Shown piece by piece: positions 1 through 64,000 of a stretch of DNA of 64,000 nt. A model generated the notes under the pieces. That model ran no database searches, had not been told where the DNA came from, and worked only from the letters and a program-made list of their open reading frames with translations. The DNA is from Raillietiella orientalis (lineage: Eukaryota): contig JAYWIR010000026.1 of assembly GCA_036172245.1 (NCBI GenBank), positions 868,001 through 932,000 on the forward strand, given 5' to 3'. The first letter of the stretch is position 1. Every line of letters starts with the position of its first letter. The translations under genes were made by a program, and so were the position numbers.

Positions 1-3000
1 CGCGATGAACGAGTTGTGCGCCGCCATGCGTGCGCGCAACTTGTTCTCGGGTGAGAGGGGAATGGTCCGCAGCATCGACCACGTCTTCCTCGACGCTGCC
101 CTGTGTTCACGGGTCGGCAAACGGGGGAGGGTTGCGTCAACGTTGTCGGACCATTTCCGGTTAATTTTCGAGATGCGGCCTCGCGACAAAGGACCGCCAT
201 TCAGAGACTGGCGTCTGCCGGGGGACTGGACGCGACTCTCAGGTGCGAAGGAACACCTTCGCGAATACCTGAGAGGCGTCACGCTCCGGAATCTCCAAGA
301 CTGGGACCTTTTTAAGGAATCGGTCCGGGAATTCTGCGAGCAGTTCCCCCTGGACCGCCTGCCCTCCGGATTCGGCGAGGGTCCTCGCAACCATCGGGCC
401 TATTTACAGGCCCGTAGGTACGAACGAACCCCTAATGTCCGTCGCCTGGCCGAGTACCGCGCCGGGGCCGAACGCCAAGCCTGGCAATCCGGGTCGGCCA
501 GCTTGCTGGACGACCAGGGCCGGGAATGTTCGTCCCCGGCGTCGGTACGGCATCTCGTGCGGAGCTATTATTCCTCCCTTTACGCCAGGGCGCCCCCGGA
601 TCAAGATGCCTCTCGGCTCTTGCTTCCGGATGGTGCCCCGGCAATAGGGGAGGAGGAGTCGTTAAGCCTCGATGAGCCTTTTACCACCGGCGAAATTCTC
701 GCCGGTATCAAAAGGCTCAAGAGGCGGAAAGCTCCAGGGGAAGACGGCTTGCCCGCGGAGTTCTATCAGAGCTTCGCGGTAGAGCTGGCACCCCTGCTGC
801 TTCAGCTGACAAGGCTGATCAGAGACGAAGGCGATGTTCCCGCCTCGTTTCGGTCAGCCAGAGTGAGGCTCCTGCCGAAAGGGGGAGACCTCAGGGATTT
901 AAAGAACTGGCGTCCGATCACGATCGTGAATACGGACGCCAAGTTGATCGCAGGGTTATGGGCTTAGCGTCTGGGGCAGGTGGCAGAATCCGTAATTAGC
1001 CCGGAGCAGACTTATGCTGTTCCCGGGCGAAGTATGGATGCCAACCTCTTCTTCGCGAGCACGTGGATGCACGCGCAGAGGTGTCAAAAGGAAGGGAAAG
1101 GAAAAATCGGCAACCCCACTTTGGGGCCGCCAGCAGGGCAGGGAATGGATTCCCGGGCGGGGAAGGGGGCCTTAGCGCTCGCAGTCGATCTCCATAAGGC
1201 GTTCGACTGTGTTGACCAGGGGCTTTTGTTGGAGCTCCTGGGTCGCATGGGCTTCCCACCCTCCTTGATCAACTACCTGCGCTCCTGCTGGCGCCATGCG
1301 ATAGTTTCCGTCTCTTTCAGCGGTCAGAAGGTGCATGGCGTGCCGGTGCGGCGGGGCATCAGGCAGGGAGATAGCCTGAGTCCCCTGCTCTTCAGCACCT
1401 ACTTTGAGTTGGTGCTGAGAGCCTACAGGGTGACTTTGGCCTCCTTGCCTAGCTCGTGTCCCGGCACGCCCGCCGTAGCAGCCTATGCCGACGACCTTCT
1501 GCTCCTGTTACCTATGTCCACCCCGGCGAAGGCGGTCGGAGACTTCTTCGATCTCCTCAGCCGTGGGACCGGACTGCAGGTCAACAGGGCGAAGTCGTCG
1601 GTGGTGCCAGTAGGTGCGGCGTGGGCAGGGCAGCAGGACTGGGTCCGTCTGGGGATCCCCACGGCCAGGTGCCTCAAGTACCTTGGTGTGCCGTTGGGTG
1701 ACTACTCCCCTGCGGAAGCGTGGTCCAGCTGTCTTCCAAAAGTCGTGACGGCGATCGGCCCGTTCCTGGAAGGCAAGTTTCACTTGCCGGAACGGGCCGC
1801 GGTTTGGAACGCCTTCGCGGCCCCCATCCTCCGCCCCTTGCTTTTTGTTTGCCCCGCCCCCAGAGAATGCAAAAAGAGGACGAAGGACCTCCTCCGCATC
1901 GCCCTTTGGGGCAAGGGGAGGCCCCGAGTCCCTCTGCAGGACTTGTGCGCTCCGCGTCGGGACGGCGGCCTTGACCTCCTGACGCTGGAGCGCGTGGAAA
2001 TCCAGCTGCGGTGGCGAACCCTCGCCATCGCAGCAAAGATGTGGAGCACCCCTTGGTGCGTTCCGGCCCGCCACCTCGCCAGGCGTGTGTCCCGATGCGA
2101 GGGACTCGCGTCGTTTCTTCTGTGCCCTGGCCGGAAGATCCGAAGATGCGGCCTTATGCTCGGACGCATAGCACCTTGGCGAAGACGAACGGTTGGATGG
2201 TTTGTGGCCCCGCCAACTCCTCCGCCTGGTTAGAGGAGTCTGCTGGCACATGGGCTAAGCTGAACCGGAGGAGCGAAAACCACATGAACTGCCTGCGAAT
2301 CGGCCCATACGCCAACCGCACCCTGCGGGAAATACTGGAATTTCCCCGGAGTGGCAGGTGAGCGTTGACGACCCCCCTTGCTACGGCGATGCCCTACCTC
2401 CTGAGGGCGCTTCAGGATTGCCAGAAGCCGAGGTGGCAAGTCACCTGCCAGATCGCAGGCAGGGAGAAGATGTTAAGCGGCTGGACCACAGGAGAACTGG
2501 CGGACGCCACGACCCCGAGCGTCCAGCCGCGTGGACTAATGAGATGGGGCGAGCTGCTCGCCATCCCTACGGATGTGCTGAAGTGGCCCCCGGTACTAAA
2601 GGAATCCAGGATCCTGCCCCTTAAGTGGCAAGAGTCGGCGTTGCTACTGCTGCACTGGGGTTTACCCTGCAACGCACGCCGCTTCCACTGGACAAGGGGA
2701 GCTGTGGATCCTGAGTGTGTCAGGTGCGGAGAGCGGGAATCGCTCTCCCACCTTATTGTGGACTGTGCTGCCATCCGACCCCTCTGGGAACGGTTCGGGG
2801 CGACCCTAGGGCTCCCTTCGGGCAGCAACCCCAGAGACGTTCTTCGGCCCTTCTTCGTGAAGGACGCACTGCAGCCATCCGCAGCCATCGCAGCCTTGTG
2901 CTGTGTCCGTGGCATCGTGGCGGCATGGAGCGACGCCAATAACGAAGGAGTGGTTCCACGCGCGAGGGATGTCATCCCATACGCCCAACGCTTCATGCGG

Positions 3001-3297
3001 AGAGCTTCCGGATGGCCCCAACTGGGGAATATACGGACGGACCTCGAGGGCTTCCTTTAACGGATGGGCCCTCCTCACAGCGTTTAGTGATCCCTTCCCT
3101 GCCCTCCAACTTCTTTTTGTCTGTTTATTTTTTATTTTTCTTTTTGTTTTATCCCCATCCCCCTTTGCTGCTGAGGAACGCTACGCTGGGTTGCGTCCCG
3201 GCGTCCTGGCAGGTCCAGTGCATATGGCCGTGAGCGCGGCCTTGTACCGCGGATGTAGAGTTTTATCAATAAACGCCCCGGGCGTACCCGGGTGGAA
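1..3297 (+). mobile_element. Segment A: L1/Tx1-type non-LTR retrotransposon, family 1 (ORF2 from late endonuclease to C-terminal CCHC, plus 3' UTR); 5' part lies outside the window
   Basis: Endonuclease C-terminal motifs IDHVF and SDH; RT motifs KAPGEDG, WRPIT, KAFD, GIRQGDSLSPLLF, YADD; zinc finger CVRC-x8-H-x4-C. Stop at 965-967, frameshift near 2170 and stop near 2359. 3' terminal motif AATAAA(3268)-CCCGGG/CCCGGG hairpin-TGGAA. Confidence 0.93.
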
Positions 3298-3844
3298 ACC
3301 TCCAAGGCTGGCAAGAAGGCCGTAAGGCGTCCGGCCTCCCCTCAGGAGTCCCCCACTTCCGACCCCGAGGTGGAGGCCGGAAGCGCAGCCTCCGTTACCA
3401 CGGCACCGCGCAAGAAGGCTGGACGTAAGTCCACAAAGCCAAGGAAGCTCGTTTCCCCCGTCGAAGGGGAAGAGATGGCTACCGCAAGCGAGGGTGCCAT
3501 GAGCGTGGGAAACTCTCGGGACCCGTCGCCCGAGAGACTCCCACGCGCGGACACGGAGGGGATAGAGGGGGTGGAGGCCGAACAGGTGCCTCAGGTGCCT
3601 GAGAAGGCCGAAACCCCCTTGGACATCCCGCCTGCCTCGCAAGAGGAGGGCTCCCCCACACCTTAATCTTCCCAGCAGTAATGCCGGGAATCTCCTCCCG
3701 CCGTCGTCTGCGCATCGCCGTTTGGAACGTGAACGGCATGAAAGACGCCGGCAGAAGACGAGACATATCCGCCCTTCTGGAGTCCTACGACCTAGCGCTG
3801 CTGCAGAAGATCCACGTGATCTCTGCAGAACAAGCGCAAGAGAT
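3298..3844 (+). mobile_element. Segment a: ORF1 C-terminus and ORF2 start of a family-1 element (left part of element a+G)
   Basis: ORF1 tail resembles segment I (KKAVRRPA...RKKAGRKS). ORF2 begins MPGISSRRRLRIAVWNVNG (APE endonuclease N-terminus), breaks at AQEI and resumes at 17813. Confidence 0.88.
3833..3844. repeat. Target-site duplication, left copy, AGCGCAAGAGAT (right copy 17813-17824)
   Basis: Identical 12-mer at both ends of the minus-strand block 3845-17812. Removing the block restores ...AEQAQEIERISGGRL. Confidence 0.9.
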
Positions 3845-6800
3845 TTCTCACCCGGTCACGCCGGGGCGTTTATTCCATATAAGATAACCAAAAAAAGCAA
3901 TTATACAAAATATACCAGTTGGGAACCAAACATCCAACCGACGACTGAACAAGAATGAAGAGAATATTGCTGACACGCAGGCCAGAGTAACAGTTTTGCG
4001 AACGGCGTGAGGGGGCGGGGAACACAAAGAAATCAAAATAAAATAAAAACAATGAATAAGGAGGACGGGATAAGGGTCTTTGGGATCGCTCTGGAAGACA
4101 CGGGAATAAAAGCATGGGCACCGGAAATTTTACCGAGCGAACGAAGACGGGGTATGGGTGGGCGAGAGGTCGCAGGGGTCACCGGATTACGCCGTTCTCA
4201 AAGGTGTGTAAACAGGCGATGTATGCCGGTGATATCCTCCTTCACCTTGTCACGAAGATGAGGCCACCTTGAAGCCTTCTCCATGAATTGAGCTGCAAGC
4301 AGGTGAGCCTGCCTTCGCTGCGATGACAACTCCAGGGCGTAGCGGGCCTTCACGATGGCGCGAACGCAACACATGGTTGCGACAATCGCGCCAACCGAAA
4401 GTCCATTTCTGCTAAAGAAGCGCCGCAGCACATCAATGGCAGTGCCTCCTTGTGGCATGATGGCCGAAGTGAGCCTTCGCCACAGTTCCCGGAGGTCACC
4501 GCAGTCCAGCAAAAGGTGCGGAAAAGACTCGATCTCTCCGCACCTTAAACAGTTTGGCAAAGCAGCTCCCCCGGAAACGATGCTTCGCTGCCTATTACAG
4601 TGAAATGCACAATGTAAAAAGAGCAGCACATCTTGTTTCCACTTAAGGGGGGACACGGAGCTGTCCAAACAAACGGGGGGAACCACTATCTCTCCGGGGA
4701 ACACACTTAAATGTTCGCTCCACCGAAGCAGTCCCTTTGCCCGATTCCGAGGTGTGGCGGCTTGCACCAGCTCCTTTGTCGTCCAGCTGCCGAGGAGCTT
4801 ACTGAGTCCCGCTATTTTGCAGGAGAACTCCCATTCCGCCGGTAGGCAACCGTCGTTGCTTGCCCTGAGGGCAGACAGCGCTGCGGCGAGTGGTGTGGCG
4901 GCCAGACGATCCGACAACTTCTTGTCCTGCATGACTTCGTCCATTTGATGACTGAGGAGAAGTCGCAGGCGTCGAAGATCTTCCGGGCGCGTTCCTTCGG
5001 AAGCTGCCCACGATGAAAAAGATTCCTGTCGCCATGCATTAATGTTCATGGGGCGGCAGGAGATCCAGCTTTGGGCTTCCAGCAGTGAGGACAGCTGCCT
5101 CAGCGGGAAGCCAAACCCTATTCTGGTGTGCCGAAAGTGGGGTGGCAACGAAAGCAGTCCCTCGCTTCCCGTGCAGCGCCTCAGTATAAGGCGTGCGGGT
5201 CAGCACCACGGCGTACACCACAGCTTGGCACAGAGCCGCAGCATGCGAAACTGCACCTGCAGTTCTTTGCTGTTTAAGTCGAGGATGCCCAAGCCTGCAT
5301 CCTGACGCGGCGCCACCAAGTCTTTAAGTCTAACACGGGATCTTGCAGCGCCCCACAACGCTTTGCGTAGAAGGCGCTGCGCCCAGACTTTGACTTCCTG
5401 GGGGGGTGGACAAACAAAAAACAGGGGGCGGAGTAGGGGGGCAACGAAGGTGTTCCAGATGCAGGCCCGTTCCGGCAAGACGAACTCGCCTCCTGAAAAC
5501 GGGCCAAGTGCACGCTCTGCCTTCCGAAAGCAGTCCGACCACGCTTCTGAGATGCAGAAGTCGCCCAACGGCACGCCGAGGTACCTGAGGTACCTGCCCG
5601 TGAGGATCCCCAGGTCGATCCAGTCAGAATGCCCCTCCCACGTCGCACCCACCGGAACAACCATACACTTACTCCTGTTAACGCTCACGCCCGCAAAGCG
5701 ACGAATCAACTCAAAGAAGTCTTCAAGCGATGTCGCCGGGGTGGACATGGGCAACAGAAGAAGCAGGTCGTCGGCATAGGCTGCCACGGCCGGCGTACCT
5801 GGACAGGAGCTCGGCAGGTTGGCTAGCGTCAACCTGTAAGCCTCCAGCACCAATTCAAAATAGATGCTGAAGAGCAGCGGGCTTAAGCTGTCACCCTGCC
5901 TAATTCCTCGTCGTACCAACACGCCGTACACGCGACAGCCACTAAAAACAATGGATGTAATCGCGTGGCGCCAGCAGGAGCGCAAGTACGCCAACAGGGA
6001 TGCCGGAAGACCCAGACGTTCCAAAAGCTCAAGAAGAAGCTTTTGGTTCACGCAAACGAAAGCTTTGTGCAGATCGACTGCAACCGCCAAGGCTCCGGTG
6101 TCTCCCTTTGCGTCCCGCGCCTCCGTCGGTGAGAGATCGAAGGCATCGCTTCCGCACGACGATCCACCGCCACACGATGCTGCAATTGCAGCCATGTGCG
6201 GATGAACAAGAGATTCGCGTCCATGGACCGCCCAGGAACAGCGTACGTCTGCTCCGGACTTACCAAGGATTCCGCGATCCTCCCCATCCGCGCCACCCAA
6301 AGTTTCGAGAACAACTTGACGTCCGAATTCACTAATGTGATCGGACGCCAGTTGTTCAGTTGGCACAAATCTCCGCCTTTCGGCAGTAGACGCACCTTCG
6401 CTGAGCGAAACGAGGCGGGGACATCGCCCGAGTCTCGCATCAGCGACGAGAGTTGGAGCACCAGGGGGATGAGCTCCGCCGCAAAACACTGAAAGAATTC
6501 CGCGGGGAGCCCATCTTCGCCTGGCGCTTTTCGTCTCTTGAGCCCCGAGATCGCCGAGGAAATTTCCTCTGCCGTGAAGGGCTCATCAAGACGCGCGCGT
6601 TCCTCCTCGTCTACAACAGGTGCATCAATCGGCAGAAGCAGCCGGGAGAGGCTGCGTTCCGTCGGTGCCTCTGCATACAGAGAAGAGTAATAGCGCCTGA
6701 CTATCCGTCGCACGTCGGCTGGAGCCGAGCATTCCCGGTCCTGGTCGTCGAGCAGAACTGCCGCCCCTGACTGCCAGACCTGGCGCTCGGCCTTGGCCTT

Positions 6801-6943
6801 GTACTCGGATAATCGACCAACGTCCGCGCGCCTGGAAAAGGAGCAGGCCTGCAGAAAATCTCTGCTGTTGGCTACGCCCTCTCCGAAGCCGCGCGGAAGC
6901 TGGTGCAAGGGAAACCGGCAGCAGAACTCGCGGACCGATCTTT
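3845..6943 (-). mobile_element. Segment B: family-1 element, ORF2 from the EN-RT linker to the end, plus 3' UTR
   Basis: ORFs 6048-6908, 5200-6489 and 4198-5148 give RT (YADD) and CLRC-x8-H-x4-C, with frameshifts. 3' motif AATAAA (3869-3874, minus) + CCCGG/CCGGG hairpin. Confidence 0.92.
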
Positions 6944-8592
6944 GGGGATGCTCACGGTGAGGTACTTCAAGTACCTTGATGTGCCGTTGGGGGACTACTC
7001 CCCTGCGGAAGCGTGGTCCGGCTGCCTATAAAAAGTAGAGACGGCGATCGGCCCGTTCCGAGGCGGCAGGTTTTTCCTGCCTGAACGGGCCGCGGTTTGG
7101 AACACGTTCGCGGCTCCTCTCCTCCGCCCCCTGCTTTTTGTTTGCCCCCTTACAGAGAGAATTAAAAAGCGGACAAAGGACCTCCTCCGTATCGCCCTTT
7201 GGGGCAACGGGAGGGCCCGAGTCCGCTTAAAGGACTTGTGCGCTCCTCGTCGGGATGGTGGTCTGAGCCTCCTGACGCTGGAGTGGCTGGAGCTTCAGCT
7301 CCAGTTCCGATTGTCGGCACTCGTTCCAGAGTTGTGGTGCACCTGTTGGTGCGTCCCTGCACGTATCCTTCTCCAGCAAGCCACCGGCAAGACGGGACTG
7401 ACGTCGTTTCTTGCACTCCGTCGCCGCGTCAACCGATGCGGACTCCAGCTAAGGAGGGTGGCTGCGCTGTATCGGAAAAACCCAGGATTGCTCACCTGTC
7501 GCCAGTTTAACGGTAGTGCCTGGTTACAGGAAACCGTTCGAACGTGGGGACAGTTCGGCATGCAACGCTCCCAACAGGAACGAAGGTTCCTGTTTGGGGG
7601 TTACAGAAGTTGCACGCTCCGCGAGATCCTGGAGGATCCAAAGAAGAGAGCGTGGGCAGGAAGAACCGCCCTCGCTGCTGCGCTGCCCTCCCTGATGGAA
7701 GATCTGGACAGCAATGTTGCGGCGAAGTGGGTGGTTACAGTAACAATCTCCGGAAAGGAGAAGAAGATAGGAGAGTGGAAGACGGGCCAGTTAACAGACG
7801 CTGCGACCCCGAGTACGCCTCCCAATGGACTTCTGCGTTGGGGCGCGCTGCTCGATGTTCCCATTGAACATCTGAAGTGGCCCCCGGTGCTCATGAACAC
7901 TTCCGCCCTCCCCTTAAAATGGCAGGAGTCGGCTCTCCTGTTGCAGCACTGGGGACTTCACTGCAACGCCCGCCGACACCACTGGACCTGGGGAGCGGTG
8001 GACCCCAATTGCGTCAGGTGTGGGGAACGGGAGTCCCTCCCCCACCTGCTAGTGAATTGTGTTGCCCTTCGGCCCCTTTGGTTTCGCTTTGCCGCGGCCA
8101 TCGGAATCCCCTGCGGCAACCCCAGGGACACACTGAAAGTCCTCTTCGTTGCCGACGCCCTTCGGCCAGCGGCCTCGTTAGCAGCTTTGTGCTGCCTACT
8201 CCGGATCGTCACCGCTTGGAGCAAGGCTACAAGAGGACAACGCGACCAGGGTGCCATCCAGCCAGCCTTCCAGTTCCAGAGGAGGGCGTCCCGATGGCCC
8301 CACCTGGATCCAGAAATACAGAAGGAGCATGCCGGCATCCTGCAAAGGATGCAACGGCCCCACCAGCAACTGTGATCCCTTCCCTTACCCTCCCAACTTT
8401 TCTTTTCTTTTTTGTTTTGTTTTTTGTTTTTCCTCCTTCCCCCTGCTGCCGTGGTGGACCGTACCGGTCTGCAAACCGGTGACCCGGCAGGTTCTGTGTT
8501 TCTTCGTGCGTGGCTGGAGCAATGGTCCAGCCACTGCACGTCTTTGTAAATGTTTGTTTTATAATAAACGCCCCGGCGAAATCCGGGTGAAA
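6944..8592 (+). mobile_element. Segment D: family-1 element lacking its 5' part (late RT to CCHC, plus 3' UTR)
   Basis: VRYFKYL..., ORF 7236-8375 with CVRC-x8-H-x4-C. 3' motif AATAAA(8563)-CCCGG/CCGGG-TGAAA. Confidence 0.92.
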
Positions 8593-11054
8593 ATCGAATG
8601 CTTTGTGCAAATCTACTGCTGGTGCCAAGGCTCCCGGCCTTTCTTCCGTCCGTTCGCACTGGCGCACGCAGTCGGCAGAAGGTCTTGCCGCTGTTCGGCT
8701 ATCCGCTGCAACGCGCTCTTGGAGCTGCCACCAGGTGCGCGCGAAAAGAAGGTTCGCATCCATGGATCTACCCGGTACAGCGTAAGACTACTGCGGGCTT
8801 ACCAGGGACTCCGCGACTTTCCCTAAGCGCGTGACCCACAGCTTCGAAAACAACTTGACGTCCGTATTCACTAATGTGATCGGACGCCATTTGTTGAGTT
8901 GGCGCAGATCCCCTCCTTTCGGAAGGAGACGCACCCTTTCTGAGCGGAAGGAAGAAGGGACATCGCCCGTCACCGTCATCAGCGTCGAGATTCTAAGAAC
9001 CAGTGGGGCGAGTTCCGCCGCGAAGCTCTGATAGAACTCCGCGGGCAGTCCGTCCTCACCTGGCGTTTCCCGTCTCTTGAGTCCTGCGATGGCGGAAGAA
9101 ACTTCCTCCAACGTGAAGGGCTCGTCGAGACGATCGCGTTCCTCCTCGCCGATGCCATGTGCAGCCCGCGGCAAAAGTAGTTCGGAGAGGACTCTTTCCG
9201 TCGGGGAATTAGCGTAGAGCGAGGAGAAGTGACGCTTTAGTGCTCGCCGCACTTCGGCAGGAGCCGTGCATTCCCGGCCTTGGTCGTCGAGCAGAATAGC
9301 CGCTCCAGACTGCCAGACCTGGCGCTCGGCCCTCGCCTTGTACTCTGCGAGTTGCCGGACTTCCGCACGTCTCGAGAAGGTGCGCGCCTGCAGAAATGCT
9401 CTGCTATTGGCCACGCCTTCCCCGAAGCCGCGTGGTAGCAATTGCAGGGGGAACCGGTCGCAAAACTCGCGAACCGATCTTTTAAGATGGTCCCAGTCTG
9501 CGAGTTCCCGGATGGCAAAGCCGCGAAGGAACTGGCGAAGATGCTCCGCCGCTTCCATATGACTCAGCCAATCCGCCGGCATCCTCCAAACATTGTTTGG
9601 AGGTCCCTTGCCAGGCGGGAGTAGCTCGAACTCCAGCCTATCATGGTCCGATAACGTGGACGGCACCCTGCCTCTCCTTCCCACTCGCGAGAGTAGGTGT
9701 TCATCGAGGTAGAGGTGATCCACGTTCCTTTCCAGTCCAGGCTCGCCGGCTTCCAAGTTACGCGCGTGCACCAACGCGCATGCTTCTTCCACCCGCGACC
9801 GTTCCGCCAGGGATCGGGTCTCGTTGTAAAGCAGGTGGACGTTGAAGTTCCCTGCGACGAGATGCGCCACTCTGGCTCCGGAGTTTCTGAGCCATTGGCT
9901 CTTCAGCACGTCGAAGAACTCGATTCTTTCGACACGCCGATGAAAGCCGCTCGGCGCGTAGACGTTCGTTACGACGAGGTCGATTGAATCTGACCACTTG
10001 AGTACAAGTTGGCCTCTTCTGCCTTCCTTGTCGAATCGAACGCTGCGCACTGCTCCCGCCATCCTACTATTAACGAGAAACCCGACTCCGCACGATTGTG
10101 CAAAACCTTCTCGCCAGTACAGGGTGCCACCCGCGCGCTGTTCGATTTCGGCAACCTCCTCATCGGAGATGTAATGCATCTCCTGAAGGATCGCCAAATC
10201 GAAATGTCGCAGGGTGTCTGACACGTCGCGCCTCTTTCCGTCCCTGCGCAGCCCATTGACGTTCCAACAGGCTACGCTGTATCGACGGAAAGAGGCGATT
10301 TCCTGCATTAAGGCTGGGAAGGTGAGAACAGATTTCTCGCCTTGTCCGGCGAGTCGTCACGAGACAGAGCGGTCGATCTCGGAGACTGGACATCTCCATT
10401 CGAAGCCGCACTGCTTGTTGCCGATAGCTCAGAGGTGAGGTCCTTTTCCTCCTCTTTGCTCTCCAACAACAGTTTCTCCTCGGCAACCACGCGGTTGCGG
10501 ATCTTCGGGAGGCGATTGCGCGGTTTCGGGCGGTTGTCGCGCTGTGTGCTCTTTCTGTCGGACTCTGGATCGGAATCCGACAGTCGAGCGCTTGCCAGGC
10601 ACTGCTGCTGTTTCCCGGAATTAGGGAGATCGTTCGCTGCCTGTTTCCTAGCGCTTTCTGCAACTGCGCCTGGGACTTTCGTCCTCTTAGCCGCAGCAGC
10701 AGCTTCCCGCTCCAGCCGCGAGAGGACGATTGCGCAGGAGGAAAGAATCGCAATCTTTTTCTGGGAAGGTTTCGCGGGTTTCTTTCGCCCACTCACCTTC
10801 ACACAGAGCTGCGAAGACCTTGATGGTTTCTTTCGAATGATCTTTCTCGCCTGCATCCAGCCGTCTTCCTTCGCGTCGCAGTTATCTTTGCCATCCTGAA
10901 ATGGCGCTGCTCCCACGGATGTAAGAGGCGTTGCCTTGGCTGCCTCTTGAAGTGCTGCCTCCACGCAGGCGTAAGCAACTCCTTTAGCGATCGCGAGAGC
11001 CTTGCGCACGGGCGGTATCGCCGCCGCTGAACGAAAGGGAGGCGTGATTATTGC
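8593..11054 (-). mobile_element. Segment C: family-1 element, ORF1 C-terminal half plus ORF2 endonuclease to RT 'KAFD'
   Basis: ORF 8788-10308 has WNVNG, LQE, NVYAP, GNFN, SDH, WRPIT. ORF1 stop overlaps the ORF2 ATG (TAATG, 10310-10306). Cut at AVDLHKAFD by segment D. Confidence 0.92.
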
Positions 11055-11146
11055 TAGTTTAAAACTATACCCAATACCCCGCCAAGGCAGTGTTTAAAAC
11101 CACTGCCAAGGCAATTTTCGAGTGCCCTGAGAGGGCAAGTGTTTGA

Positions 11147-13019
11147 GTGAACGCCAGTGTGGAAAGAGTGCAACCCGGGACCATCATCATCATCAGCAGC
11201 AGCGCCGAGAATTCCACGGTGGAAGTCCTGCAGTCGTCCCGAGCAGCCGGAACAGCTGCCAGGATGCAGGCATCTGGAGTTGGAGGAGTGGTGAGGCCAT
11301 CGTCCCCCATGGAAGCCATGGAGGTAACGTGCGGCAACGGCGAGGTTGCGAGAGGCATGCCGAGGATCGCACCCGCGGCGGGCTTTGCTGCGCCGGCGGC
11401 GGCGATGCCAAGGGTCGTGCCCGCGGCGACGACGGCGGAGGTCGTGCTCGCGGCGGGGAAGGTCGCTCCTGCGGCGGCGATGCCGAGGGTGCCGCCCGCG
11501 GCGGTGACGTCGAGGTTTGCGCCCGCGGCGGCGGCGTCCCAGGCGGGACCCGCGGGCGTTCACGCGGTGCAGGGAGCGACGCCATCTGGTTCGGCTGCGG
11601 CGTCGCAGCCCTTTTCTTATGCGTCGGTGGCGGCTGGACAGGCGAGTGTCCACCCACCTAGGAAATTTGGTAAGCCGCTTAGCGGAAAAGTTCTAAAAGT
11701 GGACCGACCAATAGTCGAAATAGGCCCCAACGTGAAGCCCATTATCTTCAAGACCGGGCTAATAAAATTTAATAAAATCAGGGAGGTCTATTTGTCCCTC
11801 GACAAGACGGACATAGACTTTGATCGCATTCAGGCGATCATTCCATCAAACAACGGGTTCACAGTCTTTACAGACTGTGAAAACATTAGAGAGCGATTGA
11901 TCCAGAAGGGGATCAATATACAAGGACGGATGGTTTGTGGTATTGGTGAGATGCCATACACAACCGTCTTTTTAAACGGCATCTCCATCCTCACACCGCA
12001 ACTAGCGGTGTGGAATTACTTGGAGCAGTTTGGGGAAGTTCTGGACCTCGATTTCCAGAACTTCTCTGGAAACATATTTTCTGGCGACATGATCGCCAAG
12101 ATGAAGTTGAGGGAGGGAGCGGTGATCCCTGGATTGGCCGTTATTGACGAACAATCCCAGGGAGTGAATGTGCGTTACCGGCAACAACCGGTATTCTGCA
12201 CCGGGTGCAAGCACTTCGGCCACAGGGCCGGCGCTTGCCCAACTTGCCGCTGCTTTCGCTGCGGCAAAGTAGGATATCAAGTTCGAAACTGCCCGCAGCC
12301 GGAGGTGTGCTCCTTCTGCAAGAAACACGGACATGCGAAATGGAGCTGTCCGGAGTTTGAAAACTGCAGAAGGATTCGAGGTCTCTCTCCCGTGAGAGAG
12401 AGAAACATCAAGGAGGCCGAACAGCCTTAGAAGGCAGGAAGGCCGAAGAAGGTGAAAGAAGCCGTCCCGGTGTCGGCGGACGGCTTCATAGAAGTGGGAA
12501 AGAAGAAAAAGAGCAGGATGCTCGTCAAGGAGCAAGGAACTCCTCAAATCCTGGAAGCAGCAGAGCAGGAAGGCGAGAAGATGGAGGCAGCGCAGGAAGG
12601 CGCGAAGGAAGAGAGACAGGAAGCCACTAAAGTGTCGCAGGAGGCTCTGCAGACCACAGAGGAGTTGGCAACACTGGCGGAGGAGATCATGGAGGTGCAG
12701 AGCGGTCCTCAGCAAGAGAAAATCTTGCAGAAGATCTGCACTGCACAAGAGAACATCAACCAGGTTGTGGAGGTCGCTGAACGCGAGAAGTTAGAGGAAC
12801 AGCTTCTCGACGTGAAGGCGAACTTCTGCGCCAAGGTCGAGATAGAGGCGCTATCTCGAAAATTGATCGCGCAAGCGGAACACTCTACGGAGGAGGCAAA
12901 AAATTACTGACCTCACAGGTACGGAGAGTGACGCCGGCAGCGAGAAGCCCGCTGCTTCTTCATTGTCTGGAAGAGCACGCTCTCTCAGACAGAAGAAGCT
13001 CAGGAAGGCCAAAAAATAG
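11147..13019 (+). pseudogene. ORF1 (gag-like zinc-knuckle protein) of segment E, disrupted
   Basis: Knuckles CTGCKHFGHRAGAC, CFRCGKVGYQVRNC and CSFCKKHGHAKWSC; Ala/Pro-rich N-terminal repeats; internal stop at 12428-12430 and probable frameshift near 12900. Start codon uncertain. Confidence 0.8.
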
Positions 13020-13032
13020 GTCTTCCCCTTTA

Positions 13033-16000
13033 ATGGCCTCTTCCCTATCGACCGCCAGGAGGATGAACATCGCCTCCTGGAACGTAAACGGTGTGGTCGA
13101 CCAGGGAAAAAGAAGAAGGATTGTGCGGACCATCGCACAACAAGACATCGTGTGCCTGCAGGGGACCCACAGGATGGGTCTGGAGATAAGCCAGCGAATG
13201 GAACGACGATTCAACGGGCAGATGTTCGTCAACGAAGGAGAACGGAACACGAAGGGTGTGGCGGTGCTAATAAAGAACCACTTAGCCCCCACTATTCTGG
13301 AAGTGTTCTGTCCCCAACCCGGACGAATCATCGGCGTGCGACTGGCCTGGTCCGCGACTGTTCACCTTATCCTGGTTCACTTTATCGCATCCAGGGGTTT
13401 CGTGACACTATGACTACGGTGTCCGATCACCCCCTGGTGCGGTTTTCCCTAAGAACGGAGAATCCTCGGCGGAGGCAAGGCACCAGGGCGGCGCTCATCA
13501 GCATGCCCGCCTGGTTCGAAACCCATCCCGGACATCAGGCTGTCCTGGAGGCGATTCTGAGGGCAACAACAATCCGAAGAGTCGCCGACTGGGACAGCCT
13601 GAAACACAGGATACACCTGTTTGCGAACATGCAGTTCGGGGATAGGCGCTTGAAGCAAGAGGCGTACCGGGAGCTGAACATCCAAGATCGCTCCCTCTCA
13701 AAGTACTTCGATCAGTACGAGAGTCGGTACGTCCTCAATAACATAAAAGGGGAAGTCGGCGTGCTGGAGAAGAGAAATCTGGCAACAGATATCTTCTGCA
13801 TCCGGTACGACGGCCAAAAGCGACAGTCGTCTGAGGACATCGTGGATGCCTTTCACAGGCATTACACGAAACACTTCAGGCGACAACAGCTGTGTCGCTC
13901 TAGTCAACAGGCCTTCTTGAGCTATCTCGAGAAGAGGACCGACGACCTCCAGCGGAACAGACTGGAGGAGGAGTTCTCCGAAGAAGAGGTGAAGACTGCG
14001 TTTGGGCAACTTCGCAAGGACGTGGCAGCGGGCGCTGACAGTGTACCCATCACGCACTATCAGCGGTACCTGCACGCCTACCTGCGCTTGTTCCACCAGT
14101 TGACCGTCTGCATCCGGGAAGAAGGCAGACTACCTCAGTCCTTCTACGAGAGTCGGATGAGATTGCTGCCGAAAGGAGGCGACTCTACCCAGATCGCCCA
14201 ATGGAGGCCAATCTCGATTCTAAACTCCGATGCCAAGTGGTTGGCGAATATCTGGTCCAACCGCTTAGGCAAGGTCATGTCGAGGCTGATCTCTCCGGTC
14301 CAGACATGTGCAGTCCCAGGACGACACATGTCGGACAATGTCAAGTGTGCCCAGGCCACTGTTGGACTCAGTCGATACGTCGGCGAGAACCTGGTGCTGG
14401 TGTTCACTGACATGGAGAAGGCCTTCGACTCCATCGACCACGGGATGCTGCTGAAGGTTCTGGAGAAGCTAGGGCTTCCGGAACACTTCAGCAACTTCGT
14501 GAGGGCAATACTCCAGAACCAGTACTGCCGGATCAAGATCAACGGCCAGGAGACGGCAGCAACCAGGATGGAACGAGGAGTCCGACAGGGCGACTCGCTA
14601 AGTCCGATGCTGTTCGTCATCTATATGGAGGCGTTGTCGTCCTTTATAGAGAAGAGCGGACGACTAAGCGGGATTACCATCGATAGCCAGCGTCTTACCC
14701 ATCTGGCATACGCCGATGATCTACTCTTCTTCATCAAGGGAGAGAAAAATCAGCGTGCGTTTCTGGATGTGGTGGACCTGATGGAACAGGGCTTGGGCTT
14801 AAAAATCAATTCCCAGAAGAGCCAGCTTTTGCCCGTCGGAATACTGGATCTCTCCACTCTAAAGGGTAGTGGATTCCGTACGGTGGACACGGCCAAGTAC
14901 CTGGGAGTCTACATCGGCGACGGCTCTGCGTCGAAGCTGCTGTGGAAGGAAATCCTGGGGAAAACGGCCAAGGAAGCAGCCAAGTACACCCGAACGGACC
15001 TTGGGATGAAGCGAAAGGCCAACATATGGAACGCAGTACTCCTTCCGAAAGTGCTCTTCGGGGCGGCCTTCGCGAGGATGAACAAGGACACTACTAGGGA
15101 GTTCGACAAGCTGCAAAGAAAAACACTCTGGGGCCACTATCGCCCAAGAGTAAGACTGAAACCCCTGTGTCGTCCCAGGGTAGAAGGCGGTTCCGGGATG
15201 AAGTCGCTTGCACATTCCATGGAAATCATGGATACGCGACACATCCTGGACATTGCCACTCACTGGGATGACTGGCCGTATGCGGCGCACAGGGCCTACG
15301 CGTTGTTGCTTAACAACTCGAAAGGCCTGATGACTGCGCTGCTAGGCAAAGTAGGGGAATGGATAACAATCGACCCGACCTGGAGGAGGAAGCAACGGCT
15401 GGTGCGGAAGCACCAAATCAAGATCGTGCCGCGAAGCAGGGAATTCTGGCAGGACGAGTCCATCCTGGTGATCCCTTGGTTGCTTCCTGTCCCGCCGGAC
15501 ACGAGAAGCTGGATCTACCAGCGGTCCAGAGTTACCCTACTGCAAATCCAGGAGTGGAGGCGAGGAGGCTACCTACATCAAACACGTATACTTCGGCATA
15601 CAGAGATGATGTTAGGAAGGTTTACCCACAGGACCCGCGAAGTGTGGTTCAACCACAACGACTTCGCATGGTCGAGGGTAACCAGAACAAACCTCCGAAG
15701 GCTTATCCAAGAAAACGACCGTGACACCAGTGCCCTCCAGGAAGCCACCGAACGCTACGGGAGTGAACGGTTCAACCTGTTAGCGATCGGCACGACGCTC
15801 TGGAGGAGTGACCTTCCGCCGGGCACCCAGGATGACCTCCTGATGTTTTATCACGGAGGAATCCAGAGTGGGTCCCGATTGCAGCACTTCACATGAAGAC
15901 GGGAAGATCGAGACTGCACAGCATGTGGAGACATTGACACGAGACTGCACGTCTTGACGTGTCCCACATTGCTGCATGACTGGCTGATCCTGAAAAGTAT

Positions 16001-16307
16001 CATCGGACTCACCACCAGGTCCGTAATGGAGATCCTCGCCGGGATGTTTCATGGGGATGGTAATGTTCCCTGTTACAATCCCATGGTGAGGACGACCATC
16101 GCCCTCTTCATCACCGCCATACTTGTGCGGTGGTGGAAAATGAGGAAAGCCAGAAGAGCCGCACCACCGATGGAGATCCTACAAGGGCTCCTGAAGAGGG
16201 CAATCGGCATTAGAAACTGTGGGAAAATCCAAACCTGGACGTACCGATTCATCCTGAAGAGGATAGAAGACGACGCCCGGGACCAAACAGCAGGAAACCC
16301 ACCATGA
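13033..16307 (+). pseudogene. ORF2 (APE endonuclease-reverse transcriptase) of segment E, disrupted
   Basis: Starts MASSLSTARRMNIASWNVNG. The middle of the endonuclease (NVYAP/GDFN region) appears deleted, with a frameshift near 13390. RT is open to 15896, where there is a stop just before the CCHC. Confidence 0.88.
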
Positions 16308-16451
16308 GTGCAGAACTTGTGAGAACCCAAGGACTTCATAGTGGTAAAAAAAAAGTGCTAATGGTATAAATGAGATTGTAGTGTGAATGTTTTTATAGAA
16401 AAATTTTAGAAAAATAAATTTACCCCACCCCTCGTGGGACTTGCGGAAAAC

Positions 16452-17812
16452 TGCCGAGTCGGCGATGGGGCGACTGCATGTAGCGTGCTTTTGCTTGTCG
16501 CGACGCTGCTTTTTACGGCTTTCGTAGCCTTTGCAGAGGGGCCTGCGCTGCAGTGGGGCTGTCCGGAACTCGGAAGGGACAACGGAACGGGGCAAGAAGT
16601 CTTCGCACTGTTGCGATCTTCCTGTTTTCCTACCTTTCCCTCCAGGGTGTTACGGAGATTTCCTGGTTCCTGGCTCGGAGAGGTGCCTGCGAGTTCGGCA
16701 GAGAGGGAAGGCACGGCACGCGTCAAACCCTCGCGCCCCTTTTTAATTGGCTTCCTCGCCGTGACTTTCCCCTTTCGGGGCGTTGCGGGCGGGGATGCTT
16801 TCTTTTCATCCGCGGATCGCTCGTGGTTTTTTCCGAGTTTTTGCAGACGACGTTTTCTATTTGCCGCTGCGGATTTTCGTGCAGTGGTCTCTTGAACCCG
16901 ACGAATTTCCGCTGCGGCTCTTTTTCTTGCAAGTACCGGGCACTTTTTGATTTGGTGCCCGGAATGTTTGCAATTGCGGCATCTTGGAGAGGGGCACTCT
17001 TCAATTCGGTGCCCATCCTTGCCGCACTGCTCGCACGCTCGAATCTGACCTATGAACCACAGGTGAACGACCGTGCCGTTCACCTGCAACTGCTCAGGCA
17101 CAACACGCCTGTTCGCGACGGTGATCCGCGCGGAGGCTTGTCCAATGTGGACAGACGGAAAATCCTTTAGAGGATTTGGCCTCCTCCACAGAGCGTGCAC
17201 CGTGGCAAACTTCGCCATCACACTTACGACATCGCGGTCGGAGATTTCCGGTTTGATGTCGCACAATTGAACGACAAAAGAGTCGTCCATCGCAATAGGT
17301 AGTACTTCCTTGCCATTGATGGTCAACGGCGTACGGAGAAGGCGCTGCAAAAGTGCTGCGTTCTTGCACCGAATCTTCGTATATTCCATCCTGCCAGCAG
17401 GCATTATGGCAAGAAGTTCCTTCTCGCGAACGCCGATCCGGACGAGCTCATCATTGAGCTCACGACCGATTTTCCCGTTGAGGGGCCCACTGACCTTATA
17501 ACGGAGTGCAGGCATGTATCCTAATGACACATATGCCTGGAACTCCGCATCGCAGGGTCCTGGTCTTTGGGAGGTAACGGCGGCGCAACTACTCACTGGG
17601 GGCGAGGAAACCTTTACAGAGGATGCGGCTGCTTCAAGTGCAGCTGAAGTGCCTCCAGTGGCTTCCTCCTCCACACTATCCTGTGTACTGGCCATGTTGC
17701 ACTATGCTACTTGGCAGATTGCACAGAAACACACAAGTGCGAGCGAAAACGCAGGCACAAAGTTGTTCGATCGTTGGCGCGAATAGACGCGGAAACACGT
17801 CTGCACTGTACG
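16452..17812 (-). mobile_element. Segment F: 5' UTR plus ORF1 N-terminal part of a family-1 element (likely continues as segment C)
   Basis: ORF from ATG 17695 with knuckles CEQCGKDGHRIEEC and CRNCKHSGHQIKKC, homologous to ORF1 of segment I. 5' motif GTGCAGACGTGTTTCCGCG lies next to the TSD. Confidence 0.88.
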
Positions 17813-19366
17813 AGCGCAAGAGATCGAACGGATCTCCGGAGGGCGGCTATGGTAAACGTGCGGGAGAGCGAAAAGTTGCGGTGTCGCCTACCTGCTTCGG
17901 CCAGCCGTCGAGGCCGCGGTTCGGGGCGTGCGGTTCGACGATCACGGTCGTGTCGGCCAGCTGACTCTCAGGTGGTCCGACTCGATCGATCTGAGCGTCA
18001 CGAACGTGTACGCACCGAGCGGCGCGGACCTGATGACTAGGAGGGCGAGGAAAGAGTTTTTCCTTGCCCTACGCCGAGACTGGCTGACCGAAGCAGGCGT
18101 GCGGAATGCACATTTGGTTGCAGGCGATTTCAACGTTCGCCTGGAACCAGATGGGCAGAATCCCGAGCGTGACCTGGCCAACGAGGTGTGCATGGCGGTG
18201 CACACCTGTAATTTGTTGGCCAGTGCACCGCAGATGGAAGACAGCATTGACCACGTGTTTCTTGACGAGTACCTGTGCCCTTGCGTAGGCAGGCGCGGCA
18301 AGTTTCCGTGCGAGCTGTCCGACCATCGCCCGTTAGTCCTCGAGATCCATGCGCGCCGCAGGGGCCCCCCTCGTCAGCGTGGCTTCTCCCAGGGAACTGG
18401 CTTAAGCTCCCGGACGCTACGAAACATCTTCGCACGTTCACACGTAGCTTCAGGATGCAGACACTCCAGGATTGGGACTGCTTCAAAAGGTCCGTCCACG
18501 AGTTCTGCGACCAGTTCCCTCTGCACCGCCTACCTACGGGTTTTGGGACCAGGGTCCGTAACGAACGAGCCTATCTGCAGGCTCGCCGTTACGCCAGGAC
18601 CCCCGACATCCGCAGGCTGGCGAAATACAAAGCGGGAGCCGAGAGGCAAGCCTGGCAGTCCGGAGCGGCCAGCTTACTGGACGATCAGGGCCAGGAGCAC
18701 TCGGCACCTGCCCAAATCCGCGACCTGCTGCGGAGTTACTACTCCTCCCTGTATGCCAGGGCACCTCCGGAGAGGAACGTCTCACGACTCCTGCTTCCGG
18801 AAGGCGCTCCAGCGATCGGGGAGGAGAAGAGAAAGACCCTCGACGAGCCTCTCACGATGGACGAGATACTCTCGGCCATCGGAAAGCTCAAGAGGCAAAA
18901 GGCTTCAGGGGAGGACGGCCTGCCCGCGGAGTTTTATCAAACTTTCGCGGCTGAGCTTACCCCCCTGGTACAGCAACTCACCTTGCTGATACGCGAAACT
19001 GGTGACGTTCCCGCCTTGTTTCGTTCGGCGAAGGTGCGGCTCCTCCCTAAGGGAGGAGATCTGAGGAGCATAAACAACTGGCATCCCATCACAATAGTGA
19101 ATGCGGACGCCAAGTTGCTAGCAAAGGTTTGGGCATAGCGTCTGGGACGGGTTGCCAACATCTTCATCAGCCCGGAACAGACATATTCTGTTCCCGGGCG
19201 AAGCATGGAGGCGAACCTGTTCCGCGCTTCCACCTGGCTAGACCTCCAACATGAAAGGAGCTTGGTGCGCAACCGGAATTCCGGTGCGTGCTCCGGCAAG
19301 AGGTTGGATGCTCGAGTGGGGGAAAGAGTTCTTGCGGTCTCAATCAACTTGCGGAAAGCATTCGAT
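17813..19366 (+). mobile_element. Segment G: continuation of segment a (endonuclease to RT 'KAFD')
   Basis: AQEIERISGGRL..., NVYAP, GDFN, SDH, WHPIT, with stops and a frameshift. Cut at NLRKAFD by segment H. Confidence 0.9.
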
Positions 19367-21723
19367 TTTCACCTGGATTTCTCCGGGTCCTTTATTAAAA
19401 AAATAAACTTTGTAAACAAATTATTAATGGCTGTGGCAATGCTCGAGCCAGAAGCTAAGGACCACGGCGCCTGCCAATTCACCGGTTTCTAGACCGGTGC
19501 GGTCCACCAAGGCAGCAGGGGAATGGGGAAAAACAAAAAAAAAAAACTAAACAAAAAAAACAAAGGGTGGGAGGGCACGGGAAGGGATCACTGTTGCTGC
19601 TGGGGCCGCATCATCCCTCTCAGGATGCTGGCAAGCTCTTGTTTGTTGTGAACATCCAGGTGGAACCATCGCGACGCCCTCCTCAGGAATTCGGAGGAGA
19701 ACTGGATGGCTTCCTGATCGCTAGGTCCTCTCATCGCCGTGCTCCAGGCGGCGACGATCCCACGAAGGCAGCACAAGGCTGCTATCGAGGACGCTGGCCG
19801 CAGGGCGTCGGCAACGAAGAAGGCTTTTAGTGCGTCCCTGGGGTTGCTGCAAGGGATACCGATGGCCGCGGCAAAGCGGAACGAAAGGGGCCGAAGGGCA
19901 ACACAATCCACTAGGAGGTGTGGGAGGGACCCCCGTTCCCCGCACCTTACACAATTGGGATCCACCGCTCCCCAGGTCCAGTGGTGTCGACGGGCGTTGC
20001 AGGGGAGTCCCCAGTGCTGCAACAGGAATGCCGACTCCTGCCATTTTAAGGGGAGGGCGGAAGTGTTCATGAGCACCGGGGGTCACTTCAGATGTTCAAT
20101 GGGAACATCGAGCAGCGCGCCACAGCGCAGAAGTCCATTGGGAGGCGTACTCGGGGTCGCAGCATCAGTTAGCTGGCCCGTCTTTTACTCTCTCTGCTTC
20201 TTCTCCTTCCCGGAGATTTTTATTGTAATCTCCCACTTCGCCGCAACATCGCTGTCCTGATGTTCCACTAGGGAGTCCAGCGCAGCAGCGAGGGGGGTTC
20301 TTCCTGACCACGCTCTCTTCTTTGGATCCTCCAGGATCTCAAGAAGCGTGCAACTTCCTTAACACCCAAACAGGAACCTTCGTTCCTGATGGGAGGGTTG
20401 CATGCCGAACTGTCCCCACGTACGAACGGTTTCCTGCAACCAGGCACTACCGTTCGCGGGGAGACAGGTGATCCATCCTTGATTTTTCCTTGCCAGCACA
20501 GCCACTTTCCGTAGCTGAAGCCCACATCGGTTGATGCGGCTTCGATGGAGTGCAAGAAACGACGTAAGTCCCGTCTTGCTGGTGGCTTGCTGAAGAAGGA
20601 GACGTGCAGGGACGCACCAACAGATGCACCACAACTCCGGCACAAGTGCCAAAATCCGGAACTGGAGCTGCAGCTCCAGCCGCTCCAATGTCAGGAGGCC
20701 GAGACCACCGTCCCGACGCGGAGCGCACAAGTCCTTCAAGCGGACTCGGGCCCTCCCGTTGCCCCAAAGGGCGATACGGAGGAGGTCCTTCGTCCGCATA
20801 TTTTGATCCTCTCTTCGGGGGGCCAACAAAAAGCAGGGAACGGAGGAGAGGAGCCGCGAACATGTTCCAAACCGCGGCCCGTTCAGGCAGGAAAAACCTG
20901 CCGCCTCGGAACGGGCCGATGGCCGTCTCTACTTTTGAAGGCAGCCGGACCACGCTTCCGCAGGGGAGTAGTCCCCCAACGGCACACCAAGGTACTTGAA
21001 GTACCTCACCGTGGGGATCCCCAAACGGACCCAGTCCTGCTGCCCTGCCCACGCCGCACCAACTGGCATCACGGACGACTTCGCCCTGTTCACCGTAAGC
21101 CCGGTTCCTCGATTCAGCAGGTCGAAGAACTTCTCGACCGCCGAAGCCGGGGTGGACATAGGGAGCAGTAGCAGGAGGTCGTCCGCATATGCTGAAACCG
21201 CAGGCGTTCCGGCTTATTCATGTGGCAGGTGCGCCAGAGTTTCCCTCTACGCTTTCAGTACCAACTCAAAGTAGGTACTGAAGAACAAGGGGCTCAGGCT
21301 GTCTCCTTGCCGGATCCCACGTCGCAACGGCACGCCGTGAACAGTATGCCCGCTGAAAGTAACATTGATTAGCGCATCGCGCCAGCTAGAGCGCAGATAG
21401 GCCAATAATGAGGCCGGGAAGCCCAAGCGTTCCCAAAGTTCCAGCAGGAGATTCTGGTCGACGCTGTCGAATGCTTTACGCAAGTCGACAGCGACCGCAA
21501 GTGCTCCCTCCCCCATCCGACCATCCGTCGCATGACTGACGGACTCACCAGATTCACCGGTGCGCATCAAGCCCCTTTCGTGTTGGAGCTCTAGCCAGGT
21601 GGAAGCGTGGAACAGGTTCGCCTCCATGCTTCGCCCCGGAACAGCATACGTCTGTTCCGGGCTGATGAAGGCGTTTGCAACCCGTCCCAAACGCTCAGCC
21701 CAAACCTTGGCTATCAACTTGGC
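19367..21723 (-). mobile_element. Segment H: 3' part of family-1 element L+H (RT to CCHC, plus 3' UTR)
   Basis: AKLIAKVW...KAFD...QGDSLSP, then YADD and CVRC. Close relative of segment D. 3' motif AATAAA (19391-19396, minus) + CCCGG/CCAGG-TGAAA. Confidence 0.92.
21711..21723. repeat. Target-site duplication, left copy, CTATCAACTTGGC (right copy 31973-31985)
   Basis: Identical 13-mer flanks the plus-strand element 21724-31972. Removal restores minus-strand IVNADAKLIAKVW. Confidence 0.92.
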
Positions 21724-24119
21724 GTGCGGACGTGTTTTTTCCGCGCTCCTCTGCGCCTGTTGTAAAGCGTGCTTTTTAGGTAGTGTTTGTGTGTGGAGCA
21801 TCTGCGGTGTCCAATGGCAGAAATGCTTGAGGACACCGCGATGGAAGTCGGCGGGAGAGAGGATTGCTCCTCTCCCCAACCTATTGAGGTGGGGGCAACC
21901 GCCCCCACGGAGGAGAGAGCAACCGCTCCCTTGAAAAAGGGGCAACCGCCTCTCCGGAAACGAGGGCTACTGCCACCTTGAAAAAGGGAGCAACCGTCCT
22001 CGTGCAAAAGGCCGCAACCGCCCCCTTGAAAAAGGGGACAACCGCCGCCTTGGAAAAGGCCGCAACCGCCCCCTTGAAAAAGGGGACAACCGCCGCCTTG
22101 GAAAAGGCCGCAACCGCCCCCTTGAAAAAGGGGACAACCGCCGCCTTGGAAAAGGGCGCAAACGCCTCCTTGAAAAAGGGGGCAACCGCGTCCTTGGATC
22201 CACCTGCTCCAGGCACGAAGACCTGGAGCTCCGTGGCTGCAGCGACATCTCCTGCTGCCTTAGCAGAACAACGGAACTACCTGGAACAAGGATACAAGCC
22301 GTCCTTGATTTACAAGGTAGGAAACCTGTTTATAGGGAACACCGCTCGTAACTTTGAAAGGGAGTTACAGCGGTTGGATGTTAAAGAGGAAGACCTGGAA
22401 GGTCTCTCCGTGATGAGTGGGGGCCAGCGGGTGGAGCTGACGTGCAAAAATGCAAGTCTGGCTCAACGCCTGCTGAACACTCCCATCACTCTGGAAGGCC
22501 GAAAAGTCTTCCCTGTAACGGAGGACCGCTCCATTGTTGCTCACCTTACGGGTGTAACTCTTCGCATGACCAAAGCTGGCGTGCAGGAAGAGTTACAAAA
22601 ACATGGTACGGTGCACGCGCTCTGGACCAAGCCCAACGTCTTCCAAACATACGGAAGACTGTTCAGTGGCATGGCTGCAGCGCGTGTGACGGTCCACGAA
22701 AACGGTGGGCTGCCCCACAAACTCGACGTCGGCAACGAGGTCGTCGACGTCTGGTACGTGGGCAAGCCCAAGTACTGTGGGCACTGTGATGCAACACGGC
22801 ACCTGAAAAAACGGTGCCCACTCATCCAGTGCTTCCACTGCGGCGAAAAGGGCAACCTGCGGAAGATGTGTCCTAAACGCGAAACCCCAGCTCCCCCTGC
22901 TTTGAAAAAAGCCAAAGGGAAACGCGCGGGGCGATCGGACAAGCCTAAGGAGGCACCCGAGAGGCGGAACCCACAGGCGGAGCCCGAGCCCGTACAGCAA
23001 ACGCCGGTCGTGGAATCCACCGACGACGCTGAAAAGAGCGAAGGCTGGCAGAAGGCGAAGCCTAAAGCTAAAAAACCAAAGAAAACCGAAGCATCGACAG
23101 CGGAACCCGCGACGTCTCCTTTAAATAGGAGACAACGCCGCGCGTTGATCCGCGAATGCTCGGTAGCTTTGGAGCGTGTGGAGGTACCCGAGACCGCCAC
23201 CGGGGCAGATATCCCCCGCGTCGACGCCGACGCTAACGCGATCACGGAAGGCGAACCCTCTGTGCAAACAGAGGGGGAGCCGCGCGACGCGCTCTCCGCG
23301 ATCGACGAGGCCGCCTTCCAGCAGGCGGCGGAAGAGCTCGCGGCCGAACTCGCCGACCGTGAGAACATCGCGCGAAAGGCCTTGCGAAGGCCGGCCGCGA
23401 CCAGGGCACCTCCGACAGGTGACCACGACCCGGATCCCGGAAGTGCGTCCTCTTCCACGGAGGCGCCTCCGAAGAAGACTGGACGGAAGTCCAAGAATCC
23501 CAAGAGGCGCATCCCGACGAAGAGCGAGGGGGACGCACCGGCAGCCGAAGGGGAAGCCGGCAGCGTGAGAACGGAGGGAGGAATTTTCCCACCCTCCGCC
23601 ACCGAGCAGCAGGCCACCCCCATGGAGGAGGGGGAGCAGGTAGGGCATTGCCTCCCCCTTCCACCGGTGGAGCCTGCGGAGAAGATGGTCATGAAAGAGG
23701 GGGAGCAGACAGCTGAGATCCGCTCCCCCCTGCCGTCCATCGCAGTCGAGGAATCGGCCCCCATGGAAGAGGGGTAGCAGGTGCGTGAAGCATGCTCCCT
23801 TCAACCGTTGCGGTCGCCGAGGAATCGGCCCCCATGGAGGTGGGATAACCGCTGGGCGGTGCCCCCATGCCTCCATCCGTCCCGCCCGACCAGGTGGCGG
23901 GAGCCCCATTGCCACTTTCCCACGACTAACACCTGGGCTCGCCTGTCGCCGTCGATTGCGTGTGGCCTGTTGGAACGTCAACGGGCTGCGCGACGACGGC
24001 AACAGACGGGACACGGCCGCCACCCTGCGTGACTTCGACCTGGCACTCCTGCAGGAGATCCACGTGATCACCGAGGAGAACGCCCGGGAGATCGAAAGGA
24101 TCGCAGGGGGACGGTTGAT
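21724..24119 (+). mobile_element. Segment I: 5' UTR, ORF1 and ORF2 start of the full-length family-1 element I+K (21724-31972)
   Basis: 5' motif GTGCGGACGTGTTTTTTCCGCG. ORF1 probably starts at ATG 21814, shifts frame in the repeat region and is open 21978-23777, with degenerate knuckles CGHCDATRHLKKRC and CFHCGEKGNLRKMC. ORF2 reads RVACWNVNG...IAGGRL. Confidence 0.9.
21895..22195 (+). repeat. Coding tandem repeat in ORF1, 24-bp unit with 48-bp higher order (ATAPLKKGTTAALEKA)
   Basis: GCAACCGCCCCCTTGAAAAAGGGGACAACCGCCGCCTTGGAAAAGGCC repeated about 3 times almost exactly, with diverged 24-bp units on both sides. Confidence 0.9.
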
Positions 24120-27100
24120 TTTCACCCGGCTGCGCCGGGGCGTTTATTATAAACTATCCGGGAACAGGGTTCCCGGACAAAGGGGAAAACAAGAGACGAA
24201 GGGGGTGGGATCCCCGACACGCAGGTCGGTGTGCCGAAAGTCCGGAACGGGAGGGAAGGGACCACAAACACACTACTATATAAAAAAATAAAAGAAAAAT
24301 GTGGAGGGAAGGGGACAGGGGTCTTTGGTAAATCCGTTCCTTCCTTTCAAAACCGGCGATGGATGCCGGCGATCTCTCTCCTTACGCCCTGTGGCAGATG
24401 GGCCCACTGGGCAGCCGACGACATGTTTGCGCTGGCTAATCCGGTGGGCTGACGAAGGATGGCCAGCTTCTCCAACTCTCGGTGGGCCTTGCGATGGCGC
24501 GGGTGCAACACACGGTTGCAACGACAGCACCCAATGACAGGCCGCCTGGCGTGAAGAAGCGGCGCATCAACTCCCTCGCGGTGTCCCCCTGGTGCAGGAG
24601 AGCTGAGGCCAGCCTCCGCCAGAGTCCTAGAAGGGCACCGCAGTCCAGGAGCAGGTGCGGGAGCGTTTCCACTTCCCCGCACCGCTTACAGTTTAGGGAG
24701 ACGACTCCTCCGGAAACAAGGTTCGTGCGCTGGTTGGAGTGAAAACCCCAATGCACCAGCATAATCACATCCTTCTTCCACGAAAGGGGGAACACAGAAG
24801 TGTTCAGACACGAGGGAGGAACCACAAGTTCTTCAAGGGGCACAATCAAGTTTTCACTCCACCGAAGGAGTCCCTTCGGAACGTGGCGAGGCGTGGCGGC
24901 GTCCGCCAGCTCGCAAGTCTTCCAGCCGCCAATAGGTCGCGTTGTTCCTGGGATGGTGCAGGCGACCTCCCATCTCGCCTGTTCGCAACTGTCATCTCTT
25001 GCCCTGAGGGCTGACAGTGCGTCTTCGAGGGGGGTGACGGCCAGGCGGGTCCACTTCTCCTGGCTGTTGCACACCTCATCCACCGTGCAGTACGGGGAGA
25101 GGTGAGCGCAACGGAGTTCCAGGAGGGAAACATCCTGATGCTTTGCCCAGCCATGCAACGGTTCCTGCCGCCAGGCTTGAAATTTCGTTGGGCGGCAGGA
25201 GATCCATCCCTGGGCTTACAGGAGCCGATACAGCGGTTTCAAGGGGAAACCGAAGCTTCTCGTGGCGCGCTCCGTGTGCGGCCGCAGCGACAGAAGTCCA
25301 TCGCTGCCTGTGCAGCGCCGCAGAAGCAGGCGCGCGGGAGCGCACCACGGTGTGGACCAAAGGTTGGCGCACAGGGCCAACATCCGAAGCTGCACCTGCA
25401 GCTCGATTCTCTCCAGCGTCAGGATGCCTAAGCCTGCATCCCGACGCGGAGCCGCCAAGTCTTTGAGGCGGATCCTGGACCTCGCAGGTCCCCACAGAGC
25501 GTTCCTCAACAGGCTGTGCGCCTGGAGCTTGGCCGAGTAGGGGGGCGGGCAAACAAAAAGCAGGGGGCGCAAGAGAGGGGCAACGAAGGTGTTCCATATC
25601 GTGGCCCGCTCCGGCAGGACGAACCTCCCATGCTGGAACGGGCTCAGGGCATTCGAAGCCTTCCGAAGGCAGTCCGACCACACTTCCACTGGGCTGATGT
25701 TCCCCAGCGGAACGCCCAGATATTGCACGGAGGAAGCGGTCGGGATCCCCAGGCGGATCCAGTCGGACTGCCCCTCCCACGCCGCACCAATAGGTGCGAC
25801 CACGCTCTTGCTCCGGTTTACGCTCATGCCCGCTCCCCGGCGAATCAGCTCGAAGAAATCCTCGAGACTGGATGCCGGGGTGGTCATGGGTAAGAGGAGG
25901 AGCAGGTCGTCAGCATAGGCCGCCACGGACGGCGTTCCTGGACAAAGGCTCGGCAGGTTGGCCAGCGTCAGCCTGTACGCCCTCAGCACCAACTCAAAGA
26001 AGATGCTGAAGAGCAACGGGCTTAAGCTGTCGCCCTGCCTGATGCCCCGCCGCACCTGCACGCCGTACACGTGGCAGCCGTTAAAAGAGATGGAAATGAG
26101 CGCGTGGCGCCAGCAAGCGCGCAAATACGCCACGAGGTGCACCGGGAGACCGAGGCGTTCCAGGAGTTCCAGCAGGAGATCCTGATTTACGCAATCCAAC
26201 GCCTTTCGGAGATCGACCGCGACCGCCAAGGCACCCGGCGCTTCCCCAGGCCGAATGCAGCGACGCCTAGCCTGGGCAGCCGCAGACGCGGTTGCCTGGC
26301 TGTCGTGCGCCACGCAGCGTTGCAGCTCGAGCCACGTGCGCGCGAAGAACAGGTTCGCCTCCATGGACCGCCCGGGAACAGCGTAAGACTGCTCCGGACT
26401 TACCACTGATCCAGCGATCCTGCCCAGGCGCGCGACCCACAGCCTGGAGAACAACTTGACGTCCGCATTCACCAAGGTGATGGGACGCCAGTTGCTTAAA
26501 TGGCGCCTGTCTCCGCCTTTCGGCAACAGACGCACCCTTGCTGAGCGAAACGAGGCCGGGACATTGCCCGTCTCTCGCATCAGCGCAGAAAGCCTCAGCA
26601 CCAGGGGGATTAGTTCCGCCGCGAAGCACTGGAAGAACTCCGCAGGCAGACCATCCTCACCTGGCGCCTTGCGCTTCTTGAGGCCCGCTATGGCGGAAGA
26701 CACTTCTTCCGCCGTGAAGGGCAAGTCAAGAGTGGCGCGTTCCTCCTCGTCGACCGCCGGGGAATCCGCCGGCAGAAGCAGCTCCGAGAGACTGCGTTCC
26801 GTCGGCTCCCTAGCGTACAACAAGGAGTAATAGTGCTTTAGGAGGCGGCGAACTTCGGCCGCGCCCGAGCACTCCAGGCCCTGGTCGTCGAGCAGACAAG
26901 CTGCTCCTGACTGCCAGACCTGGCGCTCGGCCTTGGCCTTGTACTCCGCAAGGTACCGGACGTCCGGGCATCGGAAGAATTGGCGGGCCTGCAGAAACTC
27001 TCTGCTGTTGGCCACGCCTTCCCCGAAGCCACGGGGAAGCAGGCGCACGGGGAACCGGCTGCAGAACTCGCGGACCGATCTTTTCAGATCGTCCCAGTCC

Positions 27101-28364
27101 ACGAGCTCTCGAACGGCAAAGGTCCGGAGATGCTGGCGGAGGTGCTCCGCAGCCACCGGATTTCTCAACCAGTCGGCCGGCAACCTCCAGACGTGCGTCG
27201 GAGGGCCCTTGCCAGGCGGGAGTCGCTCAAACTCCAGCCTGTAGTGGTCGGAAAGCTCGGACGGCACGGGACCTCTTCGACCCACCCGACAATGCAGGTG
27301 ATCGTCGAGGAACACATGGTCCGGCAAAGCACGCATTCCGGGATCGTCGGCCAGCAAATTCGAGGCGTGCACCGACGCGCACACCTCGTTCACCAGCCGT
27401 TTCTCCCGGCGACGGTGAGACTCCTCCGATAGCGCGTGGACGTTGAAGTCCCCGGCTACGAGGTGAGCCACGTCGGGGCCGGAGTTGCTGAGCCAGCGGT
27501 CGCGCAGTCTCTCGAAAAACTCCAGTTTCTCGGTGTGACGCGCGGAGCCGCTCGGCGCGTACACGTTCGTGACGACAAGGTTGATCGATTCGGACCACTT
27601 GAGAACAAGTTGGCCCACACGACCTTCCTCGTCGAAACAAACGCTCCGCACCCCTCCCGCCACCCTGCCCCGGACAAGGAATGCGACTCCGCAGGTATTC
27701 TGGGAGCCTGACCTCCAATGGAGCGTCCCGCCTGCGCGAACTTGCAGATCGGCCGCTTGCTGCTCGGAGAGTGCGTGAATCTCCTGCAGCAGGGCCAGAT
27801 CGAAGTCGCGCAAGACGTTGGCAACCAATCGCCTCTTCTCGTTGTCCTGCAGCCCGTTGACGTTCCAACAGGCCACTCGGACGCGACGGGAAGAAGCGAG
27901 ACCGCGCATTGCTGCTACGGACATGGAGGTGCGTTCCTCGCCCCGTCCGGCGAGGCATCAGCCGGGAGCACGGCGGATGAGGTAGCGCAAGCGCTTCCTG
28001 TCCCCACCGCGCCGCTCACGGCCGGCTCGGTGGAGTCGAGGACCATTGCCTCGGGCTCCGAGGAGCATCGGCAACCGTTCCCGGCATCAGGCTCTTGCCT
28101 GGCAAGTTTTGGCTTGCGCGCAGCCCTGGCCTTGACCGGGGCTTGGCGAGCCTTAGCGCTGCCCTCGGACTCCACCTCGGAGTCCGAATTGCGCGCGCGC
28201 GGCGGCGGGCGTTTCGCCTGCCTCTTTGTTTGCTGGCAGCCCGGAGCTGGTCCAGCACTCTTAGAGGGTGCCTTCGTCACTGATCCCCCTTTCGGGGTCA
28301 CGGCTTCGGCAGCTCCCCTCTCGCCGCGGGTGTTTGCGGCGGCGCGCGCGGCGGCAGCAGAGGC
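24120..28364 (-). mobile_element. Segment J: 5'-truncated family-1 element (ORF1 tail, complete ORF2, 3' UTR) flanked by TTGAT TSD
   Basis: 902-aa ORF 25216-27924 (EN+RT) plus frameshifted C-terminus with CKRC-x8-H-x4-C. TTGAT at 24115-24119 and 28365-28369. 3' motif AATAAA (24143-24148, minus) + hairpin. Confidence 0.94.
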
Positions 28365-31300
28365 TTGATGTGGCAATGCGGCACCCGATACACCTGCGGC
28401 GTCGGGTTTTTTATGAAGCCGGCAGTCGACGCAGCAGTGAAGGGCGTGCGCTTCGACGAAGCCGGTCGTGTCGGCCAGCTGATTCTCAGGTGGTCCGACA
28501 CGATCGACCTCGTCGTAACAAATGTGTACGCTCCGAGCGGTCCTACCAGGTACCAGCAACGTAAAGCGTTCCTGGAAACCCTGAAGCGCGACTGGCTGGC
28601 GGAAGCGAACGTGTGCGTGGCTCACCTGATAGCGGGAGACTTTAATCTCCGCCTGCTATCAGGTGAGCCACACGTACAGGAGCGGACGGCTAACGAGTTG
28701 TGCGCCGCCATGCGCACGCGCAACTTGTTAGGGGATCTTTCGGAAATGGTCAGCAGCATCGACCACGTCTTCCTGGATGTCGACCTGTGTTCACGGGTCG
28801 GCAAACGGGGGAAAGTTGCGTCGGTGCTGTCTGACTATTTCCGGTTGATATTCGAGGTGTGCCCGCTCGACAAGGGCCCCCCATCCAGGGCGTGGCGTCT
28901 GCCTGGGGACTGCACGCGACACTCAGGTGCGAAGGAACACCTTCGCGAATTCCTGAGAGGCGTCACCCTCCGCAATCTCAATGATTGGGACCTTTTTAAG
29001 GCCTCGGTCCGCGAGTTTTACGAGGAGTTCCCCTTGCACCTCCTGCCCCGGGGATTTGGGGTGGGCATCCGCAACGAACGAGCGTACTTGTATGCCCGTC
29101 GTTACGCGAGGACCCCCAATGTCCGTCGCCTGGCAGAGTACCTAGCCGGGGCCGAACGTCAAGCCTGGCAATCCGGATCGGCCAGCTTGCTGGACGACCA
29201 GGGCCGGGAGCACTCGGCTCCGGCTAGAATACGGCACCTCGTGCGGCGTTTTTATTCCTCCCTTTACGCCAGGGCGCCCCCGGACCAAGATGCCTCTCGG
29301 CGCTTGCTTCCGAACGGTGCCCCGGCAATAGGGGAGGAAGAGAAGGAAAGCCTCGACGAGCCTTTTACCACCGGCGAAATTCTCGCCGGTATCAAAAGGC
29401 TCAAGAGGCGGAAAGCACCAGGGGAGGACGGCCTGCCTGTGGAGTTTTTTCAATGCTTCGCGGCAGAGTTGGCACCCCTGGTGCTTGAGTTGACAAGGCT
29501 GATCCGAGATGAAGGCGATGTACCCGCCTCGTTTCGGTCAGCCAGAGTGAGGCTCCTTCCGAAACGAGGAGACCTCAGGAAACTCAGCAACTGGCGTCCG
29601 ATCACAATTGTGAACACGGACGCCAAGCTGATCGCCGGACTGTGGGCTTCGCGTCTGGGGCAGGTGGCTCATTCCATAATTAGCCCGGAGCAGACTTACG
29701 CTGTTCCCGGGCGAAGTATGGAGGCCAACCTCTTCTTCGCGAGCACATGGTTTCATGTGCAGAGTAGTAAAGAAAAGGAAGAGAGAAGGATTGGCAGCCC
29801 CGCTTTGGGGGCGTCAGCCGGGCAGGGACAGGACTCCCAGGTGGGGAAGGGAGCCCTGGCGATCGCAGTCGATCTGCATAAAGCGTTTGACTGCGTGGAC
29901 CAGGATCTCCTGCTGGAGCTCCTGGGACGCATGGGCTTCCCTCCCTCCCTACTGACCTACCTGCGCTCTTGCTGGCGCAGCGCGCTGATCAATATCTCTT
30001 TCAGAGGTCAAATGGCGTACGGCGTACCGGTACGGCGAGGCATACGGCAGGGCGACAGCCTCAGTCCCCTGCTCTTTAGCACCTACTTTGAGTTGGTGCT
30101 GAGAGCGTACAGGGTGACTTTGGCTTCCTTGCCAAGCTCGTGCCCCGGCACGCCCGCCGTAGCAGCGTACGCCGACGATCTTTTGCTTCTGTTGCCAATG
30201 TCCACCCCGGCGAAGGCGGTCGGGGATTTCTTCGATCTGCTTAGCCGCGGGACCGGACTTACGGTGAACAGGGCGAAGTCGACGGTGGTTCCAGTCGGTG
30301 CGGCGTGGGCTGGGCAGCAGGACTGGGTCCGCTTGGGGATCCCCACGGCGAGGTGCTTGAAGTACCTTGGTGTGCCGTTGGGGGACTACTCCCCTGCGGA
30401 AGCGTGGTCTGGCTGCCTCCAAAAAGTGGAAACGGCGATCGGCCCGTTCTTGGAAGACAAAGTTCTCCTTCCGGAACGGGCCGCGGTATGGAACGCGTTC
30501 GCGGCTCCTATCCTCCGCCCCCTGCTTTTTGTTTGCCCCGTCCCCAGAGAGTTGAAAAAACGGACAAAGGACCTCCTGAGAATTGCCCTTTGGGGAAGAG
30601 GGAGGCCCCGAGTCCCGTTGAAGGACTTGTGTGCTCCACGTCGGGATGGCGGTCTCGGCCTCTTGACGATGGAGCGAGTAGAGATTCAGCTGCGGTGGCG
30701 AACCCTCGCCATCGCAGCGAAGTTATGGAGCACTTCTTGGTGCGTTCCGGCCCGACTCCTTGCCAGCCGTGTATCCGGATCGGAGGGTCTCGCGTCCTAT
30801 CTTCTGTGCCGTGGCAGGAAGATCAAGAGATGCGGACTTCTCCTGGGACGCATGGCAACTCTGGCTAAGGAAAACGGCTGGATGGTATGCAGCCCCGCCA
30901 ACTCCTCCGCATGGCTGGAGGAGACAGCTGGCACGTGGGCGAAGATTAATGAAAAAAATGAAGAGATGTGGAACTGCCTGCGACGCGGCGCCTATTCCCG
31001 CTGCACTCTGCGGAAGATACTCCAGTGTCCCGCGAGAAGCACGTGGGCAGAGACAACCCCCCTAGCTACGGCGTTGCCCTTCCTGAGGAGGGCGCTCTCC
31101 AGCAGCCGCAAGCCTAGGTGGCAAGTCTCCTGCCGCATCGCAGGCAAGGAGAAGTTGATCAGCGGCTGGTCCACGGGTGAACTGGCGGACGCCAGTACCC
31201 CTAGTGTCCAGCCGAGAGGACTGCAGAGATGGGGCGAGCTACTCGGCATCCAGCCGGATGACCTGAAGTGGCCCCCGGTATTAATTGGATCTAGGATCCT

Positions 31301-31766
31301 CCCCCTGAAGTGGCAGGAGTCGGCGCTTCTGTTGTTGCATTGGGGTCTACCCTGCAACGCACGCCGCCACCACTGGACCAGGGGTCGAGTAGATCCTACC
31401 TGCATCAGGTGTGGGGAACGGGAAACCCTCCCTCACCTCCTTGTTGATTGTGCTGCCCTCCGACCCCTGTGGGAACGTCTTCGTGCCTCCCTACGGATCC
31501 AGGACGGCAGCCAGCCCAGAGACGTTTTTCGGCTTCTGTTCGTGCATGATTCCCTGTGTCCAGCCGCTGCCCTGGCTGCACTTTGCTGCGTACGCGGGAT
31601 TGTGACGTGCTGGAGCAACGTCGGAAGACCGAATCACGACAGGGATGCCGTCGTACTTGCAGTCCGCTACCTGCGGATTGTGACCAGATGGCCCCACCTG
31701 GGAATTATACGGACGGACCTCGAGGGCATCCTGCGAAGGATGGACCCTCCTCCCAGTGGTCAGTGA
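28365..31766 (+). CDS. Uninterrupted 1133-codon ORF2 portion: APE endonuclease, reverse transcriptase, CCHC
   Basis: NVYAP, GDFN, IDHVF, KAPGEDG, WRPIT, KAFD, QGDSLSP, YADD, CIRC-x8-H-x4-C. Its N-terminus is separated by insertion J, so it is not an independent gene. Confidence 0.9.
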   Translation: MMWQCGTRYTCGVGFFMKPAVDAAVKGVRFDEAGRVGQLILRWSDTIDLVVTNVYAPSGPTRYQQRKAFLETLKRDWLAEANVCVAHLIAGDFNLRLLSGEPHVQERTANELCAAMRTRNLLGDLSEMVSSIDHVFLDVDLCSRVGKRGKVASVLSDYFRLIFEVCPLDKGPPSRAWRLPGDCTRHSGAKEHLREFLRGVTLRNLNDWDLFKASVREFYEEFPLHLLPRGFGVGIRNERAYLYARRYARTPNVRRLAEYLAGAERQAWQSGSASLLDDQGREHSAPARIRHLVRRFYSSLYARAPPDQDASRRLLPNGAPAIGEEEKESLDEPFTTGEILAGIKRLKRRKAPGEDGLPVEFFQCFAAELAPLVLELTRLIRDEGDVPASFRSARVRLLPKRGDLRKLSNWRPITIVNTDAKLIAGLWASRLGQVAHSIISPEQTYAVPGRSMEANLFFASTWFHVQSSKEKEERRIGSPALGASAGQGQDSQVGKGALAIAVDLHKAFDCVDQDLLLELLGRMGFPPSLLTYLRSCWRSALINISFRGQMAYGVPVRRGIRQGDSLSPLLFSTYFELVLRAYRVTLASLPSSCPGTPAVAAYADDLLLLLPMSTPAKAVGDFFDLLSRGTGLTVNRAKSTVVPVGAAWAGQQDWVRLGIPTARCLKYLGVPLGDYSPAEAWSGCLQKVETAIGPFLEDKVLLPERAAVWNAFAAPILRPLLFVCPVPRELKKRTKDLLRIALWGRGRPRVPLKDLCAPRRDGGLGLLTMERVEIQLRWRTLAIAAKLWSTSWCVPARLLASRVSGSEGLASYLLCRGRKIKRCGLLLGRMATLAKENGWMVCSPANSSAWLEETAGTWAKINEKNEEMWNCLRRGAYSRCTLRKILQCPARSTWAETTPLATALPFLRRALSSSRKPRWQVSCRIAGKEKLISGWSTGELADASTPSVQPRGLQRWGELLGIQPDDLKWPPVLIGSRILPLKWQESALLLLHWGLPCNARRHHWTRGRVDPTCIRCGERETLPHLLVDCAALRPLWERLRASLRIQDGSQPRDVFRLLFVHDSLCPAAALAALCCVRGIVTCWSNVGRPNHDRDAVVLAVRYLRIVTRWPHLGIIRTDLEGILRRMDPPPSGQ

Positions 31767-31972
31767 TCCCTCCCCAACCCTCCCAAATCTTTTTGTTTTT
31801 ATGTTTTATTTTTCTTTTTGTTTTTTCCCCCCCCCCCTTCCGCTGCCGAGGAGAGTCGCGCCGGTCTGCGTACCGGCGACCCGGCAGGTCCAGTTGAGTT
31901 GGCCGTAGTGGGGCCTCGTACCACGAACCAAAGAGAATTTTGAATAAACGCCCCGGCGTGACCGGGTGGCAT
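28365..31972 (+). mobile_element. Segment K: remainder of element I+K (ORF2 and 3' UTR)
   Basis: Resumes exactly where segment I stops (IAGGRL|MWQCGTRYTCGVGF). 3' motif AATAAA(31943)-CCCGG/CCGGG-TGGCAT. Confidence 0.94.
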
Positions 31973-32762
31973 CTATCAACTTGGCATCCGCATTCACTAT
32001 TGTGATAGGACGCCAGTTGCTCATGCTCCGAAGGTCTCCTCCCTTAGGGAGGAGACGCACCTTTGCCGAACGAAACGAGGCGTGGACGTCGCCCGTTTTG
32101 CGGATCAGCAAGGTGAGTTTCTTCACCAGAGGAGTGAGCTCTGCCGCGAAACATTGAAAAAATTCCGCTGGCAGGCCATCCTCCCCTGGAGCCTTCCGCC
32201 TCTTGAGCTTTCCGATGGCCGAGATGATCTCGCCCATCGTGAAAGGTTCGGCGATTGTCTTTCTATGTTCCTCCCCGATTGCCGGAGCGCCTTCCGGAAG
32301 AAGAAGTCGCGAGACATCCCGTTCCTGTGGAACGCGCGCGTACAGGGAGGAGTAGAATTTTTTTAATACGCCTTTTACCTAGGCGGGGGCCGAGTGCTCC
32401 GAACCCTGGTCGTCCAGTAAGCTGGCCGACCCGGATTGCCACGCCTGCCTCTCGGCTCCTGCACGGTATTCGGCTAGCCTGCGTACGTCTGGTGTTCGCG
32501 CGTAACATCGAGATTGTAAATACCATCTCTCGCTACGCACGCTTTCACCAAACCCGGCAGGCAGGAGGTTCATAGGGAACTCGTCGCAAACATCCCGGAC
32601 CGAGCGCTTGAAACGGTCCGAGTACTGAAGCGTCTGTAAGCTGAAACCTCGTATGAATCCGCGGAGATGCTCCGCAGCTTCCGGAAGTTTCAGCCATTCC
32701 CCCGGTAAGCGCCACGCAGATGACGGCGGACCCCTATCGCGTGGGCGCACCTCGAGTACGAT
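31973..32762 (-). mobile_element. Segment L: upstream part of element L+H (end of endonuclease to WRPIT)
   Basis: IVLEVRPRDRGPP...QAWQSG...KAPGEDG...WRPITIVNADAKLI, joining segment H across the 13-bp TSD. Confidence 0.9.
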
Positions 32763-32850
32763 TTTCCCCAAGTCCCACAAGGGGTGGGGTAAATTTATTT
32801 TCTATAAAAATAACATTCACACTACAATTTTATATTCACACTCTCATTCA
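32763..32850 (-). mobile_element. Segment m: ~90-bp 3'-terminal fragment of family 2
   Basis: The reverse complement ATTGTAGTGTGAATGTT...AAATAAATTTACCCCACCCCTTGTGGGACTTGGGGAAAA matches the 3' end of segment E (16375-16450). Confidence 0.88.
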
Positions 32851-34047
32851 CGCTGAAGGACTCGCGTCTTCTCTTCTGTGCTCCGGCCGGTAAATAAGAA
32901 GATGCGGACTTCTCCTGGGATGCATGGCCACCCTGGCAAAGGAGAACGCGTGGATGACCTGCATCCCCGCCAACTCCAGCGCATGGCTGGAAGAAACAGT
33001 TGGAACGTGGGCAAAGATAAACAATATCAGTGAAGAATCCTGCAACGGCCTGCGTACCGGCATCTACACCCGCTGCACGCTGCGGAACATGATCGTGTGT
33101 CCCGCCAGAAGCACATGGGCGGAGACGACCCCACTGGCCACGGCGCTACCCTTCCTACGGAGGGCGCTCCGCAATATTCGGAAGCCGAGATGGCAAGTCT
33201 CCTGCCGGATAGCGGGCAAAGAGAAGGATCTGACTGGGTGGACCATGAGGGAACTTGCTGACGCCGCGACCCCAAGAATTCACCCACATGGACTACGGAG
33301 ATGGGGCGTGCTGCTTGGCATCCCGACGGATGACCTAGAGTGGCCCCCGTCGTTCATTGATTCATCAATCCTCCCCCTAAAGTGGCAGGAAACGGCGCTG
33401 CTGTTGTTGCACTGGGGTCTTCCCTGCAACGCGCGCCGCCAACACTGGACGTGGGGGAATGTTGAACAGAACTGCGGTGTGCGGGGAGAAGGAATCCCTC
33501 CCCCATCTGTTAGTGGACTGCGGTGCCCTCCGGCCCTTGTGGGAACGTTTTGCTACGAACCTTTCAATGCCGGTAGGCAGCACCCCCAGAGACGTTATGA
33601 GATTCCTCTTCGAGCGACACGCCCTGACACCAGCCTCAGCCCTGGCAGCACTTTGCTGCCTCCGAGGGATTGCGGCCGCGTGGAGCGCAGCCAACAGAGG
33701 AAGCAGCGACAGGGATCCCATCGTACACAATGGTCGATACCTGCGAATCGCGATCGGCTGGTCCCATCTGGGAACAATGAAGAGGGACCTCGAGGGCATC
33801 CTCGAAAGGATGGTCTCTTCCTCCAGCGGGCTGTGATCCCTTCCCGGCCCTCCAAATAGTTTTTTTTCGTTTATTTCTTTTATTTTTCTTTTCGTTTTTA
33901 CCCCCTACCCCCTCCGCTGCCGAGGAGAGTCAAGCCGGCCTGCGAGCCGGCTTCCCGGAAGGTCCAAAGAACTATTGGCCGTAGCGGGGCCTCGTACCAC
34001 GAAAACAAAGTGTTTAGGAATAAACGCCCCGGCGTGACCGGGTGAAA
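32851..34047 (+). mobile_element. Segment N: 3' fragment of family 1 (A/K-like subfamily)
   Basis: MATLAKENAW...LPLKWQE...HWGLPCNARR. 3' motif AATAAA(34019)-CCCGG/CCGGG-TGAAA. Confidence 0.9.
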
Positions 34048-34394
34048 ACTCCCCGATGTCCAGTGAGATGATCGTGCTCTTCTTAAAAGTCCCCAATGGA
34101 GCAGAAGCAACGCCGTCTCCTGCCATTTCAGGGGAAGGGTGCCGTTATCCCAACCCGCTGGGGGCCACTTCACCTTCTTCGGAGGTACGTCGAGCAGCGC
34201 GCCCCAGCGTATAAGTCCATTCGGCGGGACAGTGGGAGTACTAACGTCCGCTAGTTCCCGAGACGTCCACGCCTTCAACAGTTTTTTTCTGTTTCCGATG
34301 AGGCAGGACACTTTCCACGATGTCTCTTGCTGGTTGTCCCGAACTTCCCTGATGGACTGGGGCAAGGGGGATGAAAGAAGCCTACAGAAGTTTC
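34048..34394 (-). mobile_element. Segment O: internal ORF2 C-terminal fragment of family 1
   Basis: WKVSCLIG...WTSRELAD...LPLKWQETALLLLHWG, cut at HWTSGS by the 3' end of segment N. Confidence 0.85.
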
Positions 34395-35429
34395 GTCGAT
34401 GACCGTACGCTCGACAGCCGCTGCAGGAGATTATCAACACGCCCCGGAAGTTTCTGTGTGCTTCTTTCACCCCCCTTGCCCCCGTTCTGTCCTCCCTGAA
34501 GAACATTAGGAGCAGCAACAAGGGAGCATCGTGGGAAGTGTCCTGCCTCATCCGACGCAGGAGAAAACCTTTAAAGGCGTGGACGACTTGGGAGCTAGCG
34601 GACGCTGCCACCCCGAGCGTCCCTCCTCACGGACTTGTGCGCTGGGGAAAGCTGCTCGCAATACCTCCGGAGGAGGTGAAGTGGGCCCCCGCATGTTGGG
34701 ATTGCGGCACCCTTCCGTTAAAGTGGCAGGAGACGGCGTTGCTATTTCTGTACTGGGGACTGTTAAGCATAGCACGCCTGTTTCACTGGGCACTGGGGAA
34801 CGTGGATGCCCGATGCGTCGAATGCGGTGAAAGGGAAACCTTCCCACATCTTACCCTCGAGTGTGTCGCCCTGGTTGGACTCTGGAGTCTAATCGCCCCA
34901 ATCCTCCATCTTCCAGTAGGCGACCCTAAGGTCACTTACCGTCGCCTCTTTCTGCGTGACGACCTGCGCTCCGCTGCGTCTCTAGCAGTCCTCTGCTGCG
35001 TGCTCGGCATCGTGCAAAGGTGGAACGCAAGAGGTCAAAGATGCAGGGACGCCATCCACTGGACGACGATCTCCTTGGAGACGGCCACAAGGTGGCGTCT
35101 ACCAGCAACGATAAAAACGGAACTTGTCTGCATCCTGGAGAGGACGCGGAGGACCTATCTAGGCGCTCAGTGATCCCCTCCCTGCCCTCCACTCCCCCAT
35201 ATAACTATTCCCCCTCCCCGTTATTTCGCTTTTTGTTTCTTTGTTTTTTATTTTCCCCTTCCCCCGCGCCTGGGGAGAGAACCTCGCAGGTCTAAGGACC
35301 GGGTAGAGAGAATATTGCAGCGTGGGAGAACCGAGTGTTCCCCCACATAAAAAAGTTTTTTAAAGACTTTATTATCTAATTTTTGTAACAAATTAGAATA
35401 ATAAATGCCCCGGCATATCCGGGTGACAA
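34395..35429 (+). mobile_element. Segment P: 3' fragment of family 1
   Basis: ORF 34538-35173 with CVEC-x8-H-x4-C. 3' motif AATAAA(35400)-CCCGG/CCGGG-TGACAA. Confidence 0.88.
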
Positions 35430-38400
35430 ACATCCCAGTGAAGAACCCTGCCGAGATCGTGCCCCGGCACGCCTGCTGTGTCAGCCTTTGAAGACGATCT
35501 GCTGCTGCTTCCTGGGTCCATCCCGGCTTGTGCGCTCGAGGACTTCGAGTTGCTCCGCCGCGGGACGGCCTGGAAGTGAACAGGGCGAAGTCATCCATCG
35601 TATATGTCAGCACAGCTTGGGCTGGACGGTCGGACTGGATCCGCCTGGGGAGCACACGGGCAGGTGCTTCAAGTACCTTGTCGTTCCGTTGGGGGACTTC
35701 TGCGTGACAGAAGCCTGGTCCCACCGTCTCCAAAAGACATCGTTGGCGATCGACGCGTTCCAACACAAGTTTTACTTGCAGGAACGGCCGCGGTGTGAAA
35801 CGCGTTTGTGGTCCCCCTTCTTCGCCCCCTACTTTTTGTGCCCCGCCCCTCACTGTGAGAAAAAGAGCAGCGAGCCTCCTAAGGACAGTCCTTTGGGCCA
35901 AAGAGAGGTCCCGTGTGCGACTTAAAGACTTGTGCGCTCCACGTAGGGAAGGTGGACTTGGTCTGCTGACGTTGGAGCGCATGGAGCGTCAGCTGCAGAT
36001 TAGGAAACTTGCCCTTGTGTCGAAATATTGGACAGCACTATGGTGTGCGCCCACACGACTCCTCGCCCACAGAGCAACCAGCTGCAACGGATTGAAGGTC
36101 GGGGAAAACTTCGTCCATCCCCAATGGAGGCACTTCTGTTATTGGGAGAACCTGTAAGGATACACCGCATACAAAGGAGCAGCCCAGCTCGAGGATGTGA
36201 CTACTTGGCTGGTCCGGAACAGAGAGCTAGGAGGCGAGCTAGGAGAGGTGAACTATGGGGCTCTATTGTACGAAGAGGTAGGGAAATACTTGTCCGAGGA
36301 GTGGCGTGCGCCAAGAGAGATTCCCATCGCCAAAGAATGAGTCAGATCGGGGATCTGCACCATGGGGAAGGCTGGAACGGGCAGGAAGACCACCGTTTTG
36401 GTGGACGGGAAGGAGGTAAGAACATCAGCTATGAAGGGAGTTGACGCCGCCGTGTTCTCAGACGAGGAAATCCTACTCATGCTGTACAGGCCTGTGAATG
36501 AAACGATGGTAGTGATCGAAAAAAGTGAACCACGTAAAGTTCGCCCAGTTGTTAAGACCGGCAACGCGGTGAATCGTAAAATGGACTTCTTAGCAGTTGT
36601 TGACAGGGGCTTGTACGGAACGAAGACGACCACGCTCTGCGGCGGCACGGCGGGAAATGAGGATATCGACAAGGTCTTACTTGAGGACGTGGAGTGCCCG
36701 AGGACCTGTAAAGGACCCCTTGACCAGAAAAACTTTGACCAACACCAGTCGAAGTATAGCATAGCTTGTGTGCTTGCTGAGGTAAGGGGCGAAGTCATAG
36801 CGCGTTTTAAGGACTCGCGACCAAATGTGCTTAAGATCTGGGAGGCTCTTTGGGAAAGCGTGTTAGTCAACCAGGTCGAGGTTGTCCTAGGCAACAAGCG
36901 CATGCGGTGGGGGAACGGCATCCCTAGCGGTTGGCGGTGGACCGCCTTGCTTGATACTTTGCTTAACATAGCCAGCTTCCGAGTCGGTGAAGTGTGTCAA
37001 GCTGGGATTAAGCGAGGACTTTCCGGTCTTAAACCATGTCAGCCGAGGTGATGACGTCGTGTTTTCTACTAAGCATTTATAACACGCTAGTTGTCTGGTG
37101 ACTGAATTGAACCGGTTGGGCTACGAAGTACATCCCCATAAGACCTTCGTCTCGCGTCATAGGAGCGAGTTCCTTAGGCGGAGTTATGAGCCAGGAGTCG
37201 TTACGGGCTACAATGCACGAAGCCTCACGTCTATCCTGTACCGGAACCCTATAATCCCTAGTCCTGTCTGCAGAGCCGAGAGGGTATACGGTAGGCTCCG
37301 AATGTGGCATCTGGCGGTATTGAGGGGCAATTCAGCTTCAGCCTGTGCGGAGCTCTTCCTCGAAGACGCCTGCCAGTTAGGGGTCTCCGCCTCCGACGCT
37401 GTGGGGTATGCACTGACCCCAATCCTTGTGGCCAATGACGGTAGACTGAACCATTGTGGGTTTCAGCTACGGGACTTGGTGGCCGTGGTGAGGAACAACC
37501 CGTGGATTTCCTGCAGCCCCGCAAACTGGACTATCTGGCTCCAGGAGTCCGTTTCCGCGTGGGCAAAAATCAACGGCTCCAGCGACGTGGATTTCTCCTG
37601 CCTCCGTCGAGGCAGGAACGCTGGCCAGCCCCTGCGGGAAATCGTTTGCAACCCACGGAAACTTCTATGAGCTTCCTTCACCCCCCTTGCCCCCGTGCTG
37701 CCCTCCCTCAGGGAAGTTAGGGATAGCCAACAGGAGGCATCGTGGGAAGTGTCCTGCCTCATCAGAGGCAGGAAAAAACTGTTTAAGGCGTGGACGTCCC
37801 GGGAACTAGCGGGCGCTACAACCCCGAGTGTCCCAGCAAATGGAATGGTGCGCTGGGGCGAGCTGCTCGACATGCCTTCGGAGAAGTGGCCCCCGGTGTA
37901 TTGGGACAGTGACCCCCTCCCTTTGGATTGGCAGGAGACGGCGCTGCTTGTGCTCCATTGGGGACTTTTAAGCAGAGCACGCCTGTCTCACTGGACATTG
38001 GGGAGATTGGATGCCCATTTTGCAGAGTCCGGGGAAAGGGAGACCTTCCCCACTTAATAATCGAGTGTTGCCCTCTGCAGCATGTGGGATCGACTCTCGT
38101 CAGCCATAAACGCACCGGTGGGCGACCCTAAAAATATTTTCGGCGCCTCTTGATGAGGAACTCCCTGCCAGGTGCCGCGTGGGTTGCAGTTCTCTGCTGC
38201 ATACGGGGAACATTGGACAAGTGGAACGCGTCAATAAGAGGCCGCAGTGGTCGGAATGCCATCCACTGGGCGGTCATCTCAATGAAGAAGGTTTCCCGTT
38301 GGCGCCGGCTGAGTAAAATTCTGCCAGCACTTGTTCGCATCCGGAACCAGATGCAGAGGCCTCCCCTCGGCGATCAGTGATCCTTTCTCTTCCCTCCCCT

Positions 38401-38638
38401 CCCCATAAACAGTCCCTCGAGTGTTTTTCTTTTTTGTGTTTTTGTTTTTTTCTCTTTTTCCCGTCCCCTTCGCCAGTGGAGAGGACCTTACCGGCATACA
38501 AGTTGGACGGGACAAGTGCATAAGACAATAAGAACAATGTGTTCTGACTGGAACACAAGTACAGACGACAGGAGTTCATTATAAAATATATAATTGTAGA
38601 ATTTTTAATAATAAAAGCCCCGGTTTACCCGGGTGAAA
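35430..38638 (+). mobile_element. Segment Q: decayed family-1 element (RT FEDD region to 3' end) carrying a viral insert
   Basis: SCPGTPAVSAFEDDLLLL, LKDLCAPRREGGLG, LPLDWQE, with many frameshifts. 3' motif AATAAA(38610)-CCCGG/CCGGG-TGAAA, then AT-rich host DNA. Confidence 0.88.
36096..37416 (+). pseudogene. Endogenous viral element: toti-like (Ghabrivirales, Giardiavirus-like) RNA-dependent RNA polymerase fragment
   Basis: Ordered RdRp motifs EPRKVRPVV (F), PLDQKNFDQHQ (A), GIPSGWRWTALLDTLLN (B), RGDDVV (C, ~37044, after a +1 frameshift), EFLRR (E). Several in-frame stops. Unrelated to the surrounding LINE ORF2. Confidence 0.9.
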
Positions 38639-38996
38639 ATCATCTCAGAACATTAAGATTTGTGGATATGCCAGTTTAAGAAAAAGAACTCCCAACAGCA
38701 ATATACAATGCAGCTAGATGCAAAATGGAAGATAAAACTTAAGATCGCGAAACGCCAAAGACACACATTGCTAGGAAATATGAATTTCGAAAGTTTCTGG
38801 AATCAGAGATAGCGGATTACAGGTAGAACACAAATCCATAGTATAATTGCATTAAATACGCAACTTTGAATCATCGAAGATGGAAACTCCTTCCTTGAGC
38901 CACCTGCTCTTCGTCTTCACAAATGTACCACATCAAACATTCTTTCGACCGCACTTGAATGAATTATTTTGTGTAACATCGTAGAAATGCATTCGA

Positions 38997-39002
38997 TTTA
39001 TT
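38997..39002 (-). promoter_or_regulatory. Candidate polyadenylation signal of the transporter gene
   Basis: AATAAA on the minus strand about 250 nt downstream of the stop codon. Confidence 0.45.
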
Positions 39003-39253
39003 CCCATGAATGAAATATAAGTAACGTTGAACAATTCTTTTCTAACTCTGAAGGACTTATATATAAATAAATTTTCAGCCTGATGCTTTCACATGTGAAT
39101 CATCAAAAGCACTAAACTTTATAAAAATAGTTCACCTAGAAATATTTGATACTGAAGAAAACTTCAATATTATAATCCGACAGATATGTGCTTAAAAAAC
39201 TGTTTTTGTTCACACGGATTGGTACCTTGGTATTTCATTTCATGTAATGTATG

Positions 39254-42200
39254 TCATACTCTTGTACGCACTTCTTGTTTCCTGGGCTCGAAAGAAACAC
39301 TTTTAGGGCTAGGTACATAACTGTATATGAAAACAGAGCCTATGACTAAAGAAGTCCCAATGATAAATTGGAATGTAATCTTGAAATGAAATAAATAAAC
39401 TGAACCCACACAAGAAAGCACAATCGCCAGTGAAGTGGCAAACCCCTTCAATATGTTATCTGCATACTTGACCACAGCAGCGACTAGCAAACCACCACAA
39501 GCCTGGAGTACCACAAGATACCAAACGAATATGTCATATCCAAAAAAGAATCCCTTTTCTTTGATAGACTCGGCATCAGTACCAAAACATGTCAAAATAC
39601 CAAAGGGGATAGAAAGAAAACTCAATTGAATATTTCTTATCCAGACTGAAATGTCTGAACCTTTAAGAATTTTTTCGAAATAAATTCCTGCAAATCCAGA
39701 AAGAACGCAGGCACCCAGAGCTGCACTGATACCAATCACCTTGGACTGTCCTATTTGGTTGATGGACGAATGTTGCTCTCCGCCTTGAGAGAGCTGCACT
39801 AAAACAACTCCTAAAAATACACACACTGTATTATGACATCCTATGAATTATCCAACTTTTTTCATAGAAAAGTGTCTTTTTGTTAGTAAAAAATACTTTT
39901 CTTTGGTCAGTGTTCTTACCTATTATTAGCTGAACTAGAGAAAACCATTGCAACGACTTCAAAGAACGCTTTAGGATAACAACTGCAAACACCGCAGTAG
40001 TCAAAATTTTTAGTTGATATGTAACCTAGTTAAGCAGGGAGAGGGGGGAAAAAAAGGCTTAATTCAGAGCATCACATTATAGGGAAACAAAGTTGCGGCA
40101 ATACTGATCAATTTTAAACGCCGAGACTCAAAACAAGCAATCTTTGAACAAGAAATCATAAACGTTCGCTCAAATCTGCAAACACGAAAACAAAAAAATA
40201 CACAAACCACTCTACACTAGACGAAGTGAAACAAAAATGTAAGTAGCTATTTTAATAATTTTCATTTTTGCGAGGGAAATTGAATACCCTCCCCCCCTTC
40301 GCAGAAAACTGCATGCAAAAACACGTTCATATAATATAATTACCATTTCAAATATTCAAAACACACGATGTGCTTCGGAAGAGTTTCCAATGAAGTTTCA
40401 TCGTTTATTAATCAGAGTGGCTGAAAGGTTTTGAATTAATATCCTGTGGATCTTGCATACAACTTCAAGGAAAATGACGAAGAAATTTATAAACTACAAA
40501 TCAAATCGCCGACAGCAGTCACAATTCCGGTCAAAAATATCGACAACATAAAATTTCTGTATCAGTTTACAACACGTTCTTCCAGAACTTCCCCAACGAC
40601 TCTCAAGCAAAAACTTTTCGTAATCCAAGAACAAATTCGTAAGGCATGCAATCCGGTGAAATGGGTGGCCATTTCGTACGTTGCTCATGAAAGGATAAAA
40701 ACGGAGCTTTTTGCTTTGAAGCAGGAATCGAAGTTGAAACAGCGATATGGGATACCCCGTCCGGGGCAATAAGTTAAGCAAACGGCGCTGATCAGTGCAC
40801 TTTATGAATTGTATAAAACCAACAGCAGCGTTTCTTCGCTGCCAGGCTTTTGGGTAACTTTGAAAACCGAAGCGAGCATCAAGATCAGAGATTACGACAC
40901 ATAAAATTCCGAAGCACAAAATTTATGAATCGGCGATTTCCTTTTTCTTCGAAATTCCGTACAACTTTGGTCAGCAGAAAGTTATCAGAAGTTTTACGCT
41001 TTCGTTAATCGGAAACGCTGTATACCTGAGAATGTTTAAAACAATTAAAGATGTGCTTGATACAATCTAGTGTTTTCACTTTCACTTCAGTCTTCCACAA
41101 AACACATCCTTTGAAAATATAGAAACCATTTGCAAACTGCCGGATGCAATACTGTGTGCACTTTCTATGTACTGCACTGTATACTGTGTATACTTACTAG
41201 GCCCAAGAAACAACCAATTTGTTCATAATCATATGTTTCTTTTGATGACTGAACTTCCTTTAAGTTTAATTAGTTTTTCTTTATTGAAAAATAGGCACAG
41301 CACATGTAAACAGAGAACAACTATAAAGGCGAAAATACTTGAGTTACTCTGGAAAAATTTTTTTAGCTCTATTACTAAACAGTTCCACCTCCTAGATTGA
41401 AGGCTGTTTGTTGCTGGGACAAAAAACCATAGTCAAATTATGTTGTTCTCTCATTGAAACCATTCCCTGTTTCCTGTCACTCAGAAAAAAATGTTTCCAC
41501 TATGACAAAGAAAACAAACAGTGACTGTTGCCCCAAATTTAAAGTAAATGCACAGTGGTTGAATTCTGAGCAGAAGCACTAATATCTGGACTTTAATTGA
41601 ATTATGACCTAAATTAGACAAATCCGTATCACACCCTTGTACTTGTTTTTTGAAGGAAAAATAAATAAAACTTCAGGTCTACAATTCTCTGATTGAAAGA
41701 CAATGGGGTTTGCAATGTTCTGAAGAATCGCAGTTTAATTTTAAAAACAAACAGTTTTTATACACACCAGTGGTAATGCAAATACAGAGCTAATACAAAG
41801 TTCTCAAACTTTTTAACAAATGTTTTCCAACTATAAATGCTGGAGTGCTCTTAGCATCAAAATCTGTAATGACAAATGCTGAATTTGTTCATGATAGCAA
41901 GCAGCTCCAAATCCAATACAATTAAAATTATAAAATTAATCATACAGTATTGTTAAAAAGAATACTATTCTTGACCCCATCATCCATGCTCCTCCTACTA
42001 TGTACACGATAACATTGATTTGCATACAATTATTTTTACCATGAAAGTAGCACTCAGATCATTTGCTTAAGATATTTGTGACTGGAAAGACGTGACGAAA
42101 GCTTTTTGGATTTGCTATTCATAACTTTTGTCGATGAGCATTATCATTTCTTCATTAATGTGTACTCATACATATAAGTGATTGCAACTAAGTATTGAAA

Positions 42201-44146
42201 TTGTATCAAAATTTCAAGTTGGAATAACAGATTAAGAACTTTGCTTTTTCTTTAAAACAAAAAAAGAATTCGAAAAGTTCCCAATTTGCTATTCCAACTT
42301 TCAATCCCAAAATTACATTACAGTTAAAAATCACCAAACAAAAGCACTAACTTATTATGGATGATATCCTTTGAACAAACCTTCTTCAGAAAGATAACAT
42401 CTAGTTCTCAAAATCTAAAATTCACAATCAAGTTCATTTACCCCAACATTTCTGGCAGCTCTTTCATTTTTTGAATGCTCATCCTATGTCCTCATGAACC
42501 AGCAATCAATAAAAATTCATGAATCAGCAAGTTTCTTCCCAAACAGATATTCAAAATCCTCTCTTATTTCACTGACTCTCTTTTGATAATTTCTCTCACT
42601 TAATTTTTATCCAATTCCTACAAAACATCAAAGCACACACACTCATGGTAACAAAGGAAAAATAAATCTGTTTTAAGGAAACCTTGCTAACTTTTAAAAG
42701 GCTACAAATGCTTTCAATCAACTCTAAATAATATCAAAATTTCAGGAGTCATTTCCACCTTCCCAGTATTTCATTCCATACAATAGTCAGCTCATATTTG
42801 TGATTCAACACAATTGCCAAATCCTATAATCCATATTTTGCTTTACCTCTCACTAATAAAATTCATGTTTTCTTATATCTGTCAATTATTATGTATTTCT
42901 TTTATGATTACACGGAGCAATTCCTTTTTCCTTTCATCCAAATGTACATTGCACATGATACAACAATTAAAAACCTTTTAATCACATACTATTGAAAAAA
43001 TCATTATTCAGTCTCTATTGTTGAAGGATCTTTTGAAAGTCTCTTTCCTATACAACCTTAGTGCATGAAAATTTTGTATATGCAACTTCCACAATGTGAA
43101 ATTTTCTAGAACTAAGTATCATTCATACTCTGAAAATCACTAGCACATGACATATGGAATTCTCCTGTATGGATTAATCCACCAATTTCCTTAATATTAT
43201 TCAGTTCCCACCAGCTTATTAATTATAAAGTTAGATGTTCCATGGGCTACATTTAATATCAATGAAGCTAATAACCACTAATCAAGCCTCTAATGGTTTT
43301 CTATCACAGTCTGGGTAAAACTCGTAGTTAACTCGTAAATTTCGATTCATATAACAAAAGATACTGCATGAATCAAAAACAATTAGCACTTTAATAGCAT
43401 TCAAAAAAGATATACAGATCACAAATGTGTTCATATATGAGAAAATATATTCCTAACTAAATCATTTTTAAATAAAAAAATTATTAAGAAGGAATCTTGA
43501 TGAAAACTACATACCTGATATGTTGCAGCATCTAAATTGGATGCACTGAGATATAATAAGTTATTCTGAATTACATAAAGCAATGATGGAATGCACACTT
43601 TCAATGTATCCACGTAGTTCTGAATTACTAAATCAGTAAAAACAGAGAGGAGCTTCTTAAAGTTCTTTTGTTTCTCAAAGAACACCAAAATTAAGCATAC
43701 GCAGAATTTTACAACTTCAGAGCAGAGAACAGCTGAAAATTCATCAAACACACATTAAACTAATTTATCGAGATAATAAATAATCTTAATCGATGGTTTC
43801 CACAAAAGTGCAATTAAAATAAAATTAAGTGCAAGGCAATTATGGTTTCAATATTTGCAAATAATATTCCCATTAGTTACTTGCAAAGCACTGATTAAGT
43901 AAAAAAGTGGGACTTTAGAAAGACTTGACAAATTTAGGTACCTGTCGATGACATGAACATATTTCCTGCTCTAGTCCTGGCATACCTCATGCTCAAAACC
44001 ACAACTGCATTTTGTAAAGTAAGTGAAACAATACTAACATATTTCAGGAATTTCACATCTATGAATGGTTTGAAATATTAATGCAGAGTTTCTTGCTTAT
44101 ATGATCACTTACCACCACCTATGCTGGTTTCCTTCCCTTTCTTCAT
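39254..44146 (-). CDS. SLC35A2: Nucleotide-sugar (UDP-galactose/UDP-GlcNAc) transporter, SLC35A family, 343 aa; coding exons 44146-44113, 44058-43942, 43732-43515, 40025-39920, 39810-39254
   Basis: Spliced translation MKKGKETSIGGDVKFLKYVSIVSLTLQNA...IPSLLYVIQNNLLY...LDAATYQVTYQLKILTTA...SGFAGIYFEKILK...GGLLVAAVVKYADNILKGFATSL. All introns are GT-AG and phases are consistent (1032 nt). The A2 versus A3 assignment is tentative. Confidence 0.92.
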
Positions 44147-47100
44147 TTCACTATTAGAGATTAGCAGAAAAATACAGGCACCTTTATATTGCAGATTTTA
44201 TCACATGTACATTCAAATGTAAATGGGCGGATACATAATGAAAGGATGCAAGGAACATACTAAAAGCTATTGCTCACAACGCTGTGCTGCACCATGGATG
44301 TAATACTTAATTCCTATTGTAGTTTGGGGCTTCATTCACATAACTGGTTCGTATCCCTTCAGAACAAAAACTAATTTATTCACCATAGCAATAATAACAT
44401 TTGGCTTACTGAATGCAAAATAACACATAATAAGATCTCAAATACTTCTCAAAATGAATGTCTAAACTGGTTTACTATAACTTTAATAAACACTGAGTAT
44501 ATGAACCCGGTGCTCAAAACACTGTTTTCCGAAAAACGTTGGGATATGAAAAACGTGTTTTGCTTGGGATCTTAATTTGGAGCAAAACAACCCCTTGCAC
44601 AAATTTATGCAGCCCACCGCAATGGACCGCAATGCTGTGAGGCCTCAACTTGGCTCGGACCAATTCCATGCACGAATTGTGGAAAATTTAAATGCAACGT
44701 TGCACCGGTAAAAGACCACAAGGGTGCACAAATGTTTTTCGTGCCCGGTCATTCAAATTTGAAGTGCATGACATCTCATAAATGAAAAAGAACCGCAAAT
44801 AAAATTGTAATTCGTTTATGTGGAAAAGGAAAATAAGGGATATCTATTATGGATTTAGCATAAATTATAGGGTTTCTACTTTGTTTGTTGGGGACTTATT
44901 GGGATAATAATTTTGGAAAGTTTTACTAATAATTTTTGAATCTCTAGCAAAGTATCTAAAAATAGATTAAATAATGACAGGTTTTTATGTAAAAGCACAT
45001 TTCACACCTCCCGTAAACGTAAATTCATTTCCCTTCCCCCCTAAGAAAAAAAAACCCTATTCCATTTTCGATTTTCCAGTTTCAGCCTAATCACATTACA
45101 TCTATGTTCTAAAGGCTCACGTAAAAAAGAATCTTCTGAAACAGATTTCTATGATGGTATGAGAAGTGTCTATGGAGTGTGTATGAGGAGCTTTTCTTGG
45201 CATACCATCTTTTGGGATTTTCTTTGTCATATTTGTTTTAGTATAATTGTATTCTTGTTACAAATAGTATGCTTGTTCATCTACAAACACACGGTTTGAA
45301 AAAGTTTTCTCAGGTCGCAAAAAGTCTGATTCTTTTCCTTACTATCATGCTTCCCAAAAATTAGAAAATTGTGCCCCAGTGCTTCTCCAATCTTTGTACC
45401 TGAGCTGAAAATAAATATTCATTATTCAGATTACTCAAATATTATTCAGGTATTAATTATTATATATGTAATTATTGCGATTTCTTGAGAAGATCGTGGA
45501 GAAATATCAAACTATAGCAAGGGAAAAAAATCACGTTTACGCTCAAGAATTCAGCTAAATAACTAGCAAATATATATTAGTAACTGAAGGGAATTGAAAT
45601 GTAGTGTCTGACATAACTTCATTTTTTTTTACTCCTCATTCATACTGAAAATGACATTTGTTCATTGAAACCATCAGAAAGCATGCAACAGCCTCCTCAC
45701 ACATAGTACCTTAAATTCGCAACTCTAGTTTTAAAAATACATTATGCAAACTGTTCTACATTCAGATACTTGACATTGGGGATTGAATCACTTTATACTT
45801 CTATATTTGTTAGGGAATGATAAATTGAAGATATCTCAAACTGGAAATCTTATAAGAAATTTCTATTAAAGCCTCTATGAACTGAAAATATTTCCATACT
45901 TCCATACTTTTTGATTTAAAACATGCATTTAAAAAAATTCAATTCACATTTCATAGTTCTAATGTGAAATACTAATAAACTTCAGTTCAGACAATGGTGG
46001 TATCCAAATTCCCTTTTTTGAAAAAAAAAGAAATGAAAAGAAGGGAAAACAAAACTCACACAAAGTAAAGGGAAACAAGTATCACTCCGGAAATCTGCAA
46101 ACGTGAATACGTGTCATGTTTAAAGCAGATGTAAAAAGAAAAACTGAAGGACATTCAAAATATGAATCTGAATCATATTATTCTGAACTCGCCATTTGAA
46201 TTTACCGCGAAACTGTAGTAAAATCACCACAGCAATACTTGTGTTTTTCCTTTCTATTCAACTAATGCATCTAGCTTCGTTATGCAGGATAACATGGTCC
46301 ACAGATGACTGTTTTGAGACGAATTTTCAAATAGGAAGAAACAGATGCACCGAGTTTGATGTTTTAATCTTGACGCAAGACTTTAATTTCAGTGTTTGCC
46401 TTTGGAATGTTATGCTATAGAATTTATCGTCAGAATATCTGATACACTGCTTTAGGTGGTAGACTTTTTCTTATGGCTCAAACATTATTTGGATAGCTCT
46501 CCACTAAGTTCCAGGAAGTATCCGATTGAAAGCCAGAATGCAATGACCTAAGCGACATCAATTTATTGAAGAGGTCATTGACAGAGCGCTTGATGAAACA
46601 ATATGCACAGACTGAATGCCAATCATATGAGGGAAATAACAGGGGATGTTTTCGTATTTCAAATGGGCAGTTTTGTGCTCACAAAAGAAGTGACACAAAA
46701 GGAATGAATCATATTGTAATGCATCATTCCATGCGTCCCTAGGCAACAGTATACGTGTCAATATTAGCATTTCCTTTTCCTTTTTTTCCATTTCATGATG
46801 TATTTGTATCTGACAGTGAGGTTAAAGATGACTAAATCATTCCAAAATGTGTTTTGAGGATGCTCAGGAAGTATATTCAGATGACATTTAGACAAATCGG
46901 CTGCTCACCCTGGTTATCTACAGTTCTGTTCAGTAATCTGTAAACGTGCAAAAAATTGGATTATATGAGTAATGATAGTGCCATTCTGCAAAGAGTACAT
47001 CATAACTATCTTCAAGTTTATAATGTTCAACAAAAGGTCCAAGTGCACAAAATGCAAGTGGAAACCAAACTGAAATAAATGAAAATCATTGAAAATTCGA

Positions 47101-47579
47101 TGTCTGCTCAAAACCTCAAGTCATCTGTGGCAAAATGGAATCCATTAGAGTGAAAATAAACTTTGGTAAAACAAACGCTCGCTCATCCCTATTTAATTTG
47201 AATTTTATGTACAAGTCTCTCATTTACTTAAGCTTGCCTCAAGCTTATAATCTATTGAGAGATAATTTCAATTTTTCACAGGTTCCACAGGCGGTGGGGT
47301 GAGCTTGTCATCGACAAGTTTTAACATTAAACTCAAAAGGTTTTCGAACAAACTTTAACTATTTTTGAACACTCACATAACACTGCACTTTGCACGAAAG
47401 TTCACCTGAATGTCGCATCCTAGTGCTTCGTCCTAAACGCTGTTCGCTCTGGATCGTCTCTTTAGCAACGGTAAAGAGGAGCGTCGGTTTTGTTTTGCAT
47501 CCATCGGACCATCTGCAGTTTACGCGGGATGCACCTGAGTGTCCACCAAAGTACTTAATTTCTGCAGTCGCGACACGAC

Positions 47580-48400
47580 TCTGGTGAGAAAGAGGCTAAG
47601 GTCGCCCTTACCGCGGGCTTCTGCGCCGGAACTACTCCATTCCCGTGGAAGCGTCTACTCAAGATCCTTGTTGGTCAGTCTTCCGCAGACCTGTCTCGCA
47701 TCCTCGAGATCACCGAGTCGGTCGCTCTGAAGCTCATCGGTGTCGGGAAGCGGTGAGCTGCTGCAGCAAGGGCCTCCTCAGACGTGTCCTGTCTTCTAAT
47801 TCTATCCCTCCAGTTAGCTCCCTGGACCTTCTGCAAGTTGCCTTCTTCTCCTCTCCAGAGAGTTTCCTGGTCAGGTGGATCACTCTGCCTTTCCTATTTG
47901 TCATGCACTGTAATGAACCACACTGCATTTCCTCTCGTGGCGAACTCTTTGCAGTGTCCCATCTTCAGATGTGATCTTCCACGTGTCCCACGGCGATGTG
48001 ACAAAGCATGGAATGACCAAAGTCTTCGTTTCGGATCTCCTTGCTTCCGGGCACGATTTTCAGCCGTTGGGTGCTTGGCATCTTCTTTTGCGCACCAAGT
48101 AGGGTCGTTCGAATCTCACAAGTTGTCCTTTGCCACCAGGGTTGACATCAGTCTGCTGGATCCACACACTAGCTTGCCGTGATGGCAGGGCCACTCGTCC
48201 AATTTCTTCGTGGTTTCCAGGAGTTGCTGAGCATCCGTGAGCTGGATAATCTCGATTACCGGTTGCCATGAAGGGTTCTCTGGTGCTCCCTGTCTCGTGT
48301 TCTTTATAAGATAAGTCACGACTGTTCAAACCTTTCAGTTGAGAAAATGGACAGATTCCATTGATTGCATTGTTATCGTCGCAGTACCGAATTACTTTTT
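47580..48400 (-). mobile_element. Heavily decayed RTE-like LINE remnant (post-RT region)
   Basis: Frameshifted pieces LVIPCFVTSPWDTW...HERKC...ANWRDRIR resemble the RTE consensus LVIPVLLYGCETW...FERKC...TWRDRIR. Locally higher GC. Boundaries approximate. Confidence 0.5.
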
Positions 48401-51400
48401 GAAACAACCGATGGTTTCTCAATGCTTCTGTGTCAAATTTTTAAGACGAAATGCGATATTTATGAAATGAAATCAGAATTTAGAAGAATTAGAAGAATTT
48501 AGAACAATTAGAAGAATTTCTGGCGTTTCGCACTCGTTTTGCATCGCCTACTTGGAATCAACTGAGGTGAGAAATTTCATCACGACAAGAAGTCGCAACG
48601 CCTCTGCAGGCTTCCTTCCAGTTGACCTGGATTGTATGAAATTCATTTCGTGTTTATGTTCGAGACGATCATAGGTCGAAATAATTCATTGCAACATTCT
48701 AGTGCTTTGTTCACTACTCGAGAGTGAATGAGTTTTTCTATGTGATAATCGTGAAAGTATTAGCATGAATGCTTCTCATTTTACTCTGCATTCTGATACT
48801 CAATACGCTGAAAGCAATTTCCAGAGTGTGCTTGATTTCACAAATTTCTTTCCTGTACGACCAGAAATTTTCGAATAGTCCCCACTTTATAGAATGTAGC
48901 TTATTCAAGCTTTTATACCATTTCATTGCTCCCGGATTTGTATTTATCCACTGCCAATAATTGACAAATGTTAACTTTCGTAGTGTAAACTCCCATTTCA
49001 ATTTACTCCTGATTTCAGTGCTTCCTGAGATGAAATCCCCTTCTTCCTCTGAAAATTTCACAAATATCGGAGGATACTTTCTCTTAAAAATTTCTTAATT
49101 ATGGGTTTCCATCACTCCTGAGCAGTTCTGTCGGGGCTGCTCAGCAAACCTTGATTACTTTTACCTTATCTCAGACATTTTCCTCAGACTGACGCATAAC
49201 TGCAACGTTCTAGATATTCATGCCATCTTCATAAGATGCATATTTTCCCTTCCAGTTTTGCTTTATGTTTAGCTATTTTTTTAGCATTATAATTTCCGCG
49301 ATTCCTTTCTGTGATTGCAATTACTGAAGCCACACTAATTTTTTTCGTGAGTGCTCCTGCATGTTTTTCTGGAATCTCCTCTTTCTAAAACCCGAATGAA
49401 AATCTGCGTTTTCTCACACCTGAAATTGCATTTCCTCAAAGAGGTAAAAATTTTCGAGACCAGAAGTACGTCTTATTCGTAAGTACTTCCCTTTGTCTGG
49501 GGAGCCGTGGCTTCCGCCCGCCTGCGGACTGTGACGTCATGGGCGGCCTCCCCACGGCTTTGGTAGCGTTTCGCCCATCATAACATCAGTAAATCAGGAA
49601 TTCACAAACGTATAAATGCCAGCGGAAGCACGCCAAATGGTTAAAAAAAAGATGAGATCAGTACCACATTCCAAAGTGTTGAAATTAAGTATTCTGTCGA
49701 TACGAACCGGAAAACAAGCATCGACAAAGCTATGGGGCAAGAAAATCATTTCGATTCAATATTGCCCACACCTGTTTGTCCTTGGCTAGCACCAAGGAGT
49801 AGATTTCATGAGTGGAAGTAATTTAAAAACATGATGGAAGACCTACATGATCATGTAAAGCAGTGGGTCTTTTTGAGTTGAAGGAGGGAAATGACAATTT
49901 CGAATATTCGACCTGCGTACAAGCCCTACTCAAATTTCAACTCACACTCAAGTGTGTGGATATTTTTAATCTGGTTAAATGGCATACTGCATTCTAATTT
50001 TATGTACTACTTAACAACATTACATATTTTTAGTTTGTAATGTTAAGGATATGTGAGCCTATAATTATAAGGCTTCTGCACTTGTTCCTGTGTGCTTCCA
50101 TACTCTACGAAATATAATAAGAGAATCATACTTCACGGATGTTATGGAAACATTTCAATCCCTTCCAATAAATAATGATATAAGGCCAGGTTATATTTTT
50201 CCTATCTGTATGCTTGTCCTATCCTCTGTTAAAAATCTGTTTGTTACAATTAGATGCCTATGTTACAGGAAACCACACAAAAGCTATCTTGCGATAAGTC
50301 GCATTCACTTAACAGCAATCAAACCAGTACCCTATGTAGACTGTGCATATTATATTATTAAGGGTAACCAAAATGCAATAATATCAAAGGTTATAAATAC
50401 TTTATTTTATACACCTCTATTTTAATTTATTAAATAAAAATTCCGATTTGTATCACAAGAATATTGAAGTTTTTGTTTTTACACTAACCATCTTTTGTAT
50501 GCACACTTAAAACTCTTAGAAAGGCATGGCACAACAGCTATACATGTTCTATTTTTCATTGGAAGGATGCTTTCTTAAAATGTCCTAACTGTGGAAACAC
50601 ATAGAGATTGAAGAGGTAACGCACAAAACTGCATTCTTCAACCTATGAAGCTTCCGAACATTATCATGTATTGGAAAATACTGTATACTGGCTAAAGCAT
50701 GTTCCTGAGAATATTTTTGAAAGTAGCACTATAAATTCTGGCATAAGATTGTTACCAACAAAGTCACAAGGTCTTATACCAATACTTGGACAATTCTTTG
50801 CTCACAATGCAAAACCAAACTGCAGTAAGCAATTTGATCTGTATGCAACATAAAACTGGGCACTATATCACAGCAAGTTAGCTTTTGAGTAGTAGTACTG
50901 TAAGCATACCTAGAAAGCAAAATAATAAGTAACCTTGGTTTTGTGTTACCAACCCAAGGCAAATGCAAATATAATTTTCTGTGTACAGCTCAAATGCAAA
51001 AAATCTGGCAGCATCGAACTTTCTATGCCTTCCATGGGCAAGAACAAAGCAATTACACACACAATGACACTTAGTATATAAAACATATGTAGTTCCTTGG
51101 CATTGGATGTATTGATGTTGCACACTAAAGTACATTAAGTATCTATATAGTCTACTGATAACCTTGGATACCTTCTTTAGGTTTCAGTCCACTGCTATAT
51201 GGCTCTTGTGTAAACTTGTGGGCAGATGTAGAATCCAATACTTCCTTTTCTTCAGTTTCTTTAGTTGGTTTACATGCATATACCGTAGCCATGATAATGG
51301 AGCATCCAAGTACCTAACAACACATCTATTTGTTCTTAATGTGAAAACCAGTAAATTAACTTGATACATCTTTCAAATCACTAAATGAACTTGCATTCTA

Positions 51401-51503
51401 AAGCAAAAGTTTATGAAGCACGTTTCACTGGAATGCTCATTAAATAGACAATCATTTTTATATTAACAGAAAACAATGTGTATGAAGAAATACGTTACTT
51501 TAC

Positions 51504-51823
51504 TGTTCGAATGAGGATATATGGGCAAAACCATTGTTTTCAAGTTTTACTCTGGAATTATTACCAGAAGAACTGTGGTGTACCTTATTATTATCCACAT
51601 TATTGATCTCAATCTTAAATTTATCTGAGATGTTGACGTTGCTGGTCTCTGGAAACTTGTGCTTTATTAAAATATCTGCACAATGTTGGGGACGAATTTT
51701 TCCTGAGGGATTTGTAACAGCATATTTCTCATCTGCTGTACAATACACTGAAACGAACAAAATGAGAATAATTGGGTGCAGGTACATGGATATGCAGGCA
51801 CACTCATGTATAATACATTGCAT
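51504..51823 (-). CDS. Candidate upstream coding exon (hydrophobic, signal-peptide-like N-terminus), possibly an N-terminal extension of the transporter
   Basis: 107-codon ORF in AT-rich DNA (MYLHPIILILFVSVYCTA-DEK...). Upstream acceptor TTTTCCATCAG at ~51846 and donor AAG|GTAAAA at ~51930. The donor CA|GTAAAG at 51503 is phase-compatible with the exon starting at 44150. Confidence 0.4.
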
Positions 51824-54232
51824 TTGGGCTGAAATTTCAATATTTCTGATGGAAAATTAAGTCTTGGTGGACAACAGGGAGATTAGGGTTAAAACTTGAA
51901 TTCACAAGATAGAAACGAAAGAACTTTTACCTTGATACTTTATTGCAAATGGATATGGGTTGTATACAGTTACAATCTGTTTATAACTCTCTTCATAACC
52001 TAAATAGAATTCTATGGATGACGTTGAAACAAATAGCGGTAACATATCACTTTGTGTTTTAACATGGCAAAACTTCTACGTGCTACGCCAAATCTTCATA
52101 TGCAAATGAACTTTGGAAACAATCTGGTCCAACGCCACACTTAGGTTTTAGTTCACAAAATAAACTGAATAGAAAACATTTCAATCAGAGGCAAACGAAA
52201 CGGTTGCAATCGCCCATCCGAATCGGAAACCGAGGGCCATACCCCCCCTCAGCCCACCGAACAACGCACTTTGCGCACACTTTCACCGTGATGGTCCCCA
52301 GTGATGGGGGGGGGGGAGGGGAGGGGATGGGGGCGACTCCCAAATCAAGGGAAGAGGAGACGTCTTCCTGGCGACCCGCAAGCACCGACCACGATTTCCT
52401 CTCAGCTGGGAGTTCGATTCCCAGCCACGGGAACGCCCGCTGGCGAGGGTACCTGCACCCGGACATCCACCGTACCGTACACCCCCTGCCACACCTACTT
52501 GAAGTACCACCGGTCTTTACCGTGCACCACGAATGTTTACTGCCCTCGTAGCACTCTTCTGCGCATGTTGCGTGCACTGTTTCCAAGTGCGTGCCGACGA
52601 CGGGCACTTTACCGTGGGGTGCTGCACCCATTCCGAATCGGAGTGTCCTTTGGCAACAGCCGAAGAGGAAGTGTTCAGTGTCCTCGGAAACCCCCACGCG
52701 CCAACTCGGTTCCGAGCCGGACTGAACCCTCTGGCGTGCAGATTTGTTTGCCTGATGATGTGTAAGGAAATCGCTGGAACTCCTTCCATCCCTTCCTATG
52801 CAGTGCAGCACAGTACCTCCGAAAAATGGGAACTTTTTTTTTCTTCTTCTGGTCGCCGAGGTTTATTTGCATTTCTTAATGGTGTTGGCAAAACCAGAAG
52901 CTAAGTGAGTGAGGAAACCGTTAACTTGAAAGTGCGTGTTGCTGGCACTCCAAATAATGGAATAACTGCACCTACGTTATGTAGACACTAAGAATCTCTT
53001 AGTCGACGGGAGCTTACCAAACAGAAGTCCCGCCCGCGGGCGTGTACATGGATACGTACACGTAACATAAACACATACATACGTGTGTGTGTGTTTCCCA
53101 GCAGCCACTATACATTCAGAGGAATCAATCCATGTACCCAATTAAGTTTTCTAGGTGTTAGGACTGAGGGAACTCTCAACACGTACGTGCTCTGCACTAT
53201 TGTACTGTGCTTGGTGTTCTACGATTGATGAGAGTAGCAAGTCCACCAATAAGATGGGAAAAGTGCAATTCATCTTTAAGCAAAGAGCAAGCACTTCGAC
53301 TCTCGAGTGAACATCTGAGGCATTTGCTACAGACATGATGCAAAACGAAAGTTACAGCATGAAAGCAAAACACAATCAAATCAAGAATTCTTAAACTTTC
53401 ATTCAGGGATATCAAAGGCCACAGCTGCCATGTATGATAATAAGGAACTCCTTTAAATCCTCCACGGCGTCCTAAGAGATCACAGTAGCTCTCCGGTTAA
53501 CTCCTCTGCTTGTCTCTTGAAAATTTGGTGAACAAAATGAAATCCTGGCTTGGCATAGAAATGCGGCTTGGATTTCAGGAATGAAAATGTGCATTTTACT
53601 TGGAAATACTTCCTCTCTATCAGATTTCTACAGATTCGGAATAAGCAAGTTTGAAAACTATTGGTTTGAATTAGAATCAATGTTTTGACTCTTAGCTCGC
53701 TGTGAATCAGAAGGCATACAAAGGCTGATCGTTTGATAACATGACGGCGATGTTACTGAACACCTACAAGTCAATCATTTTTCTTTGAAAATAATATATT
53801 CACATGTTACTTTCAAGAACTACATAACTTTGCACTTCAAAAAAGATATGCACGTGCACACGTGGCAGTGCAAGGGAAAACAAGAAAACAAAAGCTTACT
53901 AAAGTTGCATTTTTCTGGTTCCTGAAGTCTGAACACGTTGTACACAGCAAACATCTCCGATTATTTATAATGGGGCTCACTCGGTTTGGGGGAAGGCACA
54001 AACAAGGTGGGGACTTTTTCGTGTTATCAGCTGTTGCGTGAAGAAGATCCACTCTGCTTTATACAAGAGAGAGCATATTATGAGTAGTGGTTTATTATTT
54101 GGACCAATTCAACAACCCAACTGCACTGATACTTTTGAGGAGAATAGTACACCATCTGTGCAATCAGGGCGTGAGACTAGTCACACCAGTTTGTGGCAGC
54201 ATCAATGAATGAGTTGATTGTGCAAGTTTGAT

Positions 54233-54293
54233 TATACACAAATCGTTGTTTGGCAACCATGACTTGTGGTTGCCAAACAACGATTTGTGTATA
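54233..54293. repeat. Perfect 27-bp inverted repeat with 7-nt loop
   Basis: TATACACAAATCGTTGTTTGGCAACCA-TGACTTG-TGGTTGCCAAACAACGATTTGTGTATA. Confidence 0.93.
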
Positions 54294-54591
54294 CAGTGCC
54301 TAAGCAACCTCGTCACGGAAGCCTCCTGCACGAGCCTACTAAATGAGTTTCCAGGCATCACGAGAGCATCAGATACCGTGCTCCACTCCTTGAGGAGTGT
54401 TTTCTGAGCGTCTTACACCAAACAAAGACGTGTTTTGGAAGCGTATTAAGGCTTCGAGCAAAGAAACACATTATCGATTCATACTGAGTTAATTGCCCCA
54501 GTGTCTGCATGCCAGGTTGAGAACAGTCGCATATCATGGGAGAGCACGAGGGAGAAAGTTCCAAATCGCACACCTGGTGCCTAATTTTGCT

Positions 54592-54622
<31 letters not shown>

Positions 54623-57251
54623 TTCTCTGATGGGAAGCACTTCCAGGATAAAACAAGTGTCAGCTGGAATGATTCGCTCTCCTCTCTCAGGAACTGAATG
54701 CAACTGAGCATCGTATATCCCGACAGGTTGGGGCAAGCTCCACATTGATTCCTTCCTGTAAGGAGTATTCTGAACAGACAATCCCTGATCCATGGACTGG
54801 TGGAGACGAGAATGGTCCTATGACCATCGGTGCCCTTGATTGAAGCTCAACTTTTTATAAGGAAGAAGGCGCTGTGTACAGTGGCTGTTGTGGATCTTGA
54901 GGGATCCCAGCAGGGTAATCTTCTGTCTTCTTTCCCGGGTGCTGCCAAGTTTCACACGTCGTCCTATAGAATAAGGCATAGGCAGTGGCATGCATTTTGC
55001 TTTGAGGCAGTCGAAGCATCCAGGGTGTCCTAGCTGGAATTTTGTGAACGGTCCTAACGCTTGCTCTTTTATTTTGAGACTCTGGTTTGCATGCACGAGA
55101 TTATGTAAAGGTGGAAAATACATCTTTACTGAATGTTTTCATATTATTTACGTGTAATTATAAATGTGATAAATTCATATTAATGGCTGTGTCACTGAAA
55201 GTACTCATGTAATCTTAACAAAACATATTTGACCCATGTTTAGGAAGTATAAGCACGTGCAACGTAAAGCTCTTGGAACTATGAAATCTGAATAAGAATG
55301 TGGAAAGCATCTGATCAGAATTTATCCAAACTTTTCATGCTTTAGCATTGAAAGTAAAAAAAAAAAAAAAAAAAAAAAAATGATACCGCTATGAAAATTC
55401 AGCTGAATTGAAGCTGAAGGCAACATAATTGTATGAAATTGAATTTAACGATGGAAGTTCAAAGCCGATTGGATGTTTATTCTAAGGGTGTCCCCTTAGA
55501 ATACAATGAGAGCAATTTTCTGATTACTACGTATCCTTATTTTGTAGAAGATGTTTGGTGAAATACTGAAAGTAGTCAGTCCACAATGATTTGTTTCTTT
55601 CATGTGACTCATGCTAACAAACTGTTCTTCTTGGATAAACTAATGCAAAGATCTGCCTGCATGAAGATAGAAACGTATTTGTATAAAAAAGGCGAGAGAA
55701 AAATAGAAGATCCTGCTCATGTGTAATCAAATGTTTGAAAAAGAGGTTTGGAACTTTATCTCCACAGTTATGGATGCCTCGCCAGGAAAGTGATAACAGC
55801 GATGGGCGGTCATTGCAAACAGAGAATTCGTTTGGCTATTGAGCCCTGTGGATGAGAATCTAATTCTAAACGGATTCGGAAGAACTCCGGAACCATCCAC
55901 ATGCTTTCCGTTAAATGGGAGGAATGAGAAAATCATTCAATTAATGCCTGCGTCAAATGTGCTGCCAGCTGCACCAGAGCAGAGTCCTCACTTTGAGATT
56001 TCGGTTACTGATTATTTTGCAAGCTTGGCTGCAAAGGTTGATGTTTCCATGCCGACGTTGGTTAATGTAATAGCTATTCGTGCTATTCGTGGACGTTCTC
56101 TGTTAGTGATACATTCTGTATGCTGTATGTGACTTCATGAGAGTCGAGTCTAGCAAACCGAATCCTAGCAAGCAAAACGACGCCAAGCTCACGCAAATGC
56201 CACCGGGGAGGAAAAAATGGTCCATACTAAGTAGAACAGGAAAAAGAATCATCCTTGGAATAATAAGGTACACTTTTTTTGTATCTGACCCACGCTATCA
56301 CTTTTCCTCTAAGCAGTCTTTGTGACATTTTTCAAATTTTGGGTATCCCAAGAATTTGCCCGCTTCAAGAGTTGAACAATGTTGGGTACATAATGATACA
56401 GAAAAGAGTGTACTTGATACTGTCTGGGGTTCAAGCCATTCCCTGCATCTTACAGTATGTGAATGAATAAAACACTTTCGTAACATAAAAATCCAAGTAC
56501 TATAACACTTACCAGTAAATGCAGCGCATGCATCTGTAAATGCGTGTGAGTACGCACGTATGTATGGAAGTTTCCATGTCAGACTGTACCAACGTGTGTA
56601 CATCAGTTGCATTTGTATGGATGCATCAGTTTAAACCAGCATACTTTTGAAATGGATGCAAACCCAAACTCATCCTGAAGCTTAGATGCTACCAGAAATC
56701 CATACAAATATTATGCTTGTGTTTATTTTAAAATATCTACTGCTTAAATGTTTTCGATGTATGAAAAAAAAAAAAAACCCAGAGATTGTGTGATTAATTT
56801 AATAGCCGGCGAGGTAAAGAAAGTCCACATGAGCAGCTGTGGATTTCCCTTTAATTTACATTGCTTGTTTCTTCAGAACATGCAAACCAGAGCACATTAT
56901 ACACAAGTGCATGTCTTGGGCTTCTTCGACGTGCATACACGGATACCAAGTTTTTCTTTTTTGTAAAAAAAATTACCTTTATGTTAAAAAGAAAAGAAAA
57001 TTCGAGTACTTCACATCTCATGCATGAATGACAGTACGTGACGTTCGCAATTTTGTGCTGAATAAGTTTGAACAGTGCTTTCAAAATAAATAATGGACTT
57101 TTATTGGAAAAACTGCACCATGGGAACCGATATGCTTTGATATTAAAACGAATCTTTGATGACAAACCCTAAGATAATTGCAAATGCATCAAGGAGGAAC
57201 AAGAAAAACTGCTGCTTTTTAAAGTGTTTCAAAGACACCATTCATAGTTAA

Positions 57252-57259
57252 TCTCTCTT

Positions 57260-57294
<35 letters not shown>

Positions 57295-57305
57295 TACACA
57301 CACAT
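57252..57305. repeat. Compound (TC)n(AC)n microsatellite
   Basis: Read directly from the sequence. Confidence 0.9.
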
Positions 57306-58499
57306 ATGGACATATAGGAGATCCACATAGACACTGTTCATAACCTCAAACGATCTAAGCAAAGTTCCTTTTTGTCAGCAGTGTAAATAAAGCAGTAGCA
57401 ATCATGAATATAAGGTACATGCCAATAAGAGAAATAGCAGAGTTTGCAAATATGCCTGGGAAGAAAATTACGGTTTTGACTTGAATAACCTCTATCTTTA
57501 GCTTTTTTGTGAATTCTTCTGGGTCTATCTTTTATTTGTTCTAGGTGCACACAATCAAAAGGAGTGGGATGTATTCTTTGGTCATTCTACTTCGATCTCT
57601 CTTTTCGTATTGAAGATGTTCAAGAAATTCGAGGAATGTTAATTTCTGATTGATCATGGTGGAATAATTAAATGAACTTGCAGCAGTCAATATGAAATGA
57701 TGGCGATCAAAGACCCCCCCCCCCATTAGGGAATCACTGGGTGCTTCAGATGCGGCGTTCTACTCTGTTATGCTGCCAATCTGAAATGCTCAGGATTTCA
57801 AAAAAAATCGTATGAGAACTCAATTTGTAACTTTGCTTCTGTCCCCCAAATCGTGTAAGATTCTTCTTTAAGAGCTTGTCAGGAACTCCGGTGTGCACAG
57901 CGGCAATCGAGAAACACTCCAGTAGCGACATTTGGGCTCTTAAGCAAAGCAAACGCAATCACAAATTCCAAACCTTTGGATTTCATTCCTCCTTCTTGTC
58001 TTTGTAATACGTTTCCCACCTTTTTTGCTTCTTTTTCCTTTTTTCTTTTCTTTGGCCCACCCGATCTCTGTTAGCCAAAAATTTTGGAGATTTCCGAAAG
58101 TTCCCTTGTTTTCTATTTCGTTCCCCGGACACAAATCACGTGATCTCGTTTCTCTGAGAGCTTTGAATACCTTCGAAATCTCAAACACGCGAATCCTCTG
58201 AGAACCTCCAGAACTTTGTTTCGAAGTATCTTGCCGAAGTATGAAATTGTTTGAAATTGTCTTCAGAATTAATCTGCGAGGCTGAGGCAATCCCGAGATG
58301 CGACTTTTTGAACCACTTTTTCTTTTTTTTCTACCTATGCAGAAGAGTATGCTGCAGTTCCGACTCTCTACATGGTAACATGTAGAGAGTCACTGCTTTA
58401 CGTTTTACTCTCTAGTTTACGTTTTCTGCTTCAATTTCAAGGGCAAGAGAATTTTTCAGATCAAGAACGTTGTTGATTGTGAGAATTCTTGTGTGGATC

Positions 58500-61400
58500 T
58501 CAACAGTCAGGAAAACGAAACCCAGCTCATTGCCTGGCTTCTCAATCAAGGAGAAATCTCACACGTGACATCCGCCTCTCCTAGAGCACTGCTTCTGTGG
58601 CTTCGGCTGCTGCGAAGCGATCGAGCAAGATCTTGCACCCATTCTCTCTGTCTCTGACAGTTGGTAATTGCAGATTCAAAGATTCCTTCGCTTAAGAACT
58701 TCATTTCGGACAGACGAACCTCGGCTTTCTCTTTGCAACAGCACATCTCATCCCAAGACCTGGGGAGAGAAAGGCGAATCCCGGGTGGATACCAAAGAGG
58801 GGGATCTGAGGAACCATGACTGTTTTCAGACAGTCAATCCACACGAATCTTCAGAGCGACTCCTGTAAAGAACTGTCTTTGAAGAACCACCACAGGGAGC
58901 AGGATTGGAAATGATTATTGGTGTTCTTTCATCACTCCCTAGTCGTGCCACCACGTTCTCAGGGAATCCTGAAGCGGAGGGTTTGTCATTGCCTGAGAGC
59001 ACCTCTGGCTAACATTTTCCCACTCTGTTTCTCACGAGGCAGGGTTCAAGCTGAGGAGAGCAACTTGCCTTTGCCGCGGAATACTTCTTCCGGAAGCCCG
59101 AAATAATCTTCAAGGACAGTTCAGTGGCACGATCGTTTCAAAGGTCCATCGCGCTTCACTAACAGCAACAAGGGCATCACAGAATGAAGGACTTTTTTCC
59201 TTCATTCCACGAGCGCGGTCACACAATCGCCACTCTCGAAAGTAACGCACTTGGCATGCAACGGGCGACAACACGGAATCCCGAAGGGGAGCCAAGGGAT
59301 TCACAGTAAGTTTTCCCAGCACGAATCGCCGAAGAAGAGGTGCATTTGTGCTTGGCAGCGGCTCCATGAGCCGAGAGAGGATTTGGCGCATGGAACGCCA
59401 GCAAATAGACGTTCTCTGACGTTAACGTTCGACTCCGCCCGAACCATTCTGAAGGGAAGGCAGCGGATGACTTGGGAAGATTCGAATCTGTGGTGCTCGG
59501 TGCTAGAAATCCAGTTGCCTTCTCGGTAAGCATTGCCAGAACGAGAGAGTGGGATACGAGAATGCTTTCTGGATGAGCACCGAAGAAGGAAATCTTAGGC
59601 ATCTATCTTGGCAAAATCGGCATCTTATTTGCTTAGGGAACCCTCGATCCGCCACGGGCTGTTTCCTTCTTGTTGCTGGATTCCATTGCTCCCCAATTGA
59701 TGGCGGATTTGTGGAGGTACCCTTCTCGGAGTGCCTTCCTATAGTGTATGTCTACACGGAGGAAACGCCCTCATGCCTGCGCCATCCACGGAAACAAAAC
59801 TTCGTGTTGAAGCAGGCAGCTTCGAAGGTAAAGCATAGCTAAGACGAGAAGACCACTCAGCAGGAACCTCTCTCTAAAGAAGGGGGAAAAAAAAGAAATT
59901 CCAAAAAGGGGGCTAAGCTCCAGACTCAAAAGGCGCTGAAGTTTATCGGACTTCCTCAGTTGAGAACACCGTTGCGATGACGTTGCTGTTTGTTTCCCAA
60001 ATCTGTACCAGACGCATTTTGCTTTTTCGTGTAAGCGAAAAGAAGAAGCTCATTCGTTACAGAAAGCTCCAAAGCTTGTTTGAGGCTCTTGCCTCGGCAG
60101 TTTTTCCGGTATTCTTTTTTTTAAATAACTCAGGTTGGGACACAGATGCATATGACTGCCTGAAGATGAAAAGATCGCTTTCCCTTACATAGCATGATGG
60201 CATGGCGCTGCCATCTATGAAGGGTGCAAGGAACGTTCAGAGTGACAGTCTCTGCGTGCTGTTCAGGTTTCCTGGGTACTCCTAGTGAGAGATCCAAGGA
60301 TTTCTCACTGGGGAAGGGAGGGGAGTGGCACATGCAAAGGAATTGTGTGACTTGACTAATCGTTCGTCACCTGGTTGCGCAGGACCTACCAACTGCACCT
60401 ACTATGCGGAAGTGGGAAGAAAAAAATACGCGAAAGTGCTTTCCGGAACGCGAAGTCTGAGATTTTTGCCTCGGCTCCTTACCCTCTTTTCTCGTGCACA
60501 GCTTCCTGAGAAGAAGTGTCGTTTCGATTGCTTCCGGATCTACAGACATCGTGGTGTGGATGAAAGTGAAGTGTTGGAGCATCGTACCACTGACCTTTAT
60601 CCATCTTTTAGTAATGCATGGTAATTCTGCGAGGCAGCATTCGCAAGCGGAGGCTTACGAAAAAACTCACTCTTCTCGACTGACATTTTCTGACTCTTCA
60701 TACTCTTCATTTTCGGAAAATAAAAAATCGTTGTCACAACTTAGATCTCTACCATAAAAGCTTCCACGAGTTGAACGCGAATTCCATTCTAATGGCACCA
60801 CCACATGCGCAGTCAGCAATCTCGTAGAATGCTCACACGACGGTGCTTTCGTGCTCGAATCCCTGTGAATGGTTGTGATGGCTTCACTCATTTTCTAGTG
60901 CAACAGAACTTCCAGCGTCCGTTCTTGGGGGATACTTTTTTCTCTTCCGGTTTGGTAATCGGAATCATTAGTCACAGTTCAGTCGACTGCCAGCATCGGT
61001 GGAACGAAATTTCAACACGCTTGTGTGGATTTCTCCGCTGCACTTTCGCAGCTTTTTGTCAGTGTGGTTAACTACTCACTTTCCCCCTCGAATCGTCGAG
61101 ATGCAAGCCACTTCTTGAGGTGCAGGAAGATGTGGTAGTCACTGGACGAGAGATCAGGACTGGGTGATCAGAAGGTTCCATTTGAATTTCCGAATTTTCT
61201 GGAATATGCGAACAACATGTGTTGCGAAGGCAGGCAGCAGTGTGTGGGACCAAAAGGGGGGAGCCTGGCACAACCATCACTTCGCAAATCATCTGTGTAG
61301 AAACACTTTCAAAACTGCGGAGTGCCATTCAGAACCGACGACATGGGATGCTGTGATCAGGACATTCACGCATGCCTTCGCAACACGTGTCCGCATGTCC

Positions 61401-64000
61401 TCACATTCCAGAAAATTCGGAAATTCAAATGGGACCTTCTGATCACCCAGTCCTGACTTCGCACCCAGTGACTACCACATCTTCCTGCACCTCAAGAAGT
61501 GGCTTGCATCTCGACGATTCGAGGGGGAAAGTGAGGAGTTGAAAACTGCAGGGCTGAACAGGCTGAACTCCCAGACGGAGGAATTTTATGCAGAGGGTTT
61601 CAAAAAGCTTCTTCCACGGTATCAAAAGTGGTTGAAAGCTTAGAAAGTGGTTGACTACGTAGAAAGATGACGTGGGAATTTATGTGTTTAGAACCATGAA
61701 TAAACTTTGGCTTCTCTTATTCTTTGTTTATATCCGATCGGCCCTTACTTTTGAGATGCTCCCCGTACGTAAGCAACGTCACTCCGGAAGATCACTGAAT
61801 CCAAAATGCTCGCAACCATCCTCTGCCGTAGAAAGTGTCTCGGGGTTTCCACTACGTTTCCGTCCCCAATCTGCAAGCCCAACTCCTAATCTGTGGTCAT
61901 CTTAGGGCTAATGACACTTCCCAACGGTGCTGTCGATAGGAAAACCGTATGTCGAACACTTTACTTCAGGTGTCTTTGCTTGCCACAATTTCGCTTTCAG
62001 GGAAGAGAATGTGCATCGAGTCTTCGGCCTTACCGAACCGGAAAACAGTGGAACAAACCGTGTGTGGAACAAAGAACAGCATTTGTCGTTGTATTTTCAA
62101 AGGCAATATAATCATCGATTTCCTGATTCGGGTTTCAACAGTGACTTCTGAACTGGTTGATCTCGACCCAGGAAATTTTGCGGCCTGGAGCCTCCTTGAC
62201 CGGCTTCGATTCGAATCAGATTTCCGTAAAAGTGGAAAGAAGATCTTTTTTGCGCTTCTCCAATCGCAATCAATGCACGGGACCCTCAAGTTGTTTTCGA
62301 ATGATCCCAGGGTTCATGGAGGGAATCCAAACAACTCAGAACTCACCGCGGCTTGTGCGGAGAAGCAAAGTTTGCGGTTTCACAGTGCAAGCAGACTGAA
62401 TTAGAAGGGTCATCGTCGCAAGCCACCAACCAAGCAGGGCTCGAGGCACGAGGATAGGAACCGACTCATGGAGGCGCAGACGAACTTGATCCAACGCTCT
62501 CAAACCGAGAACTTCATGAGAACGTGTGGTGTGCCAGTGCTGCCATTGATGCACCGGTTGCAAGTGTGAGAGAGTACGCGTTGGCCAATCCCTCAAGATG
62601 CTAAAAAGCGTCGTTGGATCAGGGTAAGGCCATAGGCCGAGTGCTGAGCTTCTGTCGCTTTCGACATCAGGGAATCCAAGAGATAACTTAATGCGAGCAC
62701 ACATGCATAATCTAAGGACATACAACTAAGATTTCGAAAGAGGAGAGTCCTCCTAGAGAGGGAAAGAAAGAAAGAAGAGATGAAGAAAACAAAGGGTCAA
62801 AAACTAGCATCGGTACCACACCTTGGTTTCATCGCGAGAAAGAGCAGGAAGAAGGAAAGAGTAAGGGAGGGAGGGAAAGGGGAAGAAGAGGAGGAAGGGA
62901 AGAGGACGGGTCTGGTTGGATTCACAGCATCTTCTGATCCTAGCTGTTCCGCACCAGCACCACACCTCGGTTTCATCATTTCTTTCGCACCATATGCTTG
63001 GTACTTGTCAACAGAGCTCTGATGCAGATAGCAGCCTGAACAAACAGAGGATTCCTTTTTGAAACTTCGTACATGTAAAAGCACAAGGACTCGCTGATCC
63101 CCTGGACACCGAAGACTTCTTTAAACTCGATGAATGGCAGCCATGGATCCAATCTGATTTCGAGGACGGAGAGAACGTTAGGCCCAACAAGGAAAGTCTC
63201 TACTGCATCTCAGAAATCGCAGCTGTTTCTTATGAAACTGGAAGGCAGGCCTTGGACGGGTGGGGGGCAACGTGCACATCTCCTGACTGCTCGGTCACCA
63301 TGGAAGGCAGTCTTTATGATTTCGCTTGCGGGAAGTGCAAGTGAAGGGAAGGGATTGCGGACTGAATACCTGCTCGGCGTGTTGCCTCGAAGACCGAACC
63401 GACGCGTTACCTTCCCGCAGAACCTGCAGGAACTTCCCACGCCCGCGCATTTCTTTGGCGAGCCTTCCTTTTGTCGTGGAATCCCTCCGCTGTGATGCTT
63501 TGGAGCCGGTGCTACGATGAGACTTCACCCTCACCTCGAGCATGGAAAGGAGCTGCGTCCAGAAGATCTTGCCTCGGATGAATCTGAAGGATGAAGAAAC
63601 GAAAGCAGGGGGGGGGGGGTTGTGGAACAAGAACAGGAATTGTGGCGCAGAACAAAAGAGGTGGAGAACCGAAGAAAAATCTCTGTCAACTCAACCAACC
63701 CCCCCGTCACACCACACAGCGCCTGCGTTCCCGACCCATGTGTGTAACGCACTTTATGACAGCGCATGGGTGGATGTGCCGAATGTGTGTGCAGGGAATG
63801 CATTCCCTGCAAGCGTTAAACGAGTTCCAGCAAGAACCCATCGTGACTAGCCCACACTTCTGTGAGAGACTTCCGGAGCAACTGTAGCAGTGCAGTGACC
63901 TACCCAGTCCCACCGAATAAGCGCCTTCGATTCGGTGAGTTTCTCATCACAAGAACTATGAGAGCACTTCGCATGATCATCCACAAGAGAGCCCCGCTCT
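58500..64000 (-). mobile_element. Probable old, highly decayed LINE (I/jockey-like) interrupted by a mariner remnant
   Basis: Weak residual motifs only: HPPMRCHKVRYTHG (ORF1 knuckle-like, ~63750), GFLAPSTTD (~59500), GKLTVNPL...DSVLSP (~59280). Their order fits ORF1 then RT on the minus strand. Boundaries are guesses. Confidence 0.35.
61070..61767 (+). mobile_element. Mariner transposon remnant (3' half of transposase plus right TIR) with an internal inverted duplication
   Basis: VWDQKG...ETLSKLRSAIQNRRHGML...SPDFAPSDYHIFLHLKKWLASRRF...FYAEGFKKLLPRY...DYVER*. TIR-like GCCCTTACTTTTGAGATGCTCCCCG followed by TA at 61766-61767. Confidence 0.85.

Follow-up and report, generated by a model that had tools for sequence, protein, structure and literature searches.

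The window analysed in this study is a stretch of 64,000 nt from Raillietiella orientalis (GCA_036172245.1 JAYWIR010000026.1:868001-932000), and all positions are counted from its start. From position 1 to 38639 its TE content consists of pieces of non-LTR retrotransposons of the APE plus RT type, accompanied by a toti-like RdRp fragment and a U4 snRNA copy, and the remainder is genic DNA free of these elements (Table 1). Every piece of the block could be mapped by tblastn using the block ORFs, and Pfam detected RVT_1, Exo_endo_phos or zf-CCHC in 9 of the 17 longest block ORFs, with no match in the other 8. The initial annotation had described the TE content of the 38.6-kb block as LINE-only, which holds. 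It had also listed two families and one viral fragment as the only contents; the families and the viral fragment stand, but the full-length copy of U4 snRNA that is joined to D at its 5' side had been overlooked, so the block is not purely TE and virus. The set of second-family remnants was incomplete as well, and a 90-bp D-family fragment at about 32762-32850 has been added to it.

The right edge of this island is sharp. Past ~38.65 kb neither nucleotide nor protein comparison showed any resemblance to the elements in the 25.4-kb flank of the window, in agreement with the earlier statement that they are absent from the adjacent 25 kb, and none of the 96 distinct flank ORFs scanned carried a TE domain (144 flank ORFs of at least 60 aa). 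The GC profile runs at 0.54-0.64 within 1-38000 and at 0.30-0.51 past that. The flank contains host-like exons of a nucleotide-sugar transporter and an MSP gene, and genes start 0.6 kb from the island edge. Of the later insertion units, all twelve fall within the island, and the 25.4-kb flank received none (p=3e-7 under a rough local-uniform null). The left edge of the island is outside the window.

Table 1. Elements, captured RNAs and host features along the 64,000-nt window
Feature	Position	Strand	Content and placement	Evidence
S1	1..3298	+	Main-family 3' part, ORF2 codon ~137 to 3' end, tail GAAA; sense, inside ORF1 of a+G; 5' end outside window	81% nt identity to 28692-31969; 3' motif 3268-3294; tblastn
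a	3299..3844	+	ORF1 C-terminus and first ~70 ORF2 codons of a+G; ends with 12-bp TSD copy 3833-3844	
F	3845..6941	-	Subfamily F/H; 3' end (tail AGAAA) to about ORF2 codon 241; 3' side of 3845-17812 insertion	
E	6942..8593	+	Subfamily E/X, 5'-truncated, ORF2 codon ~684 to 3' end, tail AAAA; antisense to C directly after AAAGCATTCGA codons	
C	8594..10997	-	ORF2 start to K-A-F-D codons, plus ORF1 C-terminus, of full-length (-) element	
U4 snRNA copy	10998..11135	+	Full-length, fused to D 5' end	Rfam RF00015, 90.1 bits, model 1-138 of 138
D	11136..16450	+	Second family; ORF1 11147-12430, ORF2 13020-15896; antisense in ORF1 of C/B	
B	16451..17812	-	5' UTR and ORF1 N-terminal part (CCHC knuckle) of C/B; 5' end of 3845-17812 insertion	
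G	17813..19365	+	Rest of a+G, ORF2 codon ~67 to K-A-F-D; begins with second 12-bp TSD copy	
X	19366..21723	-	Subfamily E/X 3' part, tail AAAA; antisense to G at identical K-A-F-D nucleotide; ends with 13-bp TSD copy	
Y	21724..24119	+	5' UTR, ORF1 and first ~80 ORF2 codons of full-length Y+I	
H	24120..28364	-	Subfamily F/H, 4.2 kb, near-complete ORF2 (913+259 codons); innermost, antisense in Y+I, TTGAT on both sides	
I	28365..31972	+	Remainder of Y+I, with its 3' end at 31968; 1160 codons of open ORF2 in this part	
J	31973..32761	-	5'-ward part of X+J; begins with second 13-bp TSD copy	
d2	32762..32850	-	~90-bp D-family 3' fragment, sense relative to J	80% identity to reverse complement of 16370-16450
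K	32852..34048	+	Subfamily S1/I/K, 5'-truncated, tail AAAA; antisense to S19	
S19	34049..34393	-	Short ORF2 C-terminal fragment	
S20	34394..35430	+	Subfamily S20/S23, 5'-truncated, tail ACAAA; sense relative to S21	
S21	35431..36091	+	Old ORF2 fragment, codons ~615-836	
Toti-like virus RdRp fragment (endogenous viral element)	36092..37440	+	Frameshifted; right edge uncertain, 37392-37604	
S23	37410..38639	+	Looks oldest of the copies; from ORF2 codon ~835-900 to the 3' end (tail AAAA), which is the island edge against host DNA	
Host flank	38640..64000		Without these elements	
Nucleotide-sugar transporter exons	39257-39847, 39834-40025, 43434-43754	-		
MSP-domain exon	51503-51856	-		

Element families and their 3' ends

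Two element families are present, a main family with four subfamilies (F/H, E/X, S1/I/K and S20/S23) and a second, distant family (D) whose ORF2 has 27-31% amino acid identity to main-family ORF2 by tblastn. In the ORF2 of H an APE domain is followed by an RT domain (Exo_endo_phos, E 7e-16; RVT_1, E 1e-19); the ORF2 of element I has both, with Exo_endo_phos weak (E 7e-4), and D matches RVT_1 at E 1e-33. A zf-RVT match in the C-terminal region of ORF2 scored 21.5 bits (E 3.8e-4), under the 27.5-bit gathering cut-off, and PF13966 is present in relatives found by search. The zf-CCHC match in ORF1 of C/B reached 21.2 bits against a cut-off of 20.8 bits, and ORF1 of Y and of D gave no Pfam match. 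Human LINE-1 ORF2p was the best solved-structure match (E 2e-43), with R2 proteins behind it (1e-11 to 1e-15). The architecture and this structure match suggest that the elements are L1/Tx1-like.

Pairwise divergence among the copies is 13-50%, and within the same 38 kb their ORF2 protein identity to element I goes as low as 36-55% (tblastn). Protein-atlas matches were APE/RT/zf-RVT clusters. Among 20 of the 150 best representatives listed, none bears a clade name; the relatives with a named organism came from a turtle, a Closterium alga and a pseudoscorpion and were 30-36% identical, and two close relatives among the matches listed (68% and 76% identity) came from metagenome contigs. A scan of viral_contigs with ORF2 returned no relatives.

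All main-family copies have a common 3' end made of AATAAA, a 5-bp stem-loop and then about four A. A search of the window with AATAAA-N2-3-CCCGG-N5-6-CCGGGTG gave 8 exact matches, all at or before 38635, with 0 expected in 100 shuffles; a ninth, degenerate motif at 19370(-) is that of X and has one mismatch, and the stem-loop is found in 9/9 main-family 3' ends. The loops between the stem arms vary. A terminal stem of 4-5 bp appeared in five of six minimum-energy folds, and the sixth (H) pairs the same arms differently. The D-family 3' end consists of AATAAA, CCCAC-loop-GTGGG, ACTTGCGG and AAAA; when read directly from the 3'-end sequences and folds, its stem carries two compensatory pairs (CCCAC/GTGGG) relative to the main-family CCCGG/CCGGG. 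A conserved 3' stem-loop of this kind is a feature of stringent-type LINEs and has a putative role in RT recognition. In stringent-type L1-clade LINEs a conserved 3' sequence or structure is described as replacing the long poly(A) tail (PMC3472496), and the island 3' ends resemble them in the conserved 5-bp stem, the varied loops and the compensatory changes of the D family, though the host kingdom is a different one. A metagenome scan with the 3' motif gave three loci, 0/3 with nucleotide or protein similarity to the elements. Two of these loci (L001 and L003) have a similar-looking 3' motif in common.

Nesting order and captured RNAs

The three TSDs of the initial annotation are real, with exact copies located at the split points: 12 bp (AGCGCAAGAGAT, 3833-3844 and 17813-17824), 13 bp (CTATCAACTTGGC, 21711-21723 and 31973-31985) and 5 bp (TTGAT, 24115-24119 and 28365-28369). 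Four alternating layers are nested in the order a+G(+), X+J(-), Y+I(+) and H(-), each inserted into the one before, and this earlier claim is confirmed by the TSD pairs and by reading frames that reopen at 4/4 joins when the inserts are excised. After excision Y+I is 5,999 bp long with a 1,273-codon ORF2 across the join, and removal of U4+D (10998-16450) gives a 646-codon ORF1 across the C/B join. The island holds two full-length elements, and Y+I and C/B have a common 5' terminus.

Not all of the earlier reconstruction survived. F/C/B had been taken as a single element hit by E, but F and C, which both belong to the insertion with the 12-bp TSD, cover a common ~885 bp of the element and are only ~75-77% identical there, so a single element simply split by E does not account for them. 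The F/E/C arrangement and the stretch at 32.7-38.6 kb are not reducible to clean nested insertions. A TSD search for E, X, U4+D, K, S20 and the RdRp::S23 unit found no repeat of 7-8 bp or more, and no repeat of at least 8 bp occurs between the U4+D flanks at 10940-11010 and 16050-16450. The 7-mer CGATTTT near 32759 was not accepted as a TSD because it includes tail bases.

The U4 snRNA lies directly 5' of D on the same strand, and U4+D was inserted as one unit, as their joint excision restores ORF1. With a complete snRNA, the same strand and a single unit, U4::D is an snRNA::LINE chimera. Chimeric retrocopies of this kind (snRNA::L1, U6/L1 type) are reported to arise by template switching (PMC4494074). 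U4::D resembles the U6/L1 chimeras in having a complete snRNA in the same orientation at the LINE 5' end; it differs in that the snRNA is U4 and not U6, the LINE part is full length or nearly so, and no TSD of at least 8 bp was found. The RdRp fragment matches Pfam RdRP_1/RdRP_4 at E~1e-3 and is 44-52% identical to arthropod toti-like RdRps (best E 7e-102). RTs that switch templates at the 5' end would produce both U4::D and RdRp::LINE chimeras. Alternatively, U4::D may have originated by read-through from a U4 gene beside a master copy.

Recurrent insertion sites within ORF2

E and X were inserted at the identical nucleotide in targets C and G, both antisense and immediately behind AAAGCATTCGA, the codons for K-A-F-D in the RT; the sequence across E|C is the same as across X|G, ...GGTG AAAA TCGAATGCTTT. 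While E and X are 74-97% identical in 11/11 bins of 150 nt, C and G are only 44-66% identical, so the two insertions are independent, and a duplicated composite is excluded for these junctions. Seven main-family copies contain the K-A-F-D site; it is occupied in two of them (C and G), both with the exact 11-mer. X carries the exact 11-mer unoccupied, with C instead of T after GA. F and H lie antisense in two different targets, at positions that differ by 26 nt within the first, endonuclease-coding part of ORF2, and composite duplication of the a|F and Y|H junctions was rejected because of this 26-nt distance. E/X and F/H are each sister copies in the tree (100/100 support). No recurrent site was seen for the three S1/I/K events or for the D events.

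That two sub-lineages each use the same spot inside their relatives' polymerase gene suggests homing to their own kind. Such homing had been proposed in the initial annotation, and the two recurrent, subfamily-specific antisense sites in ORF2 (E/X exact, F/H 26 nt) speak for it; the orientation of the junctions does not. A TE trap, the alternative given there, may apply instead. There are eleven 3' junctions, one into host DNA and ten TE-into-TE (7 antisense, 3 sense), so the count of 7/10 given earlier is borne out together with its statistical weakness, as the antisense excess is not significant (one-sided p=0.17). The tail is followed by ATC at 5/9 main-family 3' junctions. GAT is equally common on the sense and antisense strands (469/494) and has a density of 31/kb in the host flank against 26/kb in the island, so the bare nick motif explains neither clustering nor orientation; strand asymmetry or scarcity of GAT was rejected on these counts as a cause of the antisense bias or the empty flank. 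S23 lies in ordinary host DNA, with a normal 3' end and tail at the host junction, and targeting is therefore not absolute.

The chance estimates for these coincidences are post hoc and come from one window with two recurrent sites of two events each. An exact pair among eight events has p=0.0024 under a uniform null and p=0.165 when the usable sites are limited to about 156 GATs; for an exact pair plus a pair within 30 nt the values are p=0.0002 and, GAT-limited, p=0.018. If the nick or priming motif is longer than GAT, the coincidences become likelier.

Formation of the island

The reading preferred here, with a probability of about 0.5, is that of a self-targeting LINE clade with subfamily-specific sites, a variant of Zepp-like self-nesting combined with Tx1-like transposon targeting. 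The island would have been built by repeated target-primed reverse transcription of one L1/Tx1-like clade into its earlier copies. Integration would be sequence-directed. The target would be nicked on its sense strand after GA(T), and this nick would be used by the endonuclease or through base pairing of the 3' end of the RNA; a new copy would land antisense because the nick is on that strand. The E/X site would lie directly after the K-A-F-D codons at AAAGCATTCGA, and the F/H sites would be GATs that follow the endonuclease-domain codons for L-Q-E-I-H at a distance of about 10-19 codons. The preferred sites of at least two subfamilies would occur only inside relatives' ORF2, and the recurrence at E/X and F/H points to sites that are chosen by their sequence and are confined to relatives. 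Relatives would be preferred over the rest of the genome. With relatives as targets, whether dead or live, the island could grow without hitting host genes, as a self-made safe harbour. A more specific version is put forward only tentatively. It holds that E/X integrates at the K-A-F-D sense strand of other LINEs' RT gene, its own subfamily included, that F/H is aimed at the endonuclease-coding start, and that the relatives' catalytic genes are thereby knocked out, subfamily competition building the safe harbour beside host genes.

The recurrent sites could instead be hot spots in a passive haven, where integration is nearly unselective apart from a weak GA(T) preference, genic insertions are purged, insertions into dead copies are neutral and persist, so that the island grows by survivorship, and the reused positions are simply the best endonuclease or priming sites. 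This account is possible but somewhat unlikely. Hot spots are general in human TE-into-TE insertions as described for L1/Alu, which are not site-specific (PMC2836564), the exact coincidence alone is unremarkable under the GAT-limited null, S23 was inserted in host DNA, and selection plausibly acts on the flank, whose genes come within 0.6 kb of the edge, and could have given the sharp edge. However, other TE classes would then be expected and one LINE clade only is found in 38.6 kb, both coincident pairs are sister subfamilies, the exact and near pairs together keep p=0.018 even when GAT-limited, and copies as far from element I as 36-55% all lie in the same 38 kb. Chromatin-directed integration, with the island in a transposon-type centromere or special chromatin domain and nesting as a by-product of region targeting, is improbable. 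For transposon-state centromeres, nested clusters of a single family on both strands are predicted (bioRxiv 10.64898/2026.09.17.752431), Zepp clusters of 1.5-42 kb are reported as GC peaks, one per chromosome (PMC3446292), and the left edge of the island lies outside the window. However, if only the region were targeted, insertion at exactly the same nucleotide of two targets with 44-66% identity would not be expected, and conserved genes are present from 0.6 kb off the edge.

Mis-assembly of dispersed repeats, or segmental duplication of a few old composites, would cover two features that simple insertion leaves unexplained, the overlap of F with C over ~885 bp and the head-to-head join of F and E at 6941/6942. 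It is very improbable nonetheless: the 13-50% divergence among copies is too much for repeat collapse, the three TSD pairs lie exactly at the splits with frames restored 4/4, the E/X and C/G identities and the 26-nt distance between the F and H sites argue against duplicated composites, and both the 3' end and the tail are normal where the island meets host DNA.

For the self-targeting reading there are partial parallels. Zepp and ZeppL are L1-clade LINEs of green algae (Chlorella, Coccomyxa and Chlamydomonas) described as forming nested clusters and as otherwise absent from the genome (PMC3446292, PMC8226300). Zepp is reported to target existing copies (PMC8226300), its clusters of 1.5-42 kb to be GC peaks (61% vs 53%; PMC3446292, PMC8226300), and its arrays to be mostly 3' ends added in tandem (PMC8226300). 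The island likewise has an L1-type LINE nested into its own copies in a GC-rich cluster and absent outside it, with 10/11 3' junctions TE-into-TE and 0 copies in the 25.4-kb flank. It differs from these descriptions in that 7/10 junctions are antisense, inside ORF1/ORF2 and at subfamily-specific sites, and do not form an array mostly of tandem 3' ends; its host is also an arthropod, and the nearest proteins outside the family are ~30-36% identical among the matches listed. Target-specific Tx1-clade LINEs share with the island elements the APE type and perhaps also their use of defined positions in transposons or multicopy genes: Tx1-Mar is reported to target Mariner-N4_AMi, Tx1-9_AMi Harbinger, Tx1-8_Crp and Tx1-4_AMi LTR elements, and Keno U2 (PMC4494074). 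In the island the target would be the clade itself, on the ORF2 sense strand at the K-A-F-D codons, with two events per site as the basis for specificity. Human nested L1/Alu insertions also have non-uniform, orientation-dependent positions within target TEs, but L1-into-L1 insertion is reported as ~2.2:1 sense-biased and at A-rich endonuclease sites (PMC2836564), whereas in the island a long poly(A) is absent, GA(T) sites appear to be used and most junctions are antisense. Among the papers listed in literature searches, none was seen to describe a LINE directed at the RT gene of a different LINE, though the supplements of the cited papers might list such targets.

The safe targets known for site-specific LINEs are either foreign transposons or conserved sequences that the host has in many copies (rDNA, snRNA genes, telomeres, microsatellites). 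If the self-targeting reading is true, conserved coding motifs of a LINE's own relatives would be an added class of target, and Zepp-like self-nesting would extend from green algae to animals. It would also explain how single-family TE islands can arise beside genes without harm, and it would make inter-subfamily competition, in which one LINE disables another's RT, directly testable. An endonuclease/RNA pair with a defined target of 11-12 nt could be a natural example of programmable-looking LINE targeting. In the template-switch view, the island would further record two captures of foreign RNA, a U4 snRNA and a toti-like RdRp, by RTs that make endogenous viral elements and snRNA chimeras.

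Composition of the island and its flank

The GC content of the window is 54-64% at positions 1-38639 and 30-51% in the remainder. Of the 17 stop-to-stop ORFs of greatest length in this island, nine matched RVT_1, Exo_endo_phos or a CCHC knuckle in Pfam and eight had no Pfam match, and tblastn with the island's own ORFs assigned essentially all of its stretches to ORF1, ORF2 or UTR of APE+RT non-LTR retrotransposons. The best solved-structure match was human L1 ORF2p (E 2e-43), and the elements are shown to have an L1/Tx1-like architecture. Copies share 66-82% nucleotide identity and their ORF2 proteins are 36% to 83% identical to that of element I; the island copies are old and diverse. In a tree of the nine copies having 3' ends, based on their terminal 1,030 nt, the main family fell into four subfamilies, (F,H), (E,X) and (S20,S23) with support of 100/100 and (S1,I,K) with 99/97. 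In ORF2, the second family, represented by element D, is 27-31% identical to the main one (tblastn).

Two metagenome proteins, at 68% and 76% identity, are the nearest relatives among the matches listed, all others of which are only 30-36% identical. Searches of metagenome and viral collections recovered no related loci. Two metagenome contigs, L001 and L003, carry an AATAAAGGCCCCGG-loop-CCGGGTG end and have no detectable similarity to the island elements. Outside the family, the best of the named relatives among the matches listed is turtle protein P0152 (36%). The same RT N-terminal region occurs in it three times in tandem, and it probably represents an annotated nest or array.

Past ~38.65 kb of the window, neither nucleotide nor protein similarity to the elements was detected, and a scan of 96 distinct flank ORFs, drawn from the 144 that reach 60 aa, revealed no TE domain. 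The flank holds host genes, including a transporter with an exon that, among the matches listed, is 60-75% identical to proteins of branchiopods and insects, indicating an arthropod host; the host's own protein was absent from those matches.

Nesting order, element ends and probable RNA captures

The nested island described in the initial annotation was confirmed with corrections. All three TSDs lie exactly at the splits, and in silico removal of the inserts regained an open frame over the join in all four cases (164 codons in a+G, 289 in X+J, a 1,273-codon ORF2 in the 5,999-bp Y+I element, and, after removal of U4+D, a 646-codon ORF1 in C+B). The four alternating layers previously proposed, a+G(+) entered by X+J(-), then by Y+I(+), then by H(-), are therefore upheld. 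Eleven 3' junctions were counted, of which one (S23) is into host DNA and ten are TE-into-TE; the antisense excess among the latter (7 antisense, 3 sense) is not significant (one-sided p=0.17).

However, F, C and B cannot be read as one element split by E, as had been suggested, since F and C overlap, in element coordinates, by ~885 bp of ORF2 at ~75-77% identity with no indels; F and C are two source copies. Both lie within the TSD-bounded insertion at 3845-17812, where F meets E head-to-head at 6941/6942 and E joins C at 8593/8594. Simple nesting fails to account for this arrangement, which could have arisen by ectopic recombination, by assembly error or by a template switch onto RNA transcribed from another nested copy. 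Nor can the last 6 kb on the right of the island be broken down into clean events.

The 3' motif proposed earlier, AATAAA-N2-3-CCCGG-N5-6-CCGGGTG, proved real, with eight exact matches, all within the island, against 0 expected in 100 shuffles, and a ninth, degenerate copy at 19370(-). Every main-family copy ends in AATAAA, a CCCGG-loop-CCGGG stem, TG and a short A-rich tail; in five of the nine copies this tail is AAAA. The D family has an analogous hairpin, CCCAC-loop-GTGGG, in which two stem pairs are altered on both sides, and its tail is also AAAA. At the other end, the two full-length elements, Y+I and C/B, belong to different subfamilies and share a 5' terminus, GTGC[A/G]GACGTGTTT...CCGCG, a conservation that marks the true transcription start region. 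In Y+I, an ATG-initiated frame at ~21813 is not the same frame as the long ORF at 21888-23777, and ORF1 contains a tandem repeat.

The island had been thought to contain only TE and viral sequence. The viral part of this claim holds, with a toti-like virus RdRp piece (best E 7e-102) that is 44-52% identical to arthropod toti-like RdRps and resembles endogenous copies in Lepidoptera at the same identity, but a complete U4 snRNA copy (Rfam 90 bits, model 1-138 of 138) is additionally present. The U4 copy is joined head-to-tail to the 5' end of a near full-length D, and the two were inserted as one unit in ORF1 of C/B, where excision is frame-neutral; no TSD was found for this unit. It is probably a template-switch chimera, the alternative being read-through from a U4 gene that neighboured a master copy. 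The RdRp piece shares its strand with S23, and its right end is in frame with the S23 ORF2 tail. It was probably captured by a LINE reverse transcriptase, and the fusion may be another case of 5' template switching.

Features of the window (positions window-relative)
Feature	Position	Strand	Comment
TSD AGCGCAAGAGAT	3833-3844 and 17813-17824		exactly at split
TSD CTATCAACTTGGC	21711-21723 and 31973-31985		exactly at split
TSD TTGAT	24115-24119 and 28365-28369		exactly at split
U4::D	10998-16450	(+)	U4 snRNA joined to D
Shared 5' terminus, C/B	17780-17812	(-)	
Shared 5' terminus, Y+I	21724-21760	(+)	
Tandem repeat, ~96 bp	21891-22198	(+)	encodes repeated ...KKG(A/T)T(A/V)...LEKAATAP... units
D-family 3' fragment, 90-bp			between J and K
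Endogenous toti-like virus RdRp fragment	36092-~37600	(+)	frameshifted; between S21 and S23; right boundary uncertain by ~200 nt
Nucleotide-sugar (UDP-GlcNAc/UDP-Gal type) transporter, three exons	39257-43754	(-)	last exon ends 0.6 kb from island edge
MSP-domain exon	51503-51856	(-)	host flank
Inverted repeat, ~170 bp, 90% identity	61070-61235 and 61370-61540		host flank; unrelated to island

Recurrent insertion sites

Two pairs of sister copies entered their targets at the same or nearly the same place. The E|C and X|G junctions fall at the identical nucleotide, both reading ...GGTG AAAA TCGAATGCTTT. On the sense strand of the targets C and G, this site lies directly after AAAGCATTCGA, the codons K-A-F-D, which come after the conserved Asp of the RT palm, a position we take to be RT palm 'motif A'. 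Identity between E and X is 74-97% across all 150-nt bins, whereas that between C and G is only 44-66%, which rules out a duplicated composite and shows the two insertions to be independent events. Of the seven main-family copies spanning the site, three (C, G and X) have the exact 11-mer. The site is occupied in C and G but not in X, where the next base is C rather than a possible T. In the other pair, F entered a+G and H entered Y+I, both antisense, like the E and X insertions. Their nick sites, after AGAGAT for F and after GTTGAT for H, are 26 nt apart in homologous sequence, ~10 and 19 codons past the L-Q-E-I-H codons of the endonuclease domain.

With eight events in a 6-kb element, the chance of an exact coincidence is p=0.0024 under a uniform null, or p=0.165 where usable sites are limited to ~156 GAT sites. 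When a second pair within 30 nt is required in addition to the exact pair, the corresponding values are p=0.0002 and p=0.018. All of these statistics are post hoc. That both coincident pairs are sister copies lowers the chance probability further.

Origin of the nested arrangement

These two subfamily-specific sites give specific support to the earlier suggestion that the family homes to its own relatives, though they fall short of proof, and we place the probability of a self-targeting LINE clade at about 0.5. A passive haven with endonuclease hot spots is a less probable reading. The site argument is tempered by hot spots of nested insertion, which are common in the human genome (PMC2836564). 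The tail is followed by ATC, equivalent to a nick after GAT, at 5 of 9 main-family junctions. However, GAT is about equally common on the two element strands (494 antisense vs 469 sense) and is no rarer in the host flank (31/kb) than in the island (26/kb), and therefore the bare nick motif explains neither the orientation nor the empty flank. All twelve later units lie in the island and none in the flank (p=3e-7 under a rough null in which each lands uniformly in the island so far plus the 25.4-kb flank); purifying selection on the genic flank could contribute to its emptiness. Chromatin- or centromere-directed integration is doubtful, though nested single-family clusters are also described, in bioRxiv 10.64898/2026.09.17.752431, as a signature of transposon-type centromeres. 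An artefact is very improbable.

Self-nesting has precedents. The Zepp/ZeppL LINEs of green algae form self-nesting L1-type clusters with GC peaks and are said to 'target existing copies' in PMC8226300 and PMC3446292, which describe mostly tandem 3' ends, in contrast to the island's intragenic antisense sites. Tx1 families aim at specific DNA transposons, LTR elements, microsatellites and snRNA genes (PMC4494074), and human L1-into-L1 insertion is biased towards sense (PMC2836564). No report of a LINE aimed at an RT-coding motif of other LINEs appeared among the literature listings searched.

The island shows the classical hallmarks of TPRT, namely 5' truncation, defined 3' ends and TSDs of 5-13 bp. 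Under the self-targeting reading, the RNA stem-loop would be recognised by the element's own RT, as in the 'stringent' type outlined in PMC3472496. The first nick would be made after GA(T) in the sense strand of the target, and the cDNA would consequently be antisense; the short AAAA(UC) RNA end may pair with the nicked GAT end. The RT also seems liable to switch templates at the 5' end and, speculatively, the F cDNA may have continued on the transcript of another C/B-type copy already bearing an antisense E, which would resolve the F/E/C arrangement. If a master copy sits in the same site, read-through into TCGAAUGCUUU would strengthen pairing at other K-A-F-D sites.

Follow-up and report, generated by a model that had tools for sequence, protein, structure and literature searches.

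How do two copies of one LINE subfamily come to end at the same nucleotide of a reverse transcriptase (RT) motif, within two host LINEs that differ from each other? The question arises in a 64,000-nt stretch of Raillietiella orientalis DNA (GCA_036172245.1, JAYWIR010000026.1:868,001-932,000, forward strand), referred to here as the window. Positions 1-38641 of the window are made up of nested LINE copies with at least nine 3' ends, most of which adjoin other LINE copies; one element, X38, is located in non-LINE DNA. With a probability that we place at about 65%, the two copies (D and H; Table 1) are target-primed insertions of an L1-like LINE, here called beta, that prefers AAAGCATTCGA(T), the DNA encoding K-A-F-D of LINE RTs.

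Both junctions can be read directly. The 3' end of D, ...CCGGGTGAAA, is followed immediately by ATCGAATGCTTT at 8593-8604, and AAAGCATTCGAT at 19355-19366 is followed immediately by TTTCACCTGG... of H. Over the whole window the 12-mer AAAGCATTCGAT is present in one copy only on each of the two strands. The sequence-only reading that the 3' ends of D and H lie at an identical RT site is confirmed. The 12-mer is in frame as the K-A-F-D codons and terminates the interrupted RT frames of hosts C (VDLHKAFD) and G (INLRKAFD); uninterrupted copies read VDL[HR]KA[FL]D at the RT position where C and G are cut. The 12-mer belongs to the host and has the expected frame and position, so it is not a randomly carried flank. 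The junction is uncertain by 1-3 bases, such that the element ends in AAA, AAAA or AAAATC and the common host sequence comprises 9-12 nt. D and H are both antisense to the host RT. The same base, the same orientation and the same subfamily in different hosts, as independent events, are what the locus displays directly.

Table 1. Positions of the beta copies, their hosts and related elements in the window
Feature	Position	Strand	Basis or remark
D: 5'-truncated beta LINE, ORF2 residues ~684-1156 and 3' UTR	6941..8592	+	tblastn map; D-H homology begins at TTTGGGGAT, 6941
D open frame	7032-8375	+	
D 3' UTR	8376-8592	+	
D 3' terminus: AATAAA, CCCGG/CCGGG hairpin (8572-8587), then TGAAA(A)	8563..8592	+	regex scan; fold gives a 5-bp stem
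H 3' portion: beta copy, ORF2 residues ~450-1161 and 3' UTR, frameshifted	19367..21723	-	tblastn; indels relative to D
H 5' portion: ORF2 residues ~184-450	31973..32774	-	tblastn; nested J/I/R1 insertion parts the two H portions
H own KAFD site AAAGCATTCGAC, empty	21466-21477		within H RT
C: gamma-lineage LINE, ORF1 tail and ORF2 residues 2-536, ends after KAFD; one in-frame stop, no frameshift	8593..11110	-	tblastn; Pfam Exo_endo_phos E=1.1e-11; translation
G: beta-like LINE, ORF2 residues ~62-536, ends after KAFD	17813..19366	+	tblastn; continues F2
F2: ORF1 tail and ORF2 residues 1-65 of the element continuing as G	3299..3844	+	
Host 12-mer AAAGCATTCGAT, K-A-F-D of C RT	8593..8604	-	adjoins D 3' end in antisense
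Host 12-mer AAAGCATTCGAT, K-A-F-D of G RT	19355..19366	+	adjoins H 3' end in antisense
B-left: gamma lineage, ORF2 residues ~260-1151 and 3' UTR	3845..6943	-	3' end at 3844/3845, antisense in F2 endonuclease N-terminus; 5' end head-to-head with D
I: gamma lineage, intact 913-aa ORF2	24118..28370 (5' limit approximate)	-	3' end at 24117/24118, antisense in J endonuclease N-terminus

That D and H belong to one subfamily, as had been proposed, is borne out by their position as sisters in the tree, by 87.7% coding identity (1340 aligned bases) and by at most 64% identity to all other copies. Their 3' UTRs are 75.6% identical and thus twice as diverged as the coding part, and the coding differences favor third codon positions (49/41/75 by position, p=0.003); this combination fits two source elements. 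H matches residues 421-1161 of a reference ORF2 at 56% (reference RVT_1, residues 426-698), and its RT reads its own VDLRKAFD. A Pfam search with the D ORF gave no match. Within the window, only residues of the beta endonuclease from ~184 on (the end of the domain) survive, in the 5' part of H; relatives encode a Pfam Exo_endo_phos domain (E=6.9e-16 in I and E=1.1e-11 in C).

D and H have intact 3' ends and different 5' ends. Their 5' sides are not clean: D is fused head-to-head to B-left, of a different gamma lineage, and the 5' end of H adjoins an eps-like fragment and then E33. Positions 3845-17806 form a chimeric block in which D connects two gamma lineages. Neither a second copy of the 12-mer nor a resumed host RT was found in the window beyond D or H. 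Two other insertions in the nest are bordered by target duplications, one of 12 nt (AGCGCAAGAGAT, 3833-3844 and 17813-17824) at the join of F2 to G, which spans a 14-kb insertion, and one of 13 nt (GCCAAGTTGATAG, 21711-21723 and 31973-31985) at the two halves of H. The beta sample consists of the two copies in the window, both of them (2/2) at the same nucleotide and in the same orientation.

Identity between the hosts C and G is 59.5% (1517 aligned bases), and their differences by codon position (183/138/294, p=2.7e-14) show a third-position bias, which means that they diverged under purifying selection as functioning genes, before they were interrupted. They also fall in different clades, C with B-left and I (77%) and G with the 5' part of H (78%). 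When the D and H loci are aligned in 100-nt bins, identity is 82-98% over 7000-8199 and 72-79% in the UTR, and the level of about 88% gives way to 47% in the first host bin past the junction, with 53-73% in further bins. At the junction itself, 33/40 bases match between D and H on the nearest element side; beyond the 12-mer, on the host side, C and G agree (ungapped) at 14/30, 24/60 and 33/90 bases. The drop in identity at the junction, the selected divergence of the hosts and their separate clades together indicate, from sequence comparison, that D and H, members of one subfamily, inserted independently at a single KAFD nucleotide and did not arise by duplication, a point on which the sequence-only reading was right.

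The exact host sequence seems to matter for where beta lands. Only 4 of the 1537 12-nt windows in the C-G alignment are fully identical, the junction being one, and runs of at least 12 identical bases occur at two places only, a 14-mer and the junction 12-mer. Eight KAFD-type sites are present in the window; both exact 12-mers are occupied (2/2), and none of the variants with 1-3 mismatches is (0/6; Fisher p=0.036, our calculation), although if the final T belongs to the element the H own site becomes a perfect 11-mer that is empty and the contrast weakens to 2/3 versus 0/5 (p about 0.11). The proposed sequence preference is favored by site occupancy and by the rarity of such identical windows, as judged from two copies. 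That beta thereby knocks out competing elements is speculation: G is the nearest relative in the window of the H 5' part, and the H RT itself carries AAAGCATTCGAC, so beta hits kin as much as rivals.

The gamma lineage provides a second same-family pair: compared with the site that corresponds to the B-left junction, the junction of I is shifted 26 nt (about 9 codons) downstream, consistent with an earlier remark that two more insertions fall close together in the N-terminal part of the endonuclease. The window holds two further same-family pairs, A with J/R1 (81%) and eps with the eps-like fragment, neither of which has a common site.

A regex scan of the window identified AATAAA, a short hairpin and a terminus of a few nucleotides on nine elements; in D and H the hairpin is followed by 3-4 A. 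All nine elements (9/9) end 3-5 nt past the hairpin and lack long poly(A). The folding energy of the hairpins is not significant (z -0.4 to -1.8; -0.83 for D). The flank begins with TC in 6/9 junctions, which implies a primer ending in GA. Based on these features, the beta machinery would consist of a putative APE endonuclease, an RT and an RNA 3' end with AATAAA, a short hairpin and 3-4 A. The endonuclease may nick the host RT gene on its sense strand just past ...TTCGA(T), and the freed 3'-OH would prime reverse transcription precisely where the element RNA ends, with the consequence that the insert would always be antisense to its host. With a second nick, probably ~12 nt upstream, the target-site duplication would be the 12-mer itself. 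The outcome would be a LINE that lives within other LINEs, its own kin included, and that helps to build a LINE-only island. Recognition of the site by the endonuclease, the second nick and a genome-wide rule are what we infer from these ends and junctions. We give even odds to a broader version, in which the beta endonuclease reads the 11-12-bp KAFD word, that of its own RT included, and belongs to a guild of sister families with separate landing zones (for gamma, the endonuclease N-terminus) that together build self-contained LINE-only islands. To our knowledge, such a hyperparasitic or 'safe-haven' way of life has not been described for LINEs.

Several other explanations could account for the common site. 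That a single D-in-C composite was duplicated in inverted orientation, as a segment, has almost nothing to recommend it: blastn does link 6917-9556 to 21044-18412 in one 2673-nt alignment (77.8%), but the halves of this alignment are unequal (about 88% in the element versus about 60% in the host), and D is truncated at residue ~684 whereas H reaches ~184. Together with hosts in different clades that diverged under selection, the unequal halves rule this duplication out. Chance is an improbable account, in which the LINEs of the nest nick a weak GA/T-type consensus and, in LINE-only DNA, two insertions hit the same GAT. The TC-starting flanks noted above and the fact that all three beta and gamma junctions follow GAT would fit it. 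For a ~6.3-kb element in two orientations, we estimate the odds of a coincidence at about 1 in 12,600 per given pair; if only GAT-type nick sites (~200 per element) are usable, at about 1 in 200 per pair; and with four same-family pairs in the window, at about 2% at worst. The coincidence, however, involves the only two members of the subfamily in the window and a 12-mer of a kind matched in so few alignment windows, and another same-family pair landed 26 nt apart, giving a joint probability that we estimate at <1e-3.

It is also rather doubtful that a single ancestral beta insertion at KAFD was spread among LINE copies by gene conversion or ectopic recombination, in a homing-like manner and with tracts ending near the insertion. 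The nest is rich in homologous RT sequence that could support conversion, the chimeric block around D shows that composite sequence was copied or recombined here, and the host does not resume after D or H. Conversion, however, requires homology on two sides, and the downstream host part is missing for both copies; the two copies have diverged by 12% in the coding part, with a bias to third positions, and by 24% in the UTR, whereas decay in a dead converted copy would be even; and identity near the junction is not raised beyond the terminal hairpin and the 12-mer. Somewhat less improbable, though still unlikely, is that base pairing picks the site, with the tail of a read-through beta RNA (an antisense-KAFD flank) annealing to the KAFD of another RT at a nick or break and so positioning the primer at that very point, which would make insertion RNA-guided, site-specific and self-reinforcing. 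The 12-mer is identical in both hosts even at synonymous positions while the six other KAFD sites differ, the beta RT has AAAGCATTCGAC of its own, and the TC that follows the A-run in 6/9 nest junctions suggests terminal microhomology. R2 and R1 reportedly use co-transcribed target sequence for accurate initiation. For SART1Bm, an effect of the RNA 3' end on initiation accuracy has been shown (PMC7265360). Against such guidance, AATAAA lies ~24 nt before the element end and points to cleavage there rather than read-through, flank identity stops sharply past 12 nt, and no stretch of at least 10 nt was found in which the beta 3' UTR is complementary to the target region, which argues against UTR-guided pairing.

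Target-primed insertion by a site-preferring beta would have parallels in known LINEs. In the Tx1/R1 group, Tx1L inserts in the DNA transposon Tx1D, R1 in 28S rDNA and TRAS/SART in telomeric repeats. These elements have an RT and an APE endonuclease (putative in beta), insert at a single nucleotide of a multicopy target, always in the same orientation, and start precisely at the RNA 3' end, behavior that the two beta copies appear to share. The best PDB match of the nest ORF2 is human L1 ORF2p (E=3.1e-43, versus E=8.6e-17 for R2), which likewise has APE, RT and a C-terminal cysteine motif, and distant homologues carry zf-RVT. Human L1 nicks throughout the genome at a loose TTTT/AA consensus and uses long poly(A) for priming; beta, in contrast, ends in a hairpin plus 3-4 A and has an apparent target of 11-12 bp. 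Zepp elements carry poly(A) tails. L1-type LINE clusters are described for Zepp in Coccomyxa/Chlorella and ZeppL in Chlamydomonas (PMC8226300, PMC3446292, PMC9940879). They resemble the nest in being GC-rich L1-like LINEs nested via insertion into existing copies, forming near-pure LINE islands of tens of kb; in these papers Zepp nests are described as arrays of 3' ends with no fixed nucleotide site, whereas the nest here comprises several diverged families, mostly antisense insertions and no long poly(A). Known target-specific LINEs insert into RNA genes, microsatellites, telomeres or DNA transposons (PMC4640811); a transposon as target thus has precedent. Target specificity of the R1Bm endonuclease is documented (PMC1919474). 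What sets beta apart from Tx1/R1-type LINEs is its proposed target, a conserved RT coding motif of LINEs that include its own kin.

If this reading is true, beta, with a conserved stretch of LINE RT coding sequence as its target, would represent a new kind of target choice. The growth of LINE-only islands, which resemble the Zepp-type clusters found at the centromeres of some algae, would then have a mechanistic explanation. The few candidate enzymes for site-specific integration would be joined by a natural APE endonuclease whose target is 11-12 bp long, and the notion of transposons parasitising transposons would become testable at nucleotide resolution.

The two copies of the LINE family beta, D and H, terminate at one and the same point of the reverse transcriptase (RT) gene of their host LINEs, C and G respectively. 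D ends at 8592 with ...CCGGGTGAAA, and ATCGAATGCTTT comes next; H, on the minus strand, ends at 19367 with ...CCAGGTGAAA, directly before an identical 12 bases. The window contains this 12-mer once on each strand. In the host orientation it encodes K-A-F-D, in frame and at a homologous RT position in C and G (VDLHKAFD in C and INLRKAFD in G; uninterrupted copies read VDL[HR]KA[FL]D). Both beta copies are antisense to their hosts. The exact junction can be placed only to within 1-3 nt; GGTGAAAATC is the end of four elements, and TC follows the A-run in 6 of 9 junctions. The same-site antisense landing proposed in the sequence-only reading is thus real, with both junctions abutting an identical in-frame K-A-F-D 12-mer.

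The pieces were mapped by tblastn with three ORF2 products from the window, by self-blastn and by junction alignments (see table). E33 (32852-34048) was examined as a candidate for the 3' part that G lacks, which is unsupported; in the tree it clusters with R1 and A, not with D and H. The 5' end of X35, another of the further copies, carries an inverted duplication (34049-34394, minus strand, and 34394-35430, plus strand) in which some 350 nt of the element's own coding sequence (residues about 920-1038) recurs head-to-head in the opposite direction, an arrangement suggestive of a fold-back in second-strand synthesis.

Pieces of the LINE nest, with the KAFD-type site carried by each (residues are those of ORF2)
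Piece	Family	Position	Strand	Content	KAFD-type site	Site status
A	alpha	8-3298	+		AAGGCGTTCGAC	unoccupied
F2		3299-3844	+	5' continuation of G; ORF1 tail, residues 1-65		
B-left	gamma	6943 to 3845	-	residues about 260 to 3' end	AAAGCTTTCGTT	unoccupied
D	beta	6941-8592	+	residues about 684 to 3' end		
C	gamma	11110 to 8593	-	ORF1 tail, residues 2-536	AAAGCATTCGAT	occupied
eps	eps (distant family)	about 11112-16450	+		AAGGCCTTCGAC	unoccupied
M3		17806 to 16451	-	5' UTR and ORF1		
G		17813-19366	+	residues about 62-536	AAAGCATTCGAT	occupied
H	beta	21723 to 19367, with 5' part 32774 to 31973	-		AAAGCATTCGAC (own RT)	unoccupied
J	alpha	21724-24117	+			
I	gamma	about 28370 to 24118	-		AAGGCGTTGGAT	unoccupied
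R1	alpha	about 28383-31972	+		AAAGCGTTTGAC	unoccupied
E33, M7, X35, F10, X38		reaching 38641		further copies		

The GC-rich part of the window (1-38641; G+C 55-64%, 30-50% in the remainder) consists of nested non-LTR retrotransposons. Their ORF2 products have Exo_endo_phos and RVT_1 domains, and the ORF1 products have an RNA-binding-like region and CCHC knuckles (zf-CCHC E=2.9e-4). The solved protein closest to the ORF2 of the nest is human LINE-1 ORF2p (E=3.1e-43, versus 8.6e-17 for R2). A protein database returned 16 matches in total, one of them close (P0001, 64% identity, with an uninterrupted RT) and the others at 30% identity or less; public protein sets include hardly any members of this family. 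The N-terminal part of the J ORF1 (21891-22198) contains tandem repeats, each about 96 nt long and about 83% identical to one another, that encode KKGxTAxLEKAATAP-like units. Between F10 and X38, an ORF (36341-37051, plus strand) has a weak match to the viral Pfam family RdRP_1 (E=0.001, 18.3 bits against a 23.9-bit cutoff) that is probably noise. The island edge at 38641 is abrupt, with G+C falling from about 55-60% to 30-40%, and a host exon of a nucleotide-sugar transporter (Pfam Nuc_sug_transp, E=8.6e-67; 39254-39847, minus strand) lies about 600 bp past the last LINE.

Nine elements share a 3' terminus composed of AATAAA, a CCCGG-loop-CCGGG hairpin, TG and then 3-5 bases, mostly A. A regular-expression scan for such ends gave 12 matches; three (28415, 30232 and 31286) were discarded as spurious, as they fall within coding sequence and do not have the AATAAA/hairpin consensus. 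The eps end region (16405-16450, plus strand) has a CCCAC/GTGGG hairpin instead of CCCGG/CCGGG; this stem is doubly compensated, and its spacing to AATAAA and to the A-run matches that of the other families. An eps-like tail fragment of 80 nt, at 32764-32840 on the minus strand, adjoins the 5' end of H. By folding energy (z from -0.4 to -1.8) the hairpins are unremarkable, being too short.

Two junctions at one site could be copies of a single event. A single blastn alignment does join D+C with H+G at 77.8%, yet its halves differ sharply. D and H share 82-98% identity per 100-nt bin over 7000-8199 and 72-79% in the 3' UTR (87.7% over 1340 coding bases; 164/217, or 75.6%, in the UTR), whereas C and G are 47% identical in the first host bin and 53-73% farther out, or 59.5% over 1517 bases. 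Immediately past the 12-mer, C and G match at only 14/30, 24/60 and 33/90 bases. Their differences fall at codon positions 1/2/3 in the proportion 183/138/294 (p=2.7e-14), so the hosts must have diverged as working genes prior to being interrupted. In trees, C clusters with B-left and I (77%) and G with the 5' part of H itself (78%); D and H pair as sisters, and neither exceeds 64% identity to any other copy. The 5' extents also differ, with D beginning at residue about 684 and H at about 184. The identity drop at the junction, the codon-position bias and the host clades rule out segmental or inverted duplication; one ancestral junction is impossible in two families that diverged under selection. 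The alignments and trees thus indicate that D and H are two independent events, as the sequence-only reading had argued.

The surroundings of D are more complex. A 12-nt target duplication, AGCGCAAGAGAT, at 3833-3844 and 17813-17824, surrounds the 14-kb block 3845-17806. The duplication is perfect, the 5' end is full-length (GTGCAGACGTG..., resembling GTGCGGACGTG... of J) and the 3' end is proper, so that the block resembles one insertion. A single element interrupted by D, with C and B-left as its two sides and a long duplication, was considered and is rejected: the 5' half (M3+C) and the 3' half (B-left) have an overlap of 753 nt that is only 76.6% identical, and the differences are biased to third codon positions (48/27/101, p=1.7e-11). 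The block is a chimera of two gamma lineages, head-to-head through D, with about 26 nt of patchy similarity at the D/B-left joint. A template switch in reverse transcription, onto a gamma transcript already bearing beta at KAFD, is a possibility. The D-C junction would then be the copy of an earlier event, still independent of H-G.

Chance remains to be weighed against target preference. For one pair, coincidence is expected at about 1 in 12,600 (6.3 kb, two orientations), or about 1 in 200 if only GAT-type sites are available, and, at worst, at about 2% over the four same-family pairs in the window. With the identical 12-mer and a second near-coincidence taken into account, the joint estimate falls well below 1e-3. 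Identity of the hosts at the junction is itself unusual. Across the 1548 columns of the C-G alignment, identical runs of at least 12 bases occur at two places, a 14-mer and the junction 12-mer, and 4/1537 12-nt windows are fully identical. Among the eight KAFD-type sites in the window, both exact sites and none of the six variants are occupied (2/2 versus 0/6, Fisher p=0.036); when the last T is assigned to the element the counts become 2/3 versus 0/5 (p about 0.11). RNA guidance through the beta 3' UTR was also considered, and complementarity of at least 10 nt to the target region was not found. Recognition by the endonuclease is the likeliest putative determinant of site choice. We favor, with a probability of roughly 0.65, the reading that beta is a LINE family strongly preferring the KAFD-coding sequence of LINE RT genes.

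A 13-nt target duplication, GCCAAGTTGATAG, at 21711-23 and 31973-85, surrounds J/I/R1 within H. The duplications at these two other insertions thus measure 12 and 13 nt; if, accordingly, a second nick fell about 12 nt upstream of the first at KAFD, the target duplication would be the 12-mer itself. Neither a repeat of the 12-mer nor a continuation of the host is present 5' of D or H.

The 3' ends of the gamma copies B-left and I abut the endonuclease N-terminus of F2 and J, antisense and 26 nt apart, each following GAT; this near-coincidence, already pointed out from sequence, resembles that of the beta pair but is less exact. The alpha pair is split, with A sense-oriented in an ORF1 tail and J/R1 antisense at residue about 450 of H. 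The eps element and the eps-like fragment occupy different sites, and X38 is located in non-LINE DNA. The alpha, eps and X38 placements count against a general landing-site rule: within the window, a family-specific landing site holds for beta and roughly for gamma, not for alpha and eps. The alpha 3' flanks (3299-3320 and 31973-31990), in different genes, read GCCAGCCTTGGAGG and GCCAAGTTGATAG on the host strand and agree by eye at about 8/13 bases, a weak resemblance that may reflect a short target word.

In searches beyond the window, a public sequencing run gave a 0.17 share of sampled words, with 541 contigs matching 6900-21800 at 80% likeness; among the contig pieces and loose ends listed, none was informative on either junction. 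The junction 19-mer had 4 chance matches in metagenomes, none with the hairpin and 0/4 with LINE homology (tblastn). In a prokaryote genome collection, the 21-nt junction pattern had 0 matches and the D protein 0 confirmed relatives in 64 pattern matches.

Target-specific LINEs are known mainly from early-branching groups together with the Tx1 and R1 clades, the latter two with an APE endonuclease (PMC4640811); the R1Bm endonuclease cleaves both target strands specifically (PMC1919474). The Zepp and ZeppL LINEs form nested clusters via insertion into existing copies (PMC8226300, PMC3446292, PMC9940879). A literature search, with most subscription journals outside its coverage, found no LINE that targets one defined nucleotide within the RT genes of other LINEs. 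Beta would be placed among the target-specific APE LINEs, its putative target being the KAFD-coding sequence of LINE RT genes. If the preference is true, most beta 3' flanks would consist of (A)TCGAATGCTTT and then varied RT sequence in antisense, drawn from several host families, and genomic occupancy of KAFD sites would be concentrated on AAAGCATTCGA(T/C).

Follow-up and report, generated by a model that had tools for sequence, protein, structure and literature searches.

This study found that a 64,000-nucleotide window of Raillietiella orientalis DNA (the whole stretch analysed, from contig JAYWIR010000026.1, to which all positions refer) contains at 36092-37422 an internal piece of a toti-like virus RdRp, lying on the sense strand within ORF2 of a LINE retrotransposon. 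LINE ORF2 flanks the fragment on both sides and the viral reading frame shows pseudogene-type decay, and the fragment is a non-retroviral endogenous viral element.

The viral identity of the fragment was established by protein comparison. When five relatives were used as tblastn queries, each found one single locus in the window, with 44-51% identity to arthropod toti-like viruses and E values down to 1e-103. Relative P0018, for example, aligned at E 1e-103, through its aa 75-377 with 36092-36985 (frame +2) and through its aa 380-530 with 36990-37442 (frame +3). Measured against relatives of ~755-800 aa, the fragment spans aa ~75-525, and both of its ends are internal to the gene. A 236-aa ORF (36341-37051) matched 54 proteins at E<=0.001 among 2104 candidates; the best matches were 49-56% identical (90% library, longer lengths only), and most of these carried PF02123. 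The matches include Solenopsis midden virus, Shuangao toti-like virus, Corcyphos virus 2, Kamu toti-like virus 1 and Sanya totivirus 1, together with relatives encoded in lepidopteran genomes. With stops read as X, 36990-37442 scored 39.7 bits with the RdRP_4 profile (PF02123), whose cut-off is 22, and covered positions 385-459 of its 465. The N-terminal piece, 36092-36985, stayed below every Pfam cut-off (RdRP_1, 17.1 against 23.9) and nonetheless aligned with full-length toti-like RdRps at E 1e-87 to 1e-103. Three polymerase motifs, which we take to be A, B and C (GDD), are present in order, and the computed alignment places the same residues in the relatives.

A quick maximum-likelihood tree of 53 rows (of 55; P0001 and P0054 were omitted), built without an outgroup from other Ghabrivirales families, placed the fragment in a 34-row clade with SH-aLRT 99 that also holds all the viruses named above. 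Its best identity to any row is 51% over 429 columns, the branching within the clade not being settled. No virus closer than ~56% over at least 160 aa was found in a representative library clustered at 50%, where closer members may hide behind their representatives; IMG/VR yielded one related locus, 49% identical, that spans the right-junction site only. An earlier, sequence-only reading of this DNA had called the fragment a toti-like RdRp and proposed checking it by profile and by tree. The protein matches, the profile score (reached by the C-terminal piece only) and the well-supported grouping with named toti-like viruses all agree with that identification.

The viral piece is broken by three in-frame stops and one frame change in ~440 codons (Table 1). 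Disabling lesions number ~6 in 1613 nt of the LINE part versus 4 in 1321 nt of the viral part, which are not distinguishable. Since lesion density per kb is alike in the two parts, the insertion is old, and the similarity is compatible with any order of arrival of LINE and virus. Base composition showed no clear contrast either: GC is 0.53 in the insert versus 0.58-0.59 in the LINE flanks, and CpG o/e is 0.90 versus 0.70-0.85. No function is indicated for the decayed viral piece, nor is expression or co-option.

The interrupted element is a 5'-truncated L1/Tx1-like LINE at 35438-38643. In tblastn with an intact sister ORF2 (28284-31766), aa 658-836 aligned with 35567-36094 and aa 835-1082 with 37410-38141. 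Thus, the LINE ORF2, whose upstream part runs for ~660 nt, stops matching at aa 836 (36094) and resumes at aa 835 (37410). The sister ORF2 is continuous across this point, which confirms the earlier claim that no LINE sequence was lost; the sister peptide cited for that claim maps to 20571-20512 on the minus strand. Six sister copies run through the site uninterrupted, and the seventh begins 13 nt upstream of the equivalent site; within the window, 0/7 sisters carry the insert, though they are only ~65-79% identical in DNA. On the ORF2 protein the insertion site comes after RVT_1 (aa 426-698) and ahead of the zf-RVT region, in a stretch that is highly variable among the sisters. Sister ORF2s carry an APE-type endonuclease domain (Exo_endo_phos) and RVT_1, and zf-RVT is weak, below its cut-off, in three copies. 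The nearest database proteins are L1/Tx1-type, judging from their Pfam sets, and only 24-31% identical, so the clade of the element is left at L1/Tx1-like. A 3' hairpin is conserved in 8/8 LINE 3' ends.

The locus lies at the edge of a 38.6-kb LINE nest in which 26277 of 37322 bases (70%) are homologous to ORF2. AT-rich host DNA, in which a nucleotide-sugar transporter exon was recognised, lies 1.2-2.4 kb to the right of the viral piece. Pfam searches of 150 of the 151 nest ORFs of at least 110 aa found no other captured foreign coding sequence, the only domains being RVT_1, Exo_endo_phos, zf-RVT, zf-CCHC and RdRP_4. A second RdRp locus was likewise not found in the window by tblastn with the five relatives. 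Elsewhere in the nest, a second LINE family (LINE2) carries a complete U4 snRNA joined to its 5' end; no target-site duplication of at least 7 nt was found around this U4-LINE2 unit. Twin-priming was considered for 34046-34394 and rejected, as the two arms correspond to one and the same stretch of the LINE and match each other at only 78%.

Table 1. Window positions of the viral fragment, its junctions and the parts of the interrupted LINE copy.
Feature	Position	Strand	Basis or remark
3' end (hairpin and tail) of the LINE copy before the interrupted one	35409..35437	+	interrupted copy follows without a gap
Left part of the interrupted LINE, ORF2 aa ~612-836	35438..36095	+	tblastn with sister ORF2; at least 3 frame changes; 5'-truncated
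Left TGA	36093..36095	+	LINE codons TTG A(CC); not an in-frame stop; also start of the viral piece
Toti-like virus RdRp fragment (endogenous viral element)	36096..37416	+	tblastn, Pfam, tree; true borders within 36092-36096 and 37413-37431
In-frame stop, viral piece	36155..36157	+	tblastn alignment
In-frame stop, viral piece	36338..36340	+	tblastn alignment
RdRp motif A region, LDQKNFDQHQS (lettering presumed)	36719..36751	+	aligned to relatives
RdRp motif B region, SGWRWTALLDTLLN (lettering presumed)	36926..36967	+	aligned to relatives
Zone of viral frame change, +2 to +3	36986..37016	+	both HSPs of every query switch here
RdRp motif C, GDD (lettering presumed)	37047..37055	+	aligned to relatives, Pfam
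In-frame stop, viral piece	37080..37082	+	tblastn alignment
Right TGA (CTG A/CC)	37414..37416	+	common to viral ...ALTP and LINE ...GLT
Right part of the interrupted LINE ORF2, aa 836-1159	37417..38371	+	frame change near 38050; stops at 37668 and ~38128
LINE 3' UTR	38372..38643	+	AATAAA, hairpin GCCCCGG..CCGGGT (38619-38636), tail GAAAATC; no poly(A); then AT-rich host DNA

Direct reading of the letters shows a TGA at each border of the viral piece (36093-36095 and 37414-37416), as had been reported earlier. Precise placement of the borders is uncertain, by 4 nt (TTGA) at the left junction and by as much as ~6-15 nt at the right. Neither junction shows poly(A), the LINE 3' hairpin or tail, or filler, and a 35-mer across the left junction had 0 matches in metagenome contigs. 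At the position of the left end, the relatives have L, V, M and A in 13, 10, 8 and 4 of 44 rows, followed by K in 42 of the 44. At the right end they read [FY]xLTP, with P in 44 of the 47 rows that have a residue; the related IMG/VR contig has ATG ACT CCT at this site. From this K, this P and the codons of the contig, NTG-A at both ends of the donor is plausible. Where the interrupted copy has P at the right junction, 7/7 sister LINE copies have S. These comparisons suggest that the donor virus had NTG-AAG and NTG-ACN at its two ends, as judged from protein relatives 44-51% identical to the fragment; with such a donor, both junctions would lie within 3-7 nt common to virus and LINE.

The viral frame is also in phase with the LINE. 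At the left junction LINE and virus are both in frame +2, and at the right junction both are in frame +3, in line with the earlier statement that the piece is sense and in phase at both junctions; all three TGAs fall in one codon phase. As evidence this agreement carries less weight than the earlier reading assumed: TGA inside ORFs is restricted to two codon phases, so the chance of a phase match at both junctions is ~0.21 when the junctions are tied to TGA triplets, not 1/9.

To our knowledge, toti-like viruses have no DNA stage, so a host reverse transcriptase (RT) must have taken part; what is established about the viral life cycle thus upholds the sequence-only reading on this point. We tentatively favour an account in which reverse transcription of viral (+)RNA and joining at microhomology placed the piece in a LINE copy that was already present as DNA. 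An internal ~1.32-kb (+)-strand RdRp RNA of an arthropod-type toti-like dsRNA virus would have been copied by the RT of a host retroelement. The LINE copy would already have been chromosomal, with a break or staggered nick at ...GGATTGA/CCCC.... The TGA(C) within ...CTGAC... of the viral RNA may then have offered a pairing partner to the 3' end of the broken bottom strand, from which reverse transcription started, a microhomology-primed form of target-primed reverse transcription of the endonuclease-independent type. An equivalent route would be the uptake of ready-made viral cDNA by microhomology-mediated end joining. The second TGA (viral NTG-AAG with LINE TTG-A) would then have served to join the other end of the cDNA, and the outcome would be a seamless insert between 3-bp TGA repeats, with the LINE sequence intact and decay following later. 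The TGA at both donor ends, the LINE-first order and the identity of the acting enzyme are parts of this account that we infer; the microhomology is likewise deduced, from protein relatives that are only 44-51% identical.

Insertion at the DNA level keeps both LINE flanks automatically, and the 3-bp duplication or microhomology fits a staggered break. Because 70% of the nest is ORF2-homologous, landing in an ORF2 needs no special explanation. Several observations speak against insertion in situ. Sense orientation would be merely a 1-in-2 outcome, and sense and phase together have a chance of ~0.1, whereas template switching requires the sense orientation. LINE and viral parts are decayed alike, so that there is no sign of a later viral arrival. 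The second LINE copy that is 5'-truncated 13 nt upstream of the equivalent site is a coincidence with a chance of ~6%, given ~8 truncated starts; it may point to a place where the LINE RNA is repeatedly discontinuous, something that insertion into DNA in situ leaves unexplained.

This last observation bears on out-and-back template jumping during retrotransposition, which would have created the interrupted LINE copy in one event, and which we regard as possible but rather unlikely. The LINE RT would start at its own 3' hairpin, copy to 37417, leave the LINE RNA, most plausibly at a template break, copy 1.32 kb of viral (+) RNA, resume the LINE at the adjacent nucleotide and end at aa ~612, with TGA microhomology aiding both jumps. 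The obligatory sense orientation is the one observed, the viral ends are internal and lack poly(A) or a tail, and the LINE and viral parts have similar lesion densities. The 3' hairpin in 8/8 copies suggests that the RT can start on no RNA but its own, in which case foreign RNA could enter solely by jumping. The U4-LINE2 fusion in the same nest has the architecture of an snRNA-LINE template-switch chimera, and presumably resembles U6-L1. However, a return to the exact nucleotide of departure is not expected, and in a LINE RNA longer than 3.5 kb a match of 3-4 nt is too short to single out one place of return. In the LINE chimeras known to us, the foreign RNA stands at the 5' end and the LINE is not resumed. 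The truncation 13 nt from the site, although it would suit a jump at a broken template, was noticed post hoc and lies in a complex junction beside a LINE2 tail. No consistent RNA pause structure accompanies the site either (z +1.9 for the interrupted copy; -2.4, -1.4 and -0.3 for three sisters), and RNA structure as a pause site was dropped given folds inconsistent across the four copies. Out-and-back switching by the LINE RT had been the first proposal of the sequence-only reading, but identical anatomy follows from simple insertion into an integrated LINE copy.

By either of these two routes, the piece may instead have entered an ancestral element. In a propagated chimera, the RdRp piece would have sat in frame in the linker of a master LINE, between the RT and the C-terminal zinc-binding domain, the chimeric element would have gone on transposing, and the window copy would be a decayed, 5'-truncated daughter. 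Selection for an open ORF2 would produce the sense orientation, the intact LINE and the matching phase at the two junctions; the site falls in the variable stretch between RVT_1 and zf-RVT, the captured piece contains polymerase motifs A-C, and the SF1 helicase domains kept in TRAS/R1 ORF2 and Jockey ORF1 offer a precedent (PMC5563155). Nevertheless, we consider it improbable: the sisters lack the insert (diverged as they are), no second RdRp locus lies within the window, no chimeric protein appeared among lengths of 107-342 aa (query, right-junction ORF 37083-37670), the phase match has its chance of ~0.21 even without selection, and the viral part has decayed as much as the LINE part. An explicit version, in which a LINE lineage captured the RdRp catalytic core in ORF2 by two end-to-end RT jumps at a broken LINE RNA and then retrotransposed as an RT-RdRp fusion, of which the window copy is a decayed daughter, appears just as doubtful. 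The second proposal of the earlier reading, classical trans-mobilisation of a viral transcript as a processed retrocopy, with the LINE endonuclease targeting the nest, would account for an insert within a nest repeatedly targeted by this LINE family and for the short TGA duplication at the flanks. Its hallmarks are missing, however: at its 3' end the viral piece lacks poly(A) as well as the hairpin and tail of the LINE, and this end falls within the RdRp ORF (~aa 525 of 755-800), the duplication is only 3 bp, and GGATTGA/CCCC is unlike the sequences adjoining the 8 LINE 3' ends. Such a mobilisation is thus distinctly improbable. Least credible is an assembly artefact or contamination joining viral and LINE reads, since DNA reads should not contain a dsRNA virus, the stops and the frame change in the piece are typical of a pseudogene, and a chimeric join would not make the LINE resume at the exact codon.

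Among known systems, chimeric retrocopies of the U6-L1 type and others reportedly arise by template switching of the LINE RT. They resemble the present locus in that foreign RNA is joined to the LINE in the same orientation and without poly(A), but their foreign RNA lies at the 5' end and the LINE is not resumed, whereas here the LINE continues at the next nucleotide. Bornavirus and filovirus mRNAs are said to have been integrated in mammals by L1, likewise bringing RNA virus sequence into germline DNA by a LINE-type RT; those integrations have poly(A), target-site duplications of 7-20 bp and mRNA 3' ends, all absent here. Like the endogenous toti-like elements of arthropods, the fragment is a genomic, partly decayed toti-like gene piece that groups among arthropod toti-like viruses; in contrast to them, its junctions are readable to the nucleotide, and both lie in one LINE ORF2, sense and in phase.

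The statement of the sequence-only reading that virus-transposon chimeras mostly involve LTR elements holds for Aedes, where the linkage is mostly with LTR elements (PMC5497376). For Ixodes, non-LTR elements are reported to be enriched around viral integrations (PMC6580184), and in insect LINEs viral SF1 helicase domains occur in ORF2 of TRAS/R1 and ORF1 of Jockey (PMC5563155). In the Aedes and Ixodes reports, as here, endogenous viral elements lie in retrotransposon-rich regions and RT template switching is proposed as the source of viral cDNA; the evidence presented there is enrichment of transposon classes in the flanks, whereas the present locus is a single nested LINE structure at nucleotide level with no adjoining LTR. 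The helicase-bearing TRAS and Jockey LINEs share with it an RNA-virus coding sequence in frame in a LINE ORF. Their helicase domains, which are C-terminal additions, are intact and conserved and occur in numerous copies across many species (PMC5563155); the RdRp piece is internal to ORF2, broken and confined to one locus in the window, with none in the seven sisters. The open-access literature searched yielded no description of a LINE ORF2 with an RdRp piece in it.

In sum, the fragment is in other respects an ordinary viral fossil, broken and of a toti-like kind that is widespread in arthropod genomes. If a one-off out-and-back jump at the RNA level, at a recurrent break near ORF2 aa 835, were true, it would already be new, as the first nucleotide-level case of a LINE RT putting viral RNA into its own cDNA and resuming. 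The entry of RNA viruses without a DNA stage into invertebrate genomes has mostly been inferred from nearby transposons, and junctions readable to the nucleotide are rare. This locus offers such junctions: the viral piece is internal, poly(A) and filler are absent, the target is complete, and the 3-bp repeat is probably a trace of sequence that virus and target had in common. The pattern favours microhomology-guided priming or joining and speaks against the classical L1 retrocopy route.

The piece at 36096..37416 is a real toti-like EVE, now decayed, that sits without a seam inside ORF2 of a LINE copy (35438-38643). Of 2104 candidates, 54 proteins matched a 236-aa ORF within it (36341-37051) at E<=0.001. 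Identity was 49-56% for the best of them, most carried PF02123, and the 54 included five named toti-like viruses of arthropods as well as proteins encoded in the genomes of three Lepidoptera. When relatives were used as tblastn queries, all five (5/5) hit a single locus in the window (E down to 1e-103), covering 36092-36985 in frame +2 and then 36990-~37442 in frame +3. The piece corresponds to approximately aa 75-525 of proteins of 755-800 aa and thus reaches neither end of the RdRp gene. Its second part, with stops read as X, scored 39.7 bits against RdRP_4 (cut-off, 22 bits), and its first part passed no Pfam cut-off. In an ML tree (quick search of 53 rows, 2/55 excluded, without outgroup), the piece was placed together with named toti-like viruses in a 34-row clade (SH-aLRT 99). 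These results bear out the toti-like identity proposed by the sequence-only reading. The tree contained no close sister of the piece (best identity, 51%), and an exhaustive profile search returned 305 relatives at E<=0.001, none of the best 150 being more than ~56% identical over at least 160 residues. The two proteins excluded from the tree, P0001 and P0054, show that toti-like RdRp sequence repeatedly occurs in host genomes in fusion with other sequence. In one, from a lepidopteran genome and 1180 aa long, two RdRp copies stand in tandem; the other combines RdRP_4, RVT_1 and RT-RNaseH domains, suggesting an LTR-type chimera.

The junctions were read against an intact sister ORF2, which leaves at aa 836 and resumes at aa 835 (aa 658-836, 35567-36094; aa 835-1082, 37410-38141). 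Six sister copies run uninterrupted across the site (..G-L-[T/A/L]-S-[F/Y/L]-L..), and a seventh has its 5' start (32852) 13 nt upstream of the equivalent position. The search for copies with and without the insert thus yielded seven without and, within the window, none with it (0/7). The site reads GGA TTG A/AG GTC ... GCA CTG A/CC CCA ATC; the TGA noted earlier on both sides is present, and the borders, marked here by slashes, are not unique. Among viral relatives, the left end has L, V or M in 31/44 rows followed by K in 42/44, the right end has [FY]xLT followed by P in 44/47, and the one related viral contig has ATG ACT CCT at the site of the right end. From these residues and this contig, the two ends in the donor virus probably read NTG-AAG and NTG-ACN; each would then contain a TGA whose codon phase matches that of the LINE TTG-ACC. 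Judging from proteins 44-51% identical, the sequence common to virus and LINE would have been 3-4 nt long on the left side and 4-7 nt on the right. The interrupted copy has P where 7/7 sisters have S; this P may have come from the virus or arisen by simple substitution.

A TGA triplet inside an ORF cannot occupy codon phase 1. When TGA triplets were tallied by codon phase in the viral piece and the intact LINE ORF2, the chance of a phase match at both junctions, if tied to TGA, was ~0.21, and ~0.1 with sense orientation added. The match on both sides is therefore less remarkable than at first sight, and selection is not required to explain it.

The window has two parts, a GC-rich block (1-~38643; GC 0.53-0.65) and AT-rich host DNA (GC 0.30-0.45). 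The block consists of nested LINE fragments in both orientations. A host exon of Nuc_sug_transp type by Atlas features lies ~600 bp from its edge, placing the nest just downstream of the transporter gene. With the intact ORF2 of family 1, the family of the interrupted copy, as tblastn query, 21 HSPs covered 26277/37322 nest bases (70%); a distant second family, LINE2, occupies 11136-~16450. Database matches of the family-1 ORF2 carry L1/Tx1-type domain sets, and a 5.8-billion-protein collection contained no close relatives (best match, 29% identical; none above 31%). This intact ORF2, with APE and RT domains and without near relatives, may represent an active, unsampled LINE lineage. All eight family-1 3' ends have AATAAA followed by the hairpin GCCCCGG..CCGGGT and then a short tail, GAAAATC or a variant of it, and poly(A) was found at 0/8; this common 3' end suggests 3'-structure-dependent initiation. 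In 31974-38643, LINE copies lie head to tail, every one 5'-truncated and adjoining the preceding copy's tail. One ORF2 segment, present on opposite strands, forms a 273-nt inverted repeat (34050-34322 and 34527-34799, 78% complementary); classical twin priming is not consistent with it because both arms span the same part of the element. A very short LINE2 3' tail (32762-32850, minus; 90-95% identical to 16375-16450) is squeezed in between a LINE1 fragment on the minus strand and the plus-strand LINE1 copy starting at 32852. Also inside the nest, a U4 snRNA stands directly 5' of a full-length LINE2 copy (11136-16450) on the same strand. Two readings fit this unit, a template-switch chimera of snRNA and LINE or a LINE targeted to U4; its flanks showed no duplication of at least 7 nt.

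Features of the nest, the viral piece and the host flank
Feature	Position	Strand	Remarks
U4 snRNA, full-length	10998-11135	+	model positions 1-138; 90 bits vs gathering score 46
LINE2 ORF1	11147-12430	+	CCHC knuckles
LINE2 APE	12781-13413	+	
LINE2 RT	13020-15896	+	
Family-1 ORF2, intact	28284-31766	+	1160 aa; Exo_endo_phos + RVT_1 domains
Family-1 3' ends	3277, 3865(-), 8572, 24139(-), 31952, 34028, 35409, 38619	minus where marked	
In-frame stops	36155, 36338, 37080	+	viral piece
Motif region LDQKNFD	36719	+	viral piece
Motif region SGWRWTALLDTLLN	36926	+	viral piece
Single frame change	between 36986 and 37016	+	viral piece
GDD triplet	37047	+	viral piece
Nucleotide-sugar transporter exon	39254-39847	minus	AT-rich host DNA

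Toti-like viruses have no DNA stage, so a reverse transcriptase was needed. The sequence-only reading was confirmed in its observation of seamless nesting and partly supported in its interpretation. We tentatively favor, at a little short of an even chance, insertion into a LINE copy already integrated; either reverse transcription primed by microhomology at a break, or capture of viral cDNA through end joining, could have produced it. One event is enough, both LINE flanks are kept automatically, and ORF2-like DNA would be the landing site in 70% of cases. Out-and-back template jumping while the LINE itself integrated is possible but rather unlikely. It predicts the sense orientation, and it has a parallel in the full U4 snRNA fused to the LINE2 5' end; in another copy the 5' truncation lies 13 nt from the site (~6% by chance with ~8 truncated starts, noted post hoc), and the conserved hairpin at the 3' end suggests that the RT initiates solely on its own RNA. 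However, the RT must come back to the exact nucleotide of departure. This return is most readily pictured with a LINE RNA severed at the site and two end-to-end jumps of the RT. Folding of the RNA revealed no consistent pause structure.

A chimeric LINE that propagated with its insert is improbable: LINEs carrying viral helicase domains (PMC5563155) are a precedent, but in the window the insert is confined to one locus and missing from all seven sister copies. Still less probable is classical trans-mobilisation as a retrocopy, disfavored by the lack of both poly(A) and LINE tail, a viral 3' end internal to the gene, a duplication of only 3 bp, and a site unlike the sequences adjoining LINE 3' ends; an assembly artefact is very improbable. 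Lesion densities are similar in the LINE part (~6 in 1613 nt) and the viral part (4 in 1321 nt) and thus do not separate the models.

Comparison cases are U6-L1 chimeras, L1-mediated bornavirus integrations, endonuclease-independent L1 insertion and R2/L1 template jumping. Toti-like EVEs are described as widespread in arthropods in excerpts of PMC10636211. Passages of PMC5497376 associate Aedes viral integrations with LTR elements and report non-LTR elements as depleted in their flanks; for Ixodes, a two-fold non-LTR enrichment around viral integrations is stated in part of PMC6580184. The open-access literature searched yielded no description of an RdRp fragment located within ORF2 of a LINE. 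As an example, readable at its junctions, of how such integrations arise, the viral piece is moderately interesting.
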